A stretch of 59,710 bases of DNA from Candidatus Rokuibacteriota bacterium (GTDB lineage: Bacteria > Methylomirabilota > Methylomirabilia > Rokubacteriales > CSP1-6). Every line of letters starts with the position of its first letter. Position 1 is the first letter of the stretch. The stretch covers positions 1-59,710 of the forward strand of contig JAHFDK010000014.1 in the NCBI GenBank assembly GCA_023249095.1. The letters are read 5' to 3'. Positions 1 to 59,710 of the stretch are shown piece after piece. The position numbers and the translations under genes are program-made. A model generated the notes under the pieces. The model worked only from the letters and a program-made list of their open reading frames with translations. It was not told where the DNA came from and made no database searches.

Positions 1-723
1 GCTCACATCTACTACGACAACCCGGCCGGTCGCGAAGGCATCCCCATCGTGGAGGCCGTGGCCAAGAAGGAGGGTTACCAGCTCCGGCTCTTCGCGGTGC
101 CGCCGCCCGGAGTCGAGATGGGACCTCAAGTGATCGACATCACGCGGCGCTTCAAGGCCGACTGGGTGCTCGGCCACCTGTTCGGCCAGGCGCCGGCGGT
201 GTCCATCAAGGAGTTCAAGCGGGCCGGCTTTCCCATGAACCGCTTCGTCAGCTTCGTGTGGGGCGCGGGGGAGGCGAACATCGAGGGCGCCGGGTGGGAC
301 GTGGCCCAGGGCTACATTGGCATGCAGTACAGCTCCACCGGCCGCGACCTGCCCGTGATCCGGGAGATCATGCAGAAGGTCTACAAGGACGACGGCAAGG
401 AGGTACCCAAGTACGTCGGCAGCGTCTACTACAGCCGGGGCGTGCTGAACGGCGCCATCCTCACCGAAGGTATCCGGCTCGCCGTCCAGAATCACGGCCT
501 GCCCGTGACCGGCGACAAGGTGCGGCTGGGTTTCGAGGCGATCAAGAACTTCGACCTCCAGGGGTTCTTGCCGCCCATGACCGTGACCGCGAAGGATCAC
601 GAGGGCGGGGGCTGGGTGCGGATGTACCAGGTCAAGGGCACGGAGTGGGTGCCCATCACCGACTGGATCCGAGGCTACCGTGATGAAGTCATGGCGCTGG
701 TGAAGCAGGCCAACAAGAAGTAA
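1..723 (+). CDS. ABC transporter substrate-binding protein, branched-chain amino acid (Leu/Ile/Val-binding) family, 5'-truncated by window
   Basis: Frame is open from the window start; C-terminal 'TAKDHEGGGWVRMYQVKG..WVPITDW' is typical of this family; directly upstream of a LivF-like ATPase. Confidence 0.8.
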   Translation, partial: AHIYYDNPAGREGIPIVEAVAKKEGYQLRLFAVPPPGVEMGPQVIDITRRFKADWVLGHLFGQAPAVSIKEFKRAGFPMNRFVSFVWGAGEANIEGAGWDVAQGYIGMQYSSTGRDLPVIREIMQKVYKDDGKEVPKYVGSVYYSRGVLNGAILTEGIRLAVQNHGLPVTGDKVRLGFEAIKNFDLQGFLPPMTVTAKDHEGGGWVRMYQVKGTEWVPITDWIRGYRDEVMALVKQANKK

Positions 724-731
724 CGGCGGCC

Positions 732-1526
732 ATGCTCCGGCTCAACAACGTCGAGGTGGTCTACGACCGGGTGATCCTGGTCCTCAAGGGGATCTCGTTC
801 GAGGTGCCGGAGCAGCGGATCATCACCCTGCTCGGGTCCAACGGGGCCGGCAAGAGCACGACACTCAAGGCCATCTCCGGCCTCCTCAAACCCGAGCGGG
901 GTGAGATCACCACGGGCTCGGTCGAGTTCGCCGGCGAGCGGATCGATCACCGCGGGCCGGAAGAGATCGTCAAGCGGGGCATCACGCAGGTCATGGAAGG
1001 CCGCCGGGTGTTCGACGACCTGACAACGGAGGAGAACCTCCTGTCGGGTGCCCACACGCGCCGCGGCCTGGCCGAGATCCGCACCGACCTGGCCGCCGTC
1101 TACGAGTATTTTCCGCGGCTGGCCGAGCGGAGAACGCTCAAGGCCGGTTACCTGTCGGGGGGCGAGCAGCAGATGCTGGCGATCGGCCGGGCCCTGATGG
1201 CTCGGCCGCGCCTCATGCTTCTCGACGAGCCGTCGCTGGGGCTCGCCCCGCTCCTGGTCGAGGAGATCTTCCAGATCATCCAGCGGCTCAACCGTCAAGA
1301 GAAGCTCACGGTGCTGCTGGTCGAGCAGAACGCGGCGATGGCCCTCACCATCGCCGAGCACGGCTACGTCATGGAGAACGGACGGATCGTGCTGGACGGT
1401 CCGGTCGCGGCGCTGCGCGAGAATCCCGACGTGAAGGAGTTTTACCTCGGGTTGACCGAGGTGGGGGCGCGCAAGTCCTACCGCGACGTCAAGCACTACA
1501 AGCGGCGCAAACGGTGGCTCAGCTAG
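732..1526 (+). CDS. livF: ABC transporter ATP-binding protein (LivF-like)
   Basis: Walker A GSNGAGKST, signature LSGGEQQMLAIGRAL, Walker B LLDEPSLGLAP. Confidence 0.9.
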   Translation: MLRLNNVEVVYDRVILVLKGISFEVPEQRIITLLGSNGAGKSTTLKAISGLLKPERGEITTGSVEFAGERIDHRGPEEIVKRGITQVMEGRRVFDDLTTEENLLSGAHTRRGLAEIRTDLAAVYEYFPRLAERRTLKAGYLSGGEQQMLAIGRALMARPRLMLLDEPSLGLAPLLVEEIFQIIQRLNRQEKLTVLLVEQNAAMALTIAEHGYVMENGRIVLDGPVAALRENPDVKEFYLGLTEVGARKSYRDVKHYKRRKRWLS

Positions 1527-1541
1527 AGGAGGGCGGCGCCC

Positions 1542-2018
1542 ATGCGACGGAACAGCGTGAGGAGAGGCGTGCTGATGCTGGTAGGAGCTGTGGGCCTGGC
1601 GGCCTGCGCGACGATGCAGCCCGAGCCGACTCTCTACGAGCGGTTCCGCGCCATCGACGGCGTGGGCACCCCGCGTCAGGGGCGAGATGCGATCGGGGTC
1701 GTCGTCGAGAGCTTCGTGGCCAACATGGTCGCCGACAGCCGGGTCAATGCTCGATTCAAGGACATACAGCCGGCCGCGAGGGGGAAGCTGACGTCCAACC
1801 TCTCCGACCAGATCTGCGAGGCGACCGGCGGGCCCTGCTCCTACTACGGCAAGGACATGAAGGCGACGCACACGGGGATGAAAATCACCGAGCCGGAGTG
1901 GAACGCGACGGTCGAGAACCTGGTTAAGGCGCTCGACAAGCACAAGGTGGCCGAACGCGAGAAGAAGGACCTGCTCGGCGCCCTCGGCCCGATGAAGGCG
2001 GACATCGTCGGCCAGTAG
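1542..2018 (+). CDS. Group 1 truncated hemoglobin with lipoprotein signal
   Basis: TLYERF..GG, ADSRVNARF, CEATGGPCSY.G..MKATH (proximal His); N-terminal lipobox LAAC. Confidence 0.85.
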   Translation: MRRNSVRRGVLMLVGAVGLAACATMQPEPTLYERFRAIDGVGTPRQGRDAIGVVVESFVANMVADSRVNARFKDIQPAARGKLTSNLSDQICEATGGPCSYYGKDMKATHTGMKITEPEWNATVENLVKALDKHKVAEREKKDLLGALGPMKADIVGQ

Positions 2019-2022
2019 GCGG

Positions 2023-3540
2023 ATGGGCGCTCAGGCGTTCACGGTCTATGACATGCTGGCGCGGGGAGCGGCGCTCCACCGCGATGCTCCCGCGCTGATC
2101 CAGGGACCGCGCCAGTGGTCCTTCCGCCAGCTCCGGGAGCGGGCGGACTCGCTGGCGGCCGGGCTCGCCGGGCTGGGCGTTTCGCGGGGCGATCGCATCT
2201 GCATTCTCGCCCAGAACGACGCGGCGTACGTGGAGCTGTACGGGGCGTGCGCTCGCCAGGGCATCATCGCGTACCCCATCAACTGGCGGCTCACCGCGCA
2301 AGAGGTCGAGCGGGTGGTCGAGCGGGCCGCGCCCAAGATGATGGTCGCGGACGCCTCCACCCTGCCGGTGGTGGGCGAGTGGCCCCGCACGCAGCGCGCC
2401 ATCGCTCACTGGTATCAGCTCGGCGATGCTCCAGCAGAGGGCTTTCAGGCGCTCTCCAGCCTCTACCGCGAGGGCGTGGCGCCGGCCGCCGCGGACGTCA
2501 CCGGCGACGATCCCTTCGCGGTGATCTCCACGGCTGCGGTGGACGTGATTCCTCGGGGCGCCGTGCTTACGCACGCGAACGTTCTCACCACCTCGCTCGT
2601 CGTCATCGCGACCCTCGGCTTCACGGCGGCGGACCGGTACCTCCTGGGCCTGCCCCTGTTCCACATCACCGCGCTGGGCAACCTCCTGGCGCACCTGCAC
2701 GCGGGCGGTGCCGGCGTCGTGATGGCCCGCTTCGACGCCGAGGAGGCGGTGCGGCTGATCGACGCCCACCGCGTCACGCACGTCTCGGACTTTCCCCCCG
2801 TGCTGGCGAGCCTCCTGGACGCCGCGCAGAAGCTCGGCAGCAAACTGTCGAGCCTCACGCACGTCTCGGGTCTCGACGCGCCGCCGACCATCGAGCGCCT
2901 GCACGCCGAGACTCAGGCCCAGTTCTGGACGGGCTTTGGCCAGTCCGAGACCAGTGGGTTCGTCAGCATCCAGCGCGTGCGCGACAAGCCCGGCGCCGCC
3001 GGCAAGCCGATCCCGGTGTGCCGGGTGCGTCTGGTCGACGACTACGACCGCGACGTGCCCGTGGGGACGCCCGGGGAGATCGTGGTACGCGGGCCGGTGG
3101 TGTTCCAGGGCTACTTCGGCCAGCCGGAGGTGACCGCCTACACGCTGCGCAACGGCTGGCACCATACCGGCGACGTGGGTCGGTTCGACGACGACGGCTG
3201 GCTCTACTACGTCAAGCGTAAGCCGGAGAAGGAACTGATCAAGCCAGGCGGCGAGAACGTCTATCCCGCCGAGGTGGAAGCGGTGATCGCCCAGATGGAC
3301 GGCATCAGCGGCGTGTGCGTGTACGGCGTTCCCGACGTCAAGTGGGGCGAAGCCATCAAGGCGGTCGTGGAAGTTCGGGCCGCCGACCGCTATTCCGCTC
3401 AGCAGATCGGCGACTTCGTCGTCTCGAAGATCGCTCGCTTCAAGCGCCCGAGCCGCGTGGTGTTCACCGAGGCCCTGCCTCGGACGGCGGAGGGCGGCGT
3501 GGACCGTGACGCCGTGAAGGCTCGCTGGGGCAGCGAGTGA
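2023..3540 (+). CDS. AMP-binding acyl-CoA synthetase
   Basis: FGQSET, GWHHTGDVG, KELIKPGGENVYPAEVE motifs; adjacent to an acyl-CoA dehydrogenase. Confidence 0.88.
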   Translation: MGAQAFTVYDMLARGAALHRDAPALIQGPRQWSFRQLRERADSLAAGLAGLGVSRGDRICILAQNDAAYVELYGACARQGIIAYPINWRLTAQEVERVVERAAPKMMVADASTLPVVGEWPRTQRAIAHWYQLGDAPAEGFQALSSLYREGVAPAAADVTGDDPFAVISTAAVDVIPRGAVLTHANVLTTSLVVIATLGFTAADRYLLGLPLFHITALGNLLAHLHAGGAGVVMARFDAEEAVRLIDAHRVTHVSDFPPVLASLLDAAQKLGSKLSSLTHVSGLDAPPTIERLHAETQAQFWTGFGQSETSGFVSIQRVRDKPGAAGKPIPVCRVRLVDDYDRDVPVGTPGEIVVRGPVVFQGYFGQPEVTAYTLRNGWHHTGDVGRFDDDGWLYYVKRKPEKELIKPGGENVYPAEVEAVIAQMDGISGVCVYGVPDVKWGEAIKAVVEVRAADRYSAQQIGDFVVSKIARFKRPSRVVFTEALPRTAEGGVDRDAVKARWGSE

Positions 3541-3550
3541 TCCGGGCCGC

Positions 3551-4699
3551 GTGAAGGTCTTCGGCGAGCACCATGAGATGTTCCGCGCGACGGTGCGCGC
3601 CTTCGTCGAGCGGGAGGTCATGCCGCACGTCGAGGCGTGGGAAGCGGCCGGTCGCATTCCGAAGACGATCTGGCCGCGTATGGGCGAGCTGGGCTTCCTG
3701 GGCATCGAGTACGACGAGAAGTACGGCGGCGCCGGCGCTGATCTGTTCACCACGGCGGTCCTGCACGAGGAGTGCGCGCGGTCGCGGTCCGGCTCGTTCG
3801 CGATGGCCGTCGGCGTCCACACGGACATGGCCTCGCCCCACCTCTACTGGACGGGCAGCGAGCCGCTGAAGGAGAAGTATCTACCGGCGATCTGCCGCGG
3901 CGAGAAGCTCTGCGCGATCGCGGTCACCGAGCCCGGGGGCGGCAGCGACGTCGCCGCGATCCGCACCCGCGCCACCCGCGACGGCGCCCACTACGTCCTG
4001 AACGGCTCCAAGATGTTCATCACGAACGGTGCCTTGGCGGACCTGTACTTCGTCGCCGCCCGCGTCGAGGCCGGCGAGACGACCCGCCGCCACCGGGGCA
4101 TCTCGATGTTCCTGGTCGAGCGCGAGACGCCAGGGTTCGGCGTGAGCCGCACGCTGGCCAAGACGGGCATGCTCGCCTCGGACACCGCCGAGCTCTCCTT
4201 CCAGGACGCGCGCGTGCCGGCCGAGAACCTGCTCGGGCGCGAGGGCGTCGGGTTCTACGAGGTCATGCGCGTCTTCCAGCGCGAGCGCCTGGTGGCCGGC
4301 CTGCACGCGGTCGCCATGTCCGAGCGCGCGCTCGAGGACACCATGGCCTACGTCCGCGAGCGCCAGGCGTTCGGCGGCCCGCTCTCGGAGAAGCAGACCG
4401 TGCGCCACAAGCTCGCTGATCTCGCCACGCTGATCGAGGCCGGGCGCTGGCTCACCTACGCGGCGTGTCAGGCATACGCCGGGGGCGACGACGCGGTGCG
4501 CGAAGTCTCCATGGCCAAGCTCTTCACCGCCGAGATGGCCAACCGCGTCGCTTACGACTGCGTGCAGCTCCACGGCGGCTACGGGTACATGCGCGAGTAC
4601 GCCATCGAGCGCTTCGCGCGCGACGTCCGCCTCTTTACGATCGGCGGCGGCACCAGCGAGATCATGAAGGAGATCATCGCCAAGGAGCTCGACCTCTAA
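3551..4699 (+). CDS. Acyl-CoA dehydrogenase
   Basis: IAVTEPGGGSD, LNGSKMFITNG, QLHGGYGYMRE, IGGGTSEIM motifs. Confidence 0.93.
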   Translation: MKVFGEHHEMFRATVRAFVEREVMPHVEAWEAAGRIPKTIWPRMGELGFLGIEYDEKYGGAGADLFTTAVLHEECARSRSGSFAMAVGVHTDMASPHLYWTGSEPLKEKYLPAICRGEKLCAIAVTEPGGGSDVAAIRTRATRDGAHYVLNGSKMFITNGALADLYFVAARVEAGETTRRHRGISMFLVERETPGFGVSRTLAKTGMLASDTAELSFQDARVPAENLLGREGVGFYEVMRVFQRERLVAGLHAVAMSERALEDTMAYVRERQAFGGPLSEKQTVRHKLADLATLIEAGRWLTYAACQAYAGGDDAVREVSMAKLFTAEMANRVAYDCVQLHGGYGYMREYAIERFARDVRLFTIGGGTSEIMKEIIAKELDL

Positions 4700-4706
4700 C
4701 ACCCGC

Positions 4707-5549
4707 GTGAGCGCGCCTGACTTCGTCGCCATCGGGCACGTCACCCTCGACCGCATCGGCGAATCCACGCGTCCGGGCGGCGCGGCCCTCTTCGCCGCTG
4801 TCACCGCCCACCGGCTCGGGCTCTCGGTCGGGCTCCTCACGAGCCACGCCCATGACTTCCCACTCGACCTGATTCCGGCCAAGATCGAGGTCGTCAGCAT
4901 CCCGGCGGCCGACACGAGCCGGTTCGAGCACCGGCAGGACACCGGCGGCCGCGTGTCCCACGTGCGCGCCGTCGCCGACCCCCTGACCATGGCCGACGTT
5001 CCGGACGACTGGCGGGGAGCGGCGCTGACCCTGCTTGCCCCCGTGCTCGACGAGGTCGACCCGATGATCGCCACCCTGTTCACTGACGGCGCCGTGGGTG
5101 CCGCGGCCCAGGGGTGGCTGCGTCACAGGGCCGCCAACGGCCTCGTGGTGCCGCGCGTCTGGCGCTCCCCCGAGCGCCTGCTGCAGTCGGTCCAGGCACT
5201 GTTCCTGAGCCGCGAGGACATCCGGGGTCAAGAGGACGATGTGGTCGAGTGGTTCGAGCACATGCCGGTGGGCGTCCTCACCGCCGACCGCGACGGCGCG
5301 CTCCTGTTCGTCAACGGCGAGCGGTACGAGATTCACCCGCGCGCGGCGCGAGAGGTCGACCCGACCGGCGCCGGCGACGTCTTCGCGGCGACCTTCCTCG
5401 TCCAGTATCAGCGCGACGGCGACCCGTGGCAGGCCGCGGCCGCCGCCGCGTGCGCGGGCTCGCTCGCCGTCGAGGGGGAGGGCTGGTCGGCTGTCGCGGA
5501 TCGCGCAACGCTCGATGCCGCGCTCGCCGACTACGCGCGCAACGGGTGA
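4707..5549 (+). CDS. PfkB-family carbohydrate kinase
   Basis: IGHVTLD...PGG at N-terminus and DPTGAGDVF anion-hole motif. Confidence 0.88.
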   Translation: MSAPDFVAIGHVTLDRIGESTRPGGAALFAAVTAHRLGLSVGLLTSHAHDFPLDLIPAKIEVVSIPAADTSRFEHRQDTGGRVSHVRAVADPLTMADVPDDWRGAALTLLAPVLDEVDPMIATLFTDGAVGAAAQGWLRHRAANGLVVPRVWRSPERLLQSVQALFLSREDIRGQEDDVVEWFEHMPVGVLTADRDGALLFVNGERYEIHPRAAREVDPTGAGDVFAATFLVQYQRDGDPWQAAAAAACAGSLAVEGEGWSAVADRATLDAALADYARNG

Positions 5550-5552
5550 CGG

Positions 5553-5728
5553 CGGCTGGCCGCGGGTCAGGTCGACGGGCGCGGCAGGGGTCGAGAGGAC
5601 CACGCGGCACGCGTCCGCTGCTCCGGTGCGGCTGGGCTCCATCCAGGAGCTCTACTCCCGTCGCCGCTTGCCGGGAACGGGTCCCTTCGACCCCTGCCGC
5701 GCCCGTCGACCTGACCCGCGGCCAGCCG
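5553..5728. repeat. Long inverted-repeat element (MITE/REPIN-like) with 42-bp perfect arms
   Basis: 5553-5594 is the exact reverse complement of 5687-5728; arms extend to 49 bp with 2 mismatches around a 78-nt spacer. Confidence 0.85.
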
Positions 5729-5775
5729 GGTGCGCTGCTTGACACGCGTTGGAAGCGCGGCCTAGGCTGAGCGTG

Positions 5776-5915
5776 ATGGACCGCGCGATCCGGATCACGG
5801 CGGGATCGGTCTCCGCGGAAGCGTGGCTCAACGACTCGCGGACGGCGTGCGCGACCTCGGCTACTGGCCCCCGGGCCGCGCCTTCTGCATTTTCTTCGGC
5901 CCGACACGCGCGTGA
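5776..5915 (+). pseudogene. Cyclophilin-like fold (DUF369-type) gene remnant with internal deletion and frameshift
   Basis: MDRAIRITAGSVSAEAWLNDSRTA in one frame, then DLGYWPPGRAFCIFFGPT in another frame, stop at 5913-5915; the central segment is missing. Confidence 0.7.
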
Positions 5916-5954
5916 CGATCGAGCGGCAATGACCCGACTCCGGAGGAGGGCGCG

Positions 5955-6605
5955 ATGAAGATCTTTCTCGACACGGCGAACCTGGGCGAGATCAAGGAGG
6001 GCGTGGCGCTCGGCGTGGTCGACGGGGTGACCACCAACCCGTCGCTGATCGCCAAGGAGAAGCGTCCGTTCCGGCCGCTCGTCGAGGAGATCTGCGCGAT
6101 CGTCCCGGGCGACGTGAGCCTCGAAGTGGTCGCCACGGACTTCGAGGGCATGGTGAAGGAGGGCGAGGAGCTGGCCCAGGTCGCACCGAACGCCGTCGTG
6201 AAGTGCCCGCTCACGAAGGACGGCCTCAAGGCGGTGAAGTACCTCTCGGGCAAGGGGATCCGCGTCAACCAGACGCTCTGCTTCTCGGCGACCCAGGCGC
6301 TCCTCTCCGCGAAGGCGGGCGCCGTCTACATCAGTCCGTTTCTCGGACGCCTCGACGACATCGCCCACGTCGGCATGGACCTCGTCCGGGACATCTGCGA
6401 GATCTACCGCGTGCAGGGCTTCAAGACGCAAGTGCTGGCGGCGTCGATCCGCAGCCCGCTCCACGTGGTGGACGCGGCGAAGGCCGGTGCCCACGTCGCG
6501 ACGATGCCGTTCGCGGTGCTCGAGCAGCTCATGAAGCACCCGCTGACCGACATCGGCCTCAAGAAGTTCCTGGACGACTGGGCGAAGCTCGGCGAGAAGA
6601 TCTGA
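5955..6605 (+). CDS. fsa: Transaldolase / fructose-6-phosphate aldolase (TalC/Fsa type)
   Basis: [23 protein letters not shown] Schiff-base Lys, [25 protein letters not shown]; RBS GGAGGAG. Confidence 0.92.
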
Positions 6606-6656
6606 CGCTCAGTACGTGCCGATGCCCTCTCGGGCGCAGAAAGGCTAGTCGAGGCG

Positions 6657-7004
6657 ATGCCGGGTGCCACGGAGATCCCGACGCTGGCCGGCACGATAGA
6701 CGAGCTGGCCCGTCGGGGTTTCACCGAACACTTCATCCTGGTGAATGGAAAACTTCGTGCCGCGGACAGCGGGAAGGTGTTCCCCGCGGACGAGGTGATG
6801 ATTTCGGAGTATCACCGTTTCGAAGGCGTCTCGGACCCGGACGACATGGCGATCCTCTATGCGATCGAGACACGCAGCGGCCTGCGTGGGACGCTGGCGG
6901 ACGCCTTCGGTGTCTACGCGGACCCGCTGGTGGGCGCGTTCATGAAAGAGGTCGTGTTAGGTTCTCGGCGACGTCCCGGCGTCGCGCGCGGACGGCCGAG
7001 CTAG
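6657..7004 (+). CDS. Conserved hypothetical protein (family often labelled 'phosphoribosylpyrophosphate synthetase')
   Basis: HRFEG.SDPDDMAILYAIE...G.RGTL.DAFG.Y motif. Confidence 0.65.
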   Translation: MPGATEIPTLAGTIDELARRGFTEHFILVNGKLRAADSGKVFPADEVMISEYHRFEGVSDPDDMAILYAIETRSGLRGTLADAFGVYADPLVGAFMKEVVLGSRRRPGVARGRPS

Positions 7005-7789
7005 CGCCCCCGGAAGGCCGGCTTGCGCTTTTCGCGCCAGGCTTTGTGACCCTCGGCCTTGTCCTCGGTCAGCTCGAGCGTCGCGAAGCGATAGAGATCG
7101 ACCAGTGACGCGTCCGATATATTGGGAATGTCCAGGCCCGCGAGCAGGGATTCCTTCGTGAGGCGTGCCGCGAGCGGCGGCAACGACGCGACGTGGCGCG
7201 CCACCTCGAGCGTCTTGTCCATCAGCCGAGCGTGCGGCACCAGCCACTGCGTGAGCCCGATGCGATAGGCATCCTCCGCCGTGAGCGGGAAGCCGAGGGC
7301 GAGGCGCATCGCGTGGCCCTTGCCGACCCAGCGGGCGAGCCGCGCACTGCCGCCGTACGCGGGAAGAATGCCGAGGGCAACTTGCGGCAGACGCCACTCC
7401 GCCCGCTTGGACGCGATCAGGAGATCGCAGCAGAAGGTCACGATGCAGCCGATGCCGACGGCGTAGCCGTTGACGGCGCCGATGATCGGCTTGGGGAAGT
7501 TCGCGAGGACCTCGAACGGCCGGGCCCTGCGCTTGGCGATGCTCTTGATGAACTCCGCGGCCGACTTCATCGTGTGCGTTCGCGGGTCCTTCAGGTTCGC
7601 GCCGGCCGAGAAGGCGCCGCCCGCCTCGTCGCCCGTCAGGACGGCGCAACGGATCGTGTCGTCGTCCTCCATGGCGGCGAAGCAGCGGGTGATGCCCTCG
7701 TTGAAGTCGGTGCCCCACGCGTTGCGCGCCTCGGGGCGACTCAGGGTGACGATCCCGATCTCGTCGCGACGCTCGAATGAAACGGGCAT
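7001..7789 (-). CDS. Enoyl-CoA hydratase/isomerase (crotonase) family
   Basis: RPEARNA, FSAGANL, KPIIGAVNGYAVGIG; start taken as ATG 7789 with RBS AGGAG. Confidence 0.88.
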   Translation of the reverse strand: MPVSFERRDEIGIVTLSRPEARNAWGTDFNEGITRCFAAMEDDDTIRCAVLTGDEAGGAFSAGANLKDPRTHTMKSAAEFIKSIAKRRARPFEVLANFPKPIIGAVNGYAVGIGCIVTFCCDLLIASKRAEWRLPQVALGILPAYGGSARLARWVGKGHAMRLALGFPLTAEDAYRIGLTQWLVPHARLMDKTLEVARHVASLPPLAARLTKESLLAGLDIPNISDASLVDLYRFATLELTEDKAEGHKAWREKRKPAFRGR

Positions 7790-7829
7790 GGTTGGCTCCT
7801 GCGAGGTGAGATGGTAGCCGCACTGCACG

Positions 7830-9440
7830 TCAGGTATCGCCGTACACGACCCGCTCGCCGAGCTCGTCGTCCTGGATCATCTGGGCGAGCCGCGAGCGCT
7901 GGATCTTGCCGCTGGAGGTCTTCGGAATCGTGCTCGCCCGGACGAGGATGACGCGCGCCGGCCGATGGCCAAGCGCCTTGTGGACGCGGCTCGTGATCTC
8001 CCGGACGATGTCGTGGTAGTCGTCGGATGACGCGCTCTCGCTCCGCACCTCGACGACGACGTGGAGCCGCTGCGTGCCCGTCCGCTCGCTATCGATGCCG
8101 ACCGCGGCGGAATAGCGCACACCGTCCACGCGATCGACCACCTCCTCGATGTCGGCCGGGATCACGTTCACGCCGCCGAGGATGATGAGATCCTTGAGAC
8201 GGCCCGTCACGTAGAGAAAGCCCTCGGTGTCGACGAACCCGAGGTCGCCGGTCCTGAGCCAGCCGCCGGGCATGAGCACCTTCGCGGTCTCGCCGGGATT
8301 GTTGTAGTACCCCTGCATGACCCCGGCGCTCTTGACGCAGACCTCACCCTCCACGCCCACCGGGCGCTCCGCGGCAGGCGCCTCATCGCGTGGCGCCAGG
8401 ATCCGCACCGAGACGCCTCGGCACGGCTGGCCGACCGAGAGGAACCGCCCGCTGGTGTCGAGCCTGAGCGGCGCGCCCCTCGGCCAGATGGCGACCGCCA
8501 GCGTCGCCTCGGCGAGACCGTAGCAGGGCGAGATGACGCGCTTGAGGGCGAAGTGCGACTCGAACGCCTCGATCGTGGAGGGGCGCACGGGCTCGGCGCC
8601 GGAGAGCGCGGCCTTGAGGCTGCTGAGGTCGAGCCCGGCGGTGTCGCGGACGTTGCGCACGCAATTCCGGTAGCCGAAGTCGGGCGAGACGGTGAACGTC
8701 GCGCGGATCTCCGTGATGAGCGAGAGCCACTGTCTCGGGTTCCGGAGATCGGGCGGCAAGAGCCAGATCGGCGTCCCCAGGAGCGGTGGCGTGAAGGCGC
8801 AGCCGATGAGGCCCATGTCGTGGTAGAGCGGCAGCCACGAGACGACGCGGTCCTCCACGGTGATGCCGGCCGCCTCGGCCATGAAGTGGATGGTCGACAC
8901 GACGTTCTTGTGGGTGAGCATGACGCCCCGCGGATGGCCGGTGCTCCCCGAGGTGTACTGCAGGAAGGCCAGGTCCTCCTCCGTCGCCGCGGCGAGCGTT
9001 GGTAGCGGCGCATCCACGTCGAGGTCGGGCGGCTCCAGAACGGTGCCCACGTTTGGCGCGAGTGCCCGACTCTGGTCGACGCCCGTGCGGAACCAGCCGA
9101 TGGTCGCGACCGCGACCGCCTCGGAGTCGCGGAAGATGTTGGCCGTCGTCTCCACGCCGAGCGTGGGGTAGAGCGGCACCGGGACCGCGCCGATCCGCAG
9201 CGCGCCGAAGAACGTGTAGAAGAACTCCGCGCACGTCGGGTAGATGAGGCAGACCTTGTCGCCCGCGCCCACGCCCGCCCGCGCGAGCCCGGCCGCGTAC
9301 CGCGCGCTTTGCGTCCATAGCCGCCCGTACGTCACGGTCTCGTCGAACAACTGGAAGTACTGCTGGTCGGGCGAGAGCGCTGCGCGCCGCCGCATCATCT
9401 CGGTGAGAGTCGAGGCACCTCTCACGTCATCGTGGACCAT
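7830..9440 (-). CDS. Fatty acyl-AMP ligase (FAAL)-like adenylation enzyme
   Basis: AFLQYTSGSTG.PRGV, SWLPLYHDMGLIG, PCYGLAEATL, IPKTSSGKIQR; start ATG 9440 with RBS GGAGGAG. Confidence 0.88.
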   Translation of the reverse strand: MVHDDVRGASTLTEMMRRRAALSPDQQYFQLFDETVTYGRLWTQSARYAAGLARAGVGAGDKVCLIYPTCAEFFYTFFGALRIGAVPVPLYPTLGVETTANIFRDSEAVAVATIGWFRTGVDQSRALAPNVGTVLEPPDLDVDAPLPTLAAATEEDLAFLQYTSGSTGHPRGVMLTHKNVVSTIHFMAEAAGITVEDRVVSWLPLYHDMGLIGCAFTPPLLGTPIWLLPPDLRNPRQWLSLITEIRATFTVSPDFGYRNCVRNVRDTAGLDLSSLKAALSGAEPVRPSTIEAFESHFALKRVISPCYGLAEATLAVAIWPRGAPLRLDTSGRFLSVGQPCRGVSVRILAPRDEAPAAERPVGVEGEVCVKSAGVMQGYYNNPGETAKVLMPGGWLRTGDLGFVDTEGFLYVTGRLKDLIILGGVNVIPADIEEVVDRVDGVRYSAAVGIDSERTGTQRLHVVVEVRSESASSDDYHDIVREITSRVHKALGHRPARVILVRASTIPKTSSGKIQRSRLAQMIQDDELGERVVYGDT

Positions 9441-9459
9441 TCGCGACTCCTCCATAGTC

Positions 9460-9492
9460 GTGGGGGGCCCCGACATGCCCCCCCCACCCCCC
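9460..9492. repeat. Intergenic G-run/C-run palindromic element
   Basis: GTGGGGGG-ccccgacatgcc-CCCCCCAC stem followed by another C-run. Confidence 0.5.
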
Positions 9493-9507
9493 AACGAGCG
9501 GCGCGGG

Positions 9508-11238
9508 CTAGTCAATCCGGGTGCCGAGCGTCGCCAGCGTCGCGTGCGCTTCGCCGTCTCTCAGATAGAGTACCGAGACGATGTCCCCGGGCCGGCGGGC
9601 GCGGACCACGCTTCGAAGATCCTCGAGCCCGTCGACGGGACTCCCGCCGAGGCGGACGATCACGTCGCCATCGCGCAGGCCCGCCTGCGCGGCCGCCGTT
9701 CCAGGGAGGACGCTCGAGAGCCGAAGACCATCGGCCCCTGGGCGGGGCAGGGCGACGATGCCGAGGAACGCGCCGCCGGGCGTGCCGCCCTGGCGCCGGC
9801 TCGGCGGCGGAACCTTCGCGTAGACCGGACGGGCATCCGTCGCCAGACGCTCGATGACGCGCACCGCGACGGCCGCGACGCGAGCCATGCCGGCCGCGTC
9901 GATCTTGTCCGCGGTATCGGTCGGTCGGTGGTAGTCCTCGTGGCCCCCGGTGTGGAAGAACAGGACCGGGACGCCGGCGTCGTAGAACCGGGTGTGATCG
10001 GAGGGCCCGTGTGGCGAGCCCTGGAGGTCGGCCGCGACCCCTTCCTTCTGCGCCGCCTCGCTCACGAGCGCTCGTAGCCCGCTGCCGCTGTCGCCGCCGC
10101 CCACGTTGAGGCGGCGGCTCTGGAGCCGGCCGACCATGTCGAAGTTCATCATCGCGACGGTCCGCGTGAGCGGCACCACCGGCCGGTCCACGTAGTGACG
10201 CGAGCCGATCAGGCCAAGCTCTTCGGCGCCGAACAGCGCGACGACGAGCGTGCGGCGCATCCCGCCAGCCGCCGCGAACGCGCGCGCCAGGCCGAGGGCC
10301 ACGGCAGTGCCGGAGGCGTTGTCATCCGCGCCAGGGTGGACGACGCCATCGACGCGGCCGAGATGATCGTAGTGCGCGCCGATGACGACGGCTTCGTCGG
10401 CGAGCACCGGGTCGGCGCCGGGCAGGATGCCCACAACGTTCATGCCGCGGACTTCGGCGGACACGATGTCGACCCGAATCCGCGCGCGCGCGCCCGTCGC
10501 GAATGGCCCGGGCGCGTGCGCCGCGGCGAGGGCATTCGCCGCCTCGGTCGTCGTACGGCCCGCGGCGGCCAGCATGGCGTCGGCCGCTTCGCGCGTGAGC
10601 GCCCCCGACACGAGACCGACTCGGACCGCCGTCGTGTCCGGTGACGGCAGCTCGGTGCCCGCGAGCAGCAGCGCGACGGCCCCGCGGCGCTTCGCCGCGA
10701 TCAGCTTGTCGAGGCGGCTCACGCGCGCTCCAGCCAGGTGGAGCGGCGCCCCGTCCAGCGCGAGCGCGACCTTGCCGCGGACGTCCACCCCCGCATAGTC
10801 GTCGTAGCTACTGTCGGGGAGGTCGGCGCCGTAGCCCACGAAGACGACGTCAGCGGTGACCTCGCCGCCGAGCGAGCCGCCGTGCGGCATCCAGTCGCGT
10901 CCGCGCTCGAGCCGCCGCGGGGCCGGACCGGACAGCTCCAGTGCGCTCGCCGGGCCGACGCGCGACGAGGTCTCGAGCACGAACGTCTGGAGGAACGATC
11001 CCTGGTCGCCGCCCGGACGGAGCCCGGCGGCGGCCAGCGCGTCGGCGATCTGCCGCGCGGCGCGATCGCCGCCGGCGGTGCCCGATCGCCGGCCCTCCAT
11101 CTCGGGCGCGGTCAGCGCGCTCACGGCCTCGGCCAGCTGCTCCGCGGACGGCGGGACGACAGCAGCCCGCGCGAATACACCGGTCTCCCCGAGCAGCAGG
11201 GACACCGCCAAGAAGAGAAGCACGCGACGGCGAGTCAC
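9508..11238 (-). CDS. Secreted M28-family metallopeptidase with PA and C-terminal PDZ domains
   Basis: Signal peptide; GAHYDHLG, GADDNASG, AEELGLIGS, NFDMVGR, SDH, YHRPTD; PA (FVGYG..DDYAGVDVRGK); PDZ (AAQAGLRDGDVI). Confidence 0.9.
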   Translation of the reverse strand: MTRRRVLLFLAVSLLLGETGVFARAAVVPPSAEQLAEAVSALTAPEMEGRRSGTAGGDRAARQIADALAAAGLRPGGDQGSFLQTFVLETSSRVGPASALELSGPAPRRLERGRDWMPHGGSLGGEVTADVVFVGYGADLPDSSYDDYAGVDVRGKVALALDGAPLHLAGARVSRLDKLIAAKRRGAVALLLAGTELPSPDTTAVRVGLVSGALTREAADAMLAAAGRTTTEAANALAAAHAPGPFATGARARIRVDIVSAEVRGMNVVGILPGADPVLADEAVVIGAHYDHLGRVDGVVHPGADDNASGTAVALGLARAFAAAGGMRRTLVVALFGAEELGLIGSRHYVDRPVVPLTRTVAMMNFDMVGRLQSRRLNVGGGDSGSGLRALVSEAAQKEGVAADLQGSPHGPSDHTRFYDAGVPVLFFHTGGHEDYHRPTDTADKIDAAGMARVAAVAVRVIERLATDARPVYAKVPPPSRRQGGTPGGAFLGIVALPRPGADGLRLSSVLPGTAAAQAGLRDGDVIVRLGGSPVDGLEDLRSVVRARRPGDIVSVLYLRDGEAHATLATLGTRID

Positions 11239-11328
11239 ACACGCATTTTACTCCAGCTGTAGCGGGGTTTATGCTCGCCGGGCAAGGAGGAAGTTATGCG
11301 ATCGAGGAGATGACCGAGCTGAAGATGG

Positions 11329-11838
11329 TCATCTTCCACCTCGCCACTTGACGGAGGCCACCCGGCCACCGGTCATCTGCACGAGATCGGCGGGCGTCAG
11401 CTTGAAGACCGTATTCGGGTGACCGGCCGCCGCCCAGATCTCCGGCCACTGCATCAGATCTTCGTCGATCAGGATCGTCAGCGGCTCGGCGTGCGCGACG
11501 GGAGCGACGCCGCCGATCGCGAAGCCCGTCCGGGCCCGCACGAAGTCGGCGTCGGCCCGCGCCACGGGTTCGGCGACCAGCCCGGCCACCCTGCGCTCGT
11601 CGACCCGGTTCGCGCCGCTCGTGATGACCAGGACCGCACCCTGGGTGTTCTCGCCGCGGAAGACCAGCGACTTCGCGATCTGGTCGACGCGGCAGCCGAC
11701 CGCGCGCGCGGCTTCGGCCGAGGTCCGCGCGGGCTGCTCGAGGGCGACCACGGTGTGGCCGCCGCCAGCGGCGGCGAGGACGTCCTGAACCCGCCGGACG
11801 CTGGGGCCTAGCGCCGGGTCCGTCCCTTCATGCGCCAT
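11329..11838 (-). CDS. YbaK/EbsC aminoacyl-tRNA deacylase family
   Basis: QIAKSLVF, SGANRVD, TGFAIGGVAP, WAAAGHP; start ATG 11838 overlaps the upstream stop. Confidence 0.88.
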   Translation of the reverse strand: MAHEGTDPALGPSVRRVQDVLAAAGGGHTVVALEQPARTSAEAARAVGCRVDQIAKSLVFRGENTQGAVLVITSGANRVDERRVAGLVAEPVARADADFVRARTGFAIGGVAPVAHAEPLTILIDEDLMQWPEIWAAAGHPNTVFKLTPADLVQMTGGRVASVKWRGGR

Positions 11839-12572
11839 CAGAGACCGCGCACGGCTCGCGAAACGTCGCCGGGCTCTGGCCTCACCTGAATGTTGTCGGC
11901 CAGCGAGAGCCAGCGGACGATCCCCTGCCGGTCGATGACGACCGTCGTCGGTCTCGGGACATCCTGCCCTTTGTTCCCGCCGCGGGCGTGGACGAGACCG
12001 TAGCGCCGCGTCACCGTCAGGTCGCGGTCCGTGAGGAAGCGGTAGCGCGCCCGAAGCCGCTCGGCGAGCGCCTGGCTCCGCTCGTTCGAGTCGGGACTGA
12101 TGGCCAGAAGTTGCACCCCGGCGTCGCCAAGCTCCGTGAGGACAGCTCCAAGCCCGTGGAGCTCCGAGACGCAGAAGGGTCACCAGTAGCCGCGGTAGAA
12201 GACCAGGACGACCGGCGTCCGGTCGCGAAAGGACGCGAGGGTGACCGGGGCTCCCGCCGCGTCCGGCAGCGTGAAGTCGGGCGCCGGTTCGCCGACGCGA
12301 AGGGCAGGCGCCGTCGTCGGGATCCTCGCGAGCGAGAAGTTGAAGTAGCCGCCGAGCACGAGCAAGGCCGCCGAGAACACGAGGGCCGCGAGGTTTGCCC
12401 AGCGCGCGGCCCGCCACGACGCCAGAGCCGCGATCGCCGTCGCCAGGGCGAAGGCCCCGACGTAGAGCGCCGGATGGTTGCGGATGACGGGCACCCGCAG
12501 CAGGGAGACGTAGCCGGCGACGGCGCCGAGCGAGAGGGCTACGCTCAGAAGCGCCGGCCAGTACCTGGTCAT
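11838..12572 (-). CDS. Membrane-anchored AhpC/TSA (peroxiredoxin-like) selenoprotein, Sec at codon 131 (UPFC)
   Basis: ORFs 12180-12764 and 11838-12116 share a frame across TGA 12180-12182: APDFTLPD...VLVFYRGYW-U-PFCVSEL...LLAISPD; SECIS-like hairpin 12144-12163; about 3 N-terminal TM helices. Confidence 0.85.
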
Positions 12573-13267
12573 CGCGCGAGGGCGACCCGGTCGAACGTCT
12601 CCGCGTACGCGTAGCCCTTCGACTTTCCGAGCTCGGCCGAGCGCTCGCGCACGCGCTTTTCGACGGCCGGGAAGTCGGCGAACTGACTCGCGTGGCAGGC
12701 CAGAGCCTTGAGCTTCAGATCCATGACGTCGGAGATATCGACCACGAGCTGCGGGTTCTCCCACTGCATGAGATGGATTTCGAGCACCTTGTGGGGCTCG
12801 TAGTCGGGCATGAGCTCCGGAAACGCCAGGTGGTCGCGGGCGAGCGGGTACACGCAGTCGAGGGCAACCCCCGCGGTGATCCGGTGGTCGCGGTGGGAGC
12901 CGCCGAGGTTGTAGCTACGGTGCGGGTTCATGGCGATGACGAGGTCCGGGCGCCACCGGCGGATCTGTCGGGTGACATCACGCCGGAGCTCGCGCGTGTC
13001 CTCGACCTCGCAGTCGGGATAGCCGAGGAACTCGACTCGCGCGACGCCGAGCGTGCGGGCGGCGTTTCGCTGCTCCGCCTCGCGGATCAGGGCCAGACGC
13101 TCCGATGTCATCGTGCGATCGCCCGAGCCCTTGTTGCCGTTGGTCACGATCACGTACGTGACCTCGCAGCCCTCCTTGATCAGCTTGGCGATGGTCCCGC
13201 CGGCCCCGAACTCGGAATCGTCAGGGTGCGCCGTCACCACCATGACGCGCTCGATCTTCTCGGTCAA
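12569..13267 (-). CDS. PIG-L/LmbE family deacetylase (BshB/MshB-like)
   Basis: AHPDDSE and HRDH motifs, KLKALACHASQF. Confidence 0.9.
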   Translation of the reverse strand: MTEKIERVMVVTAHPDDSEFGAGGTIAKLIKEGCEVTYVIVTNGNKGSGDRTMTSERLALIREAEQRNAARTLGVARVEFLGYPDCEVEDTRELRRDVTRQIRRWRPDLVIAMNPHRSYNLGGSHRDHRITAGVALDCVYPLARDHLAFPELMPDYEPHKVLEIHLMQWENPQLVVDISDVMDLKLKALACHASQFADFPAVEKRVRERSAELGKSKGYAYAETFDRVALAR

Positions 13268-13356
13268 AAGACTCTCCTTTGTAACGGGGGCCGTGAGGCC
13301 GGATCGGGTCGAGGGTGGCCTGAGAAAGATGCGGCGTGGCTCCGCGGCGCCCGCGC

Positions 13357-13390
13357 AACCCTTCGCTCAACCCTCAAACCCTTCGCTCAA
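13357..13390. promoter_or_regulatory. 14-bp direct repeat pair in a divergent intergenic region (candidate operator)
   Basis: AACCCTTCGCTCAA at 13357-13370 and 13377-13390 (20-bp period). Confidence 0.45.
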
Positions 13391-13455
13391 TCGTTAGAGG
13401 TCCTTTCCCAGCATACCGATTCCGGGCGTGGTGGGCGAACGGCTATAATTGCCTG

Positions 13456-15147
13456 ATGTCGATCGGCGCCCCGCGCCGGGTGGGGATCGCGGGCTTGCTC
13501 GGGCTCCTCGCCGGCGCGATCGTCCTGATGCCGGCACCCGGGAATCCAGGGGCTCTCAGGCTCGCCGGAGTAGGCCTGCTCTGGTGGTATGCGGCTCTCG
13601 CCGCGCCACTCGCCGCAGTCCTTCTGGTGATCGTCGTTCGGCGTGCGTCTCCCGAGACTGGAACCGGTGCAGGTGGCTCGGCCGCCCTCGCGGCGTGGAC
13701 GTCGCCGGTGGTTCTCGCCCTCGTTGCCGCGCGCGTTTTCTCGGGCGCGCCGGAGGCGCCGACGATCGCGCTCGCCATCCTCGTGGCACCGCTGATCGCG
13801 CTGCTCTGTCCGGCCACGGACGCAGCGCAGCGACCGAACCGTGTCGCGGCGCTGGGGATCAGCGCCGGCGTCGGATTGGTCCTTTGGGCGAATCTCCTCC
13901 TGCTCGCGGACGTCGCCGAGTTGCTGGGTCTCCCTCGCTGGGCGACGAGCATCGTTGCGGCATCCGTGGCCCTTCTGGCCGTCGCACTGCTGCGTGGCGA
14001 CCCGGCCGTCGAAGCTGGTCCACGCCTCTTTCAGGCCGGCCTCCGGAGCCCCGGCCTCTGGCTCCTGTACGTGAGCGGCCTGGGGTTCGTGGCGTTGGTC
14101 ACGGTCGTCGCCGTCGCCCTCGCCGCCTCTCCATGGGGCGCCTGGAAGGACGTCGCGTCGCGGCCCGCGCTCACGTTCGGAGCGCGCAATCCGTGGGTGA
14201 CCGAGGGCCGGAGGCTCGCCGCGCCGACGACGCTCGAGTTCACGGAGGCTCATCGCGTTACGGCGCTGAGCCCCGCCACGTACCGCGTCCTCGAGCCTGG
14301 CCGGTTCCGCGAGTGGCGGCTTCGCGCCGGCGAATCGCTGTCGCTCCGGGCGGGCGATCATCTGGTGATCGCCGCCGGTGCACGTTTGATGTTCGAGGCC
14401 GGAAAGCGGGTCCCCGGAGCGGCCGCCTCGGGCGCCACGTGGGCCGACCCGCCAGAGCGGAGCGGACTTTCGACGGTCGTGCATGCGCTGGGCGCCGCGC
14501 TCACGCTGGTCGGTGGCGCAGTCGCCCTCGTCGTACCCGAGCGGGCGCTGACAATCCGGGGTGTCTCCACGGGGTCAGGGCTCGTGCTGGCGTTCGTGCT
14601 CGGGGCCCTCTGCCTCGGCGTTTACGGGGCCTACTCGGCGCCCGGGCTCTCCATCGGCGCGCCCGCGCTCGCGGCCGTCTTCGGCGTCCCGGATGCTGTC
14701 GTCCCCGGACGGGCGGGCAGCGCCTTGGTGGTGCTGAGCGCCGTCGTGCTGCTCCTTCTCCTCTCGGCAACGGTGCTGGCGCTGCGTGGCGTCCTCGGCC
14801 GAGCGTGGGGTGAAGCAAGCACCGGGGACCCCACCGTAGCATTCCTTGTCGTCGCCGCATCCATCGGCAGCCTGTGGCCGGGCGACGCATCGCGAGCCCT
14901 CCTGGCTGGACTCGGGCTGACCGCGTCGGCCGCCGTCGCGCCCCGTGTGGCGGGCGACAGCCCGCAGGCCCGGCTGGCGGGTTCGCTGGTCGGCGTGATC
15001 GCGTTCGCCGGTCTCTCCGTGCTCGGCCCGCGCCTGCCGGCGTGGGCCGACGTTGCGTGGACATACCCCGCGCTGGCCGCGGCGCCCCTCGCATGGGTGG
15101 TAGTGCGAGCGGAGACCGTGCGACGGGCGAGGCGAGCGCTTCAGTGA
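13456..15147 (+). CDS. Polytopic membrane protein, possibly a divergent sodium:solute-symporter-like protein
   Basis: Many hydrophobic helices around a central soluble loop; TATAAT 6 nt before ATG 13456; family assignment weak. Confidence 0.55.
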
Positions 15148-15204
15148 CCGGGGCCGTGCGAGCGGAGACCGTGCGACGGGCGAGGCGAGCGCTTCAATGA
15201 CCGG
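15100..15204 (+). repeat. Tandem duplication (53-bp period) of a GTAG-initiated REP-like element
   Basis: GTGCGAGCGGAGACCGTGCGACGGGCGAGGCGAGCGCTTCARTGACCGG at 15103 and 15156, one mismatch in 49 bp. Confidence 0.85.
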
Positions 15205-15261
15205 CGGCCAGCGAGCACGGAATGTTGCCGCGGCCTCGCGACGCTGACACAATAGGTCGCC

Positions 15262-18078
<2,817 letters not shown>

Positions 18079-18081
18079 CGC

Positions 18082-19515
18082 ATGCGCCGGACCAAGATCG
18101 TCTGCACGATCGGTCCCGCGAGCCGCAGCATCGCCGAGCTCGATCGCTTGGTTGGAGCTGGCCTGGACGTCGCCCGCCTCAACTTCTCGCATGGCACGCA
18201 CGACGAGCATGCGGAGGTTCTCCGGCGGCTCCGTGAGGGCGAGGCGCGATGGGGCCGCCCGGTCGCCATCCTTCAGGATTTGCAGGGGCCGAAGATCAGA
18301 CTGGGAACGTTCGGCCCGGGTGGGGGCGGCCGCGTCGACCTCGAGGCGGGCCGGACGTTCACCCTCTACGCCCGTCCGGTCGAGGGCACCGCGGAGCGGG
18401 CGTCGCTCACCCATCCGGAGTATTTGAAAGACCTGCGGCCCGACGACGAGATCTGGATGGACGACGGGATGATCCAGCTCCGCGTCGAAGCGGTGTCGCC
18501 GGGCGACGTGCGGTGCCGCGTGGTCGTCGGCGGCCGCATCAGCGATCACAAAGGGCTCTCGCTGCCGCGGGTCACGCTGCCGGTGTCCTGCCTGACGTCG
18601 AAGGACCGCGACGACCTGCGCTTCGGTCTCCGCCAGGGGGTGGACTTCATCGCGGTCTCGTTCGTCCGGTCGGCCGACGACATCGAAGAGGTGCGGAGCT
18701 TTCTGCGGGCCGAGGCCGCCGGGGACCTGCCGATCGTCGCGAAGCTCGAGCGTCACGAGATCCTCGGCAATCTCCCGGGCATCTTGAACAAGGTGGACGC
18801 GGTCATGGTCGCGCGCGGCGACCTCGGCGTCGACGTGCCGATCGAGGACGTGCCCCATATCCAGAAGGAGATCATTCGCCAGGCGCGCGACGCGAAGGTC
18901 CCGGTGATCGTCGCGACCCAGATGCTGGAGTCGATGGTCACGCATTTGCGGCCCACGCGCGCCGAGGTCTCGGACGTTTCGACGGCGATCTTCGACGGCG
19001 CCGACGCGATCATGCTGTCCGCCGAGACCGCCACCGGGCGGTATCCCGGCGAGGCGGTCTCCGTCATGGCGCGGATCGCCGAGCGCGCCGACGGCGCGAT
19101 GCTGGCCGTCGAACGGGAGCGGCGGCGGCGCCCGGGCGGGAGCTTCCAGGAGGCCATCTCCGACGCGGCGGCGACGGCGGCGCATGTGCTCGGCGCGCGC
19201 GCCATCGTGGCGTTCACCGAGTCGGGCTTCTCGGCCCGCCTCATCTCTCAGGCCCGGCCGGGCGTGCCGATCATTGCGCTGACGCCGTTCGTCGAGGTCC
19301 AGCGGCGGCTGGCGCTTTCGTGGGGTGTCTCCTCCCGTCTGATCCGAAAGGTCGAGACGACCGACGAGATGATCGAGGAGGTCGAAGCGACGCTGCTGAG
19401 CAACGGCTCGGTGCGCCCCAACGACGTGATCGTCATCATCTCCGGATCGCCCATGTGGGTCCGGGGAACGACGAATCTATTGAAGCTCCACCGGGTGGGC
19501 GAGCGCCGCGCGTGA
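18082..19515 (+). CDS. pyk: Pyruvate kinase
   Basis: RRTKIVCTIGPAS, ARLNFSHG, DLQGPKIR, MVARGDLG, ATQMLESM, MLSAETA. Confidence 0.97.
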   Translation: MRRTKIVCTIGPASRSIAELDRLVGAGLDVARLNFSHGTHDEHAEVLRRLREGEARWGRPVAILQDLQGPKIRLGTFGPGGGGRVDLEAGRTFTLYARPVEGTAERASLTHPEYLKDLRPDDEIWMDDGMIQLRVEAVSPGDVRCRVVVGGRISDHKGLSLPRVTLPVSCLTSKDRDDLRFGLRQGVDFIAVSFVRSADDIEEVRSFLRAEAAGDLPIVAKLERHEILGNLPGILNKVDAVMVARGDLGVDVPIEDVPHIQKEIIRQARDAKVPVIVATQMLESMVTHLRPTRAEVSDVSTAIFDGADAIMLSAETATGRYPGEAVSVMARIAERADGAMLAVERERRRRPGGSFQEAISDAAATAAHVLGARAIVAFTESGFSARLISQARPGVPIIALTPFVEVQRRLALSWGVSSRLIRKVETTDEMIEEVEATLLSNGSVRPNDVIVIISGSPMWVRGTTNLLKLHRVGERRA

Positions 19516-22500
19516 GGGTCGCGCTCGGGCGCCCGGCCGTCCGCCGCGTGGTCCCGGTGCTGATCGGCCTCGTCCTGCTCTGGTTCGTCGCGGGCATCTT
19601 CCTGGCGCGCACGCTCGCCGCGCGACACGACACCGCCGCCACCGCCACGCTCGCGTCCGTTCGAACGATCGTCGCGGCGGCGCTCGAGGAGGTGCGCCGC
19701 GAAGCGTCGCTCCTGGCCCAGGATCCGGCCATCGTCGAGGGTGCGAGCCGGAGTGACTGGGCCACCCTCGTGCGCGGCGCGTGGCCCCGGATTCTGGCGC
19801 TGACGCAGGAGCGCCGCGCCGACCTGCTGCTGATCGTGGACGCGAGCGGCGCTCCGCTCGTCCAGGTGCCGGCCGCACGGCACGTCGCCGCGGCGGCGGT
19901 CGCTCGACCTCCCGAGGCCGTCGCGCGGCTTGCCGTCATCGACGAGCGGCCCTACGTGCTCGGGATCGCGCCGATGCCCGCCGGTCTGGTGATCGTCGGG
20001 CGGCGCTTCGAGTCGCTCGCCGGAGCGGTCGCGCGCCTGCCATCGCGCCCTGCGGTCGTGGTGGTGGCGGGCGATCGAGCCCTCGGCTCCACATTGCCCG
20101 GCGCGCCCCCGCTCGGCTGGGACACCGCGGTGCGGGCCGGGCAGATCACGATCAGCGGGGAGCTCTGGTTCGCACGTCAGCTCGGCGAGGCCGACGGCGG
20201 TCTCTGGGCGCTCGTCTCGGCGCGGGAGCAGCGCCGGGAGAGCAGCCAGCTCTGGTTCTGGTGGGCGGTCTCGCTGTCGGCGGCCGGCGCCACCGCCGTT
20301 GGGATCGCAGCGGTTTCTGGATCGGAGCGTGGGGACGGAGCAACGGAGGGTGGCCCGAGACCGACACGACCGCGAGAGGCGCCCGCGGCCGGACGCGAGA
20401 CGTCCGAGGCCGGACGCGAAGCGTCCGACAACCGCCGGAGTCGGGAGCTCGAAGCGCTGCACGCGGTCGTGGTGGCGACCGGCAGCGGCGACGATCTGGC
20501 CCTCACCGCCGAGCGGACGCTCGAGGTCGTGTGCGGCGTCGCGGGGATCCCCTTCGGAGGTGTGTTCCGGTTCGACCGGGCAACCCAGACGCTCGTCCTC
20601 ACCGCCCACCGTGGTCTCCTGCCCGACGACGTCGAGCGCTTGCGTGTCCGCTCGCTCGACCAGAGCCACGTCGGCGAAGTGATCCGCAGCGGCCGGCCGG
20701 TCGTGACCGATCTCACGGCCTCCCGCGTGCTGGCGCCCGACGTCGTCGAGCGCGTGCAGGCCGGCGGCTACCGAACTCAGCTCGGGCTGCCGATTCCGGT
20801 GAACGGCGAGACATGGGGCGTCATGGCTCTCATCACGCGAGAGGCCAGGACCTTCGATGCTGATGAGCTGACGCTGCTTCAGGCGGTCGCGCACCAGGTG
20901 GGACAGGCGGTGGCGCGCACCGCGCTCCTGGCCGAGGGCCGGGAGCAGAGTCGTCGCCTCGAGACACTCGCGCGTCTGGCGCAGACGCTGACCGCCACGC
21001 TGTCGCTCGACGAGGTGTTCCGCCGCGTGGTCGATGCGGCGGTCGAGCTGTTCGGGTCGAGCACTGCGCAGCTCTGGCTCGTGGACGACGACGACCGCCA
21101 CGTCTCGCTGCGGGCGGCCGCGGGGATCCCGTCGTCGGAAGGCGTCGAGCGCCTGCGCGTTGGAGAAGGGCTCGTCGGGCTGGTCGTGGCGACCCGCGAG
21201 CCGCTGACGGCGGTCGACGCGCTTCGGGACCCGCGGGCGCGCGACGTCGAGCGGGTCCGCGCCGAAGGCGTGGTCAGCGTCGGAATCGTGCCACTTCAGC
21301 TGGGCGAACGGGTGCTGGGCGTTCTGGCCATCGGCGTACGGGCCCGGCACGAATACACCGCCGAGGAGCTGCGGCTCCTCGGCTTCCTCGCCTCGCACGC
21401 GGCGAACGCGATCAACAACGCCCAGCTCTATCGCGAATCGACCCGGCAAGCGCAGCGCATGAGCGCGCTGACCGACCTGGTGCGTCTGGTGTCCGAGACC
21501 CTCGACTTCGACCCCGCCGCGCAACGCGTCGCCGACAGCGTGTGCTCGTTGCTCGGGGCCCGGGCCTCGTGCCTCTACCGGATCGACTCGGCCTCCGACG
21601 CTCTCGTCGCGTTCGCGACCTCGAGGGACGCCGACCAGCTCTTCCAGTGGCAGCCGGTGCTGCCGAGCGGCACCGGGATCGCCGGGCTCGCCGTAAGCCA
21701 GCGCTGTTCGGTCGCTTCGGCCGACGTGCTGGCCGATTCTCGCATCACGTACACCGATGATATTCGTGCCCGTGTCGCGCAGGAGACGTACCGCTCCCTG
21801 CTCGCCGTTCCGCTGCTTGTGCAGGGACGAATGTTTGGCGCGCTCGCCGTCAGTGATCGCGTCGGACGCGTCTTCGATGAGTCTGAGATCCGCCTCGCGC
21901 AAGCGTTCGCCGATCAGGCCGCGCTGGCGCTGGAGAACGCGCGGCTCTACACGGAGGCGACGCGCCGACGGCTCGAAGCGGAAGAGCTGGCCCGGCTTGC
22001 GCGGAAGCTGACCGAGAGCCTCGATCCGCGAGCGGTCGGCGATCAGATCGCCGAGAGCGTGCTCGCGCTCTTCCAGGTGCGGTCGTCCGTGCTGCGATTG
22101 CTGCAGCCCGACGGGTCGCTGGTGACCCTGGCGCGCGGGGGCCGCCGCCGTGAGTCTTCGCCGCTCGGGGCCGTGCTGCCCGCGGGCGTCGGAGCGTCCG
22201 GGCTGGCGGCGGTCGAGGGTCGACCCGTGGCGTCGGCCGACGTCTTCAACGACCCGGAGATCGTCCTGAGCGAAGAGGTCGCGGAGGCGATGCGGCGCGC
22301 CGGCGACGGTGCGCTGCTGGCGGTGCCGCTCCGGGCGAAGGGCCGGATCATCGGCACGCTGTCGCTGGGGGATGCGTCCGGCCGGGTTTTTTCCGAGGCG
22401 GAGGTCGGGCTGCTCCAGGCCTTCGGCGACCAGGCGGCGCTCGCGCTCGAGAACGCCCGCCTCTTCTCGCTCGAGACGGCCCGTCGGGGGCAGATCGCGG

Positions 22501-24632
22501 CCCTCGCCGAGGCCGAACGCGAGTTCGCCCCCGAGCTCGACCCCGACCGTCTTCTCACGCTGGTCGTCGAACGCGCCACGCGGCTCTTCGACGCCCACGG
22601 CGTCATCTACCTCGTGGACGCGGACGGCGGGCTGGCGCCGCGCGCCTGGACGCGGGACGGCGGGTTCGAGGACCTCGCCGTCGCGTTCGGGCACGGCGTG
22701 GTCGGCGGCTGCGCCGAGCAGCGCCGCGGACTCATCGTCAACGACTACGCGGCGTCGCGTTTCGCCCTGCGCAAGTGGGTCGACATGGGCGTGCGCCGCG
22801 CGATGGCGTTCCCGCTCAGCGTGCAGGAACGGCTGCTCGGCGTCATCGCGATGAATCGCACCAGCCCCGCCGCCGCACCATTTCTCGACGAAGACCTGGC
22901 GGTTCTGGAGAGCTTCGCCGCCCGCGCGGCCATCGCCCTCGAGAACGCGCGACTCTACGCGCAGAACCGGCAGCAGGTCGAGGAGCTCTCGGTGCTCTAC
23001 GAGCTATCGCGGGCGGTCACCGGCCAGCTCGATCGCGCAACGCTGCTCGAGGCCATCCGGGCCCAGGTCGCCCGCATCCTCGACGCCGCCAACATGGCCA
23101 TCGTGCTCCTCGACGACGAGCGGCGGGACCTCGAGGTGGTGCTTCGTACCGTGGACGGTGCGCGCGACATGCGGACGCCCCTCCGATACCCGAGCCACGC
23201 GGGACTGATGTCGGTCGTGCTCGTGACGGGCGAGGCGGTCCTGACGGAGGACTACATCGCCGAGTGCGCGCGTCGCGGCGTCGAGCCCGTGGCGACCTTC
23301 GCACACCCGCGACACTGGCTCGGCGTCCCGATGAAGGCCGGGGACACGGTGATCGGCGTTCTGACGTTGCGGAGCGCGGACAGGGCATTCACCGAAGCCG
23401 ACGAGCGGCTGTTGACGAACATCGCCGATCTCGCCGCGCTGTCGCTGCGCAACGCGCGCCTCTTCGAGGAGCGCACACGCGCGTATGGCGAGCTGGCCGC
23501 GGCGCAGGACCAGCTCGTGCGCACGGAGAAGCTCCGCGCGCTCGGCGAGATGGCCTCGGGGGTGGCTCACGACTTCAACAACCTGCTCGCGTCGATCCTG
23601 GGACGGGCCCAGCTCACGCTCCAGCGAGTTCAAGATCCGCAGCTTCGCAAGTGGATCCAGGTCATCGAGCGCGCCGCCCTGGACGGCGCGCAGACCGTCC
23701 GCCGACTGCAGGAGTTTACGCGGATCCGCCGAGATCAGCAGCGTTTCGTCGCGGTCGACCTCAACGAGGTCGTGCGTGGCGCGCTCGAGATCACCCAGTC
23801 GCGCTGGCGGGAGGAGACGCGCAGCCGGGGCGTCGCGGTCGACGTGCAGACCTCGTTCGCGAGCCTGCCGCCGGTGGCGGGCGATCCCGCCGAGCTGCGC
23901 GAGGCGATGACCAATCTCATCCTGAACGCGGTGGACGCCATGCCGACGGGCGGCACCCTGACGCTGACCACGGCCGTCGAGAACAACGAGGTCGTGGTGA
24001 CGGTGGCCGACTCCGGCGTCGGCATCCCTGAGGCCATCCGGGGCAAGATCTTCGACCCGTTCTTCACCACGAAGGGACCGCAGGGCACCGGGCTCGGACT
24101 CTCGATGACGTACGGGATCCTCTCCCGTCACGGCGGGCGCATCACGGTCGAGAGCCCCGTCGGGCGCGGCACCGTGTTCCGCCTGACCTTTGCGCCTGGG
24201 GAAGCCTCCGACCTGGACGGGCCAGCCCCGGCACCCGAGCCCACCCCGCTTGGCGTCTCGCTGCGGTGCCTGGTCGTCGACGACGAGGAAGAGGTTGGTA
24301 CGGTGCTCGGCGACGTCCTGACGACGGGAGGCCATCGGGTCGTGGTGCTCACCGACGGAGGCGAGGCGATCGCGCGATTCCGCGCGGAGCCCTTCGATCT
24401 GGTGTTCACCGACCTGGCGATGCCGCGGGTCTCGGGCTGGCAGGTGGCGCAGGCGGTCAAGGAGATCGCGCCCGCGGTGCCGGTCGTCCTCGTCACCGGC
24501 TTCGGCGTCGAGCTGTCAGCGGAGGAGCGCCAGATCCACGGCGTAGACCTGGTGGTGGTGAAGCCGTTGAAGATCCAAGACGTCCTGGACGTCGTTGCGC
24601 GCGTGGCCCGCCGGCGCGCTCGGCAGACCTGA
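19512..24632 (+). CDS. Membrane hybrid sensor histidine kinase: periplasmic domain, six GAF domains, HisKA-HATPase, receiver
   Basis: GTG overlaps the pyk stop; repeated ..ALENARL(Y/F) GAF ends; H-box GVAHDFNN; NLILNAVDAM, FDPFFTTK, GTGLGL; REC VVDDE/TDLAMP. Confidence 0.9.
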   Translation: MRVALGRPAVRRVVPVLIGLVLLWFVAGIFLARTLAARHDTAATATLASVRTIVAAALEEVRREASLLAQDPAIVEGASRSDWATLVRGAWPRILALTQERRADLLLIVDASGAPLVQVPAARHVAAAAVARPPEAVARLAVIDERPYVLGIAPMPAGLVIVGRRFESLAGAVARLPSRPAVVVVAGDRALGSTLPGAPPLGWDTAVRAGQITISGELWFARQLGEADGGLWALVSAREQRRESSQLWFWWAVSLSAAGATAVGIAAVSGSERGDGATEGGPRPTRPREAPAAGRETSEAGREASDNRRSRELEALHAVVVATGSGDDLALTAERTLEVVCGVAGIPFGGVFRFDRATQTLVLTAHRGLLPDDVERLRVRSLDQSHVGEVIRSGRPVVTDLTASRVLAPDVVERVQAGGYRTQLGLPIPVNGETWGVMALITREARTFDADELTLLQAVAHQVGQAVARTALLAEGREQSRRLETLARLAQTLTATLSLDEVFRRVVDAAVELFGSSTAQLWLVDDDDRHVSLRAAAGIPSSEGVERLRVGEGLVGLVVATREPLTAVDALRDPRARDVERVRAEGVVSVGIVPLQLGERVLGVLAIGVRARHEYTAEELRLLGFLASHAANAINNAQLYRESTRQAQRMSALTDLVRLVSETLDFDPAAQRVADSVCSLLGARASCLYRIDSASDALVAFATSRDADQLFQWQPVLPSGTGIAGLAVSQRCSVASADVLADSRITYTDDIRARVAQETYRSLLAVPLLVQGRMFGALAVSDRVGRVFDESEIRLAQAFADQAALALENARLYTEATRRRLEAEELARLARKLTESLDPRAVGDQIAESVLALFQVRSSVLRLLQPDGSLVTLARGGRRRESSPLGAVLPAGVGASGLAAVEGRPVASADVFNDPEIVLSEEVAEAMRRAGDGALLAVPLRAKGRIIGTLSLGDASGRVFSEAEVGLLQAFGDQAALALENARLFSLETARRGQIAALAEAEREFAPELDPDRLLTLVVERATRLFDAHGVIYLVDADGGLAPRAWTRDGGFEDLAVAFGHGVVGGCAEQRRGLIVNDYAASRFALRKWVDMGVRRAMAFPLSVQERLLGVIAMNRTSPAAAPFLDEDLAVLESFAARAAIALENARLYAQNRQQVEELSVLYELSRAVTGQLDRATLLEAIRAQVARILDAANMAIVLLDDERRDLEVVLRTVDGARDMRTPLRYPSHAGLMSVVLVTGEAVLTEDYIAECARRGVEPVATFAHPRHWLGVPMKAGDTVIGVLTLRSADRAFTEADERLLTNIADLAALSLRNARLFEERTRAYGELAAAQDQLVRTEKLRALGEMASGVAHDFNNLLASILGRAQLTLQRVQDPQLRKWIQVIERAALDGAQTVRRLQEFTRIRRDQQRFVAVDLNEVVRGALEITQSRWREETRSRGVAVDVQTSFASLPPVAGDPAELREAMTNLILNAVDAMPTGGTLTLTTAVENNEVVVTVADSGVGIPEAIRGKIFDPFFTTKGPQGTGLGLSMTYGILSRHGGRITVESPVGRGTVFRLTFAPGEASDLDGPAPAPEPTPLGVSLRCLVVDDEEEVGTVLGDVLTTGGHRVVVLTDGGEAIARFRAEPFDLVFTDLAMPRVSGWQVAQAVKEIAPAVPVVLVTGFGVELSAEERQIHGVDLVVVKPLKIQDVLDVVARVARRRARQT

Positions 24633-24648
24633 ACGGAGGACGACCGCC

Positions 24649-25437
24649 ATGGACTTCCAGTTCTTGATCCTTGAGCGCCGCGATGGGGTCGCCACGATCA
24701 CGCTCAACCGCCCCGACGCGTTCAACGCGTTGAGTCTCGGCCTCGGCCGGGAGCTCTTCCACGCGGCGCTCGAGGTCGACGAGGACCCGGCGATCCGCTG
24801 CGTCGTGGTGACGGGCGCGGGTCGAGCCTTCTGCGCCGGCGGCGACGTCAAGGACTTCGTCGACAACCTGGAGCGCATCGGCGTGCTCGTCAAGGAGCTG
24901 ACGACCTATCTGCACGGGACCGTGTCCCGATTCTGTCGGAGCGACAAGCCCGTCATCATGGCGGTGAACGGCGTCGCGGCGGGCGGCGGGCTCAGCTTCG
25001 CCCTCTCCGGCGACCTGGTGGTCGCGGCCGAGTCCGCGCGGTTCACGATGGCCTACTCGAAGATCGCCGCCACGCCCGACGGGTCGTCGTCGTACTTTCT
25101 CCCGCGGTTGGTCGGTCTCCGGCGCGCGATGGAGCTCTACTTCACCAACCGCGTGCTCTCGGCGCGCGAAGCCCTGGAGTGGGGGCTGGTGACCCGCGTG
25201 GTGCCCGACGCCGAGCTCGCCACGGCGGTCGCGGCGCTCGCCCGCGAGATGGCCCAGGGACCGTCGAAGGCGTTCGGCGGCGCCAAGCGGCTCTTCCACC
25301 ACTCGACGTGGGAGAGCCTCGAGACGCAGATGGAGCTCGAAGCGCAGGCGATCGCCGCGAGCGGCCACACCGAAGACTTCCGCAACGGCGTGAGCGCGTT
25401 CGCCCGCAAGCAGGCGCCGACCTTCCGCGGACGGTGA
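24649..25437 (+). CDS. Enoyl-CoA hydratase/isomerase (PaaG-like)
   Basis: LNRPDAFNAL, AFCAGGDV, AVNGVAAGGG, TPDGSSSYFLPRLVG. Confidence 0.88.
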   Translation: MDFQFLILERRDGVATITLNRPDAFNALSLGLGRELFHAALEVDEDPAIRCVVVTGAGRAFCAGGDVKDFVDNLERIGVLVKELTTYLHGTVSRFCRSDKPVIMAVNGVAAGGGLSFALSGDLVVAAESARFTMAYSKIAATPDGSSSYFLPRLVGLRRAMELYFTNRVLSAREALEWGLVTRVVPDAELATAVAALAREMAQGPSKAFGGAKRLFHHSTWESLETQMELEAQAIAASGHTEDFRNGVSAFARKQAPTFRGR

Positions 25438-25460
25438 CGCTGATGCGCGCAGGAGGGGCT

Positions 25461-25724
25461 ATGCTGAACCCAACGGCCTTCGCCAACTCACTCGCGATAC
25501 TGTCGGGCGGGTTCTACATCCTTTTCTATGTCTTGGCGGTGGTCTGGCGAGACGCGTTCCGGTTCCTGTTCAACGCGCAGTTCTTCGGAGCCGACGTCGC
25601 CGCGCTCTTGCCCCAGCAGCTGACCTACGGCGGATTCGTCGGGACCTTCGTCGTCCTGGTCGTGTTCGCGTGGCTCGCCGCCTTCGGCTGGGCGTGGCTC
25701 TACAATCGGCTGGCGGCCTCGTAG
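25461..25724 (+). CDS. Small membrane protein (DUF5676-like)
   Basis: Hydrophobic helices ending ..FGWAWLYNRL; RBS AGGAGG. Confidence 0.55.
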   Translation: MLNPTAFANSLAILSGGFYILFYVLAVVWRDAFRFLFNAQFFGADVAALLPQQLTYGGFVGTFVVLVVFAWLAAFGWAWLYNRLAAS

Positions 25725-25805
25725 CGGGGCCGCCTGAGCGCGTCGACCGGCACGGGGACCTCGAGTACAATCTCGATGGCGATCCCCTACTTTGAGGAGA
25801 CTCAC

Positions 25806-26585
25806 ATGACGACCAAGGATGCCGCTCGGGTTTCCAGAACCGCCGTCAGGCTCTACTACCGGCCCGGCTGATCGTCCTGCGCCAAGACGAAGGAGCTCCT
25901 CTCGTCTTGGGGGGTCGAGTTCGACCCGGTCGACGTGCAGGCGTACCCGGAAGGCTACGCCGAGCTCAAGCGGTTGGGGATCGGACGGGTGCCCGCGGTG
26001 ACGGTCGGCGACCGCGCCGCGCACGGATGGAACCCGCCGGCGTACGCCGAGCTGCTCGGCATTCCATACTCAGCGACGGTGAAGCTGTCGCCGACCGAGC
26101 TGGCCAAGCGGCTCGACATCATCCTGGATTCGACGCAGGGGCTCATCCGCGGCGTGCCGGACGAGCACATGGACTGGCGGCCGCCCGAGCGGAATCGGAC
26201 CCTGCGCAACCTCGGCTATCACGTCTTCCGGCTGTCGCTGGCATTCGTGGACGGGATGGACCTCGGCGAGTTCCCGGAGTCCTGGCTGCTGGACCAGGCG
26301 CCCGCCGATCTTCGCGACGGGCCGGCCATCGCGCGCTACGGCGCGCTCGTGCGCGGACGCATCACCGGGTGGTTCGAGGGGGCATCGCCCCGCGAGTTCG
26401 AGCGCGTGATCAAGGTCTACTATGGCCCCCAGTCGGGCCACGACCTGCTCGAGCGCACGACGTGGCACGCCGCACAGCACCTGCGCCAGCTCTACGCCCT
26501 GGCCGAGCGCCTTGTGGTCACGCCGCCGGGACCGATGCCGACCGACGCGTTCGTGGGACTGCCCCTTCCCGACGCTCTCTGGTGA
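25806..26585 (+). CDS. Glutaredoxin-like (USSC) + DinB-domain fusion selenoprotein, Sec at codon 22
   Basis: ATG 25806 (RBS GAGGAG) reads VRLYYRPG-U-SSCAKTKELL..WGVEF..VDV in frame with ORF 25935-26585; cis-Pro RVP; DinB histidines LGYHVF and WHAAQH; hairpin 25882-25910. Confidence 0.85.
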
Positions 26586-27352
26586 CGAGGGTCGACTACG
26601 ACCGGAGTCTCTGGCGCGCGTATCGCGCCGGCCGTGCCCTCTCCGAGGACACCGGCCGGCTCTGGATGGACGCGATCGCCCGCCACCTCGGCGGCACGCG
26701 CTCAGGCCTGACGGTCCTCGATCTCGGAGCCGGTACGGGGCGCTTCGCCGTCCTGCTGGCCGATGCGTTCGACGCCCGCGTCGTCGCCGTCGAGCCGTCG
26801 GAGAAGATGCGCGTGGAGGCGGAGCGTCACAGCGCGCATCCGCGAGTTGACCACCGCGCTGGCGCCGCGGAGACGATCCCCGCCGCCGACACCGAGTTCG
26901 ATTTCGCGTTCCTCTCGATGGTCATCCATCACGTCGGGGACGTCGCCGCCTGCGCGCGTGAGCTCCACCGGGTGGTCAAGCCGGGCGGGCTCGTGTTCAT
27001 CCGCAACGTCTTCAGCGGGCGCCTGGACGGTGTGCCTCACTACGCGTTCTTCCCCTCGGCACGCGCCGTCGACGAGAGGCGCCTGCCGACTCTCGAGGCA
27101 GTGCGGCAGGCCTTCGTCGCGCAGGGATTCGAGCTCACGGCCCTCGATACGCTGGTGCAGGAGATCGACCCGAGCCTCACCGCCCACTACGAGCGAATCA
27201 CGCAGCGAGCGCTGTCGACGTTCGAGTTGATCACCGACGCCGAGTTCGAGGAAGGGCTCACCCGGATGCGCCACGCCGCCGCCCGCGAGACCACGCCGAC
27301 TCCCGTCCTCGAAGCCATCGACCTGCTCGTCCTCCGCCGACAAACGACCTGA
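26582..27352 (+). CDS. Class I SAM-dependent methyltransferase
   Basis: VLDLGAGTGRF, AVEPSEKM, VKPGG; GTG start overlaps the upstream stop. Confidence 0.88.
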   Translation: MTRVDYDRSLWRAYRAGRALSEDTGRLWMDAIARHLGGTRSGLTVLDLGAGTGRFAVLLADAFDARVVAVEPSEKMRVEAERHSAHPRVDHRAGAAETIPAADTEFDFAFLSMVIHHVGDVAACARELHRVVKPGGLVFIRNVFSGRLDGVPHYAFFPSARAVDERRLPTLEAVRQAFVAQGFELTALDTLVQEIDPSLTAHYERITQRALSTFELITDAEFEEGLTRMRHAAARETTPTPVLEAIDLLVLRRQTT

Positions 27353-27355
27353 CCG

Positions 27356-28291
27356 CTAGTCGTCTTCAGCCCAGGCCGTCGTGAGCCGACGAGCGAGGGC
27401 GCGGTGACCCCTGATGAAGTAGGCGAGCATGGCGCCGGTCGCGAGGAGGTTGCCGAGGAGGACGGTCCATCCCGCCAGCTCGTCCAGGACCCACTTCGCC
27501 GCGATCAACACGCCGCCGATGAACAACACCTCGAACGCCGTGAAGAAGATCACCAGGGCGAAGACGAAGAGCGGCTGGCGCTCCGCGCCCGCGATCAGCG
27601 CGGCGCCGACAATTCCGAATAACGCGAACGCGATCCCGTGCACGACGGTGTAGGAGGCGATCGCGGCGAGCGAGTCGGTCTGGCGGAGGATCCCCGTGCC
27701 CAGGAGCCTCGGCGTCCGGAGCGGCTCGCCCTGGATCCAGTCGATCGCCAGGAACCACAGCGCGACGGCGGCGGCGCCGAGCAGGCCGGCCACGACGCCC
27801 TCGCGGAACACGCTGCCCCAGGAGCCGATCAGCGTGCGCGACAGGGCGCGGTGGGCGCGGAAGAAGTACCAGAGCATCGCGAGGGAGGCGAGGAGGTTGC
27901 CGCCGAGGATCGCCCACCAGACCAGGGCGCCCAGCATCGACTTCCCGAGCGCCCCGACGATGCCGAAGACGAACACCTCGAAGCTGGCGAAGAGGATCAC
28001 GAAGGCGACAAACAGCGTAGGCTCGCGCTCGCTGACGGCCATGAGGCTCGCGGCGACGACGCCGAACGCGATGAACGCCAGGCCGTGGATGATCGTGTAG
28101 CCGAGGACGTTGCCCACGGTGGGCCGAAGTCCAATCGGGTTGGTCACGCCCTGGAAGACCGCGGCGCCCAGGAGCCCCGGGGTCAGGAACGGCTGGCCGC
28201 GCCAGATGTCGAAGAGAAGGAACCAGACGGCGACGACCGCCGCGCCGATCAAGCCGGCCACGACCCCTTCCTTCAGGATCGACCGCTGCAC
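27356..28291 (-). CDS. Integral membrane protein with internal tandem duplication
   Basis: Two homologous halves, each starting EGVVAGL.GAA.VA.WFL..D...G.P..TP.LLG. Confidence 0.75.
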   Translation of the reverse strand: MQRSILKEGVVAGLIGAAVVAVWFLLFDIWRGQPFLTPGLLGAAVFQGVTNPIGLRPTVGNVLGYTIIHGLAFIAFGVVAASLMAVSEREPTLFVAFVILFASFEVFVFGIVGALGKSMLGALVWWAILGGNLLASLAMLWYFFRAHRALSRTLIGSWGSVFREGVVAGLLGAAAVALWFLAIDWIQGEPLRTPRLLGTGILRQTDSLAAIASYTVVHGIAFALFGIVGAALIAGAERQPLFVFALVIFFTAFEVLFIGGVLIAAKWVLDELAGWTVLLGNLLATGAMLAYFIRGHRALARRLTTAWAEDD

Positions 28292-28346
28292 GGACGGTAT
28301 TGTATCGGAGCGCGCGGCTTGTTGTAGCGGGCGCCGTGAGCCCGGC

Positions 28347-29039
28347 TCAGACCGCGGGTGGCCCGAGATAGATGCGACCCGGCTCCGCTCGCCCGTTCTC
28401 GGGGTCGCGGGCGAATCTGACGCCGTAGTCGGAGTAACGAAGGTGCGGCGGCAGAGACGAGCGATGGGCGACCGGGCTCCACGGGTCGGCGTGACGCCAC
28501 GCGCCGCCGCGGCTCACGCGCCGCGTGCCGGCTGCCGGGCCGCGGGGATTCCGGTCCGGCGAGCGGCGGTAATAGTCCTCGGCGAACCAGTCGCCGCACC
28601 ACTCATGGCAGACGCCGGAGAGATCGGTGAGCCCCAGCGTGTTGCCCGGCGTCCCGCCGACACGGGGCGGACGGTCGAACGTGACGCCAGGCTTCGCGTC
28701 GCCCCACGGGTAGCGCCGACCGTCGAGGCCGCCGCGCGCGGCCTTTTCCCACTCGGCCTCCGTCGGCAGCCGCGCGCCCGACCACTCGGCGAACGCGCCG
28801 GCTTCGGTCCACGAGAGACCGACGACGGGTTGGCTCGGGTCGGCGAACGCCGGGTCGGACCAGAACGGCGGCGATGAGGCGCCGGTGGCCGCCATGTACG
28901 CGGCGAAGTCTCCGTTCGTCGCCGGTGTGCGGGCGATGAGGAAGGTGTCGACCCAGACGACATGGGGCGGGCGCTCGGACGGGTGACCGTGAGCCCAGCC
29001 CATGCTGAACGGCCCCGCTGGAACGCGCGCGAAGTCCAC
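28347..29039 (-). CDS. Formylglycine-generating enzyme (FGE-sulfatase/SUMF1/EgtB C-terminal) domain protein
   Basis: VPAGPFSMG, RLPTEAEWEKAARGG, YPWG, GL.DLSG..EWC.DW, RGGAW, GVRFAR. Confidence 0.88.
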   Translation of the reverse strand: MDFARVPAGPFSMGWAHGHPSERPPHVVWVDTFLIARTPATNGDFAAYMAATGASSPPFWSDPAFADPSQPVVGLSWTEAGAFAEWSGARLPTEAEWEKAARGGLDGRRYPWGDAKPGVTFDRPPRVGGTPGNTLGLTDLSGVCHEWCGDWFAEDYYRRSPDRNPRGPAAGTRRVSRGGAWRHADPWSPVAHRSSLPPHLRYSDYGVRFARDPENGRAEPGRIYLGPPAV

Positions 29040-29065
29040 GCCTTATAATAGGGACCTTCCGAGAA

Positions 29066-29121
29066 GTAGTGCGAGCCGCAGCATGTCGCGGGGCTGGGGC
29101 CCCGCCGTGCGAGGCGAGCCT
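29066..29121 (+). repeat. GTAG-initiated structured element, copy A (5' UTR of aminotransferase)
   Basis: 45/55 identical to 32917-32971, with compensatory stem changes. Confidence 0.75.
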
Positions 29122-29137
29122 ATAAAAGGAGACGCCC

Positions 29138-30310
29138 ATGAACGTCGCCCCGCGGATGGCCCGGCTCGGAACCGAGTCCGCGTTCGAGGTGCTGGCCCGC
29201 GCGCGGCAGCTCGAGCGCGCCGGCCGCGACATCATTCACCTGGAAATCGGCGAGCCGGACTTCGACACGCCGGTGCACATCAAGGAGGCCGCAAAGCAGG
29301 CGCTCGACGCGGGGGCGACGCACTACGGCCCGTCTGCGGGGCTGCCGGAGCTTCGCGAGGCGATCGCCAAGCACGTCGCCGAGACGCGTGGCGTTCCCGT
29401 CTCGCCCGAGGAAGTCGTCGTCACGCCGGGCGCCAAGCCGATCATGTTCTTCACGATCATGGCCCTGATCGGCGATGGCGATGAGGTGATCCACCCGAAT
29501 CCCGGCTTTCCGATCTACGAGTCCGTCATCAATTTCGTCGGCGGCGTCCCGGTGCCGATTCCGCTCCGCGAGGACAGCGGCTTCGGATTCGATCTCGAGC
29601 TGTTCGAGCGCCGCGTCTCGTCGAAGACGAAGCTGATCGTCATCAACTCGCCGGAGAATCCCACCGGCGGCGTGCTCGACCGTGACCAGCTCGAACGCAT
29701 CGCGGCGATCGCCGTCGCGCGGAAGATCCCGGTGCTGACCGACGAGATTTACCGGCAGTTCCTCTACGAGGGCGAGTTCGCCTCGATCATGGGCCTGCCG
29801 GGTATGCGAGACCAGACGATCTTGCTCGACGGCTTCTCGAAATCGTATGCGATGACCGGCTGGCGCCTTGGCTACGGCGTGATGCCGCCGCCCCTCGCCG
29901 AGCACGTGGCGCGGCTCATGGTGAACTCGAACTCCTGCACGGCCTCGTTCGTGCAGCTCGCCGGCATCGCGGCGCTCCAGGGCGATCAGACGCCGGTTGC
30001 CCGCATGGTGGCCGAGTTCAAGCGACGGCGCGACCTGTTCGTGGATGGCCTCAACCGCCTGCCCGGCGTTCGATGCGCGCGGCCGCGCGGCGCCTTTTAC
30101 GTGTTCCCGAACATCACGGGGACCCGCCGGCCGTCAGCCGAGGTCGCCGAGCGTCTCCTGACCGAGGCCGGCGTGGCCGCGCTGTCGGGCGCGGCGTTCG
30201 GCGCTCACGGTGAGGGATATCTCCGGTTCTCGTACGCGAACTCGGAGGCCAATTTGCGCCTGGCGCTCGAGCGCATGCGGCCGGTGTTCGAGAGCTTCGC
30301 CGGGAAATGA
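29138..30310 (+). CDS. PLP-dependent aminotransferase class I/II (AspC-like)
   Basis: GEPDFDTP, NSPENPTG, DEIY, GFSKSYAMTGWRLGY. Confidence 0.92.
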   Translation: MNVAPRMARLGTESAFEVLARARQLERAGRDIIHLEIGEPDFDTPVHIKEAAKQALDAGATHYGPSAGLPELREAIAKHVAETRGVPVSPEEVVVTPGAKPIMFFTIMALIGDGDEVIHPNPGFPIYESVINFVGGVPVPIPLREDSGFGFDLELFERRVSSKTKLIVINSPENPTGGVLDRDQLERIAAIAVARKIPVLTDEIYRQFLYEGEFASIMGLPGMRDQTILLDGFSKSYAMTGWRLGYGVMPPPLAEHVARLMVNSNSCTASFVQLAGIAALQGDQTPVARMVAEFKRRRDLFVDGLNRLPGVRCARPRGAFYVFPNITGTRRPSAEVAERLLTEAGVAALSGAAFGAHGEGYLRFSYANSEANLRLALERMRPVFESFAGK

Positions 30311-30332
30311 CGGCGGCCGAGTCCCAGTCGGC

Positions 30333-31784
30333 GTGAGCCGGAGCACCGTCGCCGACGTCGTCGTCGACGGCTTGAAGCGGGCCGGCACGCCGCGGCTGTT
30401 CGGCGTGGCAGGTCTCGAGACGAACCTCCCGCTGCTCGAGGCGGCGCGCGAGGGCGGGCTTCCGCTGACGCTCGCGTCCAGAGCGACCACGGCGGGCATC
30501 ATGGCCGCGGTCTCCGGCGATCTGGTCGAGGCGCCGGGCGCGGCGCTCGTCGGTTCCGGGCGCGGCGTCACGACGGCGATCGACGGCGTCGCGTACGCCC
30601 TCGAGGACGGCGCGGCGATGGTCTTGCTGACCGAGCGTCTGTCCGTGCCCGGCTGCAAGGCGAGCCTCAGCGTGGCGGCCGAGTCCGCGGCGCACCGGAT
30701 CGCTCACGCAACGCGGCTGGCCGCCACCGAGCCACGGGGGCCGGTCCATCTGGAAATCCCTGCCGAGGTCGCGCGGCGGCCGGCGCTGCCTCTCGCAACG
30801 TCGTGCCGACCGGATCCGCTGCCGCCGCCCGATCGCGGCGCTCTCGACGGGGCGGCCCGACTGCTCGCGCGCGCGTCCCGCCCGCTGCTCGTCGCGGGAC
30901 TGCACTGCCGCTCGACGAGCGTGCAGCAGTGGGTCCGCGCGCTGGCGGAAGCTCTGCCCGCGCCCTTGCTGGTGACGTGTAGAGCCAAGGGCGCGCTGCC
31001 GGACCCGCACCCGCTGATGCTGGGCGTTCTCGGTGTCGACGGCGTCGACGAGCGATTGCTGAAACGCGCCGATCTCGTCGTGGGGCTGGGGCTCGACGCG
31101 CTCGAGCTTGTTCAGTCACCCTGGTGGTCGACGGTCCCTGTGCTCGGGGTCGGTCCACCGCAGGCGCTTGGCGATCGAATTCCCGCGGTCGCGGTGGTCG
31201 GCGACGTCGCGGTCGTCCTCGAGGAGCTCGCGCCACGGCTGCGCGACCGGGAACGGGCCGACTGGGACGTCGCCGAGCTCGACCGGCTCAAGCGCGAGCG
31301 TTTCGCGGCCGGGGCCGGTCCGGCGCTCGCCAGGAGAGGGATCGTCCGCGTCGCCCGCGAGGCAACGCCGGCCGGCACGATCGCCACGTGCGACGCCGGT
31401 TCTCACCTGGTGGACGTCGCTATCGCCTGGCACGCCGTCGCTCCGCGCGAGTTCCTGGCGTCCAACGGACGCGTCACGGCGGGTTTCGCCCTGCCGGCCG
31501 CGATCGCGGCGCACCTCGTCCATCCCGATCGGCGCATCGTCTGCTTCACCGGAACCGATGGCCTGGCCGCGGCAGCGACCGAGCTCGAGACCGCGACACG
31601 GCTCGGCGCCCCGATCGTCGTGATCGTCTTCGGCGCCGGCACCTCGGCCGCGCCCGACCTCATGCGACTGGCGCAGGGCTTCGGGGTGACGGCGCTCGCA
31701 GCCGACAGCGAGGCCCGGTTCGGCGAGGCGCTGAGTCGAGCGTTGCGAACCGCGGGGCCGTCGCTGGTCGCCGTGTGGCCTTGA
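30333..31784 (+). CDS. Degenerate thiamine-pyrophosphate-enzyme (acetolactate synthase-like) protein
   Basis: Three-domain layout (FGVAG, PRGPVHLEIP, ADLVVGLG, DAGSH, GFALPAAIAA); start uncertain. Confidence 0.7.
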   Translation: MSRSTVADVVVDGLKRAGTPRLFGVAGLETNLPLLEAAREGGLPLTLASRATTAGIMAAVSGDLVEAPGAALVGSGRGVTTAIDGVAYALEDGAAMVLLTERLSVPGCKASLSVAAESAAHRIAHATRLAATEPRGPVHLEIPAEVARRPALPLATSCRPDPLPPPDRGALDGAARLLARASRPLLVAGLHCRSTSVQQWVRALAEALPAPLLVTCRAKGALPDPHPLMLGVLGVDGVDERLLKRADLVVGLGLDALELVQSPWWSTVPVLGVGPPQALGDRIPAVAVVGDVAVVLEELAPRLRDRERADWDVAELDRLKRERFAAGAGPALARRGIVRVAREATPAGTIATCDAGSHLVDVAIAWHAVAPREFLASNGRVTAGFALPAAIAAHLVHPDRRIVCFTGTDGLAAAATELETATRLGAPIVVIVFGAGTSAAPDLMRLAQGFGVTALAADSEARFGEALSRALRTAGPSLVAVWP

Positions 31785-31854
31785 CGATGATGAGCCCGCG
31801 GCGGACTACGCCGCCACGATCGCCGGGTCGATGCGCGCCAGGTATAATGATGCC

Positions 31855-32505
31855 ATGCCGATCCTGACCGCGCGCGACCAGGCCGCTGTTCGCAAGGAGT
31901 TCGAGCGCATCACTGGGCCCGTGAAGCTCGTCGTCTTCTCGCAGGAGCTCGCCGCCGCCGAGCTCTGCCAGCAGAACGAGCAGCTCGTGCGCGAGGTCGC
32001 CGAGCTTTCCGACCAGATCACGGTGGAGGTGCTCAACCTCGCCATCGACCGCGAGCGCGCCGAGGCGTACGGCGTGGACCAGGTGCCGGCCATCGTCGTC
32101 GAAGGCAGCCGCGACTACGGTATCCGCTTCTACGGCGTCCCCCTGGGCTACGAGTTCAGCAACCTCATCGACTCGATCATCGTGACGTCCACCGGCGCGC
32201 CGGCGCTGGCGGAGGACACCCTGGCCTCGCTGCGGGCGCTCTCCGCCGACGTCGACATCAAGGTTTTCTCGACGCCCACCTGACCTCATTGTCCCCGGGC
32301 CGTGCGCCTGGCACAGCACATGTCGGTCGCGTCCGACCGCGTGCGCTCGACCGTCATCGAGGCGACGGAGTTTCCCGAGCTGTCGCGGGCCTATCAAGTG
32401 ATGGGCGTGCCGAAGGTCGTGATCAACGATCGCGTGCAGTTCGAGGGCGCCGTCCCCGAGCAGGAGTTCCTCGGCGCGGTGCTCCAGGCGGTGGAGACGT
32501 CCTGA
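31855..32505 (+). CDS. Protein-disulfide oxidoreductase (PDO/AhpF N-terminal-like) selenoprotein, UPHC
   Basis: ORFs 31831-32283 and 32302-32505 share a frame across TGA 32281-32283: IKVFSTPT-U-PHCPRAV; GIRFYGVPLGYEF; VMGVPKVVIN; hairpin 32299-32317. Confidence 0.88.
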
Positions 32506-32511
32506 AACAGC

Positions 32512-32907
32512 TTGCCCAAACCAGGTGACTCCCGCGCGGCGCTCGTGTTCGTGTACGGGACGCTGATGCGGGGGTACGCGCTGCATCTCCTGCTGGCGCG
32601 CGCTTCGAAGTTCCTCGGCGAGGGCCGTGTCCACGGGCGCCTGCTCGATCTCGGCCGCTACCCGGGGCTGGTCGACGGAGTTGGTAGCGTCCGCGGAGAG
32701 ATCTACCGCCTGGACGACCCCGAACTTCTCGCGGTGCTCGACCGCGCGGAGGGGTACAATTTCGGTCGTCGTCGCACGATCGTCACGCTCGCGAGCGGCC
32801 GGCGCGCGCGTGCGTGGGTCTACCGGTATCGCGGACGTCAGGAGAAAGCCGTCCTCATCCCGGACGGGGACTACCGGCGGGCGCACCCGCGCCCCGCCAC
32901 TCGCTGA
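32512..32907 (+). CDS. Gamma-glutamylcyclotransferase (AIG2-like) family
   Basis: VFVYGTLMRG, LGRYPGL, V.GEIY, LD..EG, AWVY. Confidence 0.85.
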   Translation: MPKPGDSRAALVFVYGTLMRGYALHLLLARASKFLGEGRVHGRLLDLGRYPGLVDGVGSVRGEIYRLDDPELLAVLDRAEGYNFGRRRTIVTLASGRRARAWVYRYRGRQEKAVLIPDGDYRRAHPRPATR

Positions 32908-32916
32908 ACTGGGGTG

Positions 32917-32972
32917 GTAGCGCGCGCCGCAGGCCGTCGCGGGGCTGGGGCCCGGCCGGCTGAGGCGTGCCT
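32917..32972 (+). repeat. GTAG-initiated structured element, copy B (5' of class III aminotransferase)
   Basis: Homologous to 29066-29121. Confidence 0.75.
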
Positions 32973-32989
32973 CTGAACAGGAGAAAGCA

Positions 32990-34372
32990 ATGGCGCTGAC
33001 CGCCGCCGAGCTCGTCAAGGCCGATCAGGAGCACCTGATCCATCCGCTGCACCACCCCGTCGACAACGCGGAGCCGGTCATCTACGTCCGCGGACGGGGC
33101 GCGACCATCCAGGAGATCGGGGGCCACGAATACATCGACGGGCTCTCCGGGCTCTGGAACGTGAACGTGGGCCACGGCCGCACCGAGCTGGCCGACGCCG
33201 CGGCGGCGCAGATGAAGGATCTCGCGTACTTCTCCGGCTACGTGGGCTCCTCGAGCGTGCCGGCGATCACGCTGGCGAACCGGCTCATGGAGATCACGTA
33301 CGACAACATGCAGGCCGTGTTCTTCACGTGCGGCGGCGCCGAGTCGAACGAGTCGGCGTTCAAGACGGCGCGCTTCTACTGGAAGGCGCAGGGCAAGCCC
33401 GACAAGGTCAAGATCATCTCCCGCCAGCAGGGCTACCACGGCGTCACCCTCCAGGCGATGAGCGCCACCGGGATGGGCGCCTACTGGAAGATGTTCGAGC
33501 CGCGCGTTCCGGGGTTCGTCCACGTCCAGACCTGCTACCCGTACCGGTTCCAGGGGGCGAAGCCCGGCGAGAGCATCGGACAGGCGGCGGCGCGGGAGAT
33601 CGAGGAGGCGATCCTGCGCGAGGGGCCCGACACGGTCGCCGCGATGATCGGCGAGCCGATCCACGGCGGGGGCGGAGTCATCTACCCGACCGACGACTAC
33701 TGGCCACGGGTGCGGGAGATTTGCACGCGCCACCACGTGCTCCTGATCGCCGACGAGGTCATCACCGGCTTCTGCCGGACAGGGCGCTGGTTCGCGCTCG
33801 GGCACTGGAACGTCAAGCCCGACATCGTCTCGTTCGCGAAGGGCGTGACCTCCGGATACCTTCCGCTCGGCGGGATCATGATCACCAAGGCGATCAAGGA
33901 CGCCATGGACTCGGTCAAGCCCGAGGATCGCTGGATGCACGCCTACACGTACTCCGGCCATCCCACGTGCTGCGCGGTCGGGCTGAAGAACATCGAGATC
34001 ATGGAGCGCGAGCGACTCTGGGAGAACGCGGCGAAGATGGGCACCCGGCTCCACCAGGGACTCCAGCAGGCGTTCGGCGACCACCCGAACGCGGGCGACA
34101 TCCGGGGCGGCAAGGGCCTGCTGGCGGCCGTCGAGCTGGTGGAAGACCGCGCGACCAAGAAGAACTTCGCCGGCGATCGCAAGGTCGCCCCGCGCATCCA
34201 GGCCGAGATGATGAAGCGCGGCGTCGTCACGCGGACGCGCCCGGTGGCCGGCGCGCATCCGGCGCCCGGCGACTCGGTCTACTTCGCGCCGCCCCTCGTC
34301 GTGACCGAGGCGGAGATCGACCGGCTCGTCAGCGTGACGCGGGACGCCGTCAAGGTCGTGCTCGGCGCCTAG
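32990..34372 (+). CDS. PLP-dependent aminotransferase class III (omega-amino acid/polyamine type)
   Basis: YIDGLSGLWNVNVGHGR, GYHG, LIADEVITGFCRTG, SFAKGVTSGY.PLG. Confidence 0.92.
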   Translation: MALTAAELVKADQEHLIHPLHHPVDNAEPVIYVRGRGATIQEIGGHEYIDGLSGLWNVNVGHGRTELADAAAAQMKDLAYFSGYVGSSSVPAITLANRLMEITYDNMQAVFFTCGGAESNESAFKTARFYWKAQGKPDKVKIISRQQGYHGVTLQAMSATGMGAYWKMFEPRVPGFVHVQTCYPYRFQGAKPGESIGQAAAREIEEAILREGPDTVAAMIGEPIHGGGGVIYPTDDYWPRVREICTRHHVLLIADEVITGFCRTGRWFALGHWNVKPDIVSFAKGVTSGYLPLGGIMITKAIKDAMDSVKPEDRWMHAYTYSGHPTCCAVGLKNIEIMERERLWENAAKMGTRLHQGLQQAFGDHPNAGDIRGGKGLLAAVELVEDRATKKNFAGDRKVAPRIQAEMMKRGVVTRTRPVAGAHPAPGDSVYFAPPLVVTEAEIDRLVSVTRDAVKVVLGA

Positions 34373-34384
34373 GATTTTAGAGCC

Positions 34385-34579
34385 GTGAAGCTGATCACCG
34401 CCCACCGTATCCTCATCGGCGCGGGGATCGCGTTCTTCCTCTTCTACGCGGCGCTCCTTCTCGTGCGCGACCGGACGACGGCGGCGTGCGTGCAGGCGGT
34501 GGTCTCGTTGGCGGTGGCCGCCGGCCTTGTCCTCTATTACCGCACGCTCAAGGGATGGGGTCAGCACCCGCCGTCCTGA
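34385..34579 (+). CDS. Small two-TM membrane protein
   Basis: Two hydrophobic helices, operonic spacing. Confidence 0.55.
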   Translation: MKLITAHRILIGAGIAFFLFYAALLLVRDRTTAACVQAVVSLAVAAGLVLYYRTLKGWGQHPPS

Positions 34580-34917
34580 TCTACGACGGCGAGTGCGCGA
34601 TGTGCCGGGCGAGTGCGCTCTGGCTCATGCGCCTGGCGATCTCCAGTGGCCAGCTCGAGATCCTCCCGTGCCGGTCAGCACCGCAGCGCGCCCGCTTCCC
34701 CCAGATCTCGGACGAGGCGTGCATGACGGCGATGCAGCTCGTGCTGCCCGACGGGCGTACGCTCACGGGCGCCGATGCGGTGCCCGAGCTGCTGCGTCGC
34801 ATCGGCTGGCTCAGCTGGCTCGCGACGGTCTTCGCGCTCCCAGGGGCGCGTTGCCTCGCTCGACGCGTCTACGCCTGGATCGCGAAGAATCGCATGCGCC
34901 TGTCGTGCGATCGGTAG
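34555..34917 (+). CDS. DCC1-like thiol-disulfide oxidoreductase (DUF393)
   Basis: LIYDGECAMC (DxxCxxC) and Y.WIA.NR motifs. Confidence 0.85.
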   Translation: MGSAPAVLIYDGECAMCRASALWLMRLAISSGQLEILPCRSAPQRARFPQISDEACMTAMQLVLPDGRTLTGADAVPELLRRIGWLSWLATVFALPGARCLARRVYAWIAKNRMRLSCDR

Positions 34918-35045
34918 TCCGGCTGCTCACCGTTTCAGCAGGACGACGCTCTCCGCGCTGAAATTCGGCAGCGCGGCCCGCACTTCGGATCCCTCCACTG
35001 ACGATAAGTGCCCGTATAGGCTGATCTCCACTCGGTGAGCGGCGC

Positions 35046-35061
35046 TGGCACGCGCGCTGCA
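35046..35061 (+). promoter_or_regulatory. Sigma54 -24/-12 promoter of the nitrate operon
   Basis: TGGCAC-GCGCG-CTGCA; upstream TGC-N11-GCA (NtrC-like box) at 34924-34940. Confidence 0.75.
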
Positions 35062-35079
35062 CCTCGTGGCCCTTAGCGT

Positions 35080-35160
35080 GCGTCCACGTCGGGACGCCGC
35101 GGAACTGACAGCGATGGCGCTGTTGCCTCGATCGGAGGCACGGCGCCATTTTTCGTTTTT
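35080..35160 (+). terminator. Leader attenuator: twin hexaloop hairpins with overlapping intrinsic terminator (ANTAR-type)
   Basis: GCGTCC-ACGTCG-GGACGC; ACAGC-GATGGC-GCTGT; terminator stem 35114-35149 followed by TTTTCGTTTTT. Confidence 0.7.
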
Positions 35161-35171
35161 GGAGGGACGGA

Positions 35172-36410
35172 ATGGATGGGACGCGGCGGGAGTTCATCAG
35201 GGCGACGAGCACGGCCGCGCTGCTCGCCGGCGTGCCCGGCGGCTGGGCCGGAGGCGTGTACGCAGCCGACGGGCCCGAGGCGCCGAAGGTCAGGATCGGC
35301 ATCATCGCGCTCACCGACTGCGCGTCGATCGTGATGGCCCACGAGCTCGGGCTTTTCAAGAAGCACGGGATCGAAGCGACGATCTCGAAGGAGGCTTCGT
35401 GGGCGGTCATCCGCGATCGCTTGACGCTCGGCGAAAACCAGGCGACCCACATGCTCCTCGGCATCCCCTATGCCGCCACCATGGGGCTTCAGGGCTCACC
35501 GGTGAAGCCGATGATCATCCCTCTATACCTCAATCGCAATGGGCAGGCGATCACGCTCACGAGGGCGCTGCTCGAGAAGGGGGTGAAGACGCCGCAGCAG
35601 GTCAAGCCGCTGGCCCTGGAAGCGAAGGCCAAAGGCGCCCCTATGACCTTTGCGATGACGTACCCGCCTGGCACTCACGCCATGTGGACACGCTACTGGC
35701 TGGGATCGGGCGGCATCAACCCCGATCGCGACGTCTCCCTGATCACCATTCCGCCGGCCCAGATGGTGGCCAACATGAAGGTCGGCAAGATGGACGGCTA
35801 CTGCGTGGGGGAGCCCTGGGGCGCGCGGGCGATCGCCGATGGCATCGGTTTCACGGCCATCACCACGCAGCAGATCTGGAGGGACCATCCCGAGAAGGTC
35901 CTCGCCTTCACGGAGGAGTTCGCGCAGAAGAACCCGAAGACGGTGAAGGCCGTGATGCGCGCCGTGCTGGAGGCGAGCCAGTGGAACGACAAGCTGAAGA
36001 ACCGGCCGCGGATGGCCGAGGTCGTCGGTCAGCCGCAGTACGTCAACGCCGGGAAGGAGATAATCCTCGGCCGCATGCTCGGCGACTACGACTACGGTGA
36101 CGGGCGCAAGGAGAAGGACAAGTACTACATGACCTTCTTCGACCGGCAGACGAACTTTCCGCTCAAGTCCCACGGCGTCTGGTGGCTCAGCCAGTTCCGG
36201 CGCTGGGGGATGGTGAAGGAGCCGCCGGATTACAAGGGCCTCGTCGACCGCGTGCACCGGCCCGACATCTACCGCGAGGTCGCCCACGAGATGGGCATCG
36301 AGACCCCGCGCGAGGACATGAAGAAGGAGACGCTCTTCGATGGCGTTACCTTCGACCCGGCCGACCCTGAGAAGTACGCGAAGAGCTTTGCCGTCGATTC
36401 AATGGCCTAG
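35172..36410 (+). CDS. nrtA: CmpA/NrtA-family ABC substrate-binding protein (nitrate/nitrite/cyanate)
   Basis: Tat signal TRREFI; IALTDCA, LNRNGQAIT, TIPPAQMVANM, CVGEPW, HPEK. Confidence 0.88.
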   Translation: MDGTRREFIRATSTAALLAGVPGGWAGGVYAADGPEAPKVRIGIIALTDCASIVMAHELGLFKKHGIEATISKEASWAVIRDRLTLGENQATHMLLGIPYAATMGLQGSPVKPMIIPLYLNRNGQAITLTRALLEKGVKTPQQVKPLALEAKAKGAPMTFAMTYPPGTHAMWTRYWLGSGGINPDRDVSLITIPPAQMVANMKVGKMDGYCVGEPWGARAIADGIGFTAITTQQIWRDHPEKVLAFTEEFAQKNPKTVKAVMRAVLEASQWNDKLKNRPRMAEVVGQPQYVNAGKEIILGRMLGDYDYGDGRKEKDKYYMTFFDRQTNFPLKSHGVWWLSQFRRWGMVKEPPDYKGLVDRVHRPDIYREVAHEMGIETPREDMKKETLFDGVTFDPADPEKYAKSFAVDSMA

Positions 36411-36422
36411 CCGGAGGGCGCA

Positions 36423-37193
36423 ATGCGCATCGACATATCCCAGAAGGTGATCCTGCCGCTCCTGGGGGCGGCGTGCGTGCTCGTCGTCTGGTCGATCGTG
36501 AGCGTGACCGTCGCACCGGACCTCCCGTCGCCGGGCCGGACGTGGCGGGAGTCGCAGCGTTACGTGCTGGAGCCGTTCTTCAAGGACGGCGAGATGAACC
36601 AGGGCATCGGGCGGCTCGCCTTCTACTCGCTGGTCCGGGTGGGCAAGGGGTTCGCGTTGGCGCTTGCGATTGGCACACCGATCGGGTTCCTGCTCGGGCT
36701 GTCGCGGAGGTTCCACCAGTCGTTCGACCCGATCGTGCAGTTCATGCGGCCGATCTCGCCCTTGGCGTGGCTGCCGCTCGGGCTCGTGATCTTCCAGAAG
36801 TCGGAGCCCGCGGCGATCTTCACCATCGCGCTGTGCGCGATGTGGCCGACGGTGATCAACACGGCCGTCGGCGTCCGGTCGATCAGCCCGGATTATCTGA
36901 ACGTGGGACGCGTGCTGAAGCTCTCTCGCGTCAAAACGCTGACGCGGATCGTCATCCCGGCCACGCTCCCCTACGTCTTCACCGGCTACCGTCTGTCGCT
37001 CGGGCTCGCGTGGCTCGTGATCGTCGCGGCGGAGATGCTCACGGGGACACCGGGCGTGGGCGGGTTCCTCTGGCAGGAGTACAACAGCCTCGTCTACTCG
37101 CACATCATCCTCAGCGTGATCACGATCGGCGCCATCGGTTTCGTGCTCGATCGCCTGATGGGCCTCGTCGAGGCGCGCGTTCGGATCGACTGA
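36423..37193 (+). CDS. nrtB: Nitrate ABC transporter permease
   Basis: RPISPLAWLP, WPTVINT, AWLVIVAAEML. Confidence 0.88.
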   Translation: MRIDISQKVILPLLGAACVLVVWSIVSVTVAPDLPSPGRTWRESQRYVLEPFFKDGEMNQGIGRLAFYSLVRVGKGFALALAIGTPIGFLLGLSRRFHQSFDPIVQFMRPISPLAWLPLGLVIFQKSEPAAIFTIALCAMWPTVINTAVGVRSISPDYLNVGRVLKLSRVKTLTRIVIPATLPYVFTGYRLSLGLAWLVIVAAEMLTGTPGVGGFLWQEYNSLVYSHIILSVITIGAIGFVLDRLMGLVEARVRID

Positions 37194-37972
37194 TGGCCTA
37201 CCTCGAGGTTCGGGGCCTGCGGAAGTCCTACGGCACTCGAAGCGGCCTGACGGCGGTGCTGGGCGGTGTGGACTTGACCCTGGAAGAAGGCGAGTTCGTG
37301 GCGGTCGTCGGGTACTCCGGCTCGGGCAAGACCACGCTGGTGTCCCTCATCGCTGGTCTCATCGCGCCCGACCGCGGCGAGATCCTGCTCGAGGGCGTGC
37401 CCGTGACCGGGCCGGGGCCCGAGCGCGGCATCGTGTTCCAGCAGTACTCGCTGCTGCCGTGGCTCAGCGTCCGGGGCAACGTGGCGCTCGCCGTCGACGC
37501 GGTGAACCCCGGGCTGCCGGCGTCCGAGCGCCGGCGCATCACCGACGAGTTCATCGCCCTCGTCAACCTCACGCCGGCCGCCTGGAAGCGCCCGCGGCAG
37601 CTCTCGGGCGGGATGCGGCAGCGGGTGGCGGTGGCCCGCGCGCTCGCGATGCGGCCCAAGCTCCTGCTGATGGACGAGCCGTTCAGCGCGGTCGACGCGC
37701 TCACGCGCGCCACGCTGCAGGACGAGCTGCTGAGAATCTGGGGCGAGCGCCGGTCGACGGTAATGCTGATCACCAACGACGTGGACGAGGCCATCTTGTT
37801 AGCCGACCGGATCTACCCGATGACGCCCGGACCGGACGCCGTGCTCGGGCCCGCGATCGAGGTCGGCTTGCCGCGTCCGCGGCAGCGCCGGCACATGAGC
37901 CTCGAGCCGGCTTATCAGAAGGCCCGCCAGGCCCTGGTCGAATTTCTCCGCGCCGCCAGGACGGCCAGATAG
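37193..37972 (+). CDS. nrtC: Nitrate ABC transporter ATP-binding protein
   Basis: GYSGSGKT, LSGGMRQR, MDEPF; ATG overlaps the nrtB stop. Confidence 0.8.
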   Translation: MAYLEVRGLRKSYGTRSGLTAVLGGVDLTLEEGEFVAVVGYSGSGKTTLVSLIAGLIAPDRGEILLEGVPVTGPGPERGIVFQQYSLLPWLSVRGNVALAVDAVNPGLPASERRRITDEFIALVNLTPAAWKRPRQLSGGMRQRVAVARALAMRPKLLLMDEPFSAVDALTRATLQDELLRIWGERRSTVMLITNDVDEAILLADRIYPMTPGPDAVLGPAIEVGLPRPRQRRHMSLEPAYQKARQALVEFLRAARTAR

Positions 37973-38743
37973 ATGCCCGCCTTCGTCGAGATCGCCCAGC
38001 TTGGCAAGACGTACGAGACGCCGTCTGGCCCGGCGGTCATCGTCCGCGATTTCACCCTGTACGTCGACGCGGGCGAATTCGTCTGCCTCCTGGGCCACTC
38101 CGGGTGCGGCAAGACGACTGTGCTCTCGATCCTCATGGGGCTCGTCGCGCCGAGCACGGGGGGCGTCGTGATCGCGGGCCGGGAGATCGACGGACCGGGC
38201 ACCGATCGCGGCGTCGTCTTCCAGTCGGCGACGCTCCTGCCATGGATGTCGGTGCGCGACAACGTGCGCCTCGCGCGCGAGCAGGTCGTCTCGGGGGCCG
38301 ATCGCGGCGTCGAGTCTTACCTGGCGTCGGTCGGGCTCGGCGGAATGGGCGAGCGGTATCCCCGCGAGCTGTCGGCCGGGATGCAGCAGCGCGTCGGGAT
38401 CGCGCGGGCGTTCGCGCTCGAGCCGCGGCTGCTCCTGCTCGACGAACCCTTCTCGCTCCTGGACGCGCTGACCCGAATGGAGCTGCAGGACGAGCTGATC
38501 ACGCTCTGGGAGGCCAAACGCCGGACCGTGATCATGGTCACCCACGACGTGGACGAGGCGCTCCAGCTCGCCGACCGGATCGTCATGATGACCAACGGCC
38601 CGGCCGCGACGATCGGGCGCATCTTCGACGTGCCGTTCCCCCGGCCTCGCCGCCGCGACGAGCTGCTCGCGCGCCCCGACTACTTCTGGTTGCGGGACTC
38701 CATCGTCGCCTTCCTCGAGGATCAGGCCCATGCGACCGCGTGA
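37973..38743 (+). CDS. nrtD: Nitrate ABC transporter ATP-binding protein
   Basis: GHSGCGKT, LDEPF, VTHDVDEA, MMTNGPAA. Confidence 0.82.
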   Translation: MPAFVEIAQLGKTYETPSGPAVIVRDFTLYVDAGEFVCLLGHSGCGKTTVLSILMGLVAPSTGGVVIAGREIDGPGTDRGVVFQSATLLPWMSVRDNVRLAREQVVSGADRGVESYLASVGLGGMGERYPRELSAGMQQRVGIARAFALEPRLLLLDEPFSLLDALTRMELQDELITLWEAKRRTVIMVTHDVDEALQLADRIVMMTNGPAATIGRIFDVPFPRPRRRDELLARPDYFWLRDSIVAFLEDQAHATA

Positions 38744-40880
38744 CGCGAGCGGCGACGTCGACACCGCCGCCTGGCGATCGACGATGTGTCCGTACTGCGG
38801 CGTGGGCTGCGGGCTCCTGGTGCAGGTCCGCGACGGCCGCGTGACGAAGGTCAGAGGCGATCCCGCTCATCCGGCGAACCTCGGCGACATCTGCGCGAAG
38901 GCCGTCCACCTCCCACCGATTCTGGGAACGGCGGACCGCCTCCGTCATCCGCAGATCCGCGTGCGCCGCGGCGCGGAGCTCGAGCGCGTGCCGTGGGAGC
39001 TGGCGCTCAGGTTCACGGCCGACCGCATGCGAGAGATCATCACGGCCCACGGACCGGACGCGGTCGCCTTCTACGCGTCGGGCCAGCTCCTCACCGAGGA
39101 GTACTACCTCGGCTCCAAGCTCGCGCGGGGGTTCGTCGGCACCAACAACTTCGACACGAACTCGCGGCTCTGCATGGCCTCGGCCGCGGCGGGGTACGCG
39201 CGCTCCCTGGGATCGGATGGTCCGCCGGCGTCATACCAGGACATCGATCTCGCCGATTGCTTCCTGCTGCTCGGCACCAACACCGCCGACTGCCATCCCG
39301 TGACCTTCAAGCGGATCAGACGGCGCAAGCTCCAGGCACCCGATGACGTGACGGTCATGGTCGTCGACCCGCGCTGGACCGAGACCGCCGACCTCGCCGA
39401 CCTCCATCTGTCGCTGCGCCCCGGCTCCGACATCGCGCTGCTGAACGCGATGCTGCACGTGCTGTGGCGCGAGGGCCTCCTCGACACACGCTTCGTCGCG
39501 GAGCACACGACCGGCTGGGAAGGCCTGCGCGCGGTGATCGAGCGCTATCCGCCCGAGCGCGGTGCGGCCCTGACCGGGCTCTCCCGAGAGGTCATCGTCA
39601 CGGCCGCGTTGAGATTTGGTCGGGCGCGTGCGGCGCTCTCCCTGTGGTCGATGGGGATCAACCAGAGCCACGTCGGCACGGACAAGAACGCGGCGATCAT
39701 CAATCTGCACCTGGCGACGGGCCAGATCGGCCGTCCGGGCGCGGGGCCGTTCTCGCTGACCGGCCAGCCGAACGCGATGGGCGGACGCGAAACGGGCGGG
39801 CTCGCGCATCTCTTGCCGGGCTACCGGCTCGTCAGCGACGCCGCGGCGCGCGCGGCCGTCGAGCGTCACTGGGCGATTCCCGCCGGCCGCCTGCCGTCCA
39901 CGCCCGGGCGCTCGGCGCTGGAGATCTTCGAGGGCCTGGCGCGCGATGAGGTGCGGGCGGTGTGGATCATGTGCACCAACCCGGCGGCCTCGATGCCCGA
40001 TCTCGACCTCGTCGAGAAGGCGCTGCGGCAGGCCGAGCTCGTGGTGGTCCAGGACGCCTATCACCCGACGGAGACGACGCGCTTCGCCGACGTGCTCCTG
40101 CCCGCCGCCCAGTGGCCCGAGAAGGACGGAGTGATGACCAACTCCGAGCGGAGGCTCACGTACCTGCCCAAGCTCGTCGACCCGCCGGGCGAGGCGCTGC
40201 CGGACGCCGTGATCCTGACGCGGTTCGCCCACGAGATGGGCTGGAAGGAGGCATTCCCATGCGCGAGCACGGCCGAGATCTTCGACGAGTTCGCGTCGCT
40301 GACGGCCGGAACGGTCTGCGATTACTCCGGGGTGAGCCACGTGCGCCTCCAGGCCGACGGCCCAGTGCAGTGGCCCGTTCCCGCGCCCGACCACCCCGGC
40401 ACGACGCGTCTCTACACGGACGCCGTCTTCCCGACTCCCGACGGGCGCGCTCGGTTCCTCGTCGTCGAGCACGCGGAGCCGCTCGAGTCGCCCGACGCCA
40501 GCTTCCCGCTGGTCCTGACGACGGGTCGTGTGCGCGACCACTGGCATACGCTCACGCGCACCGGCAAGTCTCCGGCGCTCGCCTCGCGCACGCCCGAGCC
40601 GATCCTCGAGGTGAATCTCGGCGACGCGCGGCGCGCCGGCATCCAGGACGGGGATTTCGTCGAGGTCACGTCCCGCCGCGGTAAGGTCGTGGCCCAATGC
40701 CGCGTGAGCGCCGCCATCCGCGAGGGCACGTGCTTTCTGCCGTTCCACTGGGGCCGGCAAGCCGGGTTCTACAAGAGCGCCAACAACCTGACGCTGAGCG
40801 GTCGCGATCCGGTGTCGCACCAGCCGGAGCTGAAGGCCTGCGCCGTGCGCCTGCGGCGGGTCGCCGAGGCGATCACATGA
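38730..40880 (+). CDS. narB: Assimilatory nitrate reductase catalytic subunit (Mo-bisPGD, NarB/NasA type)
   Basis: CPYCGVGC...C Fe4S4, NFDTNSRLCMAS, SLTGQPNAMGGRE, TTGRVRDHWHT, QPELKACAV. Confidence 0.88.
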   Translation: MRPRDASGDVDTAAWRSTMCPYCGVGCGLLVQVRDGRVTKVRGDPAHPANLGDICAKAVHLPPILGTADRLRHPQIRVRRGAELERVPWELALRFTADRMREIITAHGPDAVAFYASGQLLTEEYYLGSKLARGFVGTNNFDTNSRLCMASAAAGYARSLGSDGPPASYQDIDLADCFLLLGTNTADCHPVTFKRIRRRKLQAPDDVTVMVVDPRWTETADLADLHLSLRPGSDIALLNAMLHVLWREGLLDTRFVAEHTTGWEGLRAVIERYPPERGAALTGLSREVIVTAALRFGRARAALSLWSMGINQSHVGTDKNAAIINLHLATGQIGRPGAGPFSLTGQPNAMGGRETGGLAHLLPGYRLVSDAAARAAVERHWAIPAGRLPSTPGRSALEIFEGLARDEVRAVWIMCTNPAASMPDLDLVEKALRQAELVVVQDAYHPTETTRFADVLLPAAQWPEKDGVMTNSERRLTYLPKLVDPPGEALPDAVILTRFAHEMGWKEAFPCASTAEIFDEFASLTAGTVCDYSGVSHVRLQADGPVQWPVPAPDHPGTTRLYTDAVFPTPDGRARFLVVEHAEPLESPDASFPLVLTTGRVRDHWHTLTRTGKSPALASRTPEPILEVNLGDARRAGIQDGDFVEVTSRRGKVVAQCRVSAAIREGTCFLPFHWGRQAGFYKSANNLTLSGRDPVSHQPELKACAVRLRRVAEAIT

Positions 40881-42382
40881 ACAAGATCGAAGCGCTCAAG
40901 GCCGAGCGCGACGGCCTCGACGTCACCGAAGACCTCGTACGCTTCGCCCGCGAGGGGTGGCGGACCATCGCCGACGACGACAAGGAGCGGCTGAAGTGGG
41001 TCGGCGTGTTCCACCGGAAGCCGACGCCGGGCCACTTCATGATGCGCATCCGGATGGCCAACGGCATCGTCACCGCGGCGCAGGCGCGCCTGCTCGGCGA
41101 GATCACGAAGGCGACGGGCCGGAACATCGCCGACGTGACCACGCGACAGCAGATTCAGCTCCGCTGGGTGACGATCGAGGGCGTGCCGGACGTCATCGCG
41201 CGCCTCGGGGCGGCGGGGCTGTCTAGCCTACAAACCGGCATGGACAATATTCGTGGCATCGTCGGGTGCCCTGCGACCGGCCTCACCCCGCACGAGCTGT
41301 TCGACACCGCGCCCATCGCGGCCGCGTTCCAGCGGATCTTTCTCGGCAACAAGGCGTTCACGAACCTGCCGCGGAAATTCAACGTCACGATCACCGGCTG
41401 TCTCGAGCACTGCACCGCCGGCGAGACCCAGGACATCTCGATGACGCCGGCGATCGCCACGCGCGATGGGGCGGAGGTCGCCGGGCTCAACGTCGCCGTC
41501 GGCGGCAAGCAGGGATCGGGCGGACCGCGGTTCGCGACCGATCTCGACGCCTTCGTCGCTCCCGGAGAAGCGGCGGACGTGTGCGCCGCGATCGCCCTCA
41601 TCTTTCGCGATCACGGCCCGCGCGAGGCGCGAAGCAAGGCCCGCCTCGCCTTCCTCGTGGACGAGTGGGGAGGCCAGCGGTTCCGCAAGGAGCTCGAAGC
41701 GCGCCTCGGGCGTGCATTGCCGCCGGCCGGGCGCGACGCCCGCGACGCCCGGGTCACCGATCACATCGGGATCTTCCGCCAGCGCGAGCCGGGCCTCAAC
41801 TACGTCGGGCTCAAGACGCCCGTGGGCCGTGTCACCGGCGACCAGCTCGTCGAGCTCGCGCGGCTCGCCGAGCGATACGGCCGCGGCGAGCTGCGCTTCA
41901 CGCCGTCGCAGAACGTGCTGCTCTCGCACGTCCCCGACGCGCTCCTGGGTGAGCTGACGCAGGAGCCGCTGCTGCGGGAGCTGCCGTATAACCCGTCGGA
42001 GATCCAGCGCGGTCTCGTCTCCTGCACCGGCACCGATTTCTGCAATCTCGCTCTGATCGACACGAAGACCCGAGCGCTGGCGCTGGCGCGCGAGTTCGAG
42101 CGGCGGCTCGAGACGTCGCGCCCGCTGACCGTGCGGTGGTCGGGCTGCCCCGCCTCCTGCGGCAACCACCACACGGCGGACGTCGGCCTGCAGGGATGCA
42201 AGGTGAAGGTCAACGGCCAGATCGTCGACGGCGTCCACGTCTTCGTCGGCGGCCGGGGCGGGCGGGAGCCGCGGGCCGCCGAGAAGATCCTGGAAGACGT
42301 GCCGTGCGACGAGCTGCCAGAGGTGCTGGACCGCCTGATCCGGTTCTTCCCGCGCGGTGAGCGGCGGAAGGAGGACGCGTGA
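40877..42382 (+). CDS. nirA: Ferredoxin-nitrite reductase
   Basis: MNKIE..K, TTRQQIQ, TGMDNIR, NLPRKFN, CTGTDFC and SGCPASCG siroheme/Fe4S4 ligands. Confidence 0.92.
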   Translation: MNKIEALKAERDGLDVTEDLVRFAREGWRTIADDDKERLKWVGVFHRKPTPGHFMMRIRMANGIVTAAQARLLGEITKATGRNIADVTTRQQIQLRWVTIEGVPDVIARLGAAGLSSLQTGMDNIRGIVGCPATGLTPHELFDTAPIAAAFQRIFLGNKAFTNLPRKFNVTITGCLEHCTAGETQDISMTPAIATRDGAEVAGLNVAVGGKQGSGGPRFATDLDAFVAPGEAADVCAAIALIFRDHGPREARSKARLAFLVDEWGGQRFRKELEARLGRALPPAGRDARDARVTDHIGIFRQREPGLNYVGLKTPVGRVTGDQLVELARLAERYGRGELRFTPSQNVLLSHVPDALLGELTQEPLLRELPYNPSEIQRGLVSCTGTDFCNLALIDTKTRALALAREFERRLETSRPLTVRWSGCPASCGNHHTADVGLQGCKVKVNGQIVDGVHVFVGGRGGREPRAAEKILEDVPCDELPEVLDRLIRFFPRGERRKEDA

Positions 42383-43149
42383 ATCGGGGATTCGTCTCGT
42401 TCGTCGGCGCCGGCCCCGGCGATCCCGAGCTGATCACGCTCAAGGGGTTGCGCCGGCTCCGTGAGGCGGAGGTCGTCCTGCACGACCGGCTGATCCCCCT
42501 GCCGCTCCTCGACGAGGTCAGCCAGGGCGCCACCATCATCGACGTCGGTAAGGCGCCCGGCCGTCCGTGTGTGGGCCAGGGGCACATCAACTGGCTGCTG
42601 GTGGACTGGGCGCGACGGCGCAAGCGCATCGTGCGGTTGAAGGGCGGCGATCCGGCCGTCTTCGGACGCCTCGGCGAGGAGATCGAGGCGGTGCGGTCGG
42701 CGGGGATCGCGTTCGAGGTCGTTCCGGGCGTCACCGCGGCGACGGCGGCGGCCGCGCGGCTCGGCATCTCGCTCACCGAGCGCGGGAGCGCCTCGATGAT
42801 CGTCTTCGCGACCGGCACCGACCGGACGGGCCACCTGCCGGCCACGCTCAACTGGGATATGCTCGCGCGCGCCGAGGGCACGCTCGTCTTCTATATGCCG
42901 GTCGGCGGGCTCGACTCGATCACCGCATCGCTCACGTCGCTGGGCCGTGATCCCCGCGAGCCGGCGATCCTGGTCGAGCACGCCGGCGTCGCCGGCGAGC
43001 GGGTGATCGCCGGTCGGCTCGGCGAGATCGCCGACGAGGCGCGCGCCGCCGGCGTCGGGCCGCCCGCGGTGCTGATCACGGGCCCGACCGTCGCGCTCGC
43101 CTCCGTGCCCCTGAGCGTCCGGCGGGTGCTCGCCGGCATGGGGACCTGA
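42379..43149 (+). CDS. cobA: Uroporphyrinogen-III C-methyltransferase (siroheme synthesis)
   Basis: VGAGPGDPELIT, VRLKGGDP.VFGR, VVPGVTA. Confidence 0.92.
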   Translation: MNRGFVSFVGAGPGDPELITLKGLRRLREAEVVLHDRLIPLPLLDEVSQGATIIDVGKAPGRPCVGQGHINWLLVDWARRRKRIVRLKGGDPAVFGRLGEEIEAVRSAGIAFEVVPGVTAATAAAARLGISLTERGSASMIVFATGTDRTGHLPATLNWDMLARAEGTLVFYMPVGGLDSITASLTSLGRDPREPAILVEHAGVAGERVIAGRLGEIADEARAAGVGPPAVLITGPTVALASVPLSVRRVLAGMGT

Positions 43150-43245
43150 GCCGTGCCCGACTACTGTGCGGGGGATCGAGGACAGGTTGCCGGCGCGGTC
43201 GATGGCGGGGCGGCGAGGGCCCGCGCGTGACGGATTAGCGGCCCC

Positions 43246-46200
43246 TTACTTGAGCGGGATCGTATGGAAGTCTCCCGAGCGGCTCCCGCCACCCGGCAAC
43301 ACGGCTGGCAGCACCGTTGGGCGAAGGGCGGGGTCGAGGGTGTGAAACCTCAGCGTATCCGTGCTGTAGAGACGCTTGTCGGCCAGGACGCGAAAGGCGA
43401 GCGAGGGGTCAAAGTCGATCTGGAAGGTGGTCGGCAGAGTTCCTTCTTCCCGCGGCACGTAGATCGACGTCGTCGACGCGTGGAACCAGGCGGCGTCGCG
43501 GCCGACGCTCACGATGTTCGCCGTCTCCCGCGTGCTCACCCGGTGCATGGTCGCGGCGCCGGCCGCGGGGTCCCAGAACACGATGCGCGCGAAGACGTCC
43601 GACGGATTGACCTGTGGCTCCTCGATCTCGAACACCAGCCGCTCCGGCTCGCCGCCGGTGCGGGTCCTCGCCTCGAAGTGGAAGATGGCGAGCTGCCGCC
43701 GCGGGGCGTCGGTGGTCACGTCGTAGCCGAACGTCGTCGCCCCGTCGACGCCGACGCAGAAGCGGTCCTGCCGAACCACCGCGAAGAAAAAGGGAGGCGC
43801 ATCCTTGGCCGCGATCTCCGGGCGAAATCTCACCGCTCCGAGGAACGTGGTGCCTTCGTTGGCATGGATCGCGTCGAACCGCACGAAACTGTCGGCCGGG
43901 GCGCAGGAGGCGCCGCGCTGATTGTTGCCGCTGTCGTAGGCGTAGCCCGTCACCACGGTGGCCGGCTCCGTGCTCGTGTCGACCCGGGTCACTAAGTGGA
44001 ACTCCGTAGCGGAGAAGGTCAGGTTCGTGTCATTCCAGCCCGTCGCCCGGGTCGTGTGCGCGAAGCTCACCACCGGTGGCGCCGTCGAGTGAAGCACCCG
44101 GCCGTTCGTCACGTCCACGACGTACCCGATGGCGTTGAACGACTGCGGGAACGCGTACGGCACCCCGAAGTTGTTGCCGGGCTGGAGCACAGGCGCCTCG
44201 CACGGGAACCCGCAGCCGGGCGCCGGCGACACGTATTTCTTGGTCGCGAACGTCGCGAACGAGTTGGGATCCGCCGGCGCCGTCAGCCTCACCTGGACGA
44301 GCGCCAGGATCGTGCCGTCCCGCCGCAGCGCCACCTGGGGGATCTGCCAGGTGTAGGGCCGGGTGGCGTTCGCCGTGAACTTGTCGAAGTCCAGGCTGAG
44401 GTTCCACGATGCCGCCAGGACCTTGGAGTCGGTGAAGGTCTCGACGGCCAGGTGGCTGAAACTGTTCTCGGTCCGCTGGGCGTTCACAAACGACTCCTCG
44501 TGGCGGAAGGTCACGAGCTTCTGCTCGAACTGGATGCCGTGGGTCAACTCCACCGTGGTCCCCAGCGCGAGGCCAAACGGTACGGAGACGCGCGCCCGCT
44601 CGACGAGCCGCACCACGCCGTTCTGCAGCGGCACCTCCGTCGCGCCCTCGGGCCGCAGGATCTCGAACGACGCGATCTGGTTCGGCTCGCCGAAGAGCCG
44701 CCCGAACGCCGTGCGACCCACCAGCGTGTTGTCGGCGTCGCCCCAGCGCAGGGTCACGACGTCCTCAATGGAGATCGGCAGCGGGAACACGCCGGCCGGC
44801 GAGCGCAGCATCCAGAACCCGCTATCGAAGTCGGGGAACACGTGCTCGACCCGCTGCCCGCCGAGCACCTTGCCGATCACGGCGCCGGGGTTGTCGACGG
44901 CCGGATCCAGGTTCGGGCGTTCCTCACCGACCTTGCCCTTGTAGACGGCCACGAAGCGCTCAGCTTGGGCCGGGGCCTGGAACGGCGCCGACCGCACGGG
45001 CGCATCCGGGACCGCCGTGACCGTAAGGTCAGACCCGATAGCGATCGCCGGCTGGCGGACGAACCGCGTCACCCCTGCAGGGTCGGTCACAGCGACGTCG
45101 GCGTAGAGGCTCAGCGTTCCGCCGTCGAGCGTCTCGGGCGAGGCGTTCTTGCCCTCGATCCGCACGAGGGTGGGATCGACCGCATCGGGCACCACGTCGA
45201 CGTCCAGCTTGCCGCGGAAGAAGTAGTCGAGCAACGCGGTGGAGTACGCGACGGCACGCGGCAGGAGTTTACGCGCGTAAGCCTCGTGGATCTTGTCGTC
45301 GAGGGACCAGCCGCCGAACCCGGGAGGCAGACCGGTTGCGGCCTGCAATGACTGGTGAAGAGCGCCTTCCATCACGAACGGTCGGACCGGCGCCCCCGCG
45401 GTTTCCTTAGCGAAATACTGCTGAAAGCTGCCGTCGGGCTGGGCGACGAACAGGTCGGGATCCGCCGAGCGAGGTCCGAGACTGCCGACGGCCGGGTGGG
45501 CAAACCTTTGAAAGACGGTGTCCTTGCTCAGATAGTTCCCGTTCGTGTACTCGGCGATGCCGACCAGAGCGGTGTCCGCGAGGCCAGCAGGATTGCCTGC
45601 CTTGAGATACGCGCCGGTGTCGATGAGTCGCGCGATCGGAACCGGCGCCCCCGCGGCCGGCGTGCCAGAGAAGCTGAATGCTGAGAGATCCGGCATGCCG
45701 CCCGGCGGCGTTCCATCAGCGAGCGCGTCGAAGAGTGATCGGCGGAGGCGGAGGGTGTACATGACCCAGTCCTCATAGGAATCGGGGTCGATCGGAATCC
45801 GCCCCTCGTCTGGTTGACCCAATCGGAACGTTCGCGTCGGATGAGCATCATTTCTGACGTGAGCCGGGACCGTCGCGTCCTGGATGAGATGCATCACGTG
45901 ACCGAGGCCGAGAAACGTCTCTCGAAACGCCTGGTCGCGCTCCCCTGTTGTTTCTCCCATGAGCGCCTGGAGGTACTCGCGGCGGGCTCCCTGCCAGGGT
46001 CGATCCTCGCCGCCGCTCGCGAAGGGGAACCCGAGGAGCGTGACGGGGTATGTGGCCTGCGCCGGATTCTGCTGCCACAAGAGCGATGACTGGCCGGTCG
46101 CGATGGCGAGGCCCAAAAAAGTGGTGCGCAGGCCGGCCTCTTGCAACGGGAGAAGAGGGTTGTGGAAGTGATTGAAGACACGAAGATCAGGGACGTCCTC

Positions 46201-46434
46201 CTGGCGGGAGCCGCGTGGGACCCAGAACCGAGCGGGTTGACCGGCGAAGGACCGTGCTCGTCCCTCTGGAAAGCCAAGCTCGTCACGAAGAATGATGTCG
46301 AGCGTCTGCGACCGGTCGACAACCTTTTGACTCAGCGCTTCATGAACGTCGACTTCGTAACTCTCTGCTAGAGCCGGAAACTGTGGCAGCAGCCAGCAGG
46401 CCAGGCACGCGTATCGCAACCATTGCCGGATCAT
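43246..46434 (-). CDS. Large exported protein with N-terminal zinc-dependent phospholipase C/P1-nuclease-like domain
   Basis: Signal peptide; NHFHNP and LGHVMHLIQDATVPAH motifs; beta-rich C-terminal region; atypical codon usage. Confidence 0.6.
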   Translation of the reverse strand: MIRQWLRYACLACWLLPQFPALAESYEVDVHEALSQKVVDRSQTLDIILRDELGFPEGRARSFAGQPARFWVPRGSRQEDVPDLRVFNHFHNPLLPLQEAGLRTTFLGLAIATGQSSLLWQQNPAQATYPVTLLGFPFASGGEDRPWQGARREYLQALMGETTGERDQAFRETFLGLGHVMHLIQDATVPAHVRNDAHPTRTFRLGQPDEGRIPIDPDSYEDWVMYTLRLRRSLFDALADGTPPGGMPDLSAFSFSGTPAAGAPVPIARLIDTGAYLKAGNPAGLADTALVGIAEYTNGNYLSKDTVFQRFAHPAVGSLGPRSADPDLFVAQPDGSFQQYFAKETAGAPVRPFVMEGALHQSLQAATGLPPGFGGWSLDDKIHEAYARKLLPRAVAYSTALLDYFFRGKLDVDVVPDAVDPTLVRIEGKNASPETLDGGTLSLYADVAVTDPAGVTRFVRQPAIAIGSDLTVTAVPDAPVRSAPFQAPAQAERFVAVYKGKVGEERPNLDPAVDNPGAVIGKVLGGQRVEHVFPDFDSGFWMLRSPAGVFPLPISIEDVVTLRWGDADNTLVGRTAFGRLFGEPNQIASFEILRPEGATEVPLQNGVVRLVERARVSVPFGLALGTTVELTHGIQFEQKLVTFRHEESFVNAQRTENSFSHLAVETFTDSKVLAASWNLSLDFDKFTANATRPYTWQIPQVALRRDGTILALVQVRLTAPADPNSFATFATKKYVSPAPGCGFPCEAPVLQPGNNFGVPYAFPQSFNAIGYVVDVTNGRVLHSTAPPVVSFAHTTRATGWNDTNLTFSATEFHLVTRVDTSTEPATVVTGYAYDSGNNQRGASCAPADSFVRFDAIHANEGTTFLGAVRFRPEIAAKDAPPFFFAVVRQDRFCVGVDGATTFGYDVTTDAPRRQLAIFHFEARTRTGGEPERLVFEIEEPQVNPSDVFARIVFWDPAAGAATMHRVSTRETANIVSVGRDAAWFHASTTSIYVPREEGTLPTTFQIDFDPSLAFRVLADKRLYSTDTLRFHTLDPALRPTVLPAVLPGGGSRSGDFHTIPLK

Positions 46435-47051
46435 TACCTTCGCTCCTGCGCTGGGGGGCCAAGTGGTGAAAGACCGAAGGCGCTTCGGGCCTTGTTGATC
46501 GCATTAAGAGTTAGAGGAATCTTTGATACAGGAACGTGTGTTGGAAAGGACTCCATTTTCACTTGCTCTTCCCGTGTTCGGGCAGGGGGCAACTCTACCT
46601 TGCCACCTTCTTCGGTCCAGACCGCCAGGGCCATCTCCTTCGCTTTGCGCATTTGTTCCTCGCCCGGGAGCTGCCGCCACTCCGCCGTGTCCTGGCCGGC
46701 GTATCGCCACTGTGCGTACCCGGGCTTGTAGTACTCGAAGAACGGCCCGCCGATGTCGGCGAAGAACGGGAAGCTCTTTTTCGGGATCTCCCACCGCCCC
46801 TGGGCGTCGGTGACGGCCTCCACCGCGTCGAAAAATTCCGGTGCCTGATGCCCCACCACGAGCTGAGCCAGGCTGAATCGGTACCGGTTCCAGTACGCCA
46901 GCACGACGACGCCTTCGAGCGGCTGCTTGGTCTCGGCGTCCAGCACCTGACCACGCCAGGGCCCCTTGGCCGCCGACGCCAGGCTCGGCGCTCCCACCAG
47001 CACGGCGAGGCCCAGGAGGATGCCCGCTAGCCGGGCCAGCGCGCCGGACAC
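46434..47051 (-). CDS. Exported protein with carboxypeptidase-regulatory-like (beta-sandwich) domain
   Basis: GTG start, signal peptide, GQVLDAETKQPLEGVVV, AVTDAQGRWEIP, YKPGY. Confidence 0.65.
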   Translation of the reverse strand: MSGALARLAGILLGLAVLVGAPSLASAAKGPWRGQVLDAETKQPLEGVVVLAYWNRYRFSLAQLVVGHQAPEFFDAVEAVTDAQGRWEIPKKSFPFFADIGGPFFEYYKPGYAQWRYAGQDTAEWRQLPGEEQMRKAKEMALAVWTEEGGKVELPPARTREEQVKMESFPTHVPVSKIPLTLNAINKARSAFGLSPLGPPAQERR

Positions 47052-47053
47052 CC

Positions 47054-49651
47054 TCAGAATCCCTGGATGCGCCACAAGCCGTCTCCGTCGATCACGAACC
47101 GGACCTCGAAGGACTTCATGACGCCGCCGTCGAGCCGAAGCATCCGGTAGATGGCCGCCCGATTTCGCACCTCCACCAGCGTGATAGCAGTCAGGATACT
47201 GTCGATGCCCGGCAGCTGAGCAGCAATCGTCTGGAACGCCGCTGCATATCCGTCCTGCGCCCGCAGGACGATCTGAGTCACGGCACGCGTGATATCGCCG
47301 GCCCGGAGCGCGTCCTTCATGGTCTGCCACTTGGCCCGGAGCAGCGTGTCGAGCGCCGCGCCATCGAGGACCTGCACGAGCGCTCGGGCCGTGGTACGCC
47401 CGCCCTGGGCGTCCACCACGGTCAGCGCCGGCAGATAGATGCCCAAGGCCGCGTACGTGAACTGCTGGCCGTCGAGGGTGGCGCCCGTGAAGTCCACCGT
47501 CCCGTTGCCGTCGAGATCCAGCTCGATGACACTACCCGACGCCGGCGTCGGAAAGAGCGCGAACGTCACGACCAGCGGAGTCTGCCCTACCTCCGGGAAC
47601 GGACGCAGCGCGATGGCCGCGGGCGCGGGAGTGCCGTTGACCGACACGGTGATCGAATGGCTCGTTTGTTGGCCTGCTGTCGTCTCGGCGGTCGCTTTCA
47701 CGGTCGTGACCGATGCATCGATGTCCGCGAGGACGAGGAATGTCGTGCCGACCACGGCTGCCGGCGCGCCGTTGACCGTGACTGTCACTTCCACTCCGCC
47801 GGCCTGGACGGTCCCGCGGATGACGATCGGGCCCGCCGGGACCGCGGCGCCGTCGCCCGGCTCGGTGATCGTCACAGTAAGTGCTGGCCCGACGGTAAAG
47901 GCGCGCGACGCTGGGCTGGCATCTTCATTGCCCGCCAGGTCGCGCGCTTTGACCGCGAAGACGTGCGGGCTCTCGGCGAGGCCCGAGAAGTTCGCGCTGG
48001 TGTCGGCAATGAAGGGCGACCAGGGGCCGCTGTCCAGGCGCCAGGAGAAGACGAGGCTCGGCCCGGCCGTCTGGTTGTCAGAGCCGCTGAAGCTGAACGT
48101 GGCGTTGCCGACGGGGATCTGACCGCTTGGCCCGGCGTCAATGAAAGTCTCCGGCGGAGTGTTGTCGGCGACCAGCACCCGGGTGGCCACCCCGGCATTC
48201 CCGGCGACGTCTTCGGCCTCTGCGGTCAAGGTGTAGATGCCGTCAGTGAACGCTGTCGTATTCCAGATTGCCGTGGCGGTGACCGAGGACGCCGACGGTG
48301 GCAGCGATGGAGTGAGCGTTGCCCCGAGTCGCTGCGTGCCGAGGCGCAGGGTGAAGGCGGCGACGCCGCTCCCCTGGTCCGTCGCTTGCGCTTCGATCGG
48401 AACAGCGCCACGGACGTGGCGGCCTGCGGGCGGCGCGATGATAGTGACCAGCGGGCCGATTTCGTCAGCGACGTTGGGCTCGCGGGCGCCGATGTCGAAG
48501 GCGGCCGTGCCCCCCGGCGTCCCGAGCCTCGGGCGAGCGGCAGGCATGAGGTAGTCGGACTCGAAGACGGGGTTCAGCAAAGGGTTGAACCCCAGCGTCC
48601 GCGGGTCAACCCCGGCGTCCAACAGCGGCGAGGCCGTGACCGGAGTGAAGTCGTCGTCATTGGTGTGGGCGTTGCCATCGGGGCCGGCGAGATTCGCGTA
48701 GACGCTGCTGGGGAGATCACACCCGGGGCTGGCGGTGACGCCCGACCCCTCCGAGCCCGTCGGCGTGCGGTTTCCCCCGTCGGTCGGATCGAGGATCGGG
48801 CCGTTCAGCTCGCCGAGGCGGTTGCCGCAGACGAGGTTGTTCAGGAGGCGGATGCCGGCGGGCTGGCGGTTCGTGGAGCCCTCGCGCTTGAAGCCGACGC
48901 GGCCGCCGGTGGAGCCGGTGGCGGTGCCGTTGCCGGTGATGGCGGTGTTGACGAGCCAGACGACGTGTTCGCGGGCGACGTCCAGGCCATTCCAGGCGTT
49001 CCCGTGGATGGTGTTGCCGACAAGGTAGTGGGGGCCGCCATGAGCGTCGATGAAAGTGATGCCGTTGCGGCCGTTGGCGTAGATGAGCGAGTTGGCGATG
49101 AGGGTGTCTGGGTTACCGCGGGCGATGGTGATACCGCCGTTGCACTCGGAGGAGCCGTTGCCGAAGATCCTCAGCCGGTCGAGGTGGATGGCGTCGTTCT
49201 GGTTGTTGCCGCCGAGCAGCGAGACGGCCTGGCCGCCGGCTCCGCTGATAGTGAGCCCACGTAGGGTGATGAACTTGGACTGCTGGAGTCTCACCGCGTG
49301 GCCGTTGGTGCACCGGGCGGTCGGCGGGCTCAGCAGGACGCTGCCGACGGGCGCGGAAAGGTCGATCTCGATGACGATGCGCTGGGTCTCCGAGGTGGCG
49401 CCGGAGTTCTTGCCGGTGATCTTGAGCTGCTCGATGTAGGTGCCGGGCTGGATGCGGACCGTATCACCGGCCTGGGCGGCGTTGATGGCGGCCTGGATCG
49501 TCGTGTAGCAGGGCGACTGGCCGCCGCATGTCGGATCGCTGACTGACACGTAGCGGATGGTTTGCGCGTCGACCGTACCCGGTAGGGCCAGGAGTCCCGC
49601 GCCGAACGCGAGCAAGAGAAGCCGACCGAGGCGCGCGCCGTGTGCGACCAT
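47054..49651 (-). CDS. Exported surface protein: right-handed beta-helix, Ig-like/PKD repeats, C-terminal 'KW..MK.AL..GD' domain
   Basis: TIQAAINAA..GDT, N-rich helix repeats, DGIYTLTAEAEDVAGN, DLDGNGTVD; start ATG 49651. Confidence 0.7.
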   Translation of the reverse strand: MVAHGARLGRLLLLAFGAGLLALPGTVDAQTIRYVSVSDPTCGGQSPCYTTIQAAINAAQAGDTVRIQPGTYIEQLKITGKNSGATSETQRIVIEIDLSAPVGSVLLSPPTARCTNGHAVRLQQSKFITLRGLTISGAGGQAVSLLGGNNQNDAIHLDRLRIFGNGSSECNGGITIARGNPDTLIANSLIYANGRNGITFIDAHGGPHYLVGNTIHGNAWNGLDVAREHVVWLVNTAITGNGTATGSTGGRVGFKREGSTNRQPAGIRLLNNLVCGNRLGELNGPILDPTDGGNRTPTGSEGSGVTASPGCDLPSSVYANLAGPDGNAHTNDDDFTPVTASPLLDAGVDPRTLGFNPLLNPVFESDYLMPAARPRLGTPGGTAAFDIGAREPNVADEIGPLVTIIAPPAGRHVRGAVPIEAQATDQGSGVAAFTLRLGTQRLGATLTPSLPPSASSVTATAIWNTTAFTDGIYTLTAEAEDVAGNAGVATRVLVADNTPPETFIDAGPSGQIPVGNATFSFSGSDNQTAGPSLVFSWRLDSGPWSPFIADTSANFSGLAESPHVFAVKARDLAGNEDASPASRAFTVGPALTVTITEPGDGAAVPAGPIVIRGTVQAGGVEVTVTVNGAPAAVVGTTFLVLADIDASVTTVKATAETTAGQQTSHSITVSVNGTPAPAAIALRPFPEVGQTPLVVTFALFPTPASGSVIELDLDGNGTVDFTGATLDGQQFTYAALGIYLPALTVVDAQGGRTTARALVQVLDGAALDTLLRAKWQTMKDALRAGDITRAVTQIVLRAQDGYAAAFQTIAAQLPGIDSILTAITLVEVRNRAAIYRMLRLDGGVMKSFEVRFVIDGDGLWRIQGF

Positions 49652-49973
49652 CGCCGTTCGCTCCCGTTGGTCTCCCTTTGGTGGAGATGGGGCCCTCTGC
49701 CTGTCGGCGCGCATTCGAAGCGATTGGCGCGCGCGCTGCCAGGGATGACTGCAGCGGGAACGGGCAAGTTCGAGGCCAGATCGAGACCACTGCCGCGACG
49801 CTCGCGATACCGAGCGGTTACGTCAAACCCAGACGCGCGACCCGGCTCGAGGAATCGCAACGCGGACTGCGCACACTGCAGCGACGGGAGTGCACGTTCT
49901 CACCGGAAACGATGCGATAGAATTCTCCGCTTCGTTCGGAGCGGAGGCGAGTCTCTATGAGGTGACCACCGCG

Positions 49974-50192
49974 ATGCCGCTTCGGACCGACTTCCCGCTG
50001 ACGACGGATCCGTTCAAGTACCGTCTGATGGAACTCGTGGGCGTGTACGGCGACGCGCTGCGCGAGCGCTGCAACGAGCTCTTCGGCGACGGGATCCTCT
50101 CGGCGATCGACTGCGTCGTGAAGCTCGAGAAGAAGGGCGAGCGCGGTGTCCTGACCATCGACGCGAAGTTCCTGCATTACAAAGAGTACTGA
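49974..50192 (+). CDS. cynS: Cyanate lyase (cyanase), catalytic C-terminal domain only, 72 aa
   Basis: TDP..YR..E...VYG.......E.FGDGILSAID...KFL.Y; RBS GAGGTG 9 nt upstream; TAGAAT at 49918. Confidence 0.8.
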   Translation: MPLRTDFPLTTDPFKYRLMELVGVYGDALRERCNELFGDGILSAIDCVVKLEKKGERGVLTIDAKFLHYKEY

Positions 50193-50298
50193 GGCGGGCG
50201 TGCCCGGCGCGTGAGCAAACCACGGTGTCTGCTTATTCGACGGGCACCGGTCGCGGAACGTGCAACGCTAAGTTCGCGTCAACGTTGGACCCCCTCGG

Positions 50299-50314
50299 CG
50301 GCACGCGCCTTGCT
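50299..50314 (+). promoter_or_regulatory. Sigma54 -24/-12 promoter of amtB-glnK
   Basis: CGGCAC-GCGCC-TTGCT; TGC-N11-GCA box at 50230-50246. Confidence 0.78.
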
Positions 50315-50328
50315 CTCGCGGGGGACGC

Positions 50329-50382
50329 GCGACAGCGACGTCGCAGAGACGGGTAATGGCGCCCGAGTTGGGCGCCATTTTT
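50329..50382 (+). terminator. ANTAR-type twin-hairpin leader with overlapping terminator
   Basis: GCGAC-AGCGAC-GTCGC; CGGGT-AATGGC-GCCCG; terminator AATGGCGCCC-GAGTT-GGGCGCCATT-TTT. Confidence 0.75.
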
Positions 50383-50425
50383 GCCGGGCGACTGCGCTCG
50401 CGCGCGGCCCGAGGAGGGCACGACC

Positions 50426-52108
50426 GTGACGGAATCTGGAGCCATCAAACGCGCGCTGCCGTGGAGGATCGTCGCAGCCGTGATCGTCGCCTGCGTGCTG
50501 GCAGTCGGCGGTTGGGTGTTCGCTCAGGACAAGCCCGCAGCGCCGGCCGCGCCCGCGGCGCCGGCAGCCGCTCCCGCGCCACCGCCGTCGAAGCCGGATC
50601 CCGCCGGCACCGCCACGGGCGGCATCGCTGACGTCACGGCCAAGGACGCGGGCAAGCCGACACTCACCGAGATCGCCGACTTCGCGGGCCACAGCCGGGT
50701 GTCGATCAACCTCATGTGGACCCTGCTGACCGGCTTCCTCGTCATGTTCATGCAGGCGGGGTTCGCGCTCGCGGAGACCGGCTTCACGCGCGCGAAGAAC
50801 GTCGCGCACACCATGATGATGAACTTCATGGTCTACGCGATCGGCATGACGGGCTACTGGATCATGGGCTTCGCGCTCCAGATGGGGGGGCTCGGGCCGA
50901 TCTCGACCATGGGGGGCACCGGCGTCCTCGACAGCGAGTTCACGATCAGCCTGTTCGGCAAGGACTTTGGCCTGTTTGGAATGAAGGGGTTCTTCCTGGC
51001 GGGCTCCACGTACGACGTCGCCGTCTTCGCGCTCTTCCTGTTCCAGATGGTCTTCATGGACACGGCCGCCACGATCCCGACCGGCGCGATGGCCGAGCGC
51101 TGGAAGTTCTCGTCGTTCGTGGTCTATGGATTCTTCATCTCGATGATCACCTACCCGCTGTTCGCCAACTGGGTGTGGGGCGGCGGCTGGCTCTCCCAGC
51201 TCGGCAAGAATTTCGGGCTCGGTCACGGCCATGTCGACTTCGCCGGATCGTCGGTCGTGCACATGGTCGGGGGCGTCACCGCGCTGGCGGGTGCGATGGT
51301 GCTGGGAGCGCGCATCGGCAAGTACAACAAGGATGGCTCGGCGAACCCGATTCCCGGCCACAACCTGCCGATGGCGGCCCTCGGCTGCTTCATCCTGGCG
51401 TTCGGGTGGTTCGGCTTCAATCCGGGGAGCACGCTGGCCGGTGGCGATCTCCGCATCTCTGTGATCGCCGTCAACACCATGCTGGCGTCGGCGTCGGGCG
51501 CGATCTTCGCGATGTTCTATATGTGGGCGAAGTATGGCAAGCCCGACCCGAGCATGATGATCAACGGGATGCTGGCCGGCCTCGTCGCGATCACGGCCCC
51601 TTGCGCCTTCGTGTCGAGCTTTTGGGCGTTCGTCATCGGCGCGTTCGCCGGGATGCTCGTGTGCTGGTCGGTGTTCTTCGTCGAGCGGACGCTGAAGGTG
51701 GACGACCCGGTCGGGGCGATCTCGGTTCACGGGACGTGCGGCGCATGGGGTGTGCTGAGCCTCGGCCTCTTCTCCGACGGCACCTACGGCGACGGCTTCA
51801 ACGGCGTCGAGGGCACGGTGCGCGGCCTCTTCTATGGCGGGGCCAGCCAATTCGTGGCCCAGGTCATCGGCACCCTCACGTGCTTCGGGTTCGTCTTCGT
51901 GGCCTCCTGGGTCTTCTTCAAAGTCTACGACCTCGCCTTCGGTATGCGCGTCAGCCCCGAGGTCGAGCTGGAAGGCCTCGATGTGCCCGAGATGGGCGGT
52001 CACGGCTACCCCGAGGTTCATGGGCCCGCGACACTCGTGCACTCTATGGGGGCGTCCGCGGTGAGGGCACCTGGCGTGGCGGCGTTGGCGCCCGAGCGCT
52101 CGCGTTAG
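50426..52108 (+). CDS. amtB: Ammonium transporter
   Basis: FMQAGFA, GAMAER, DFAGSSVVH, GWFGFN.GS, NG.LAGLVAIT, DDPVGAISVHG. Confidence 0.96.
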   Translation: MTESGAIKRALPWRIVAAVIVACVLAVGGWVFAQDKPAAPAAPAAPAAAPAPPPSKPDPAGTATGGIADVTAKDAGKPTLTEIADFAGHSRVSINLMWTLLTGFLVMFMQAGFALAETGFTRAKNVAHTMMMNFMVYAIGMTGYWIMGFALQMGGLGPISTMGGTGVLDSEFTISLFGKDFGLFGMKGFFLAGSTYDVAVFALFLFQMVFMDTAATIPTGAMAERWKFSSFVVYGFFISMITYPLFANWVWGGGWLSQLGKNFGLGHGHVDFAGSSVVHMVGGVTALAGAMVLGARIGKYNKDGSANPIPGHNLPMAALGCFILAFGWFGFNPGSTLAGGDLRISVIAVNTMLASASGAIFAMFYMWAKYGKPDPSMMINGMLAGLVAITAPCAFVSSFWAFVIGAFAGMLVCWSVFFVERTLKVDDPVGAISVHGTCGAWGVLSLGLFSDGTYGDGFNGVEGTVRGLFYGGASQFVAQVIGTLTCFGFVFVASWVFFKVYDLAFGMRVSPEVELEGLDVPEMGGHGYPEVHGPATLVHSMGASAVRAPGVAALAPERSR

Positions 52109-52453
<345 letters not shown>

Positions 52454-52470
52454 CCCCCGAGGAGGATCGG

Positions 52471-53709
52471 ATGACGCGACAGCTCGGAGTGATTTTCACG
52501 GCGGTGATCCTCGGCGTGGCGTTGAATGCGCCCGCGTACGGCCAGGCCCCCAAGCCCGAGGAGACGAAACCGGCTGAAACCAAGCCCGAAGACAAGAAGG
52601 AGGAGAAGCCCAAGACGTTGTGGGAGGAGAACATCCTCTTTGCCTACATCGAGAACAGCTTGGTGTGGAACCTGGGCCGGTCGGGGCGGGGCCACACCAA
52701 CAACGAGCTTAGGGTTTTCGACAACGAAGACGGCCACACGTTCAATGCGGCCGAGTTCAGCATCAAGAAGGATCCGTCCGAGCTACGGCCATATGGCTAC
52801 GGGCTAGCCTTGACCGCGGGCCTGGACGCACAGAAGATCCATGCGCTCGGTATGTTCCGTGGCGACAACGACACGTATCCGTTCCGCAACACAGCGAAGT
52901 TCGATGTCAAGGACGCTTACGCCTCTTACACGATCCCGATCGGAAGTGGCCTCACCGTGAAGGCAGGGAAGTTCGTTACGCTCCTCGGGTACGAGGTCAT
53001 CGACGGGCCTCTAAACCCGAATTTCTCACGATCGTTCATGTTCGGCTTCGCGATCCCGTTCACCCACGTGGGCGGTCTGCTATCGTACTCGCCTTTCGAG
53101 TGGCTTACGATCACCGCGGGCCCCGTCGTCGGCTGGGACGTTGCCCGGGACAACAACAGCCAGATGTCCGTCATGGGGCAGTTCGCCGTGACGCCGATCA
53201 AGGACCTTCCGCTGACGCTCAGCTGGATCACCGGTCCCGAGCAGGCTCATGAAAACGGTAAGCCGCGCACCGTGCTCGACTGGGTCGGCAACTACACCGG
53301 CATCAAGGGGCTCACGCTCGGCCTGAACGTCGACTACGGCTGGGAGTATAACGAAGCCTCGCTCGTTGCTTCGGGGACTCGCTCCGATAGCACCACCGCC
53401 TCGTGGTGGGGGTGGGCGGGCTACGCGATCTACGACTGGACCGATAAGCTACGCACCGCGCTTCGGCTCGAGTACTTCAGGGACGCCGAGAGCGTCCGTA
53501 CCCTCGCGGCCCCGGTGGGTACGAAGCTCGATCTGTACGGGGTCACCGCCACGATTCAGTACAACATCTGGAAGGGGCTGTTTGCTCGGCTCGAGTACCG
53601 ACACGACTCGGCGAACCAGAAGGTCTTCGCGATCCGTGCCCCCGGCTATGTGCCGACCGGGAAGTCCCAGGACACCATGACCCTGGCTGTTCATTACAGC
53701 TTCTTCTAA
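52471..53709 (+). CDS. Outer-membrane beta-barrel porin (BBP2/OmpL-like)
   Basis: Signal peptide, GKFVTLLGYEVID..N.NFSRS, R.EYRHD, terminal Phe. Confidence 0.8.
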   Translation: MTRQLGVIFTAVILGVALNAPAYGQAPKPEETKPAETKPEDKKEEKPKTLWEENILFAYIENSLVWNLGRSGRGHTNNELRVFDNEDGHTFNAAEFSIKKDPSELRPYGYGLALTAGLDAQKIHALGMFRGDNDTYPFRNTAKFDVKDAYASYTIPIGSGLTVKAGKFVTLLGYEVIDGPLNPNFSRSFMFGFAIPFTHVGGLLSYSPFEWLTITAGPVVGWDVARDNNSQMSVMGQFAVTPIKDLPLTLSWITGPEQAHENGKPRTVLDWVGNYTGIKGLTLGLNVDYGWEYNEASLVASGTRSDSTTASWWGWAGYAIYDWTDKLRTALRLEYFRDAESVRTLAAPVGTKLDLYGVTATIQYNIWKGLFARLEYRHDSANQKVFAIRAPGYVPTGKSQDTMTLAVHYSFF

Positions 53710-53727
53710 TCCACGAGCAGTTCTCGC

Positions 53728-54051
53728 ATGGTCGAGCGCGCGGACGGTCGCGGCGAGAGGGCGGTGGAGCTCGACGGTCTCGTGCGCGCGCTCGCCGAGG
53801 CCGTACCGGTGCTCGTCGAGCGTCTTTCGGCGGTTCGGCCGGCGCGCCTCTACCGTGACGCGCTCGAGCTGCTGGAGCGGCCGTTGCTGGGGCATGTGTT
53901 GTCGATGACCGGCGGTAACCAGCTTCGCGCCGCCCGGCTGCTCGGGCTCAACCGCAACACCCTCCGCAAGCGCTGCCGGGAGCTCCGCCTGGCGTTGCCG
54001 GGCAGATCGCGACGCGCCCGCAGCGGCCGAGCCGCCGCGCCCGTCCCCTAG
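53728..54051 (+). CDS. Stand-alone Fis/NtrC-type HTH_8 DNA-binding protein
   Basis: LERPLL..VL..TGGNQLRAARLLGLNRNTLRK. Confidence 0.82.
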   Translation: MVERADGRGERAVELDGLVRALAEAVPVLVERLSAVRPARLYRDALELLERPLLGHVLSMTGGNQLRAARLLGLNRNTLRKRCRELRLALPGRSRRARSGRAAAPVP

Positions 54052-54087
54052 ATTCCTAGGCTCGCCTCGGTCGGCCGGTGCCGTAAT

Positions 54088-55089
54088 ATGGCTGACGGCA
54101 CCATGATGTCCGACGTCGAGACGCTCGCGAGCCAGATCGTGGAGGGCTCGACCCGTGCCCTCGCGCGGGGGCTCACCTGGGTCGAGTCCGGGGGCAAGCG
54201 GGCCGAAGCGCTGAGCGCCCAGTTGTACCCCCACACGGGGCGCGCTCAGATCGTCGGCGTCACGGGGGCGCCTGGCAGCGGCAAGAGCACGCTGGTGCGC
54301 GCGCTCGCGCTGGTGGCACGAGCCCGCGGCCGCACCGTCGGGGTCGTCGCCGTGGATCCGTCCTCGCCGTTCTCGGGCGGCGCGATCCTCGGCGACCGGA
54401 TCCGCATGAACGACCTGGCCCTCGATCCCGGTGTCTTCATCCGCTCGATGGCGACGCGCGGCGCGCTGGGCGGTCTGTGTCGCGCCGCGGCGGACGCCGT
54501 CGACCTCATGGATGCCGCCGGGCAAAGCCTCGTCCTCGTCGAGACCGTCGGCGTCGGGCAGGACGAGGTGGACGTGATGCGTCTGGCTCACACGGTCCTC
54601 GTCGTGTCGGTGCCCGGTCTCGGTGACGATGTCCAGGCGCTCAAGGCCGGCGTTCTCGAGATCGCGGACGTGCACGTCGTCAACAAGGCCGACCGCGACG
54701 GCGCCGACCGCATCCTCGCCGAGCTCCGCGCGATGCTCACGCTGATCCCCGCGCCGGAGGAGGCCTGGATGCCGCCCGTCCTGCCCGCGTCGGCGGCGCG
54801 CGACGAAGGCATCGAGCCCATCGCTGACGCGCTCGACGGCCATGTGGCCTACCTCAAGACGAGCGGCGAGCTCGAGCGGCGGCGCCGACGGATCGTCACC
54901 GCGCGCGTGCTGAAGATCGCGCAGGATCTGGTCGCCGAGACGATGCTCGGTGCAGAAGCCCTCAGTGCGGAGGGGGCGGCCGGGGCCACCTTGCTCGAGC
55001 GAGTGGCCCGACGCGAGCTGGCGCCTCACGCCTGCGCGCGGTTATTCTTGAAACAGATAGCCCGGAGAACAGAAGGAGGCATCGGATGA
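54088..55089 (+). CDS. meaB: MeaB/ArgK methylmalonyl-CoA mutase-associated GTPase
   Basis: GAPGSGKST, DPSSPFSGGAILGDRIRM, ETVGVGQ, GDDVQALKAG, NKAD. Confidence 0.92.
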   Translation: MADGTMMSDVETLASQIVEGSTRALARGLTWVESGGKRAEALSAQLYPHTGRAQIVGVTGAPGSGKSTLVRALALVARARGRTVGVVAVDPSSPFSGGAILGDRIRMNDLALDPGVFIRSMATRGALGGLCRAAADAVDLMDAAGQSLVLVETVGVGQDEVDVMRLAHTVLVVSVPGLGDDVQALKAGVLEIADVHVVNKADRDGADRILAELRAMLTLIPAPEEAWMPPVLPASAARDEGIEPIADALDGHVAYLKTSGELERRRRRIVTARVLKIAQDLVAETMLGAEALSAEGAAGATLLERVARRELAPHACARLFLKQIARRTEGGIG

Positions 55090-55529
55090 ACATCGCGAAC
55101 ATCCTCGCGCGGAAGGGCTCGATGGCCGTGACGGTGCAACCCGAGCAGTCGATCCGGGAGGCGCTCGCGCTGCTGGAGCGCCACAACATCGGCGCGCTGG
55201 TCGCCGTTCAGGGCGATCGCCCGGTGGGCATCCTCTCCGAGCGCGACATCGTGCGTGAGGCCGCACGCAACGAGAGCTTCTTCGCGCGCACGGTCGGCGA
55301 CCTCATGACGCGCGACGTCATCACGGGCCAGCCACCCGATGATCTCCTCACGGTGGCCTACACCATGACCGAGCGGAGGATCCGTCATCTGCCGGTCGTG
55401 GACCAGGGGCGGCTGGTCGGCATGGTCTCGATCGGTGACGTCCTGAAGGCGCAGCGCGACCAGTACCAGGGCGAGGTCGATACGCTGCAGACGCAGCTCC
55501 TGGCGGGCGAGGGCGGGCAGCCGCGTTGA
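55086..55529 (+). CDS. CBS-domain pair protein
   Basis: GILSERDIV, RIRHLPVV, GMVSIGDV. Confidence 0.88.
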   Translation: MNIANILARKGSMAVTVQPEQSIREALALLERHNIGALVAVQGDRPVGILSERDIVREAARNESFFARTVGDLMTRDVITGQPPDDLLTVAYTMTERRIRHLPVVDQGRLVGMVSIGDVLKAQRDQYQGEVDTLQTQLLAGEGGQPR

Positions 55530-56929
55530 CGCCCACGACGGGAACGTCGGCGCGGCCGTTGCGCGTCGCGATCGTCGGCGCCGGGCCTACCGGGTTTTAT
55601 GCCGCCGACCACCTGCTCCGCAACCCGGAGGTGGTTGTCGAGGTCGACATGTTCGACCGGCTGCCGACACCCTACGGGCTGGTGCGCCTGGGCGTCGCGC
55701 CCGATCATCAGAAGATCAAGTTCGTCACCAACGCCTTCGACAAGGTCGCCGCCAGCCTTCGCTTCCGCTTCTACGGTGGCGTCGAATTCGGCAAGGACGT
55801 GACGCTTGCGGACCTCCAAGCGCACTACCACCAGATCGTGTACTGCACCGGCGCGCAGACCGACCGGCGTATGGGGATTCCCGGCGAGGATCTGACCGGG
55901 AGCCATCCGGCGACGGAGTTCGTCGCCTGGTACAACGGCCATCCCGACTATCGAGACTGCGCGTTCGATCTCTCGCAAGAGAGCGTGGCGGTCGTCGGCG
56001 TCGGGAACGTGGCGGCCGACGTCGTGAGGATCCTGTGCCGGACGCCGGAGGAGCTGGCGATCACCGACGTCGCCGACTACGCGCTGGAGGCACTGCGCAA
56101 GAGCCGCGTGAGGGAAGTCTACCTGCTCGGCCGGCGCGGGCCCGCCCAGGCCGCGTTCACCAATCCCGAGGTCAGGGAGCTCGGCGAGCTGGCCGATGCG
56201 GACATCACGGCGATCCCCCAGGAAGTCGAGCTGGACCCGCTGAGCCGCGCCGCGGTCGAGCGCAGCCAGGACCGGGCCACGCTGAAGAAGGTCGAGATGC
56301 TCAGGGAATACGCGCGACGCGCGCCCACCGGCAAATCGCGCCGGCTCGTCCTGAGGTTTCTCGTCTCGCCGGTCGAGCTGATCAGCGACGGCGCCGGCCG
56401 CGTCGCCGCGATGCGTCTGGTGCGCAACGAGCTCTACGCCACGTCGACGGGCGCGCTGCAGCCGCGCGCGACCGACCGCTTCGAGGAGCTCCCGGTCGGT
56501 CTCGTGTTCCGCTCGGTCGGCTACCGCGGCGTGCCGTTGCCGGGCGTACCGTTCAACGAGAGCTGGGGCGTCATCCTGAACGACAAGGGGCGCGTGCTCG
56601 ATCCCGACACCAAGCAGCCGATCGTCGGCGAGTACGCCGCCGGATGGATCAAGCGCGGCCCGACGGGCGTCATCGGCACGAACAAGCCGGATGCCGCCGA
56701 GACCGTCGAGTGCATGTTCGAGGATCTCGCCCGGGGCGCCGTGCTCGAGCCGACACGCCCGGAGGCGGCCGCCGCCGAAGCGCTCGTCCGCCAGCGCCAG
56801 CCGAACTACGTCTCCTACACCGACTGGCTCAAGCTCAACGAGATCGAGGTCGCGCGCGGGCGGGCCCAGGGGCGGCCCCGGGTGAAGCTCACGAGCGTCG
56901 AGGAGATGCTCGCCGCGCTCGGCCGCTGA
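55526..56929 (+). CDS. Ferredoxin-NADP+ reductase (adrenodoxin-reductase/FprA type)
   Basis: VGAGPTG, PYGLVRLGVAPDH, FVAWYNGHP, GVGNVA, GWIKRGPTGVIGTN. Confidence 0.9.
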   Translation: MTPTTGTSARPLRVAIVGAGPTGFYAADHLLRNPEVVVEVDMFDRLPTPYGLVRLGVAPDHQKIKFVTNAFDKVAASLRFRFYGGVEFGKDVTLADLQAHYHQIVYCTGAQTDRRMGIPGEDLTGSHPATEFVAWYNGHPDYRDCAFDLSQESVAVVGVGNVAADVVRILCRTPEELAITDVADYALEALRKSRVREVYLLGRRGPAQAAFTNPEVRELGELADADITAIPQEVELDPLSRAAVERSQDRATLKKVEMLREYARRAPTGKSRRLVLRFLVSPVELISDGAGRVAAMRLVRNELYATSTGALQPRATDRFEELPVGLVFRSVGYRGVPLPGVPFNESWGVILNDKGRVLDPDTKQPIVGEYAAGWIKRGPTGVIGTNKPDAAETVECMFEDLARGAVLEPTRPEAAAAEALVRQRQPNYVSYTDWLKLNEIEVARGRAQGRPRVKLTSVEEMLAALGR

Positions 56930-56933
56930 GCGC

Positions 56934-58124
56934 TCAACGGGAGATGGTCAGGCGCTCGCGACCGTAGTTATCCTCGTCCTGCCAGGGCAGGCCTTCGGCG
57001 AAACGCGTGGACCGAAACGGTGTGAGGTCGACGGTGCGCGACTTGCCGTCGACGATCCACTCGGCGAGACACCGGCCGATCGCCGGCGACGTCTTGAACG
57101 AGGTTCCAGAGTCGCCCAGCATGCAGTAGAGCCCTGCGACCGATGGGATCTGATCGATGATCGGGCGGCCGTCGGTGCTCATCATGATCATTCCGGCCCA
57201 GCCGCCGCGCATCGTCGCCTCGCCGAAGGCCGGCAGCCGGGCGGTCAGCGCCTTGCGGCACATCGTCACGAACTCCGGGTCGACGCCCTCGTCGAAGGTG
57301 TCGGGATCGGCATGCCCCACGCCGAGCTCGACGCCGATCAGCGTCGCGGCGCCGCCCTCGGGACGGAACCACGAGTGATGGATCGCGTCGATGACCACGC
57401 AGTGCCGGGTCCGGAAGCCGGCCGGCCAGCGGAAGATCGAGATCTGGATCCGATGGGGAGCCAGGCCGAAATCCAGCCCGAGGGGCGCCAGCAGGGGTGC
57501 GGCCCACGCGCCGGGAACGAGCACCACGACCGGCGCGTCCACGGGCCCCCGGGAGGTCTCGACGCCGACGACACGACCCCGCTCGGTCACAATCCGCGTG
57601 ACCTCGCAGCCGGTCTCGATCGTCACCCCGAGGCGTCGAGCCGCCTCGGCGAACGCGAACGTGGTCGCGTTCGGGTCGGCGAATCCAGACTCGGGCTCCC
57701 AGGCGGCGGCGCCGACGTCGTCGACCCGGGACCCCGGAAGGAGGTCGCCCAGCCGGTCCCGGGTGACCACCTGCGTGGCGATGCCGAGGCGCTGCTGCCT
57801 TGCGACGTTTCGGGCGAGCGCCGCCTCGTAGCCCGGGGGGACGATCTGGACGAAGCCGATGGGCTCGAAGCCGCAGTCGCCGCCGACGACATTCCGGAAA
57901 TCCCGGAAAACCTTGAGGCTTTCGAACGCGAGCCGGGACTCGGCCTCATTGGTGTAGTGCATGCGCACCAGCGAGCCGGACTTGCCCGTGGCACCCGCGC
58001 CGAGGTGGCGCCGCTCGAGCAGCAGGACGTTCTTCACCCCCCGGCCCGCCAGGTGAAACGCGGTGCTCGTGCCGTTGGCCCCACCGCCGATGACGATCAC
58101 GTCCGCCCGCCGCATTCCCGCCAT
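56934..58124 (-). CDS. FAD-dependent amine oxidoreductase (DAO/sarcosine oxidase beta-like)
   Basis: IGGGANG, GATGKSG, DGRPII, FKTSPAIG. Confidence 0.85.
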   Translation of the reverse strand: MAGMRRADVIVIGGGANGTSTAFHLAGRGVKNVLLLERRHLGAGATGKSGSLVRMHYTNEAESRLAFESLKVFRDFRNVVGGDCGFEPIGFVQIVPPGYEAALARNVARQQRLGIATQVVTRDRLGDLLPGSRVDDVGAAAWEPESGFADPNATTFAFAEAARRLGVTIETGCEVTRIVTERGRVVGVETSRGPVDAPVVVLVPGAWAAPLLAPLGLDFGLAPHRIQISIFRWPAGFRTRHCVVIDAIHHSWFRPEGGAATLIGVELGVGHADPDTFDEGVDPEFVTMCRKALTARLPAFGEATMRGGWAGMIMMSTDGRPIIDQIPSVAGLYCMLGDSGTSFKTSPAIGRCLAEWIVDGKSRTVDLTPFRSTRFAEGLPWQDEDNYGRERLTISR

Positions 58125-58160
58125 GGTTTCCGCCTCCTGCGAGGAATCTGATAGACTAAC

Positions 58161-58175
58161 ATAGTTCGGAACTAT
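58161..58175. promoter_or_regulatory. Perfect 7-1-7 palindrome in AT-rich divergent promoter region
   Basis: ATAGTTC-G-GAACTAT. Confidence 0.55.
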
Positions 58176-58204
58176 TGATATTTTTTGGGGATATTGGAGG
58201 ACGC

Positions 58205-59710
58205 GTGGCGCAGCAGGAATCCGTGCAGATTCTGCAGCAGCGGTTAGTTTACGAGCAAAAGCTCGTCCAGCTCGTCGACCGCATCCACGCGGCCAAGGGC
58301 ATCGACAGCATCTTCATCGAGCTCCAGGGGGAGATTCTCGGCCTCCTCGACGCCGACCGCATGACGATCTACGCCATTGACCAAGCCAAGGGGGAGCTCT
58401 ACTCGAAGTTCCTCGCCCTCGACACCGTCAAGGAGATCCGGCTGCCGATCAGCGAAAAGAGCATCGCCGGTTACGTCGCCGCGTTGGGCAGGGTGGTGAA
58501 CATCGCCGACGCCTACGACAAGGCCGAGCTGGCTCGGATCTCGCCCACCCTGAGCTTCGACGGCTCGTGGGACAAGAAGACGGGGTTCCGAACCCAGCAG
58601 ATTCTGGGCATGCCGATCATGCACGAGGGGCGGCCAATCGGCGTCGTCCAGCTCCTGAACAAGAAGCGGGGCGCCCGGTTCACGAAGGAGGACGAGACCG
58701 GCGCGTCCCGGATCGCCAAGACGCTCGGTATCGCGTTCAACAACCAGGCGCAGCTGAGCCAGAGTCAGGAGTTGATCCAGAGTCAGGAGTTGATCCAGAG
58801 TCAGGGCCGACCCAAGACGAAGTTCGACTATCTCCTGGCGCAGCATCGGATCTCGCCGCAGGAGCTGAGCTCGGCGGTCGCCGAGGCGCGCCGTCGCCAG
58901 ACCGACGTCGAGTCGATCCTGATCGACCAGTACAAGGTCCCGAAGGGCGAGCTGGGCGTCTCGCTGAGTCAATTCTACGAGTGCCCGTTCGTCGAATACG
59001 ACGAGCGGATCCTGCCGCCGCCGGATCTCGTGAAGGGCCTGCGACTCGAGTATCTGCGGCGCAACTTCTGGCTGCCACTCCGGCGTGAGGACGGCGCGGT
59101 CGTGGTGCTGATCGACAACCCTCAAGATTTGCAGCGGGTGGACAGCGTCAGCCAGGCGTTGAAGAACCGGAGGGTCAAGTGGGCGGTCGGGCTGCGGAAA
59201 GACATCCTGCTCTTCCTCAGCCAGGTGAGCGGCGAGGGCGCCGGCCGGGATTCGATCGGCACCATCCTCGGTGACCTGCGGGCCGAGGACGTTGCCGACA
59301 CGCTCGAGCTGGGCGCAGGCGAGCTCGACGAGAACGACAGCGCGGTCATCCGGCTGGCGAACCAGATCATCGTGGACGCCTACAAGGCGCGCGCGTCCGA
59401 CATCCACATCGAGCCCTACGGCGCCCAGAAGGACACGGTGATCCGGTATCGCATCGACGGCGGCTGTGCCGAGTATCAGAAGATCCCCGGCGCCTACCGG
59501 CGGGCTATCGTCGCGCGGATCAAGATCATGGCTCAGCTCGACATCGCCGAGCGCCGCAAGCCGCAGGATGGCAAGTTCAAGTTCAAGGTGTCCGACCGCG
59601 AGATCGAGCTGCGCGTCGCCACGATCCCGACCGCCAACCAGAACGAAGACGTGGTCATGCGCCTGCTCTCGTCGAGCGAGCTGATCACCCTCGACAAGAT
59701 CGACATGGCC
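58205..59710 (+). CDS. GAF-domain-containing PilB/GspE secretion ATPase, 3'-truncated by window (absent from ORF track)
   Basis: GTG after RBS GGAGG; N-terminal GAF (SIAGYVA..G.VVNIADAY, IGVVQLLNK); later RASDIHIEP, IRYRIDG, LDIAERRKPQDG, LRVATIPT. Confidence 0.88.
   Translation, partial: MAQQESVQILQQRLVYEQKLVQLVDRIHAAKGIDSIFIELQGEILGLLDADRMTIYAIDQAKGELYSKFLALDTVKEIRLPISEKSIAGYVAALGRVVNIADAYDKAELARISPTLSFDGSWDKKTGFRTQQILGMPIMHEGRPIGVVQLLNKKRGARFTKEDETGASRIAKTLGIAFNNQAQLSQSQELIQSQELIQSQGRPKTKFDYLLAQHRISPQELSSAVAEARRRQTDVESILIDQYKVPKGELGVSLSQFYECPFVEYDERILPPPDLVKGLRLEYLRRNFWLPLRREDGAVVVLIDNPQDLQRVDSVSQALKNRRVKWAVGLRKDILLFLSQVSGEGAGRDSIGTILGDLRAEDVADTLELGAGELDENDSAVIRLANQIIVDAYKARASDIHIEPYGAQKDTVIRYRIDGGCAEYQKIPGAYRRAIVARIKIMAQLDIAERRKPQDGKFKFKVSDREIELRVATIPTANQNEDVVMRLLSSSELITLDKIDMA
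58759..58805 (+). repeat. In-frame 18-bp tandem repeat (QSQELI x2.6)
   Basis: CCAGAGTCAGGAGTTGAT x2 plus CCAGAGTCAGG. Confidence 0.85.

Follow-up and report, generated by a model that had tools for sequence, protein, structure and literature searches.

Three genes of a Rokubacteria-type bacterium that very probably encode UxxC selenoproteins, one of them a glutaredoxin-DinB fusion

Bacterial selenocysteine (Sec) insertion of the SelB/SECIS kind (E. coli fdhF type, bSECISearch consensus; PMC13188914) is characterised by an in-frame UGA that is followed by a stem-loop within the coding sequence. The model of the bacterial SECIS (bSECIS) given in section 5 of that review has an apical loop of 3-9 nt with a G within the first two loop positions and a spacing of 16-37 nt, and its table of selenoprotein families includes the Prx-like thiol:disulfide oxidoreductases as well as the family described by TIGR02187. 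Some bacteria possess large selenoproteomes, for example the Olavius algarvensis Delta 1 symbiont with 57-63 genes and a Methylomirabilota metagenome-assembled genome (MAG) with 63 (PMC13188914 section 10, PMC13326102 Table 2). In the wording of the review, Sec-rich organisms are predominantly anaerobic (PMC13188914).

The stretch of DNA analysed here (59,710 nucleotides; hereafter the window) harbours three genes for different thioredoxin-fold proteins within 21 kb, each interrupted by an in-frame TGA. An earlier note on this DNA had placed these UGA codons at the N-terminal redox Cys, in the motifs UPFC, USSC and UPHC; all three motifs were found in frame (as WUPFC, GUSSC and TUPHC), and domain matches and structure alignments bear out their position. 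In alignments to solved glutaredoxin (Grx) and protein disulfide oxidoreductase (PDO) structures, the U of genes 2 and 3 matches the first Cys of CPYC, and paralogs in the same genome possess either Cys or TGA in the corresponding column. The limits of the span given in the note coincide with the stop codons of gene 1 (11838) and gene 3 (32505). We regard it as almost certain that genes 1, 2 and 3 function as selenoprotein genes in a bacterium of the Rokubacteria/Methylomirabilota type, in which UGA is read as Sec by means of SECIS and SelB. We infer that in each mRNA a SECIS stem-loop within the coding sequence, 17-24 nt past the UGA, would be bound by SelB carrying Sec-tRNA(Sec). SelB would bring this tRNA to the ribosome, where UGA would be decoded as selenocysteine and not as stop, and Sec would thereby occupy the attacking (N-terminal) position of the UxxC redox site in all three of the thioredoxin-fold proteins.

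Gene 1 (11838..12572 on the reverse strand, 244 codons, with a TGA stop at 11840..11838) carries its Sec codon at 12180..12182, which corresponds to residue 131 in the motif WUPFC. Its predicted product is a membrane-anchored Prx-like oxidoreductase, in which about 85 hydrophobic N-terminal amino acids precede a UxxC-bearing AhpC/TSA (Prx-like thiol:disulfide oxidoreductase) domain (AhpC-TSA, PF00578; 107.4 bits, Pfam gathering score 26). In the structure alignment C134 of WUPFC occupies the peroxidatic position of 2cx3; the U thus lies three residues ahead of the Prx peroxidatic-Cys position, and the site is therefore a UxxC site. Gene 1 resembles the Prx-like thiol:disulfide oxidoreductase selenoproteins in its AhpC-TSA domain and in the placement of the UxxC Cys, but differs from them in its hydrophobic N-terminal region and in remaining under every NCBIfam equivalog cut-off (PRK09437 51.9/140, SelL_rel_redox 44.6/120, WAxxUGC_long 28.5/300, PrxU 28.5/270). 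The TGA is kept in 22/22 full-length orthologs. The start codon ATG shares bases with the stop codon of an upstream PIG-L gene (ATGA), and translational coupling to this PIG-L deacetylase is found in 16 of 21 loci within the genus.

Gene 3 (31855..32505 on the forward strand, stop TGA at 32503..32505) has its Sec codon at 32281..32283, i.e. at residue 143 in the motif TUPHC. The whole protein matches TIGR02187 (PDO_seleno_TRX) with 258.1 bits (curated cut-off 185), and its Thioredoxin_3 domain scores 87 bits. Like Pyrococcus PDO (1j08, 1a8l), with which residues 3-213 align end to end, it consists of two thioredoxin-fold units, with the active UxxC in the C-terminal unit, where U143 is aligned to the leading Cys of the second CPYC site. 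Unlike Pyrococcus PDO, which has CQYC in its first unit, the first thioredoxin unit of gene 3 is devoid of CxxC and contains a single Cys, in ELCQQ. Family match and fold suggest a role as a PDO/AhpF-N-like disulfide oxidoreductase. The TGA is present in 30/30 loci, and likewise in 105/105 match rows from 99 of 151 genomes sampled across the phylum, a sample that takes in the unpublished genomes G090 and G127.

Gene 2 (25776..26585 on the forward strand, 269 codons, stop TGA at 26583..26585) carries its Sec codon at 25869..25871 (residue 32, motif GUSSC); translation may instead begin with the ATG at 25806, since residues 1-11 lack both conservation and a confident model. It encodes a glutaredoxin/NrdH-like domain (PF00462; 43.8 bits, gathering score 22.9) fused to a C-terminal DinB_2 domain (34.8 bits, gathering score 24.8). 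The predicted structure (pLDDT 89.9, pTM 0.84) comprises two separately recognisable parts, one matched by NrdH/Grx and the other by DinB/YfiT proteins and mycothiol S-transferase (MST). In alignment to 2mzc and 2khp, U32 lies on the first Cys of CxxC. The modelled DinB domain has a four-helix-bundle fold, and Foldseek comparison with 3dka, 1rxq, 6iz2 and 8f5v gives a probability of 1.00. Three histidines of this domain (H149, H231 and H235), which by analogy with YfiT and MST we take to be putative metal ligands, are invariant in 30 sequences; fold and residue conservation together hint at what the DinB domain may do. Gene 2 is thus like the glutaredoxin selenoproteins (PF00462, UxxC) in its Grx domain, where U coincides with the first Cys of CPYC, and like the DinB/YfiT thiol S-transferases (YfiT/BstA, mycothiol S-transferase) in its DinB fold with three invariant His, yet it differs from both in joining the two domains in one chain. 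Gene 2 stays under the cut-off of every NCBIfam model (Uxx-star 39.5/88.55, YruB 34.6/85.75, NrdH 30.7/66); the chain runs 237 residues beyond U, unlike Uxx-star proteins, a contrast that rests on a reading of the family name. Of 29 loci in relatives, 27 possess TGA and one possesses TGC, while the remaining locus is on a truncated contig; across 78 loci, at identities down to 46%, the codon is TGA in 77 and TGC in one. Rokubacteria possess the gene almost without exception, and reversion to Cys is very rare (1/78).

Each of the three UGA codons is followed by a hairpin, and those of genes 1 and 2 are as the earlier note had described them. Hairpin 1 (12144..12163, reverse strand) pairs AGCUCCA with UGGAGCU around the loop CGGGCU, which starts 23 nt after the UGA. 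It is the RNAalifold consensus of 22 orthologs, in which seven pairs never vary and loop position 3 is free to vary; in relatives the stem is longer by one A-U pair and closes a GGNC tetraloop at 24 nt. The rare A/U-ending codons CAA, CUU and GGA of the hairpin region are invariant in orthologs. Hairpin 1 is not the minimum free energy (MFE) structure of the single sequence, for which a different fold is preferred, and the single-sequence folding energy (z = -0.54) is no better than that of shuffles. Hairpin 2 (25882..25910, forward strand), with the arms CCA.GACGAAGG and CUCUCGUC.UGG and the loop AGCUC (AGCU in the earlier note) starting 22 nt after the UGA, is the MFE structure (z = -2.6) and was also found by RNAalifold. 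Its pairs covary: among 62 distinct sequences 92.4% of cells are paired, compared with 34-57% when the partners are slid, and the covariation score was matched by 0/500 shuffles. Compensatory changes occur at two pairs (AU39/CG11 and AU20/GC16) and are coupled to K-to-R and S-to-A changes in the protein.

For gene 3 the description has to be revised. The earlier note had drawn a GUGC/GCAC helix with the loop GCCUG at 22 nt (32302..32314, forward strand), but this helix is broken in 5/29 orthologs. It overlaps a CCGGGC/GCCUGG hairpin (32295..32311, forward strand), whose loop CGUGC starts 17 nt after the UGA and which is most likely the SECIS; this hairpin is both the MFE structure and the consensus, and it is invariant in 29/29 orthologs. 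At the same location four orthologs of 43-50% identity possess an 8-bp hairpin with the loop GGU. The hairpin first proposed was thus probably mis-registered. In single-sequence folding energy hairpin 3 is no better than shuffles (z = +0.24). Hairpins 1 and 3 are without covariation because their stems are invariant in the available sequences.

The sequences of the three hairpins are unrelated to each other, and we know of no relation between them and the E. coli fdhF hairpin. All three fall within the bSECIS model as given in the review (PMC13188914), and share with it a small apical loop, with a G (then G or U) in the first two positions, located 17-24 nt downstream. The matching geometry of 22-23 nt formerly claimed for them is too neat, in that loop starts span 14-30 nt across 38 Sec sites of the genome. 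Moreover, 1063/3000 random codons (35%) show a loose geometry (loop 13-30 nt downstream, G at loop position 1 or 2), which is therefore weak evidence by itself. A strict SECIS-like hairpin, by contrast, is present genome-wide at 23/40 Sec sites versus 187/3000 random codons and 186/3000 Cys codons, and Sec sites have the lower MFE over positions +7..+45 (Mann-Whitney P about 2e-6). No Rfam family matched in the whole window, although Rfam may hold no general bacterial SECIS model.

The genome is a MAG of 504 contigs (92% complete, 4.8% contaminated), and it is selenoprotein-rich, as had been supposed from the window. A custom scan for in-frame UGA, which gives a lower bound, recovered at least 50 selenoprotein genes in which a Pfam or NCBIfam domain match spans the TGA, nearly all of them in known (seleno)protein families. 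Some of these approximately 50 genes form near-identical pairs, which could be co-assembled strains. The reading of genes 1-3 as selenoproteins is correct and ordinary for this lineage, and it agrees with a recent publication on the phylum. The primary paper behind the published figures for large selenoproteomes is reportedly that of Deng et al. 2026 (Cell Rep). The present genome resembles the Methylomirabilota MAG with 63 genes, which a 2026 review reports, in phylum and in selenoprotein number, while its relatives, largely soil and groundwater MAGs, contrast with the predominantly anaerobic Sec-rich organisms of the review (PMC13188914).

As in other bacterial SelB/SECIS systems, tRNA-Sec, SelA, SelB and SelD are all encoded in the genome. 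The tRNA-Sec (Rfam 69.8 bits, gathering score 47; called SeC(tca) by ARAGORN), SelA (502.7 bits) and SelB (SelB-wing_3, 67.9 bits) reside together on contig C139, and SelD (335 bits) itself contains one in-frame TGA, i.e. it is a Sec-containing SelD. The earlier note had named the absence of tRNA-Sec or SelB as an argument against its proposal; both are present.

The proximity of the three genes could reflect a functional selenoprotein island or an operon, which we consider unlikely. Selenoprotein genes are mildly clustered in this genome, with 8 pairs within 20.7 kb where 3.65 are expected (P = 0.04) and 2 triples where 0.19 are expected, and genes 2 and 3 share a contig, at most 14 kb apart, in at least 13 of 40 relatives. 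When 50 genes are placed at random, 17% of trials nevertheless contain one or more such triples, gene 1 lies on the strand opposite to genes 2 and 3, and the intervening genes comprise uvrA, pyruvate kinase, a 1699-aa GAF sensor kinase, enoyl-CoA hydratase, an aminotransferase and a TPP enzyme. Furthermore, all three genes occur on one contig only within the genus (8 genomes), and a distance of 1.8 Mb separates genes 2 and 3 in larger assemblies of the other family (e.g. G034). The three genes form no operon, and their proximity reflects synteny that has been inherited within the genus; the genome has about 50 such genes.

The Sec machinery of other organisms can mis-insert Cys under selenium scarcity. 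In the present genome the SelB system might recode UGA but often insert Cys or another residue, or read-through might be so inefficient that short products prevail. This is very improbable, given the presence and conservation of SelD, SelA and tRNA-Sec, and given that SelB occurs in 137 of 151 genomes of the phylum, a sample that takes in the unpublished G081, G090 and G127, and that the codon of gene 2 has switched to TGC in a single one of 78 orthologs, from which we argue that Sec itself is under selection.

There is next to no chance that the genetic code is altered, with UGA as a general sense codon for Trp, Gly or Cys, a possibility the earlier note had raised against itself. In-frame TGAs are plentiful in the genome (962 relaxed candidates), but of 78 candidates submitted to Pfam, 42 proved to be same-frame adjacent genes or antisense artefacts, and the domain-supported ones are located at Cys/Sec positions of redox motifs. 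TGA is also the most frequent stop, used by 1198 of 1949 confident long ORFs, and this argues for Sec recoding and not for a changed code; genes 1-3 all terminate at TGA, and release factor RF2 is present (prfB, 502 bits, cut-off 370). Finally, although translation table 11 splits each gene into two ORFs and public gene calls are truncated, the notion that the TGAs are inactivating nonsense mutations or sequencing or assembly errors in pseudogenes or split genes is hardly credible, as the note had held for three independent mutations, since TGA occupies the same codon in dozens of independently assembled genomes (22/22, 77/78 and 105/105), the flanks on both sides retain coding signal and fall in one domain match, and synonymous-site conservation is higher downstream of the TGA than in its surroundings.

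Against this background of predicted Sec insertion in all three genes, the Sec-glutaredoxin-DinB fusion of gene 2 is the sole part of the finding for which we found no published description. Foldseek comparison of the model retrieved no such fusion among solved structures, and no account of a DinB-fused selenoprotein was found in the literature searched, the coverage of which was limited. Tentatively, gene 2 may represent an uncatalogued selenoprotein family, a self-contained metal-dependent thiol S-transferase/reductase whose built-in Sec domain would resolve or recycle a DinB-bound thiol adduct. If so, this family is masked in public databases by N-terminally truncated 'DinB family protein' calls. 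The expectation that standard annotation would fragment such genes is borne out here: public entries for the gene 2 family are N-terminally truncated proteins of 195-229 aa, labelled 'DinB family protein' or 'hypothetical protein', and the public size of 216 aa is that of the table-11 ORF 25935..26585 of gene 2.

The Prx-like AhpC/TSA oxidoreductase gene (gene 1; 11838..12572, minus strand), the glutaredoxin-DinB fusion gene (gene 2; 25776..26585, plus strand) and the PDO gene (gene 3; 31855..32505, plus strand) are all split under translation table 11 and become whole when TGA is read as selenocysteine (Sec, U), at 12182..12180 in the motif WUPFC, at 25869..25871 in GUSSC and at 32281..32283 in TUPHC, respectively. 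Their products match AhpC-TSA (107 bits, Pfam), Glutaredoxin together with DinB_2 (43.8 and 34.8 bits, Pfam) and the NCBIfam model TIGR02187, PDO_seleno_TRX (258.1 bits against a cut-off of 185). In alignments with solved structures the first Cys of CPYC falls on U32 of gene 2 and on U143 of gene 3. In gene 1 the Prx peroxidatic position is C134 and U131 lies three residues earlier, so that this UxxC site is of the CxxC type. Domains, structure alignment and orthologs thus confirm the claim of an earlier note that three thioredoxin-fold UxxC genes carry UGA at the redox Cys position.

The TGA of gene 1 is kept in 22 of 22 full-length orthologs, and among eight distant paralog loci it stands at the aligned codon in six and a few codons later in the other two. 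The gene 2 loci of near relatives (n = 29) comprise 27 with TGA, one with TGC and one truncated contig; in a wider set drawn from species-representative genomes, 78 of 80 loci cover the site, and of these 77 carry TGA and one TGC, at identities down to 46%. Similarly, gene 3 has TGA in 30 of 30 loci and, in a sample of the phylum, in 105 of 105 match rows from 99 of 151 genomes (97 of 149 without the unpublished G090 and G127). The relatives are labelled as Candidatus Rokubacteria, Rokuibacteriota or Methylomirabilota MAGs, a few of them otherwise. Pseudogenes and sequencing errors are excluded, because the TGA is conserved in orthologs of all three genes.

The genome (6.29 Mb in 504 contigs, 67.6% G+C, completeness 92%, contamination 4.8%), of which the window is contig C325, possesses both tRNA-Sec (69.8 bits against a gathering score of 47; called SeC with anticodon tca by ARAGORN) and SelB (SelB-wing_3 match of 67.9 bits within a 676-aa open frame), the absence of which had been named in the earlier note as grounds for refutation. 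SelA (502.7 bits) and SelD (335 bits, its own gene having one in-frame TGA) were likewise found, and contig C139 carries tRNA-Sec, SelA and SelB together. Within the phylum, SelB occurs in 137 of the 151 genomes sampled, or 134 of 148 without the unpublished G081, G090 and G127. A reassigned code, the other ground for refutation, would also let TGA be read through; it is excluded because TGA terminates 1198 of 1949 confident long ORFs and RF2 is present (502 bits against a cut-off of 370), and genes 1, 2 and 3 each end in TGA as well. The interpretation of the three genes as selenoproteins made by Sec recoding is supported, and the case illustrates that raw sequence read without tools can correctly identify such recoding.

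SECIS-like stem-loops lie 3' of the UGA in each gene (hairpins 1, 2 and 3). Single-sequence folding was dropped as evidence for them, hairpins 1 and 3 being no better than shuffles, and was replaced by ortholog consensus and genome-wide controls. Hairpin 2, which is the single-sequence MFE structure (z = -2.6), is retained by RNAalifold on 21 orthologs with a loop beginning 22 nt after the UGA, and over 62 distinct sequences 92.4% of cells are paired, compared with 34-57% once the 3' partners are shifted along. Two of its pairs are compensatory (AU 39 and CG 11 in one, AU 20 and GC 16 in the other), these changes accompany coupled K-to-R and S-to-A amino-acid changes, and the covariation score was reached by 0 of 500 shuffles. 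Hairpin 1, as described in the earlier note, is the RNAalifold consensus of 22 orthologs with seven invariant pairs, while the MFE is another fold; it lacks covariation because the stem is invariant, and its loop in relatives is a GGNC tetraloop with a freely variable third base. The A/U-ending codons CAA, CUU and GGA of gene 1 are invariant in orthologs, despite coding third positions in this genome being mostly above 83% G+C, and this codon choice argues for an RNA-level constraint on hairpin 1.

While these two hairpins stood, the third had probably been placed in the wrong register: the proposed GUGC/GCAC stem, with its loop starting 22 nt after the UGA, is disrupted in 5 of 29 orthologs, whereas MFE and consensus both give CCGGGC/GCCUGG with the loop CGUGC from 17 nt, invariant in 29 of 29. 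In four gene 3 orthologs at 43-50% identity a different 8-bp hairpin with the loop GGU occupies the same place, a comparison based on 13 of 20 fetched loci. All three consensus hairpins conform to the bSECIS model as described in section 5 of PMC13188914; an Rfam search of the window gave no matches.

The matching geometry ascribed to the three hairpins, with loops 22-23 nt after the UGA, did not hold as a single fixed spacing, since loop starts spread over 14 to 30 nt after the UGA at 38 Sec sites. We folded 40 domain-supported Sec sites along with 3000 random codons and 3000 Cys codons of the same genome. A loose criterion (loop 13-30 nt downstream, G at loop position 1 or 2) applies to 30 of the 40 Sec sites, but also to 1063 of the random and 1047 of the Cys codons, and this geometry alone is weak evidence because it is so common there. 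Under a strict criterion (at least 5 contiguous pairs, loop of 3-7 nt, spacing of 14-26 nt) the counts are 23 of 40 against 187 and 186 of 3000, respectively; SECIS-like hairpins as a class are about nine times as frequent at Sec sites as at the control codons. A single covariance model built from the three hairpins would be almost uninformative, as they have no sequence in common and loop starts vary so widely.

That the organism is rich in selenoproteins was borne out by a genome-wide TGA scan. A codon-usage filter left 962 relaxed in-frame TGA candidates, of which 92 were kept for Cys/TGA paralog support or a Cys-containing motif and 78 were sent to Pfam, after subtraction of 11 whose flank on one side was shorter than 15 codons and of the three window genes. 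A domain match across U (Pfam/NCBIfam) was obtained for 36 of the 78, and 42 were discarded, being adjacent genes in one frame or lacking a domain that covers the TGA; the GRDB profile stops at U in three cases, and there NCBIfam models cover it. A paralog search contributed nine further genes and one for an HMA protein in which Sec is encoded twice (GMTUGTU), and the total is 50 selenoprotein genes including SelD and the three window genes: 13 AhpC/TSA or TlpA-like, eight UGSC, six AhpD/YciW-like, five Grx, five Rhodanese, four GrdB/PrdB-like and two HMA genes, and one each of GrdA, SelW-like, DsbA-like, CYCXC, CTP-synthase-C-terminal-related amidotransferase, PDO and SelD. Most of them match NCBIfam models named (seleno)protein, many below the model cut-offs, and near-identical pairs among these roughly 50 genes may stem from co-assembled strains.

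Several further TGA codons are no Sec sites. In the window, TGA 18076 is the uvrA stop ahead of pyk, TGA 32503 the PDO stop ahead of a GGACT gene, and TGA 44090 lies antisense to a 1062-aa ORF (43246-46434, minus strand). An array of 81-aa repeats at C70:7211-10909, with one TGA per repeat in a minus-strand frame of good coding score and no Pfam match, is an antisense artefact of a 1232-aa open frame on the plus strand, and would mislead a naive Sec scan.

Some of the genes deserve individual mention. The HMA protein with two Sec codons (L291, C448:10213-10623, minus strand) is small and secreted-looking, UxxU replacing CxxC in its metal-binding motif, and a paralog at C12:12011-12340 carries GMVUSSC. 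In the class-I glutamine amidotransferase gene at locus L030 (C81:9723-10508, minus strand), TGA takes the place of the catalytic nucleophile (GTUGGFQ); with 298.8 bits for NF004836, 'CTP synthase C-terminal region-related (seleno)protein' (cut-off 260), the protein is a member of a known family. Contigs C58, C376, C457, C236 and C416 hold two GrdB-like, one GrdA and two PrdB-like selenoproteins. Glycine/sarcosine/betaine reductase-type and PrdB-like systems are best known from anaerobic amino-acid fermenters.

The Sec-rich character of the organism, though correctly recognised, is already published for this phylum. A 2026 review (PMC13188914) gives a Methylomirabilota MAG with 63 predicted selenoprotein genes as a new upper bound and includes Prx-like (UxxC), Grx (UxxC), the AhpF-N homolog TIGR02187 (UxxC) and UGSC among known families; BSepDB is described as holding 111 families, with 56-63 genes in the top organisms (PMC13326102). 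Genes 1, 2 and 3 add new members to known selenoprotein families, in a lineage whose richness in Sec has been reported before, and little goes beyond the published 63-gene selenoproteome except the Grx-DinB fusion together with its SECIS, which covariation supports. The primary paper on the 63-gene MAG is Deng et al. 2026 (Cell Rep 45:116760).

Gene 2 has 1892 public relatives at E <= 1e-10. The best 120 of them are mostly 195-229 aa long, are named 'DinB family protein' or 'hypothetical protein' and begin after the TGA, as the expected fragmentation of redox genes by standard annotation implies; the 216-aa public size is that of the table-11 ORF 25935..26585. In practical terms for annotation, dozens of redox enzymes stand in Rokubacteria proteomes without their catalytic N-termini or C-termini, and this soil or groundwater lineage is a documented case in which some 50 selenoprotein genes are systematically truncated in public annotation. 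Among 30 aligned full-length sequences G31, U32, S34, C35, P73, H149, H231 and H235 are invariant. In an AlphaFold2 model (pLDDT 89.9, pTM 0.84) the N-terminal domain matches NrdH and Grx, and the C-terminal domain resembles DinB/YfiT structures (3dka, 1rxq, 6iz2) and mycothiol S-transferase (8f5v); a structure search with the model found no solved structure with both domains in one chain. We infer that the product of gene 2 acts as a thiol transferase that carries its own Sec redox domain. No description of a DinB-fused selenoprotein was found in the literature searched, and of the three proteins this fusion alone may be undescribed. Orthologs with TGA at L201, L211, L222, L246, L250, L255, L261 and L262 bear the labels Actinomycetota, Nitrosocosmicus, Verrucomicrobiia, Thermodesulfobacteriota, Acidobacteria, Blastocatellia, Terriglobia and SAR324, reflecting either mis-binned contigs or horizontal spread.

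The three genes are separated by genes for a PIG-L deacetylase, uvrA, pyruvate kinase, a hybrid sensor kinase of 1699 aa (19533-24632, plus strand; six GAF, HisKA, HATPase_c and receiver domains), enoyl-CoA hydratase, a methyltransferase, an FGE-sulfatase-domain protein, an aminotransferase and a TPP enzyme. The PIG-L/LmbE-type GlcNAc deacetylase gene (12569-13267, minus strand) shares the bases ATGA with gene 1, its stop overlapping the gene 1 start, and the two genes are paired in 16 of 21 ortholog loci, all within the genus; speculatively, the deacetylase and the DinB domain encoded by gene 2 could point to metabolism of a bacillithiol- or mycothiol-like low-molecular-weight thiol. Directly 3' of gene 2 lies a class-I SAM methyltransferase gene (26588-27352, plus strand) and, 1.8 kb further along, that of the 230-aa FGE-sulfatase-domain protein (28347-29039, minus strand). 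EgtB/OvoA-type sulfoxide synthases have this same domain set (DinB, methyltransferase, FGE-sulfatase), here spread over separate genes. A possible split EgtB/OvoA-like set was rejected: the methyltransferase gene adjoins gene 2 in no more than 13 of 29 loci, none of them outside the genus, in a comparison whose fetched flanks ended before the FGE gene.

Genes 1-3 share one contig in the same order in eight genomes of the genus, and genes 2 and 3 lie at most 14 kb apart in at least 13 of 40 relatives; their immediate neighbours are conserved mainly inside the genus. Random placement of 50 sites on the contigs produced one or more triples within 20.7 kb in 17% of trials; the genome has 2 triples where 0.19 are expected (P = 0.02) and 8 pairs where 3.65 are expected (P = 0.04). 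Given this placement test and the mainly genus-level conservation of neighbours, the arrangement of the three genes is one of mild clustering and inherited synteny, and not an operon.

Follow-up and report, generated by a model that had tools for sequence, protein, structure and literature searches.

Roughly 60 nucleotides into an otherwise continuous reading frame, the locus studied here contains an in-frame TGA, which raises the question whether this triplet ends a short peptide or is read as selenocysteine (Sec) and, in the latter case, what kind of protein is made. The whole stretch of DNA that was analysed, subsequently designated the window, comprises 59,710 nucleotides. We conclude that positions 25806-26585 of the forward strand very probably represent one gene, which encodes a 259-residue selenoprotein decoded with Sec at codon 22 and composed of a glutaredoxin (Grx)-like and a DinB domain. 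Translation starts at ATG 25806 and ends at the TGA at 26583-26585, while the codon-22 TGA lies within the active-site segment RLYYRPG-U-SSC (Table 1). The elements on which the original prediction of such a fusion had been built, i.e. the ORF, the YYRPG-U-SSC motif, the DinB His ligands and a methyltransferase gene overlapping the stop codon, were all recovered at their proposed positions.

Table 1. Features of the Grx-DinB selenoprotein gene and of its neighbours in the window.
Feature	Position	Strand	Basis
Enoyl-CoA hydratase/isomerase gene	24595..25437	+	Pfam ECH_1 7e-57
Small two-TM DUF5676 gene, between hydratase and selenoprotein genes	25440..25724	+	Pfam PF18926 4e-10
RBS GAGGAG	25793..25798	+	7 nt 5' of ATG; read off the sequence
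Grx-DinB selenoprotein CDS (259 aa), including stop	25806..26585	+	translation with TGA=U, Pfam, 80 related loci, AF2
Glutaredoxin/NrdH-like thioredoxin-fold domain, residues 14-84	25845..26057	+	Pfam PF00462, PDB profiles, VIA
UGA codon 22, probable Sec; residue 1 of U-S-S-C redox motif	25869..25871	+	TGA/TGC counts across loci
Cys25 codon, resolving Cys of UxxC	25878..25880	+	invariant in 69 aligned proteins
SECIS-like hairpin inside the CDS (AKTKELLSSW)	25882..25910	+	fold, covariation, present in TGA forms only
DinB/YfiT-like four-helix bundle, residues 96-235	26091..26510	+	Pfam PF12867, VIA
DinB His139 codon	26220..26222	+	invariant in 69 sequences
DinB His221 codon	26466..26468	+	invariant in 69 sequences
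DinB His225 codon	26478..26480	+	invariant in 69 sequences
Class I SAM methyltransferase gene	26582..27352	+	Pfam Methyltransf_11 9e-23
FGE-sulfatase-fold gene, recurrent neighbour	28347..29039	-	Pfam PF03781 6e-44

For the identity of codon 22, 80 related genome loci were collected, two of which lost the site to contig ends. Among the remaining 78 loci the codon is TGA in 77 cases and TGC in a single case, locus L073. As the original prediction had expected, Cys homologues are not restricted to this locus: a natural Cys form reading YYRPGCSSC is represented by P0072, and in a distant metagenomic clade (clade 2) the aligned column of 80 loci contains 17 TGA and 60 TGC codons, with three unresolved. 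Moreover, at least 52 full-length Cys forms with the pattern C[ST][SAG]C were present among the best 150 representatives. On a tree of 145 distinct sequences, at least three changes are required to explain the exchange of Sec and Cys. Conservation of the N-terminal segment across the TGA was likewise confirmed. It flanks the codon on both sides (FYRPG-U-SSCAKTKELLSSWG), with FYRPG preceding and SSCAKTKELL following it at the protein level. Within the three codons located 5' of the TGA, conservation is 90% or higher in columns 1, 2, 4, 5, 7 and 8, and variation is confined to columns 3, 6 and 9, i.e. to third positions. The gene was found in 125 of 201 sampled genomes of the phylum, and exactly one TGA is present in about 109 of the 110 full-length matches from this sample, as counted from the table of matches.

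The genetic code of the organism is the standard one, because TGA terminates 20 of the 32 long ORFs of the window. The genome provides the machinery for Sec insertion: selA, selB, selD and tRNA-Sec (69.8 bits) all score above curated cut-offs, and selD contains a TGA of its own. In RNA libraries of two studies, contigs cover positions 25400-26129 and 25595-25975 with the TGA intact; these contigs are strandless, may include DNA and document the presence of the region rather than transcript ends or translation, and they lend weak support to the Sec reading. Judged from the comparison of sequences, decoding of the codon-22 TGA as Sec is strongly supported.

The putative decoding signal is a hairpin formed by CCAAGACGA and TCGTCTTGG, which comprises nine perfect pairs, or 12 pairs with a bulge, and begins 13 nt past the U of the UGA. 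Hairpins located 13-18 nt past the UGA are also present in selD and in two Grx-like Sec genes of the host genome. The hairpin had been described as the strongest SECIS-like structure in the window, a view that we could not uphold. Perfect hairpins with a stem of at least 9 bp occur eight times in the window as compared to a mean of 8.5 in 20 shuffled versions, two of these eight are longer, and the energy of the 71-nt fold yields z = -1.13, with 29 of 200 shuffles folding equally well. By itself, the hairpin is not above chance. What gives it weight is where it lies, how well it is conserved, the covariation of its pairs and the fact that Cys forms lack it. Hairpin cells are paired in 89% of cases versus 40-54% in slid registers, two pairs show compensatory changes from AU to CG or GC, and 31 cells are changed on both sides versus 15.0 +/- 2.4 after shuffling, a value that is reached in none of 500 shuffles.

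When counted in the fixed register, the longest helix of the TGA forms has a median of 8 bp in clade 1 (n=63) and of 7 bp in clade 2 (n=15) versus a median of 2 bp and a maximum of 5 bp in the TGC forms (n=47); the sequences compared are kin rather than independent, and the p-value is therefore overstated. Six of the 15 clade-2 TGA forms are devoid of the fixed-register hairpin and possess a different hairpin farther downstream instead. It is only this fixed-register helix count that tells TGA and TGC forms apart: raw folding energies between +10 and +54 in clade 2 did not separate them (-12.3 versus -12.4 kcal/mol, p = 0.49). Scanning of the whole window with Rfam gathering thresholds returned no matches, and an E-value scan of positions 25840-25960 yielded only a chance Guanidine-III match on the opposite strand (E 3.2). 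To our knowledge, there is no usable Rfam model for bacterial SECIS elements of this kind.

The proposed fusion of a Grx-like UxxC domain with a DinB domain stands, with TGA in 77 of 78 loci and both Pfam models above their cut-offs. Glutaredoxin PF00462 matches residues 14-70 with 43.9 bits (cut-off 22.9) and DinB_2 PF12867 matches residues 105-229 with 34.9 bits (cut-off 24.8). An AF2 model (pLDDT 90.6, pTM 0.84) displays both folds: residues 14-84 show the strand-helix pattern expected of a thioredoxin fold, with U22-S-S-C25 sitting just before helix 23-34. Structural comparison using VIA yielded Z-scores of 11.4-13.1 for the Grx domain with NrdH/Grx/Trx-like structures, the best solved match being the entry 'Dithiol cGrx1' (7c10; E 2e-12, 31% identity, Z 11.4). 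The DinB domain reached Z 12.8-15.8 with DinB/YfiT structures, including 6iz2 (Z 15.8, rmsd 2.2, 144 aligned residues), 3dka (Z 15.6) and YfiT 1rxq (Z 13.4).

In 69 aligned sequences, U22, C25, P63 and the three His residues His139, His221 and His225 are invariant, and so are R131, R142, R217 and R227. Sec22 and Cys25 are the sole conserved redox residues, as the other Cys are not conserved. P63 aligns with the VP of cGrx1 and is the candidate cis-Pro of the Grx domain, which also carries a GWNP motif. This motif, HGWNP, follows strand 4 and is presumably nearer to NrdH than to the GSH-binding motif of Grx. The His residues of the DinB domain occur in the contexts GYH(139)VFR and WH(221)AAQH(225). 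From the positions of these motifs, we infer that His139 and H221xxxH225 are equivalent to the ligands of YfiT and form a three-His metal site.

Because of the two domain families involved, a function as thiol-transferase or reductase is a reasonable inference. Tentatively, we regard the protein as a self-contained metal-dependent thiol/selenol transferase or reductase with a tethered UxxC redoxin, which is possible rather than probable. The UGA at codon 22 is very probably read by SelA, SelB, SelD and tRNA-Sec as directed by the stem-loop at 25882-25910. Sec22 occupies the attacking position of the Sec22-Ser-Ser-Cys25 motif in an NrdH/glutaredoxin-type fold, which a short linker joins to the DinB/YfiT bundle and its putative three-His site. 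In the tentative mechanism, the DinB domain may hold a divalent metal together with a thiol-reactive substrate, e.g. a disulfide, an electrophile or the conjugate of a low-molecular-weight thiol. The selenolate of the tethered redoxin would then attack the bound substrate, Cys25 would resolve the adduct leaving a selenenylsulfide, and a thioredoxin-reductase-type system would re-reduce the latter. An extension of this scheme, which appears unlikely to us, has Sec22 reaching the three-His site so that selenolate and metal act jointly, in Rokubacteria maybe along with an FGE-like neighbour as a split EgtB/SenA-like C-S/C-Se catalyst. If such a selenolate-metal site were real, the very large, mostly uncharacterised DinB superfamily would gain its first selenium-dependent enzyme.

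Alternatively, Sec22/Cys25 and the three His residues could constitute a metal or metalloid site, which binds, senses or detoxifies a soft metal or oxyanion (Hg, Cu, As, Se) with no turnover of organic thiols. The invariance of the three His and four Arg residues would agree with this idea, as Arg would fit an anionic ligand, and many of the selenoprotein families listed in PMC13188914 (Table 1) are metal-related, e.g. the mercuric transport protein, MerB-like SaoL and metal-binding MbdU. However, UxxC plus cis-Pro is the classical redox-catalytic arrangement and metal-resistance genes do not recur beside the gene. There are also ArsC/Spx-type matches at the N-terminus (E 0.02-0.04), but these are weak and sub-threshold, with ArsC far under its cut-off. 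We consider a pure metal site to be a doubtful explanation.

Further alternatives are suggested by the genomic neighbourhood. The most conserved neighbour is the enoyl-CoA hydratase gene: in 59 of 80 loci it precedes the selenoprotein gene in the same orientation, mostly at a distance of no more than about 25 nt; the DUF5676 gene is present in only seven. An FGE-like gene is located in the 3-kb flank of 46 of the 80 loci, including L088 (53% identity), in which the other synteny is gone. Its best NCBIfam matches are EgtB (1.2e-25; 90.4 versus a cut-off of 360 bits) and SenA (3.7e-25; 89.1 versus 420 bits). No conserved partner gene was found to recur when the flanking ORFs of 19 distant clade-1 and 32 clade-2 loci were analyzed with Pfam and the window neighbours were compared to clade 2 by tblastn.

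According to one scenario, the DinB domain and the FGE-like protein make up a split EgtB/OvoA/SenA-type C-S/C-Se enzyme that is served by the Sec redoxin. Persistence of the FGE-like gene despite lost synteny and its top NCBIfam matches speak for this idea, and so does the architecture of EgtB, OvoA and SenA, which are DinB + FGE-sulfatase fusions whose structures (4x8b, 8k5i, 8ux5) match the DinB domain with Z 10.6. However, stand-alone DinB/YfiT proteins fit this domain better (Z 13-16), the EgtB score is far below its cut-off, and the FGE-like gene is encoded on the opposite strand, with one or two genes in between in the window. It is found neither near the most distant clade-1 homologues nor near any of the 80 clade-2 loci, and synteny in one order may reflect inheritance only. 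A split enzyme of this type is therefore very unlikely.

In the original prediction, the selenoprotein was thought to be functionally coupled to the SAM methyltransferase, e.g. in a common pathway of thiol/selenol methylation. The GTG start codon at 26582 indeed overlaps the stop codon of the selenoprotein gene as GTGA, an arrangement that is kept in all 13 loci possessing the methyltransferase gene downstream, and several of the selenoprotein families listed in PMC13188914 are methyltransferase-linked. Nonetheless, only these 13 of the 80 related loci possess the gene; L022 and L023, the two closest relatives (93% identity), lack it, as do all more distant ones, and its product is a generic Methyltransf_11 protein for which no specific NCBIfam model scores above cut-off. 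The claim of coupling was thus not sustained, and a shared pathway is highly improbable.

Within one order of Methylomirabilota/Rokubacteria, nearly every sampled genome has the Grx-DinB selenoprotein gene (122 of 141, two families), and the protein family is widespread in soil and groundwater. Gene callers truncate its members to 216-229 aa starting 3' of the TGA, and all of the 28 closest database entries (80-90% identity) comprise 209-218 aa with the active site missing. Because the family is truncated in this manner almost throughout, the redox centre is hidden in current databases. That the TGA is instead an ordinary stop, the true gene being a 216-aa DinB protein starting at GTG 25935 with the upstream 21 codons non-coding or a separate peptide, would suit the length of most database entries (216-229 aa), the status of TGA as commonest stop in the window and a hairpin that alone is no better than chance, but is barely conceivable given the amino-acid conservation spanning the TGA with silent-site variation upstream, the Cys codons in the aligned column of P0072, L073 and 60 metagenome loci, the complete Sec machinery, and a short product in which the Grx domain, although confidently folded in the model, would be deprived of its active site and of strand 1. 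As a lead only, the Grx + DinB_2 clusters of the Cys form P0072 in the ESM Atlas have Pseudomonadota as their commonest known phylum.

The description as a candidate under-described family proved apt. The family is absent from a 2026 inventory of 119 prokaryotic selenoprotein families, in which Grx is listed only generically (PMC13188914 Table 1), and the protein scores below the cut-off of every NCBIfam model. The term 'DinB' does not occur in PMC13188914, PMC12013277 or PMC13326102. Literature on selenoproteins or selenocysteine in combination with DinB yielded nothing on a Grx-DinB family, which may already be filed elsewhere, likeliest as 'Grx'. A MAG of the Methylomirabilota phylum has been credited with the largest predicted bacterial selenoproteome (2026 review); recognising the Grx-DinB protein adds one more family to selenoproteome counts. 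It also links selenium to the DinB superfamily, most members of which have no known substrate, and the tethered redoxin hints at the chemistry that may be involved. As Sec and Cys forms are interleaved and differ correspondingly in the presence of the hairpin, they provide a clean natural set for studying Sec/Cys exchange and the evolution of SECIS elements within coding sequences.

Among known systems, Sec-containing glutaredoxin (PF00462, UxxC) is listed as experimentally verified (PMC13188914 Table 1). The Grx-DinB protein shares with it the thioredoxin fold, Sec as first residue of UxxC where helix 1 begins, as well as the existence of Cys orthologues, but known Sec-glutaredoxins are stand-alone proteins of ~80-90 aa, whereas here a DinB domain of 165 aa is attached. 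UXX-star and HUGP/GUXX-star proteins (NF041212, NF041211, NF047338, NF045501) are also Grx-like selenoproteins, some of them fused. Models of this type match residues 10-74 weakly (E 2.7e-7 to 1e-4), all under cut-off; NF041212 scores 30.7 versus 66 bits. Judged by the model names, Sec is located three residues from the C-terminus in those proteins, whereas it is residue 22 of 259 in the Grx-DinB protein and takes the N-terminal CxxC position. Similarity to NrdH and YruB is seen in the best NCBIfam matches (YruB TIGR02196, 5.7e-10; NrdH TIGR02194, 1.5e-8) and in the match to E. coli NrdH 1h75 (profile 3e-9; Z 11.8, rmsd 2.1 over 75 residues). However, the scores stay far below the cut-offs (39.5 versus 88.55 bits for YruB, 34.7 versus 85.75 for NrdH), i.e. 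the resemblance to NrdH is limited to the fold, and the domain differs by the lack of a ribonucleotide-reductase context, by Sec replacing Cys and by being fused.

The succession of an N-terminal thioredoxin fold, with the catalytic residue at helix 1, and an all-helical domain is reminiscent of Cys-type GSTs (omega, lambda, Xi, CLIC). GST matches over residues 11-259 are weak (Foldseek TM 0.25-0.34, rmsd >10 A; VIA Z 8-9, rmsd ~5 A) and the helical part is a DinB metal-binding-type bundle rather than a GST C-domain, making this an analogy and not membership. With EgtB, OvoA and SenA the protein shares a DinB-type domain with a three-His site and, in many loci, the proximity of an FGE-like gene. 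In contrast to those enzymes, which are without a Grx domain, DinB and FGE reside on separate genes on opposite strands, and a single DinB+FGE protein above the equivalog cut-off is missing. The DinB/YfiT superfamily includes the bacillithiol transferase BstA, the mycothiol S-transferase MST and the mycothiol-dependent maleylpyruvate isomerase (MDMPI). A four-helix bundle, one His plus HxxxH and the DinB_2 match above cut-off place the C-terminal domain close to these proteins, with Z-scores of 15.8 for DR0053, 13.4 for YfiT, 13.1 for MDMPI, 12.8 for MST and 9.8 for BstA at 10-18% sequence identity to solved members. Known members stand alone and employ a free low-molecular-weight thiol, whereas the Grx-DinB protein carries a covalently tethered Sec/Cys redoxin.

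The gene starts with an ATG located 7 bases 3' of the sequence GAGGAG, and its reading frame is interrupted only once, by the TGA at codon 22. Readthrough yields a product of 259 residues beginning with MTTKDAARVSRTAVRLYYRPG-U-SSCAKTKELLSSWG. Residues 14–70 match Pfam Glutaredoxin (43.9 bits, cut-off 22.9) and residues 105–229 match DinB_2 (34.9 bits, cut-off 24.8). No NCBIfam model reached its cut-off; the top matches, i.e. Grx-like YruB, NrdH and Uxx-star models, stayed far under threshold, and the DinB part had no match in this collection. Gene calling with table 11 returned only a 216-aa ORF at this locus. Nearly all of the closest database entries comprise 216–229 aa and start 3' of the TGA, identifying them as truncated gene calls.

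Comparison of related sequences indicates that the gene almost certainly encodes a selenoprotein. Species-representative genomes were scanned for relatives; of the 131 obtained, the best 80 were retained. The active site lies on the contig in 78 of these loci, as contig ends cut L034 and L084, and is encoded with TGA in 77 cases and with TGC in one (L073). Residues on both sides of the TGA stay conserved down to 47% overall identity, and the preceding Arg-Pro-Gly codons vary almost only at third positions, the pattern expected if purifying selection acts on a translated segment. Thus, the N-terminal segment is conserved, and the Cys homologues that the Sec22 assignment of the original prediction implied were also found: besides L073, a natural Cys form exists in the 258-aa database protein P0072 (YYRPGCSSC). 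Among 1.84 billion cluster representatives searched with a profile, 2711 relatives were detected, and 211 of these had an E-value of 1e-30 or lower. The best 150 representatives include at least 52 full-length proteins of the Cys type, which carry C[ST][SAG]C (CSSC in 27 and CTSC in 15 of 46 caught by pattern), while many others begin just 3' of the active-site motif. Metagenome DNA of such truncated forms, forming a more distant clade of 80 loci (clade 2), carried TGA in 17, TGC in 60 and an unresolved codon in 3 loci at the same column (e.g. WQPG-U-TSC, FTQPG-U-SSC, WRPGCSSC). On an unrooted FastTree phylogeny comprising 90 Sec and 55 Cys forms (145 distinct proteins), calculated with the Sec/Cys column masked, at least three state changes are needed, as compared to 44 with shuffled labels.

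Within the phylum, the gene is present in 125 of 201 sampled genomes (E of 1e-30 or better). It occurs in 106 of 125 genomes of the window's family, in all 16 genomes of another family within that order and in 2 of 59 sampled genomes outside these two families. Exactly one TGA was found in about 109 of 110 full-length matches, as tallied from the table of matches, and none in the remaining one (G178:C139). Three of the genomes counted (G101, G058, G029) are unpublished, and no claim depends on these alone.

Several side observations concern the family. One MAG harbors two Sec paralogues representing the 67%- and 47%-identity forms (L047/L099) and another one a Cys and a Sec form (L073/L097). 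Several phylum genomes possess DinB-only paralogues besides the fused Sec form, which cover profile positions 80–249, contain no stop codon and lack the Grx domain. The full-length relative P0267 has Ser at both active-site positions (SPGSTSSL), and P0186 (721 aa) carries the entire Grx-DinB unit at residues 471–715.

A genetic code with sense TGA is excluded, since 20 of the window's 32 long mechanical ORFs terminate with TGA. The genome encodes selD, selB, selA and tRNA-Sec, all above curated cut-offs; the latter three are grouped on one contig, and in selD itself a TGA occupies the usual Sec position and precedes a hairpin. This genome probably encodes additional selenoprotein redoxins as well, namely four Grx-like ORFs (L103 to L106) that are hit by the N-domain profile and have an in-frame TGA.

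Positions of the features discussed (C-numbers are contigs; entries without contig or locus refer to the window)
Feature	Position	Strand	Remarks
2127-aa ORF	18249-24632	+	ends just upstream of hydratase gene; second half of ORF-listing translation looks like multi-GAF sensor histidine kinase plus receiver domain
Selenoprotein gene	25806-26585	+	ATG at 25806
Interrupting TGA	25869-25871	+	codon 22
Hairpin	25882-25910		
216-aa ORF	start 25935		GTG start
Terminal TGA	26583-26585	+	
Metatranscriptome contig, first study	25400-26129		6 differences
Metatranscriptome contig, second study	25595-25975		3 differences
311-aa membrane protein	27356-28291	-	follows FGE-sulfatase-fold gene, same strand; no Pfam family
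FGE-sulfatase-fold protein	28347-29039	-	CHEWC motif invariant
selB, selA, tRNA-Sec	C139:15947-20690		
selD	C436:5426-6370		
L103	C479:3493-3729		short, stand-alone
L104	C448:11470-11706		short, stand-alone
L105	C26:7201-7428		YSNIG-U-GAC; hairpin about 18 nt past UGA
L106	C502:3174-3410		YSQPG-U-FFC; hairpin about 18 nt past UGA
DinB-only paralogue	G030:C163:15177-15683		
DinB-only paralogue	G049:C8:716842-717306		
Selenoprotein relative	L085:3001-4521		appears broken or mis-assembled; frame continues into methyltransferase frame (511 aa)
Selenoprotein relative	L072:2995-3234		appears broken or mis-assembled; stop after 80 aa

The hairpin downstream of the TGA, in which CCAAGACGA pairs with TCGTCTTGG and whose stem can be extended to 12 pairs with one bulge, had been regarded as the strongest of the window. 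It is present, but two of the eight distinct perfect hairpins with stems of at least 9 bp in the 60-kb window are longer, and shuffled sequences contain 8.5 of these on average (20 shuffles). The 71-nt fold has a z of -1.13, with 29 of 200 shuffles folding equally well, and Rfam gave no match for the hairpin or the window. Taken alone, the hairpin is not above chance, and the case for it is therefore built on comparison with relatives. Across 75 distinct sequences, 89% of the cells of the 12-pair helix are paired, versus 40–54% when the 3' arm is slid. Two-sided changes affect 31 cells versus 15.0 ± 2.4 after shuffling, a value reached by none of 500 shuffles; at the two upper pairs, A-U is replaced by C-G in 11 and by G-C in 18 sequences. 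In a register fixed relative to the codon, the longest helix has a median of 8 bp in TGA forms of clade 1, i.e. the loci including the window gene (n = 63), and of 7 bp in clade-2 TGA forms (n = 15; at least 7 bp in 9), versus 2 bp (median; at most 5) in clade-2 TGC forms (n = 47); other registers yield 2.2–3.1. The corresponding rank test (p = 1.7e-6) overstates the case, as the sequences are related. The six clade-2 TGA forms lacking this helix have an alternative hairpin about 20 nt further 3'. In the window's own genome, the hairpins of selD and of two short Grx-like Sec genes start 13–18 nt past the UGA.

Metatranscriptome contigs from two studies show 6 and 3 differences to the window, respectively, and retain the TGA. 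They provide weak support for expression, because RNA libraries can hold DNA and the contigs are strandless.

An AlphaFold2 model based on 69 sequences (pLDDT 90.6, pTM 0.84) bears out the proposed fusion, with a strand-helix thioredoxin fold (residues 14–84), a linker and a DinB-type bundle of four long helices (residues 96–235). The N-terminal domain matches BC3987 (Z 13.1), NrdH (1h75, Z 11.8) and cGrx1 (7c10, Z 11.4; profile E 2e-12). The C-terminal domain best matches stand-alone DinB/YfiT proteins, namely DR0053 (6iz2; Z 15.8, rmsd 2.2, 144 residues), YjoA (3dka, Z 15.6) and YfiT (1rxq, Z 13.4), followed by mycothiol-dependent maleylpyruvate isomerase (Z 13.1), mycothiol S-transferase (8f5v, Z 12.8), EgtB, SenA and OvsA (Z about 10.6) and BstA (Z 9.8). 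GSTs match only loosely, spanning both domains. Invariant in the 69 sequences are G21, U22, S24, C25, P63, G74, W75 and P77 in the N-domain and R131, H139, F141, R142, R217, T218, W220, H221, Q224, H225, R227 and Q228 in the DinB part; no conserved cysteine other than C25 exists among them.

DinB/STL proteins are described in PMC10950700 as metal-dependent thiol S-transferases using mycothiol, bacillithiol or glutathione and possessing a three-His site. Judging from the domain families, the simplest reading, which we put forward tentatively, is that the protein could be a self-contained transferase or reductase, because a UxxC redoxin with an attacking Sec is tethered to DinB and provides the sole conserved redox residues. 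The DinB domain would hold metal and substrate, the selenolate would attack, Cys25 would resolve the adduct giving a selenenylsulfide, and an external reductase would recycle the enzyme. A putative metal- or metalloid-binding role, in which Sec22 and Cys25 would act jointly with the three histidines, appears unlikely.

Neighboring genes were counted in the 3-kb flanks of the 80 loci, and the counts are lower bounds, as contig ends cut some flanks. At least 59 loci have a co-oriented enoyl-CoA hydratase gene upstream, in most cases no more than about 25 nt away; the FGE-sulfatase-fold gene is found in at least 46, the membrane protein gene in at least 31 and DUF5676 in at least 7. None of the window's neighbors recurs beside clade-2 loci or homologues with 52% identity or less, the FGE-sulfatase-fold gene next to L088 (53% identity) being the only exception to the lost synteny. 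The Grx-DinB selenoprotein therefore looks self-sufficient, and synteny may reflect inheritance within one order. The same neighborhood bears on a putative split EgtB-like enzyme: EgtB and SenA are the top NCBIfam matches of the FGE-like neighbor, at a quarter of the cut-off, and given its absence beside distant homologues such an arrangement is very improbable. The originally proposed coupling to the SAM methyltransferase, whose gene overlaps the selenoprotein stop in at least 13 loci and is missing from the two closest relatives, is hardly credible.

With regard to the FGE-sulfatase-fold protein itself, many homologues contain GHPCERP, with Ser at that point in the window. Mechanical extension of its ORF to 378–850 aa in L036, L052, L053, L061 and L065 may reflect fusion or a coordinate artefact; in L036 and L065 the extended ORF includes the membrane-protein match, and in L061 it runs antisense into the selenoprotein gene.

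In a 2026 review (PMC13188914), prokaryotic selenoproteins are listed under 119 families or subfamilies, and Deng et al. 2026 is cited for 63 selenoprotein genes predicted in a Methylomirabilota MAG. Table 1 of this review contains several Grx-like entries besides 'Glutaredoxin (Grx) PF00462 UxxC', and none for DinB; the word 'DinB' is absent from the main texts of the review and of the deep-Sep and BSepDB papers, and full-text literature searches returned nothing relevant to a Grx-DinB selenoprotein. Homology pipelines may already count the gene as 'Grx'. Databases also contain, under automatic names, proteins in which a Cys-type Grx is combined with DinB; the Sec redoxin in such a fusion is what the lists compared (PMC13188914 Table 1, deep-Sep, BSepDB) leave undescribed.
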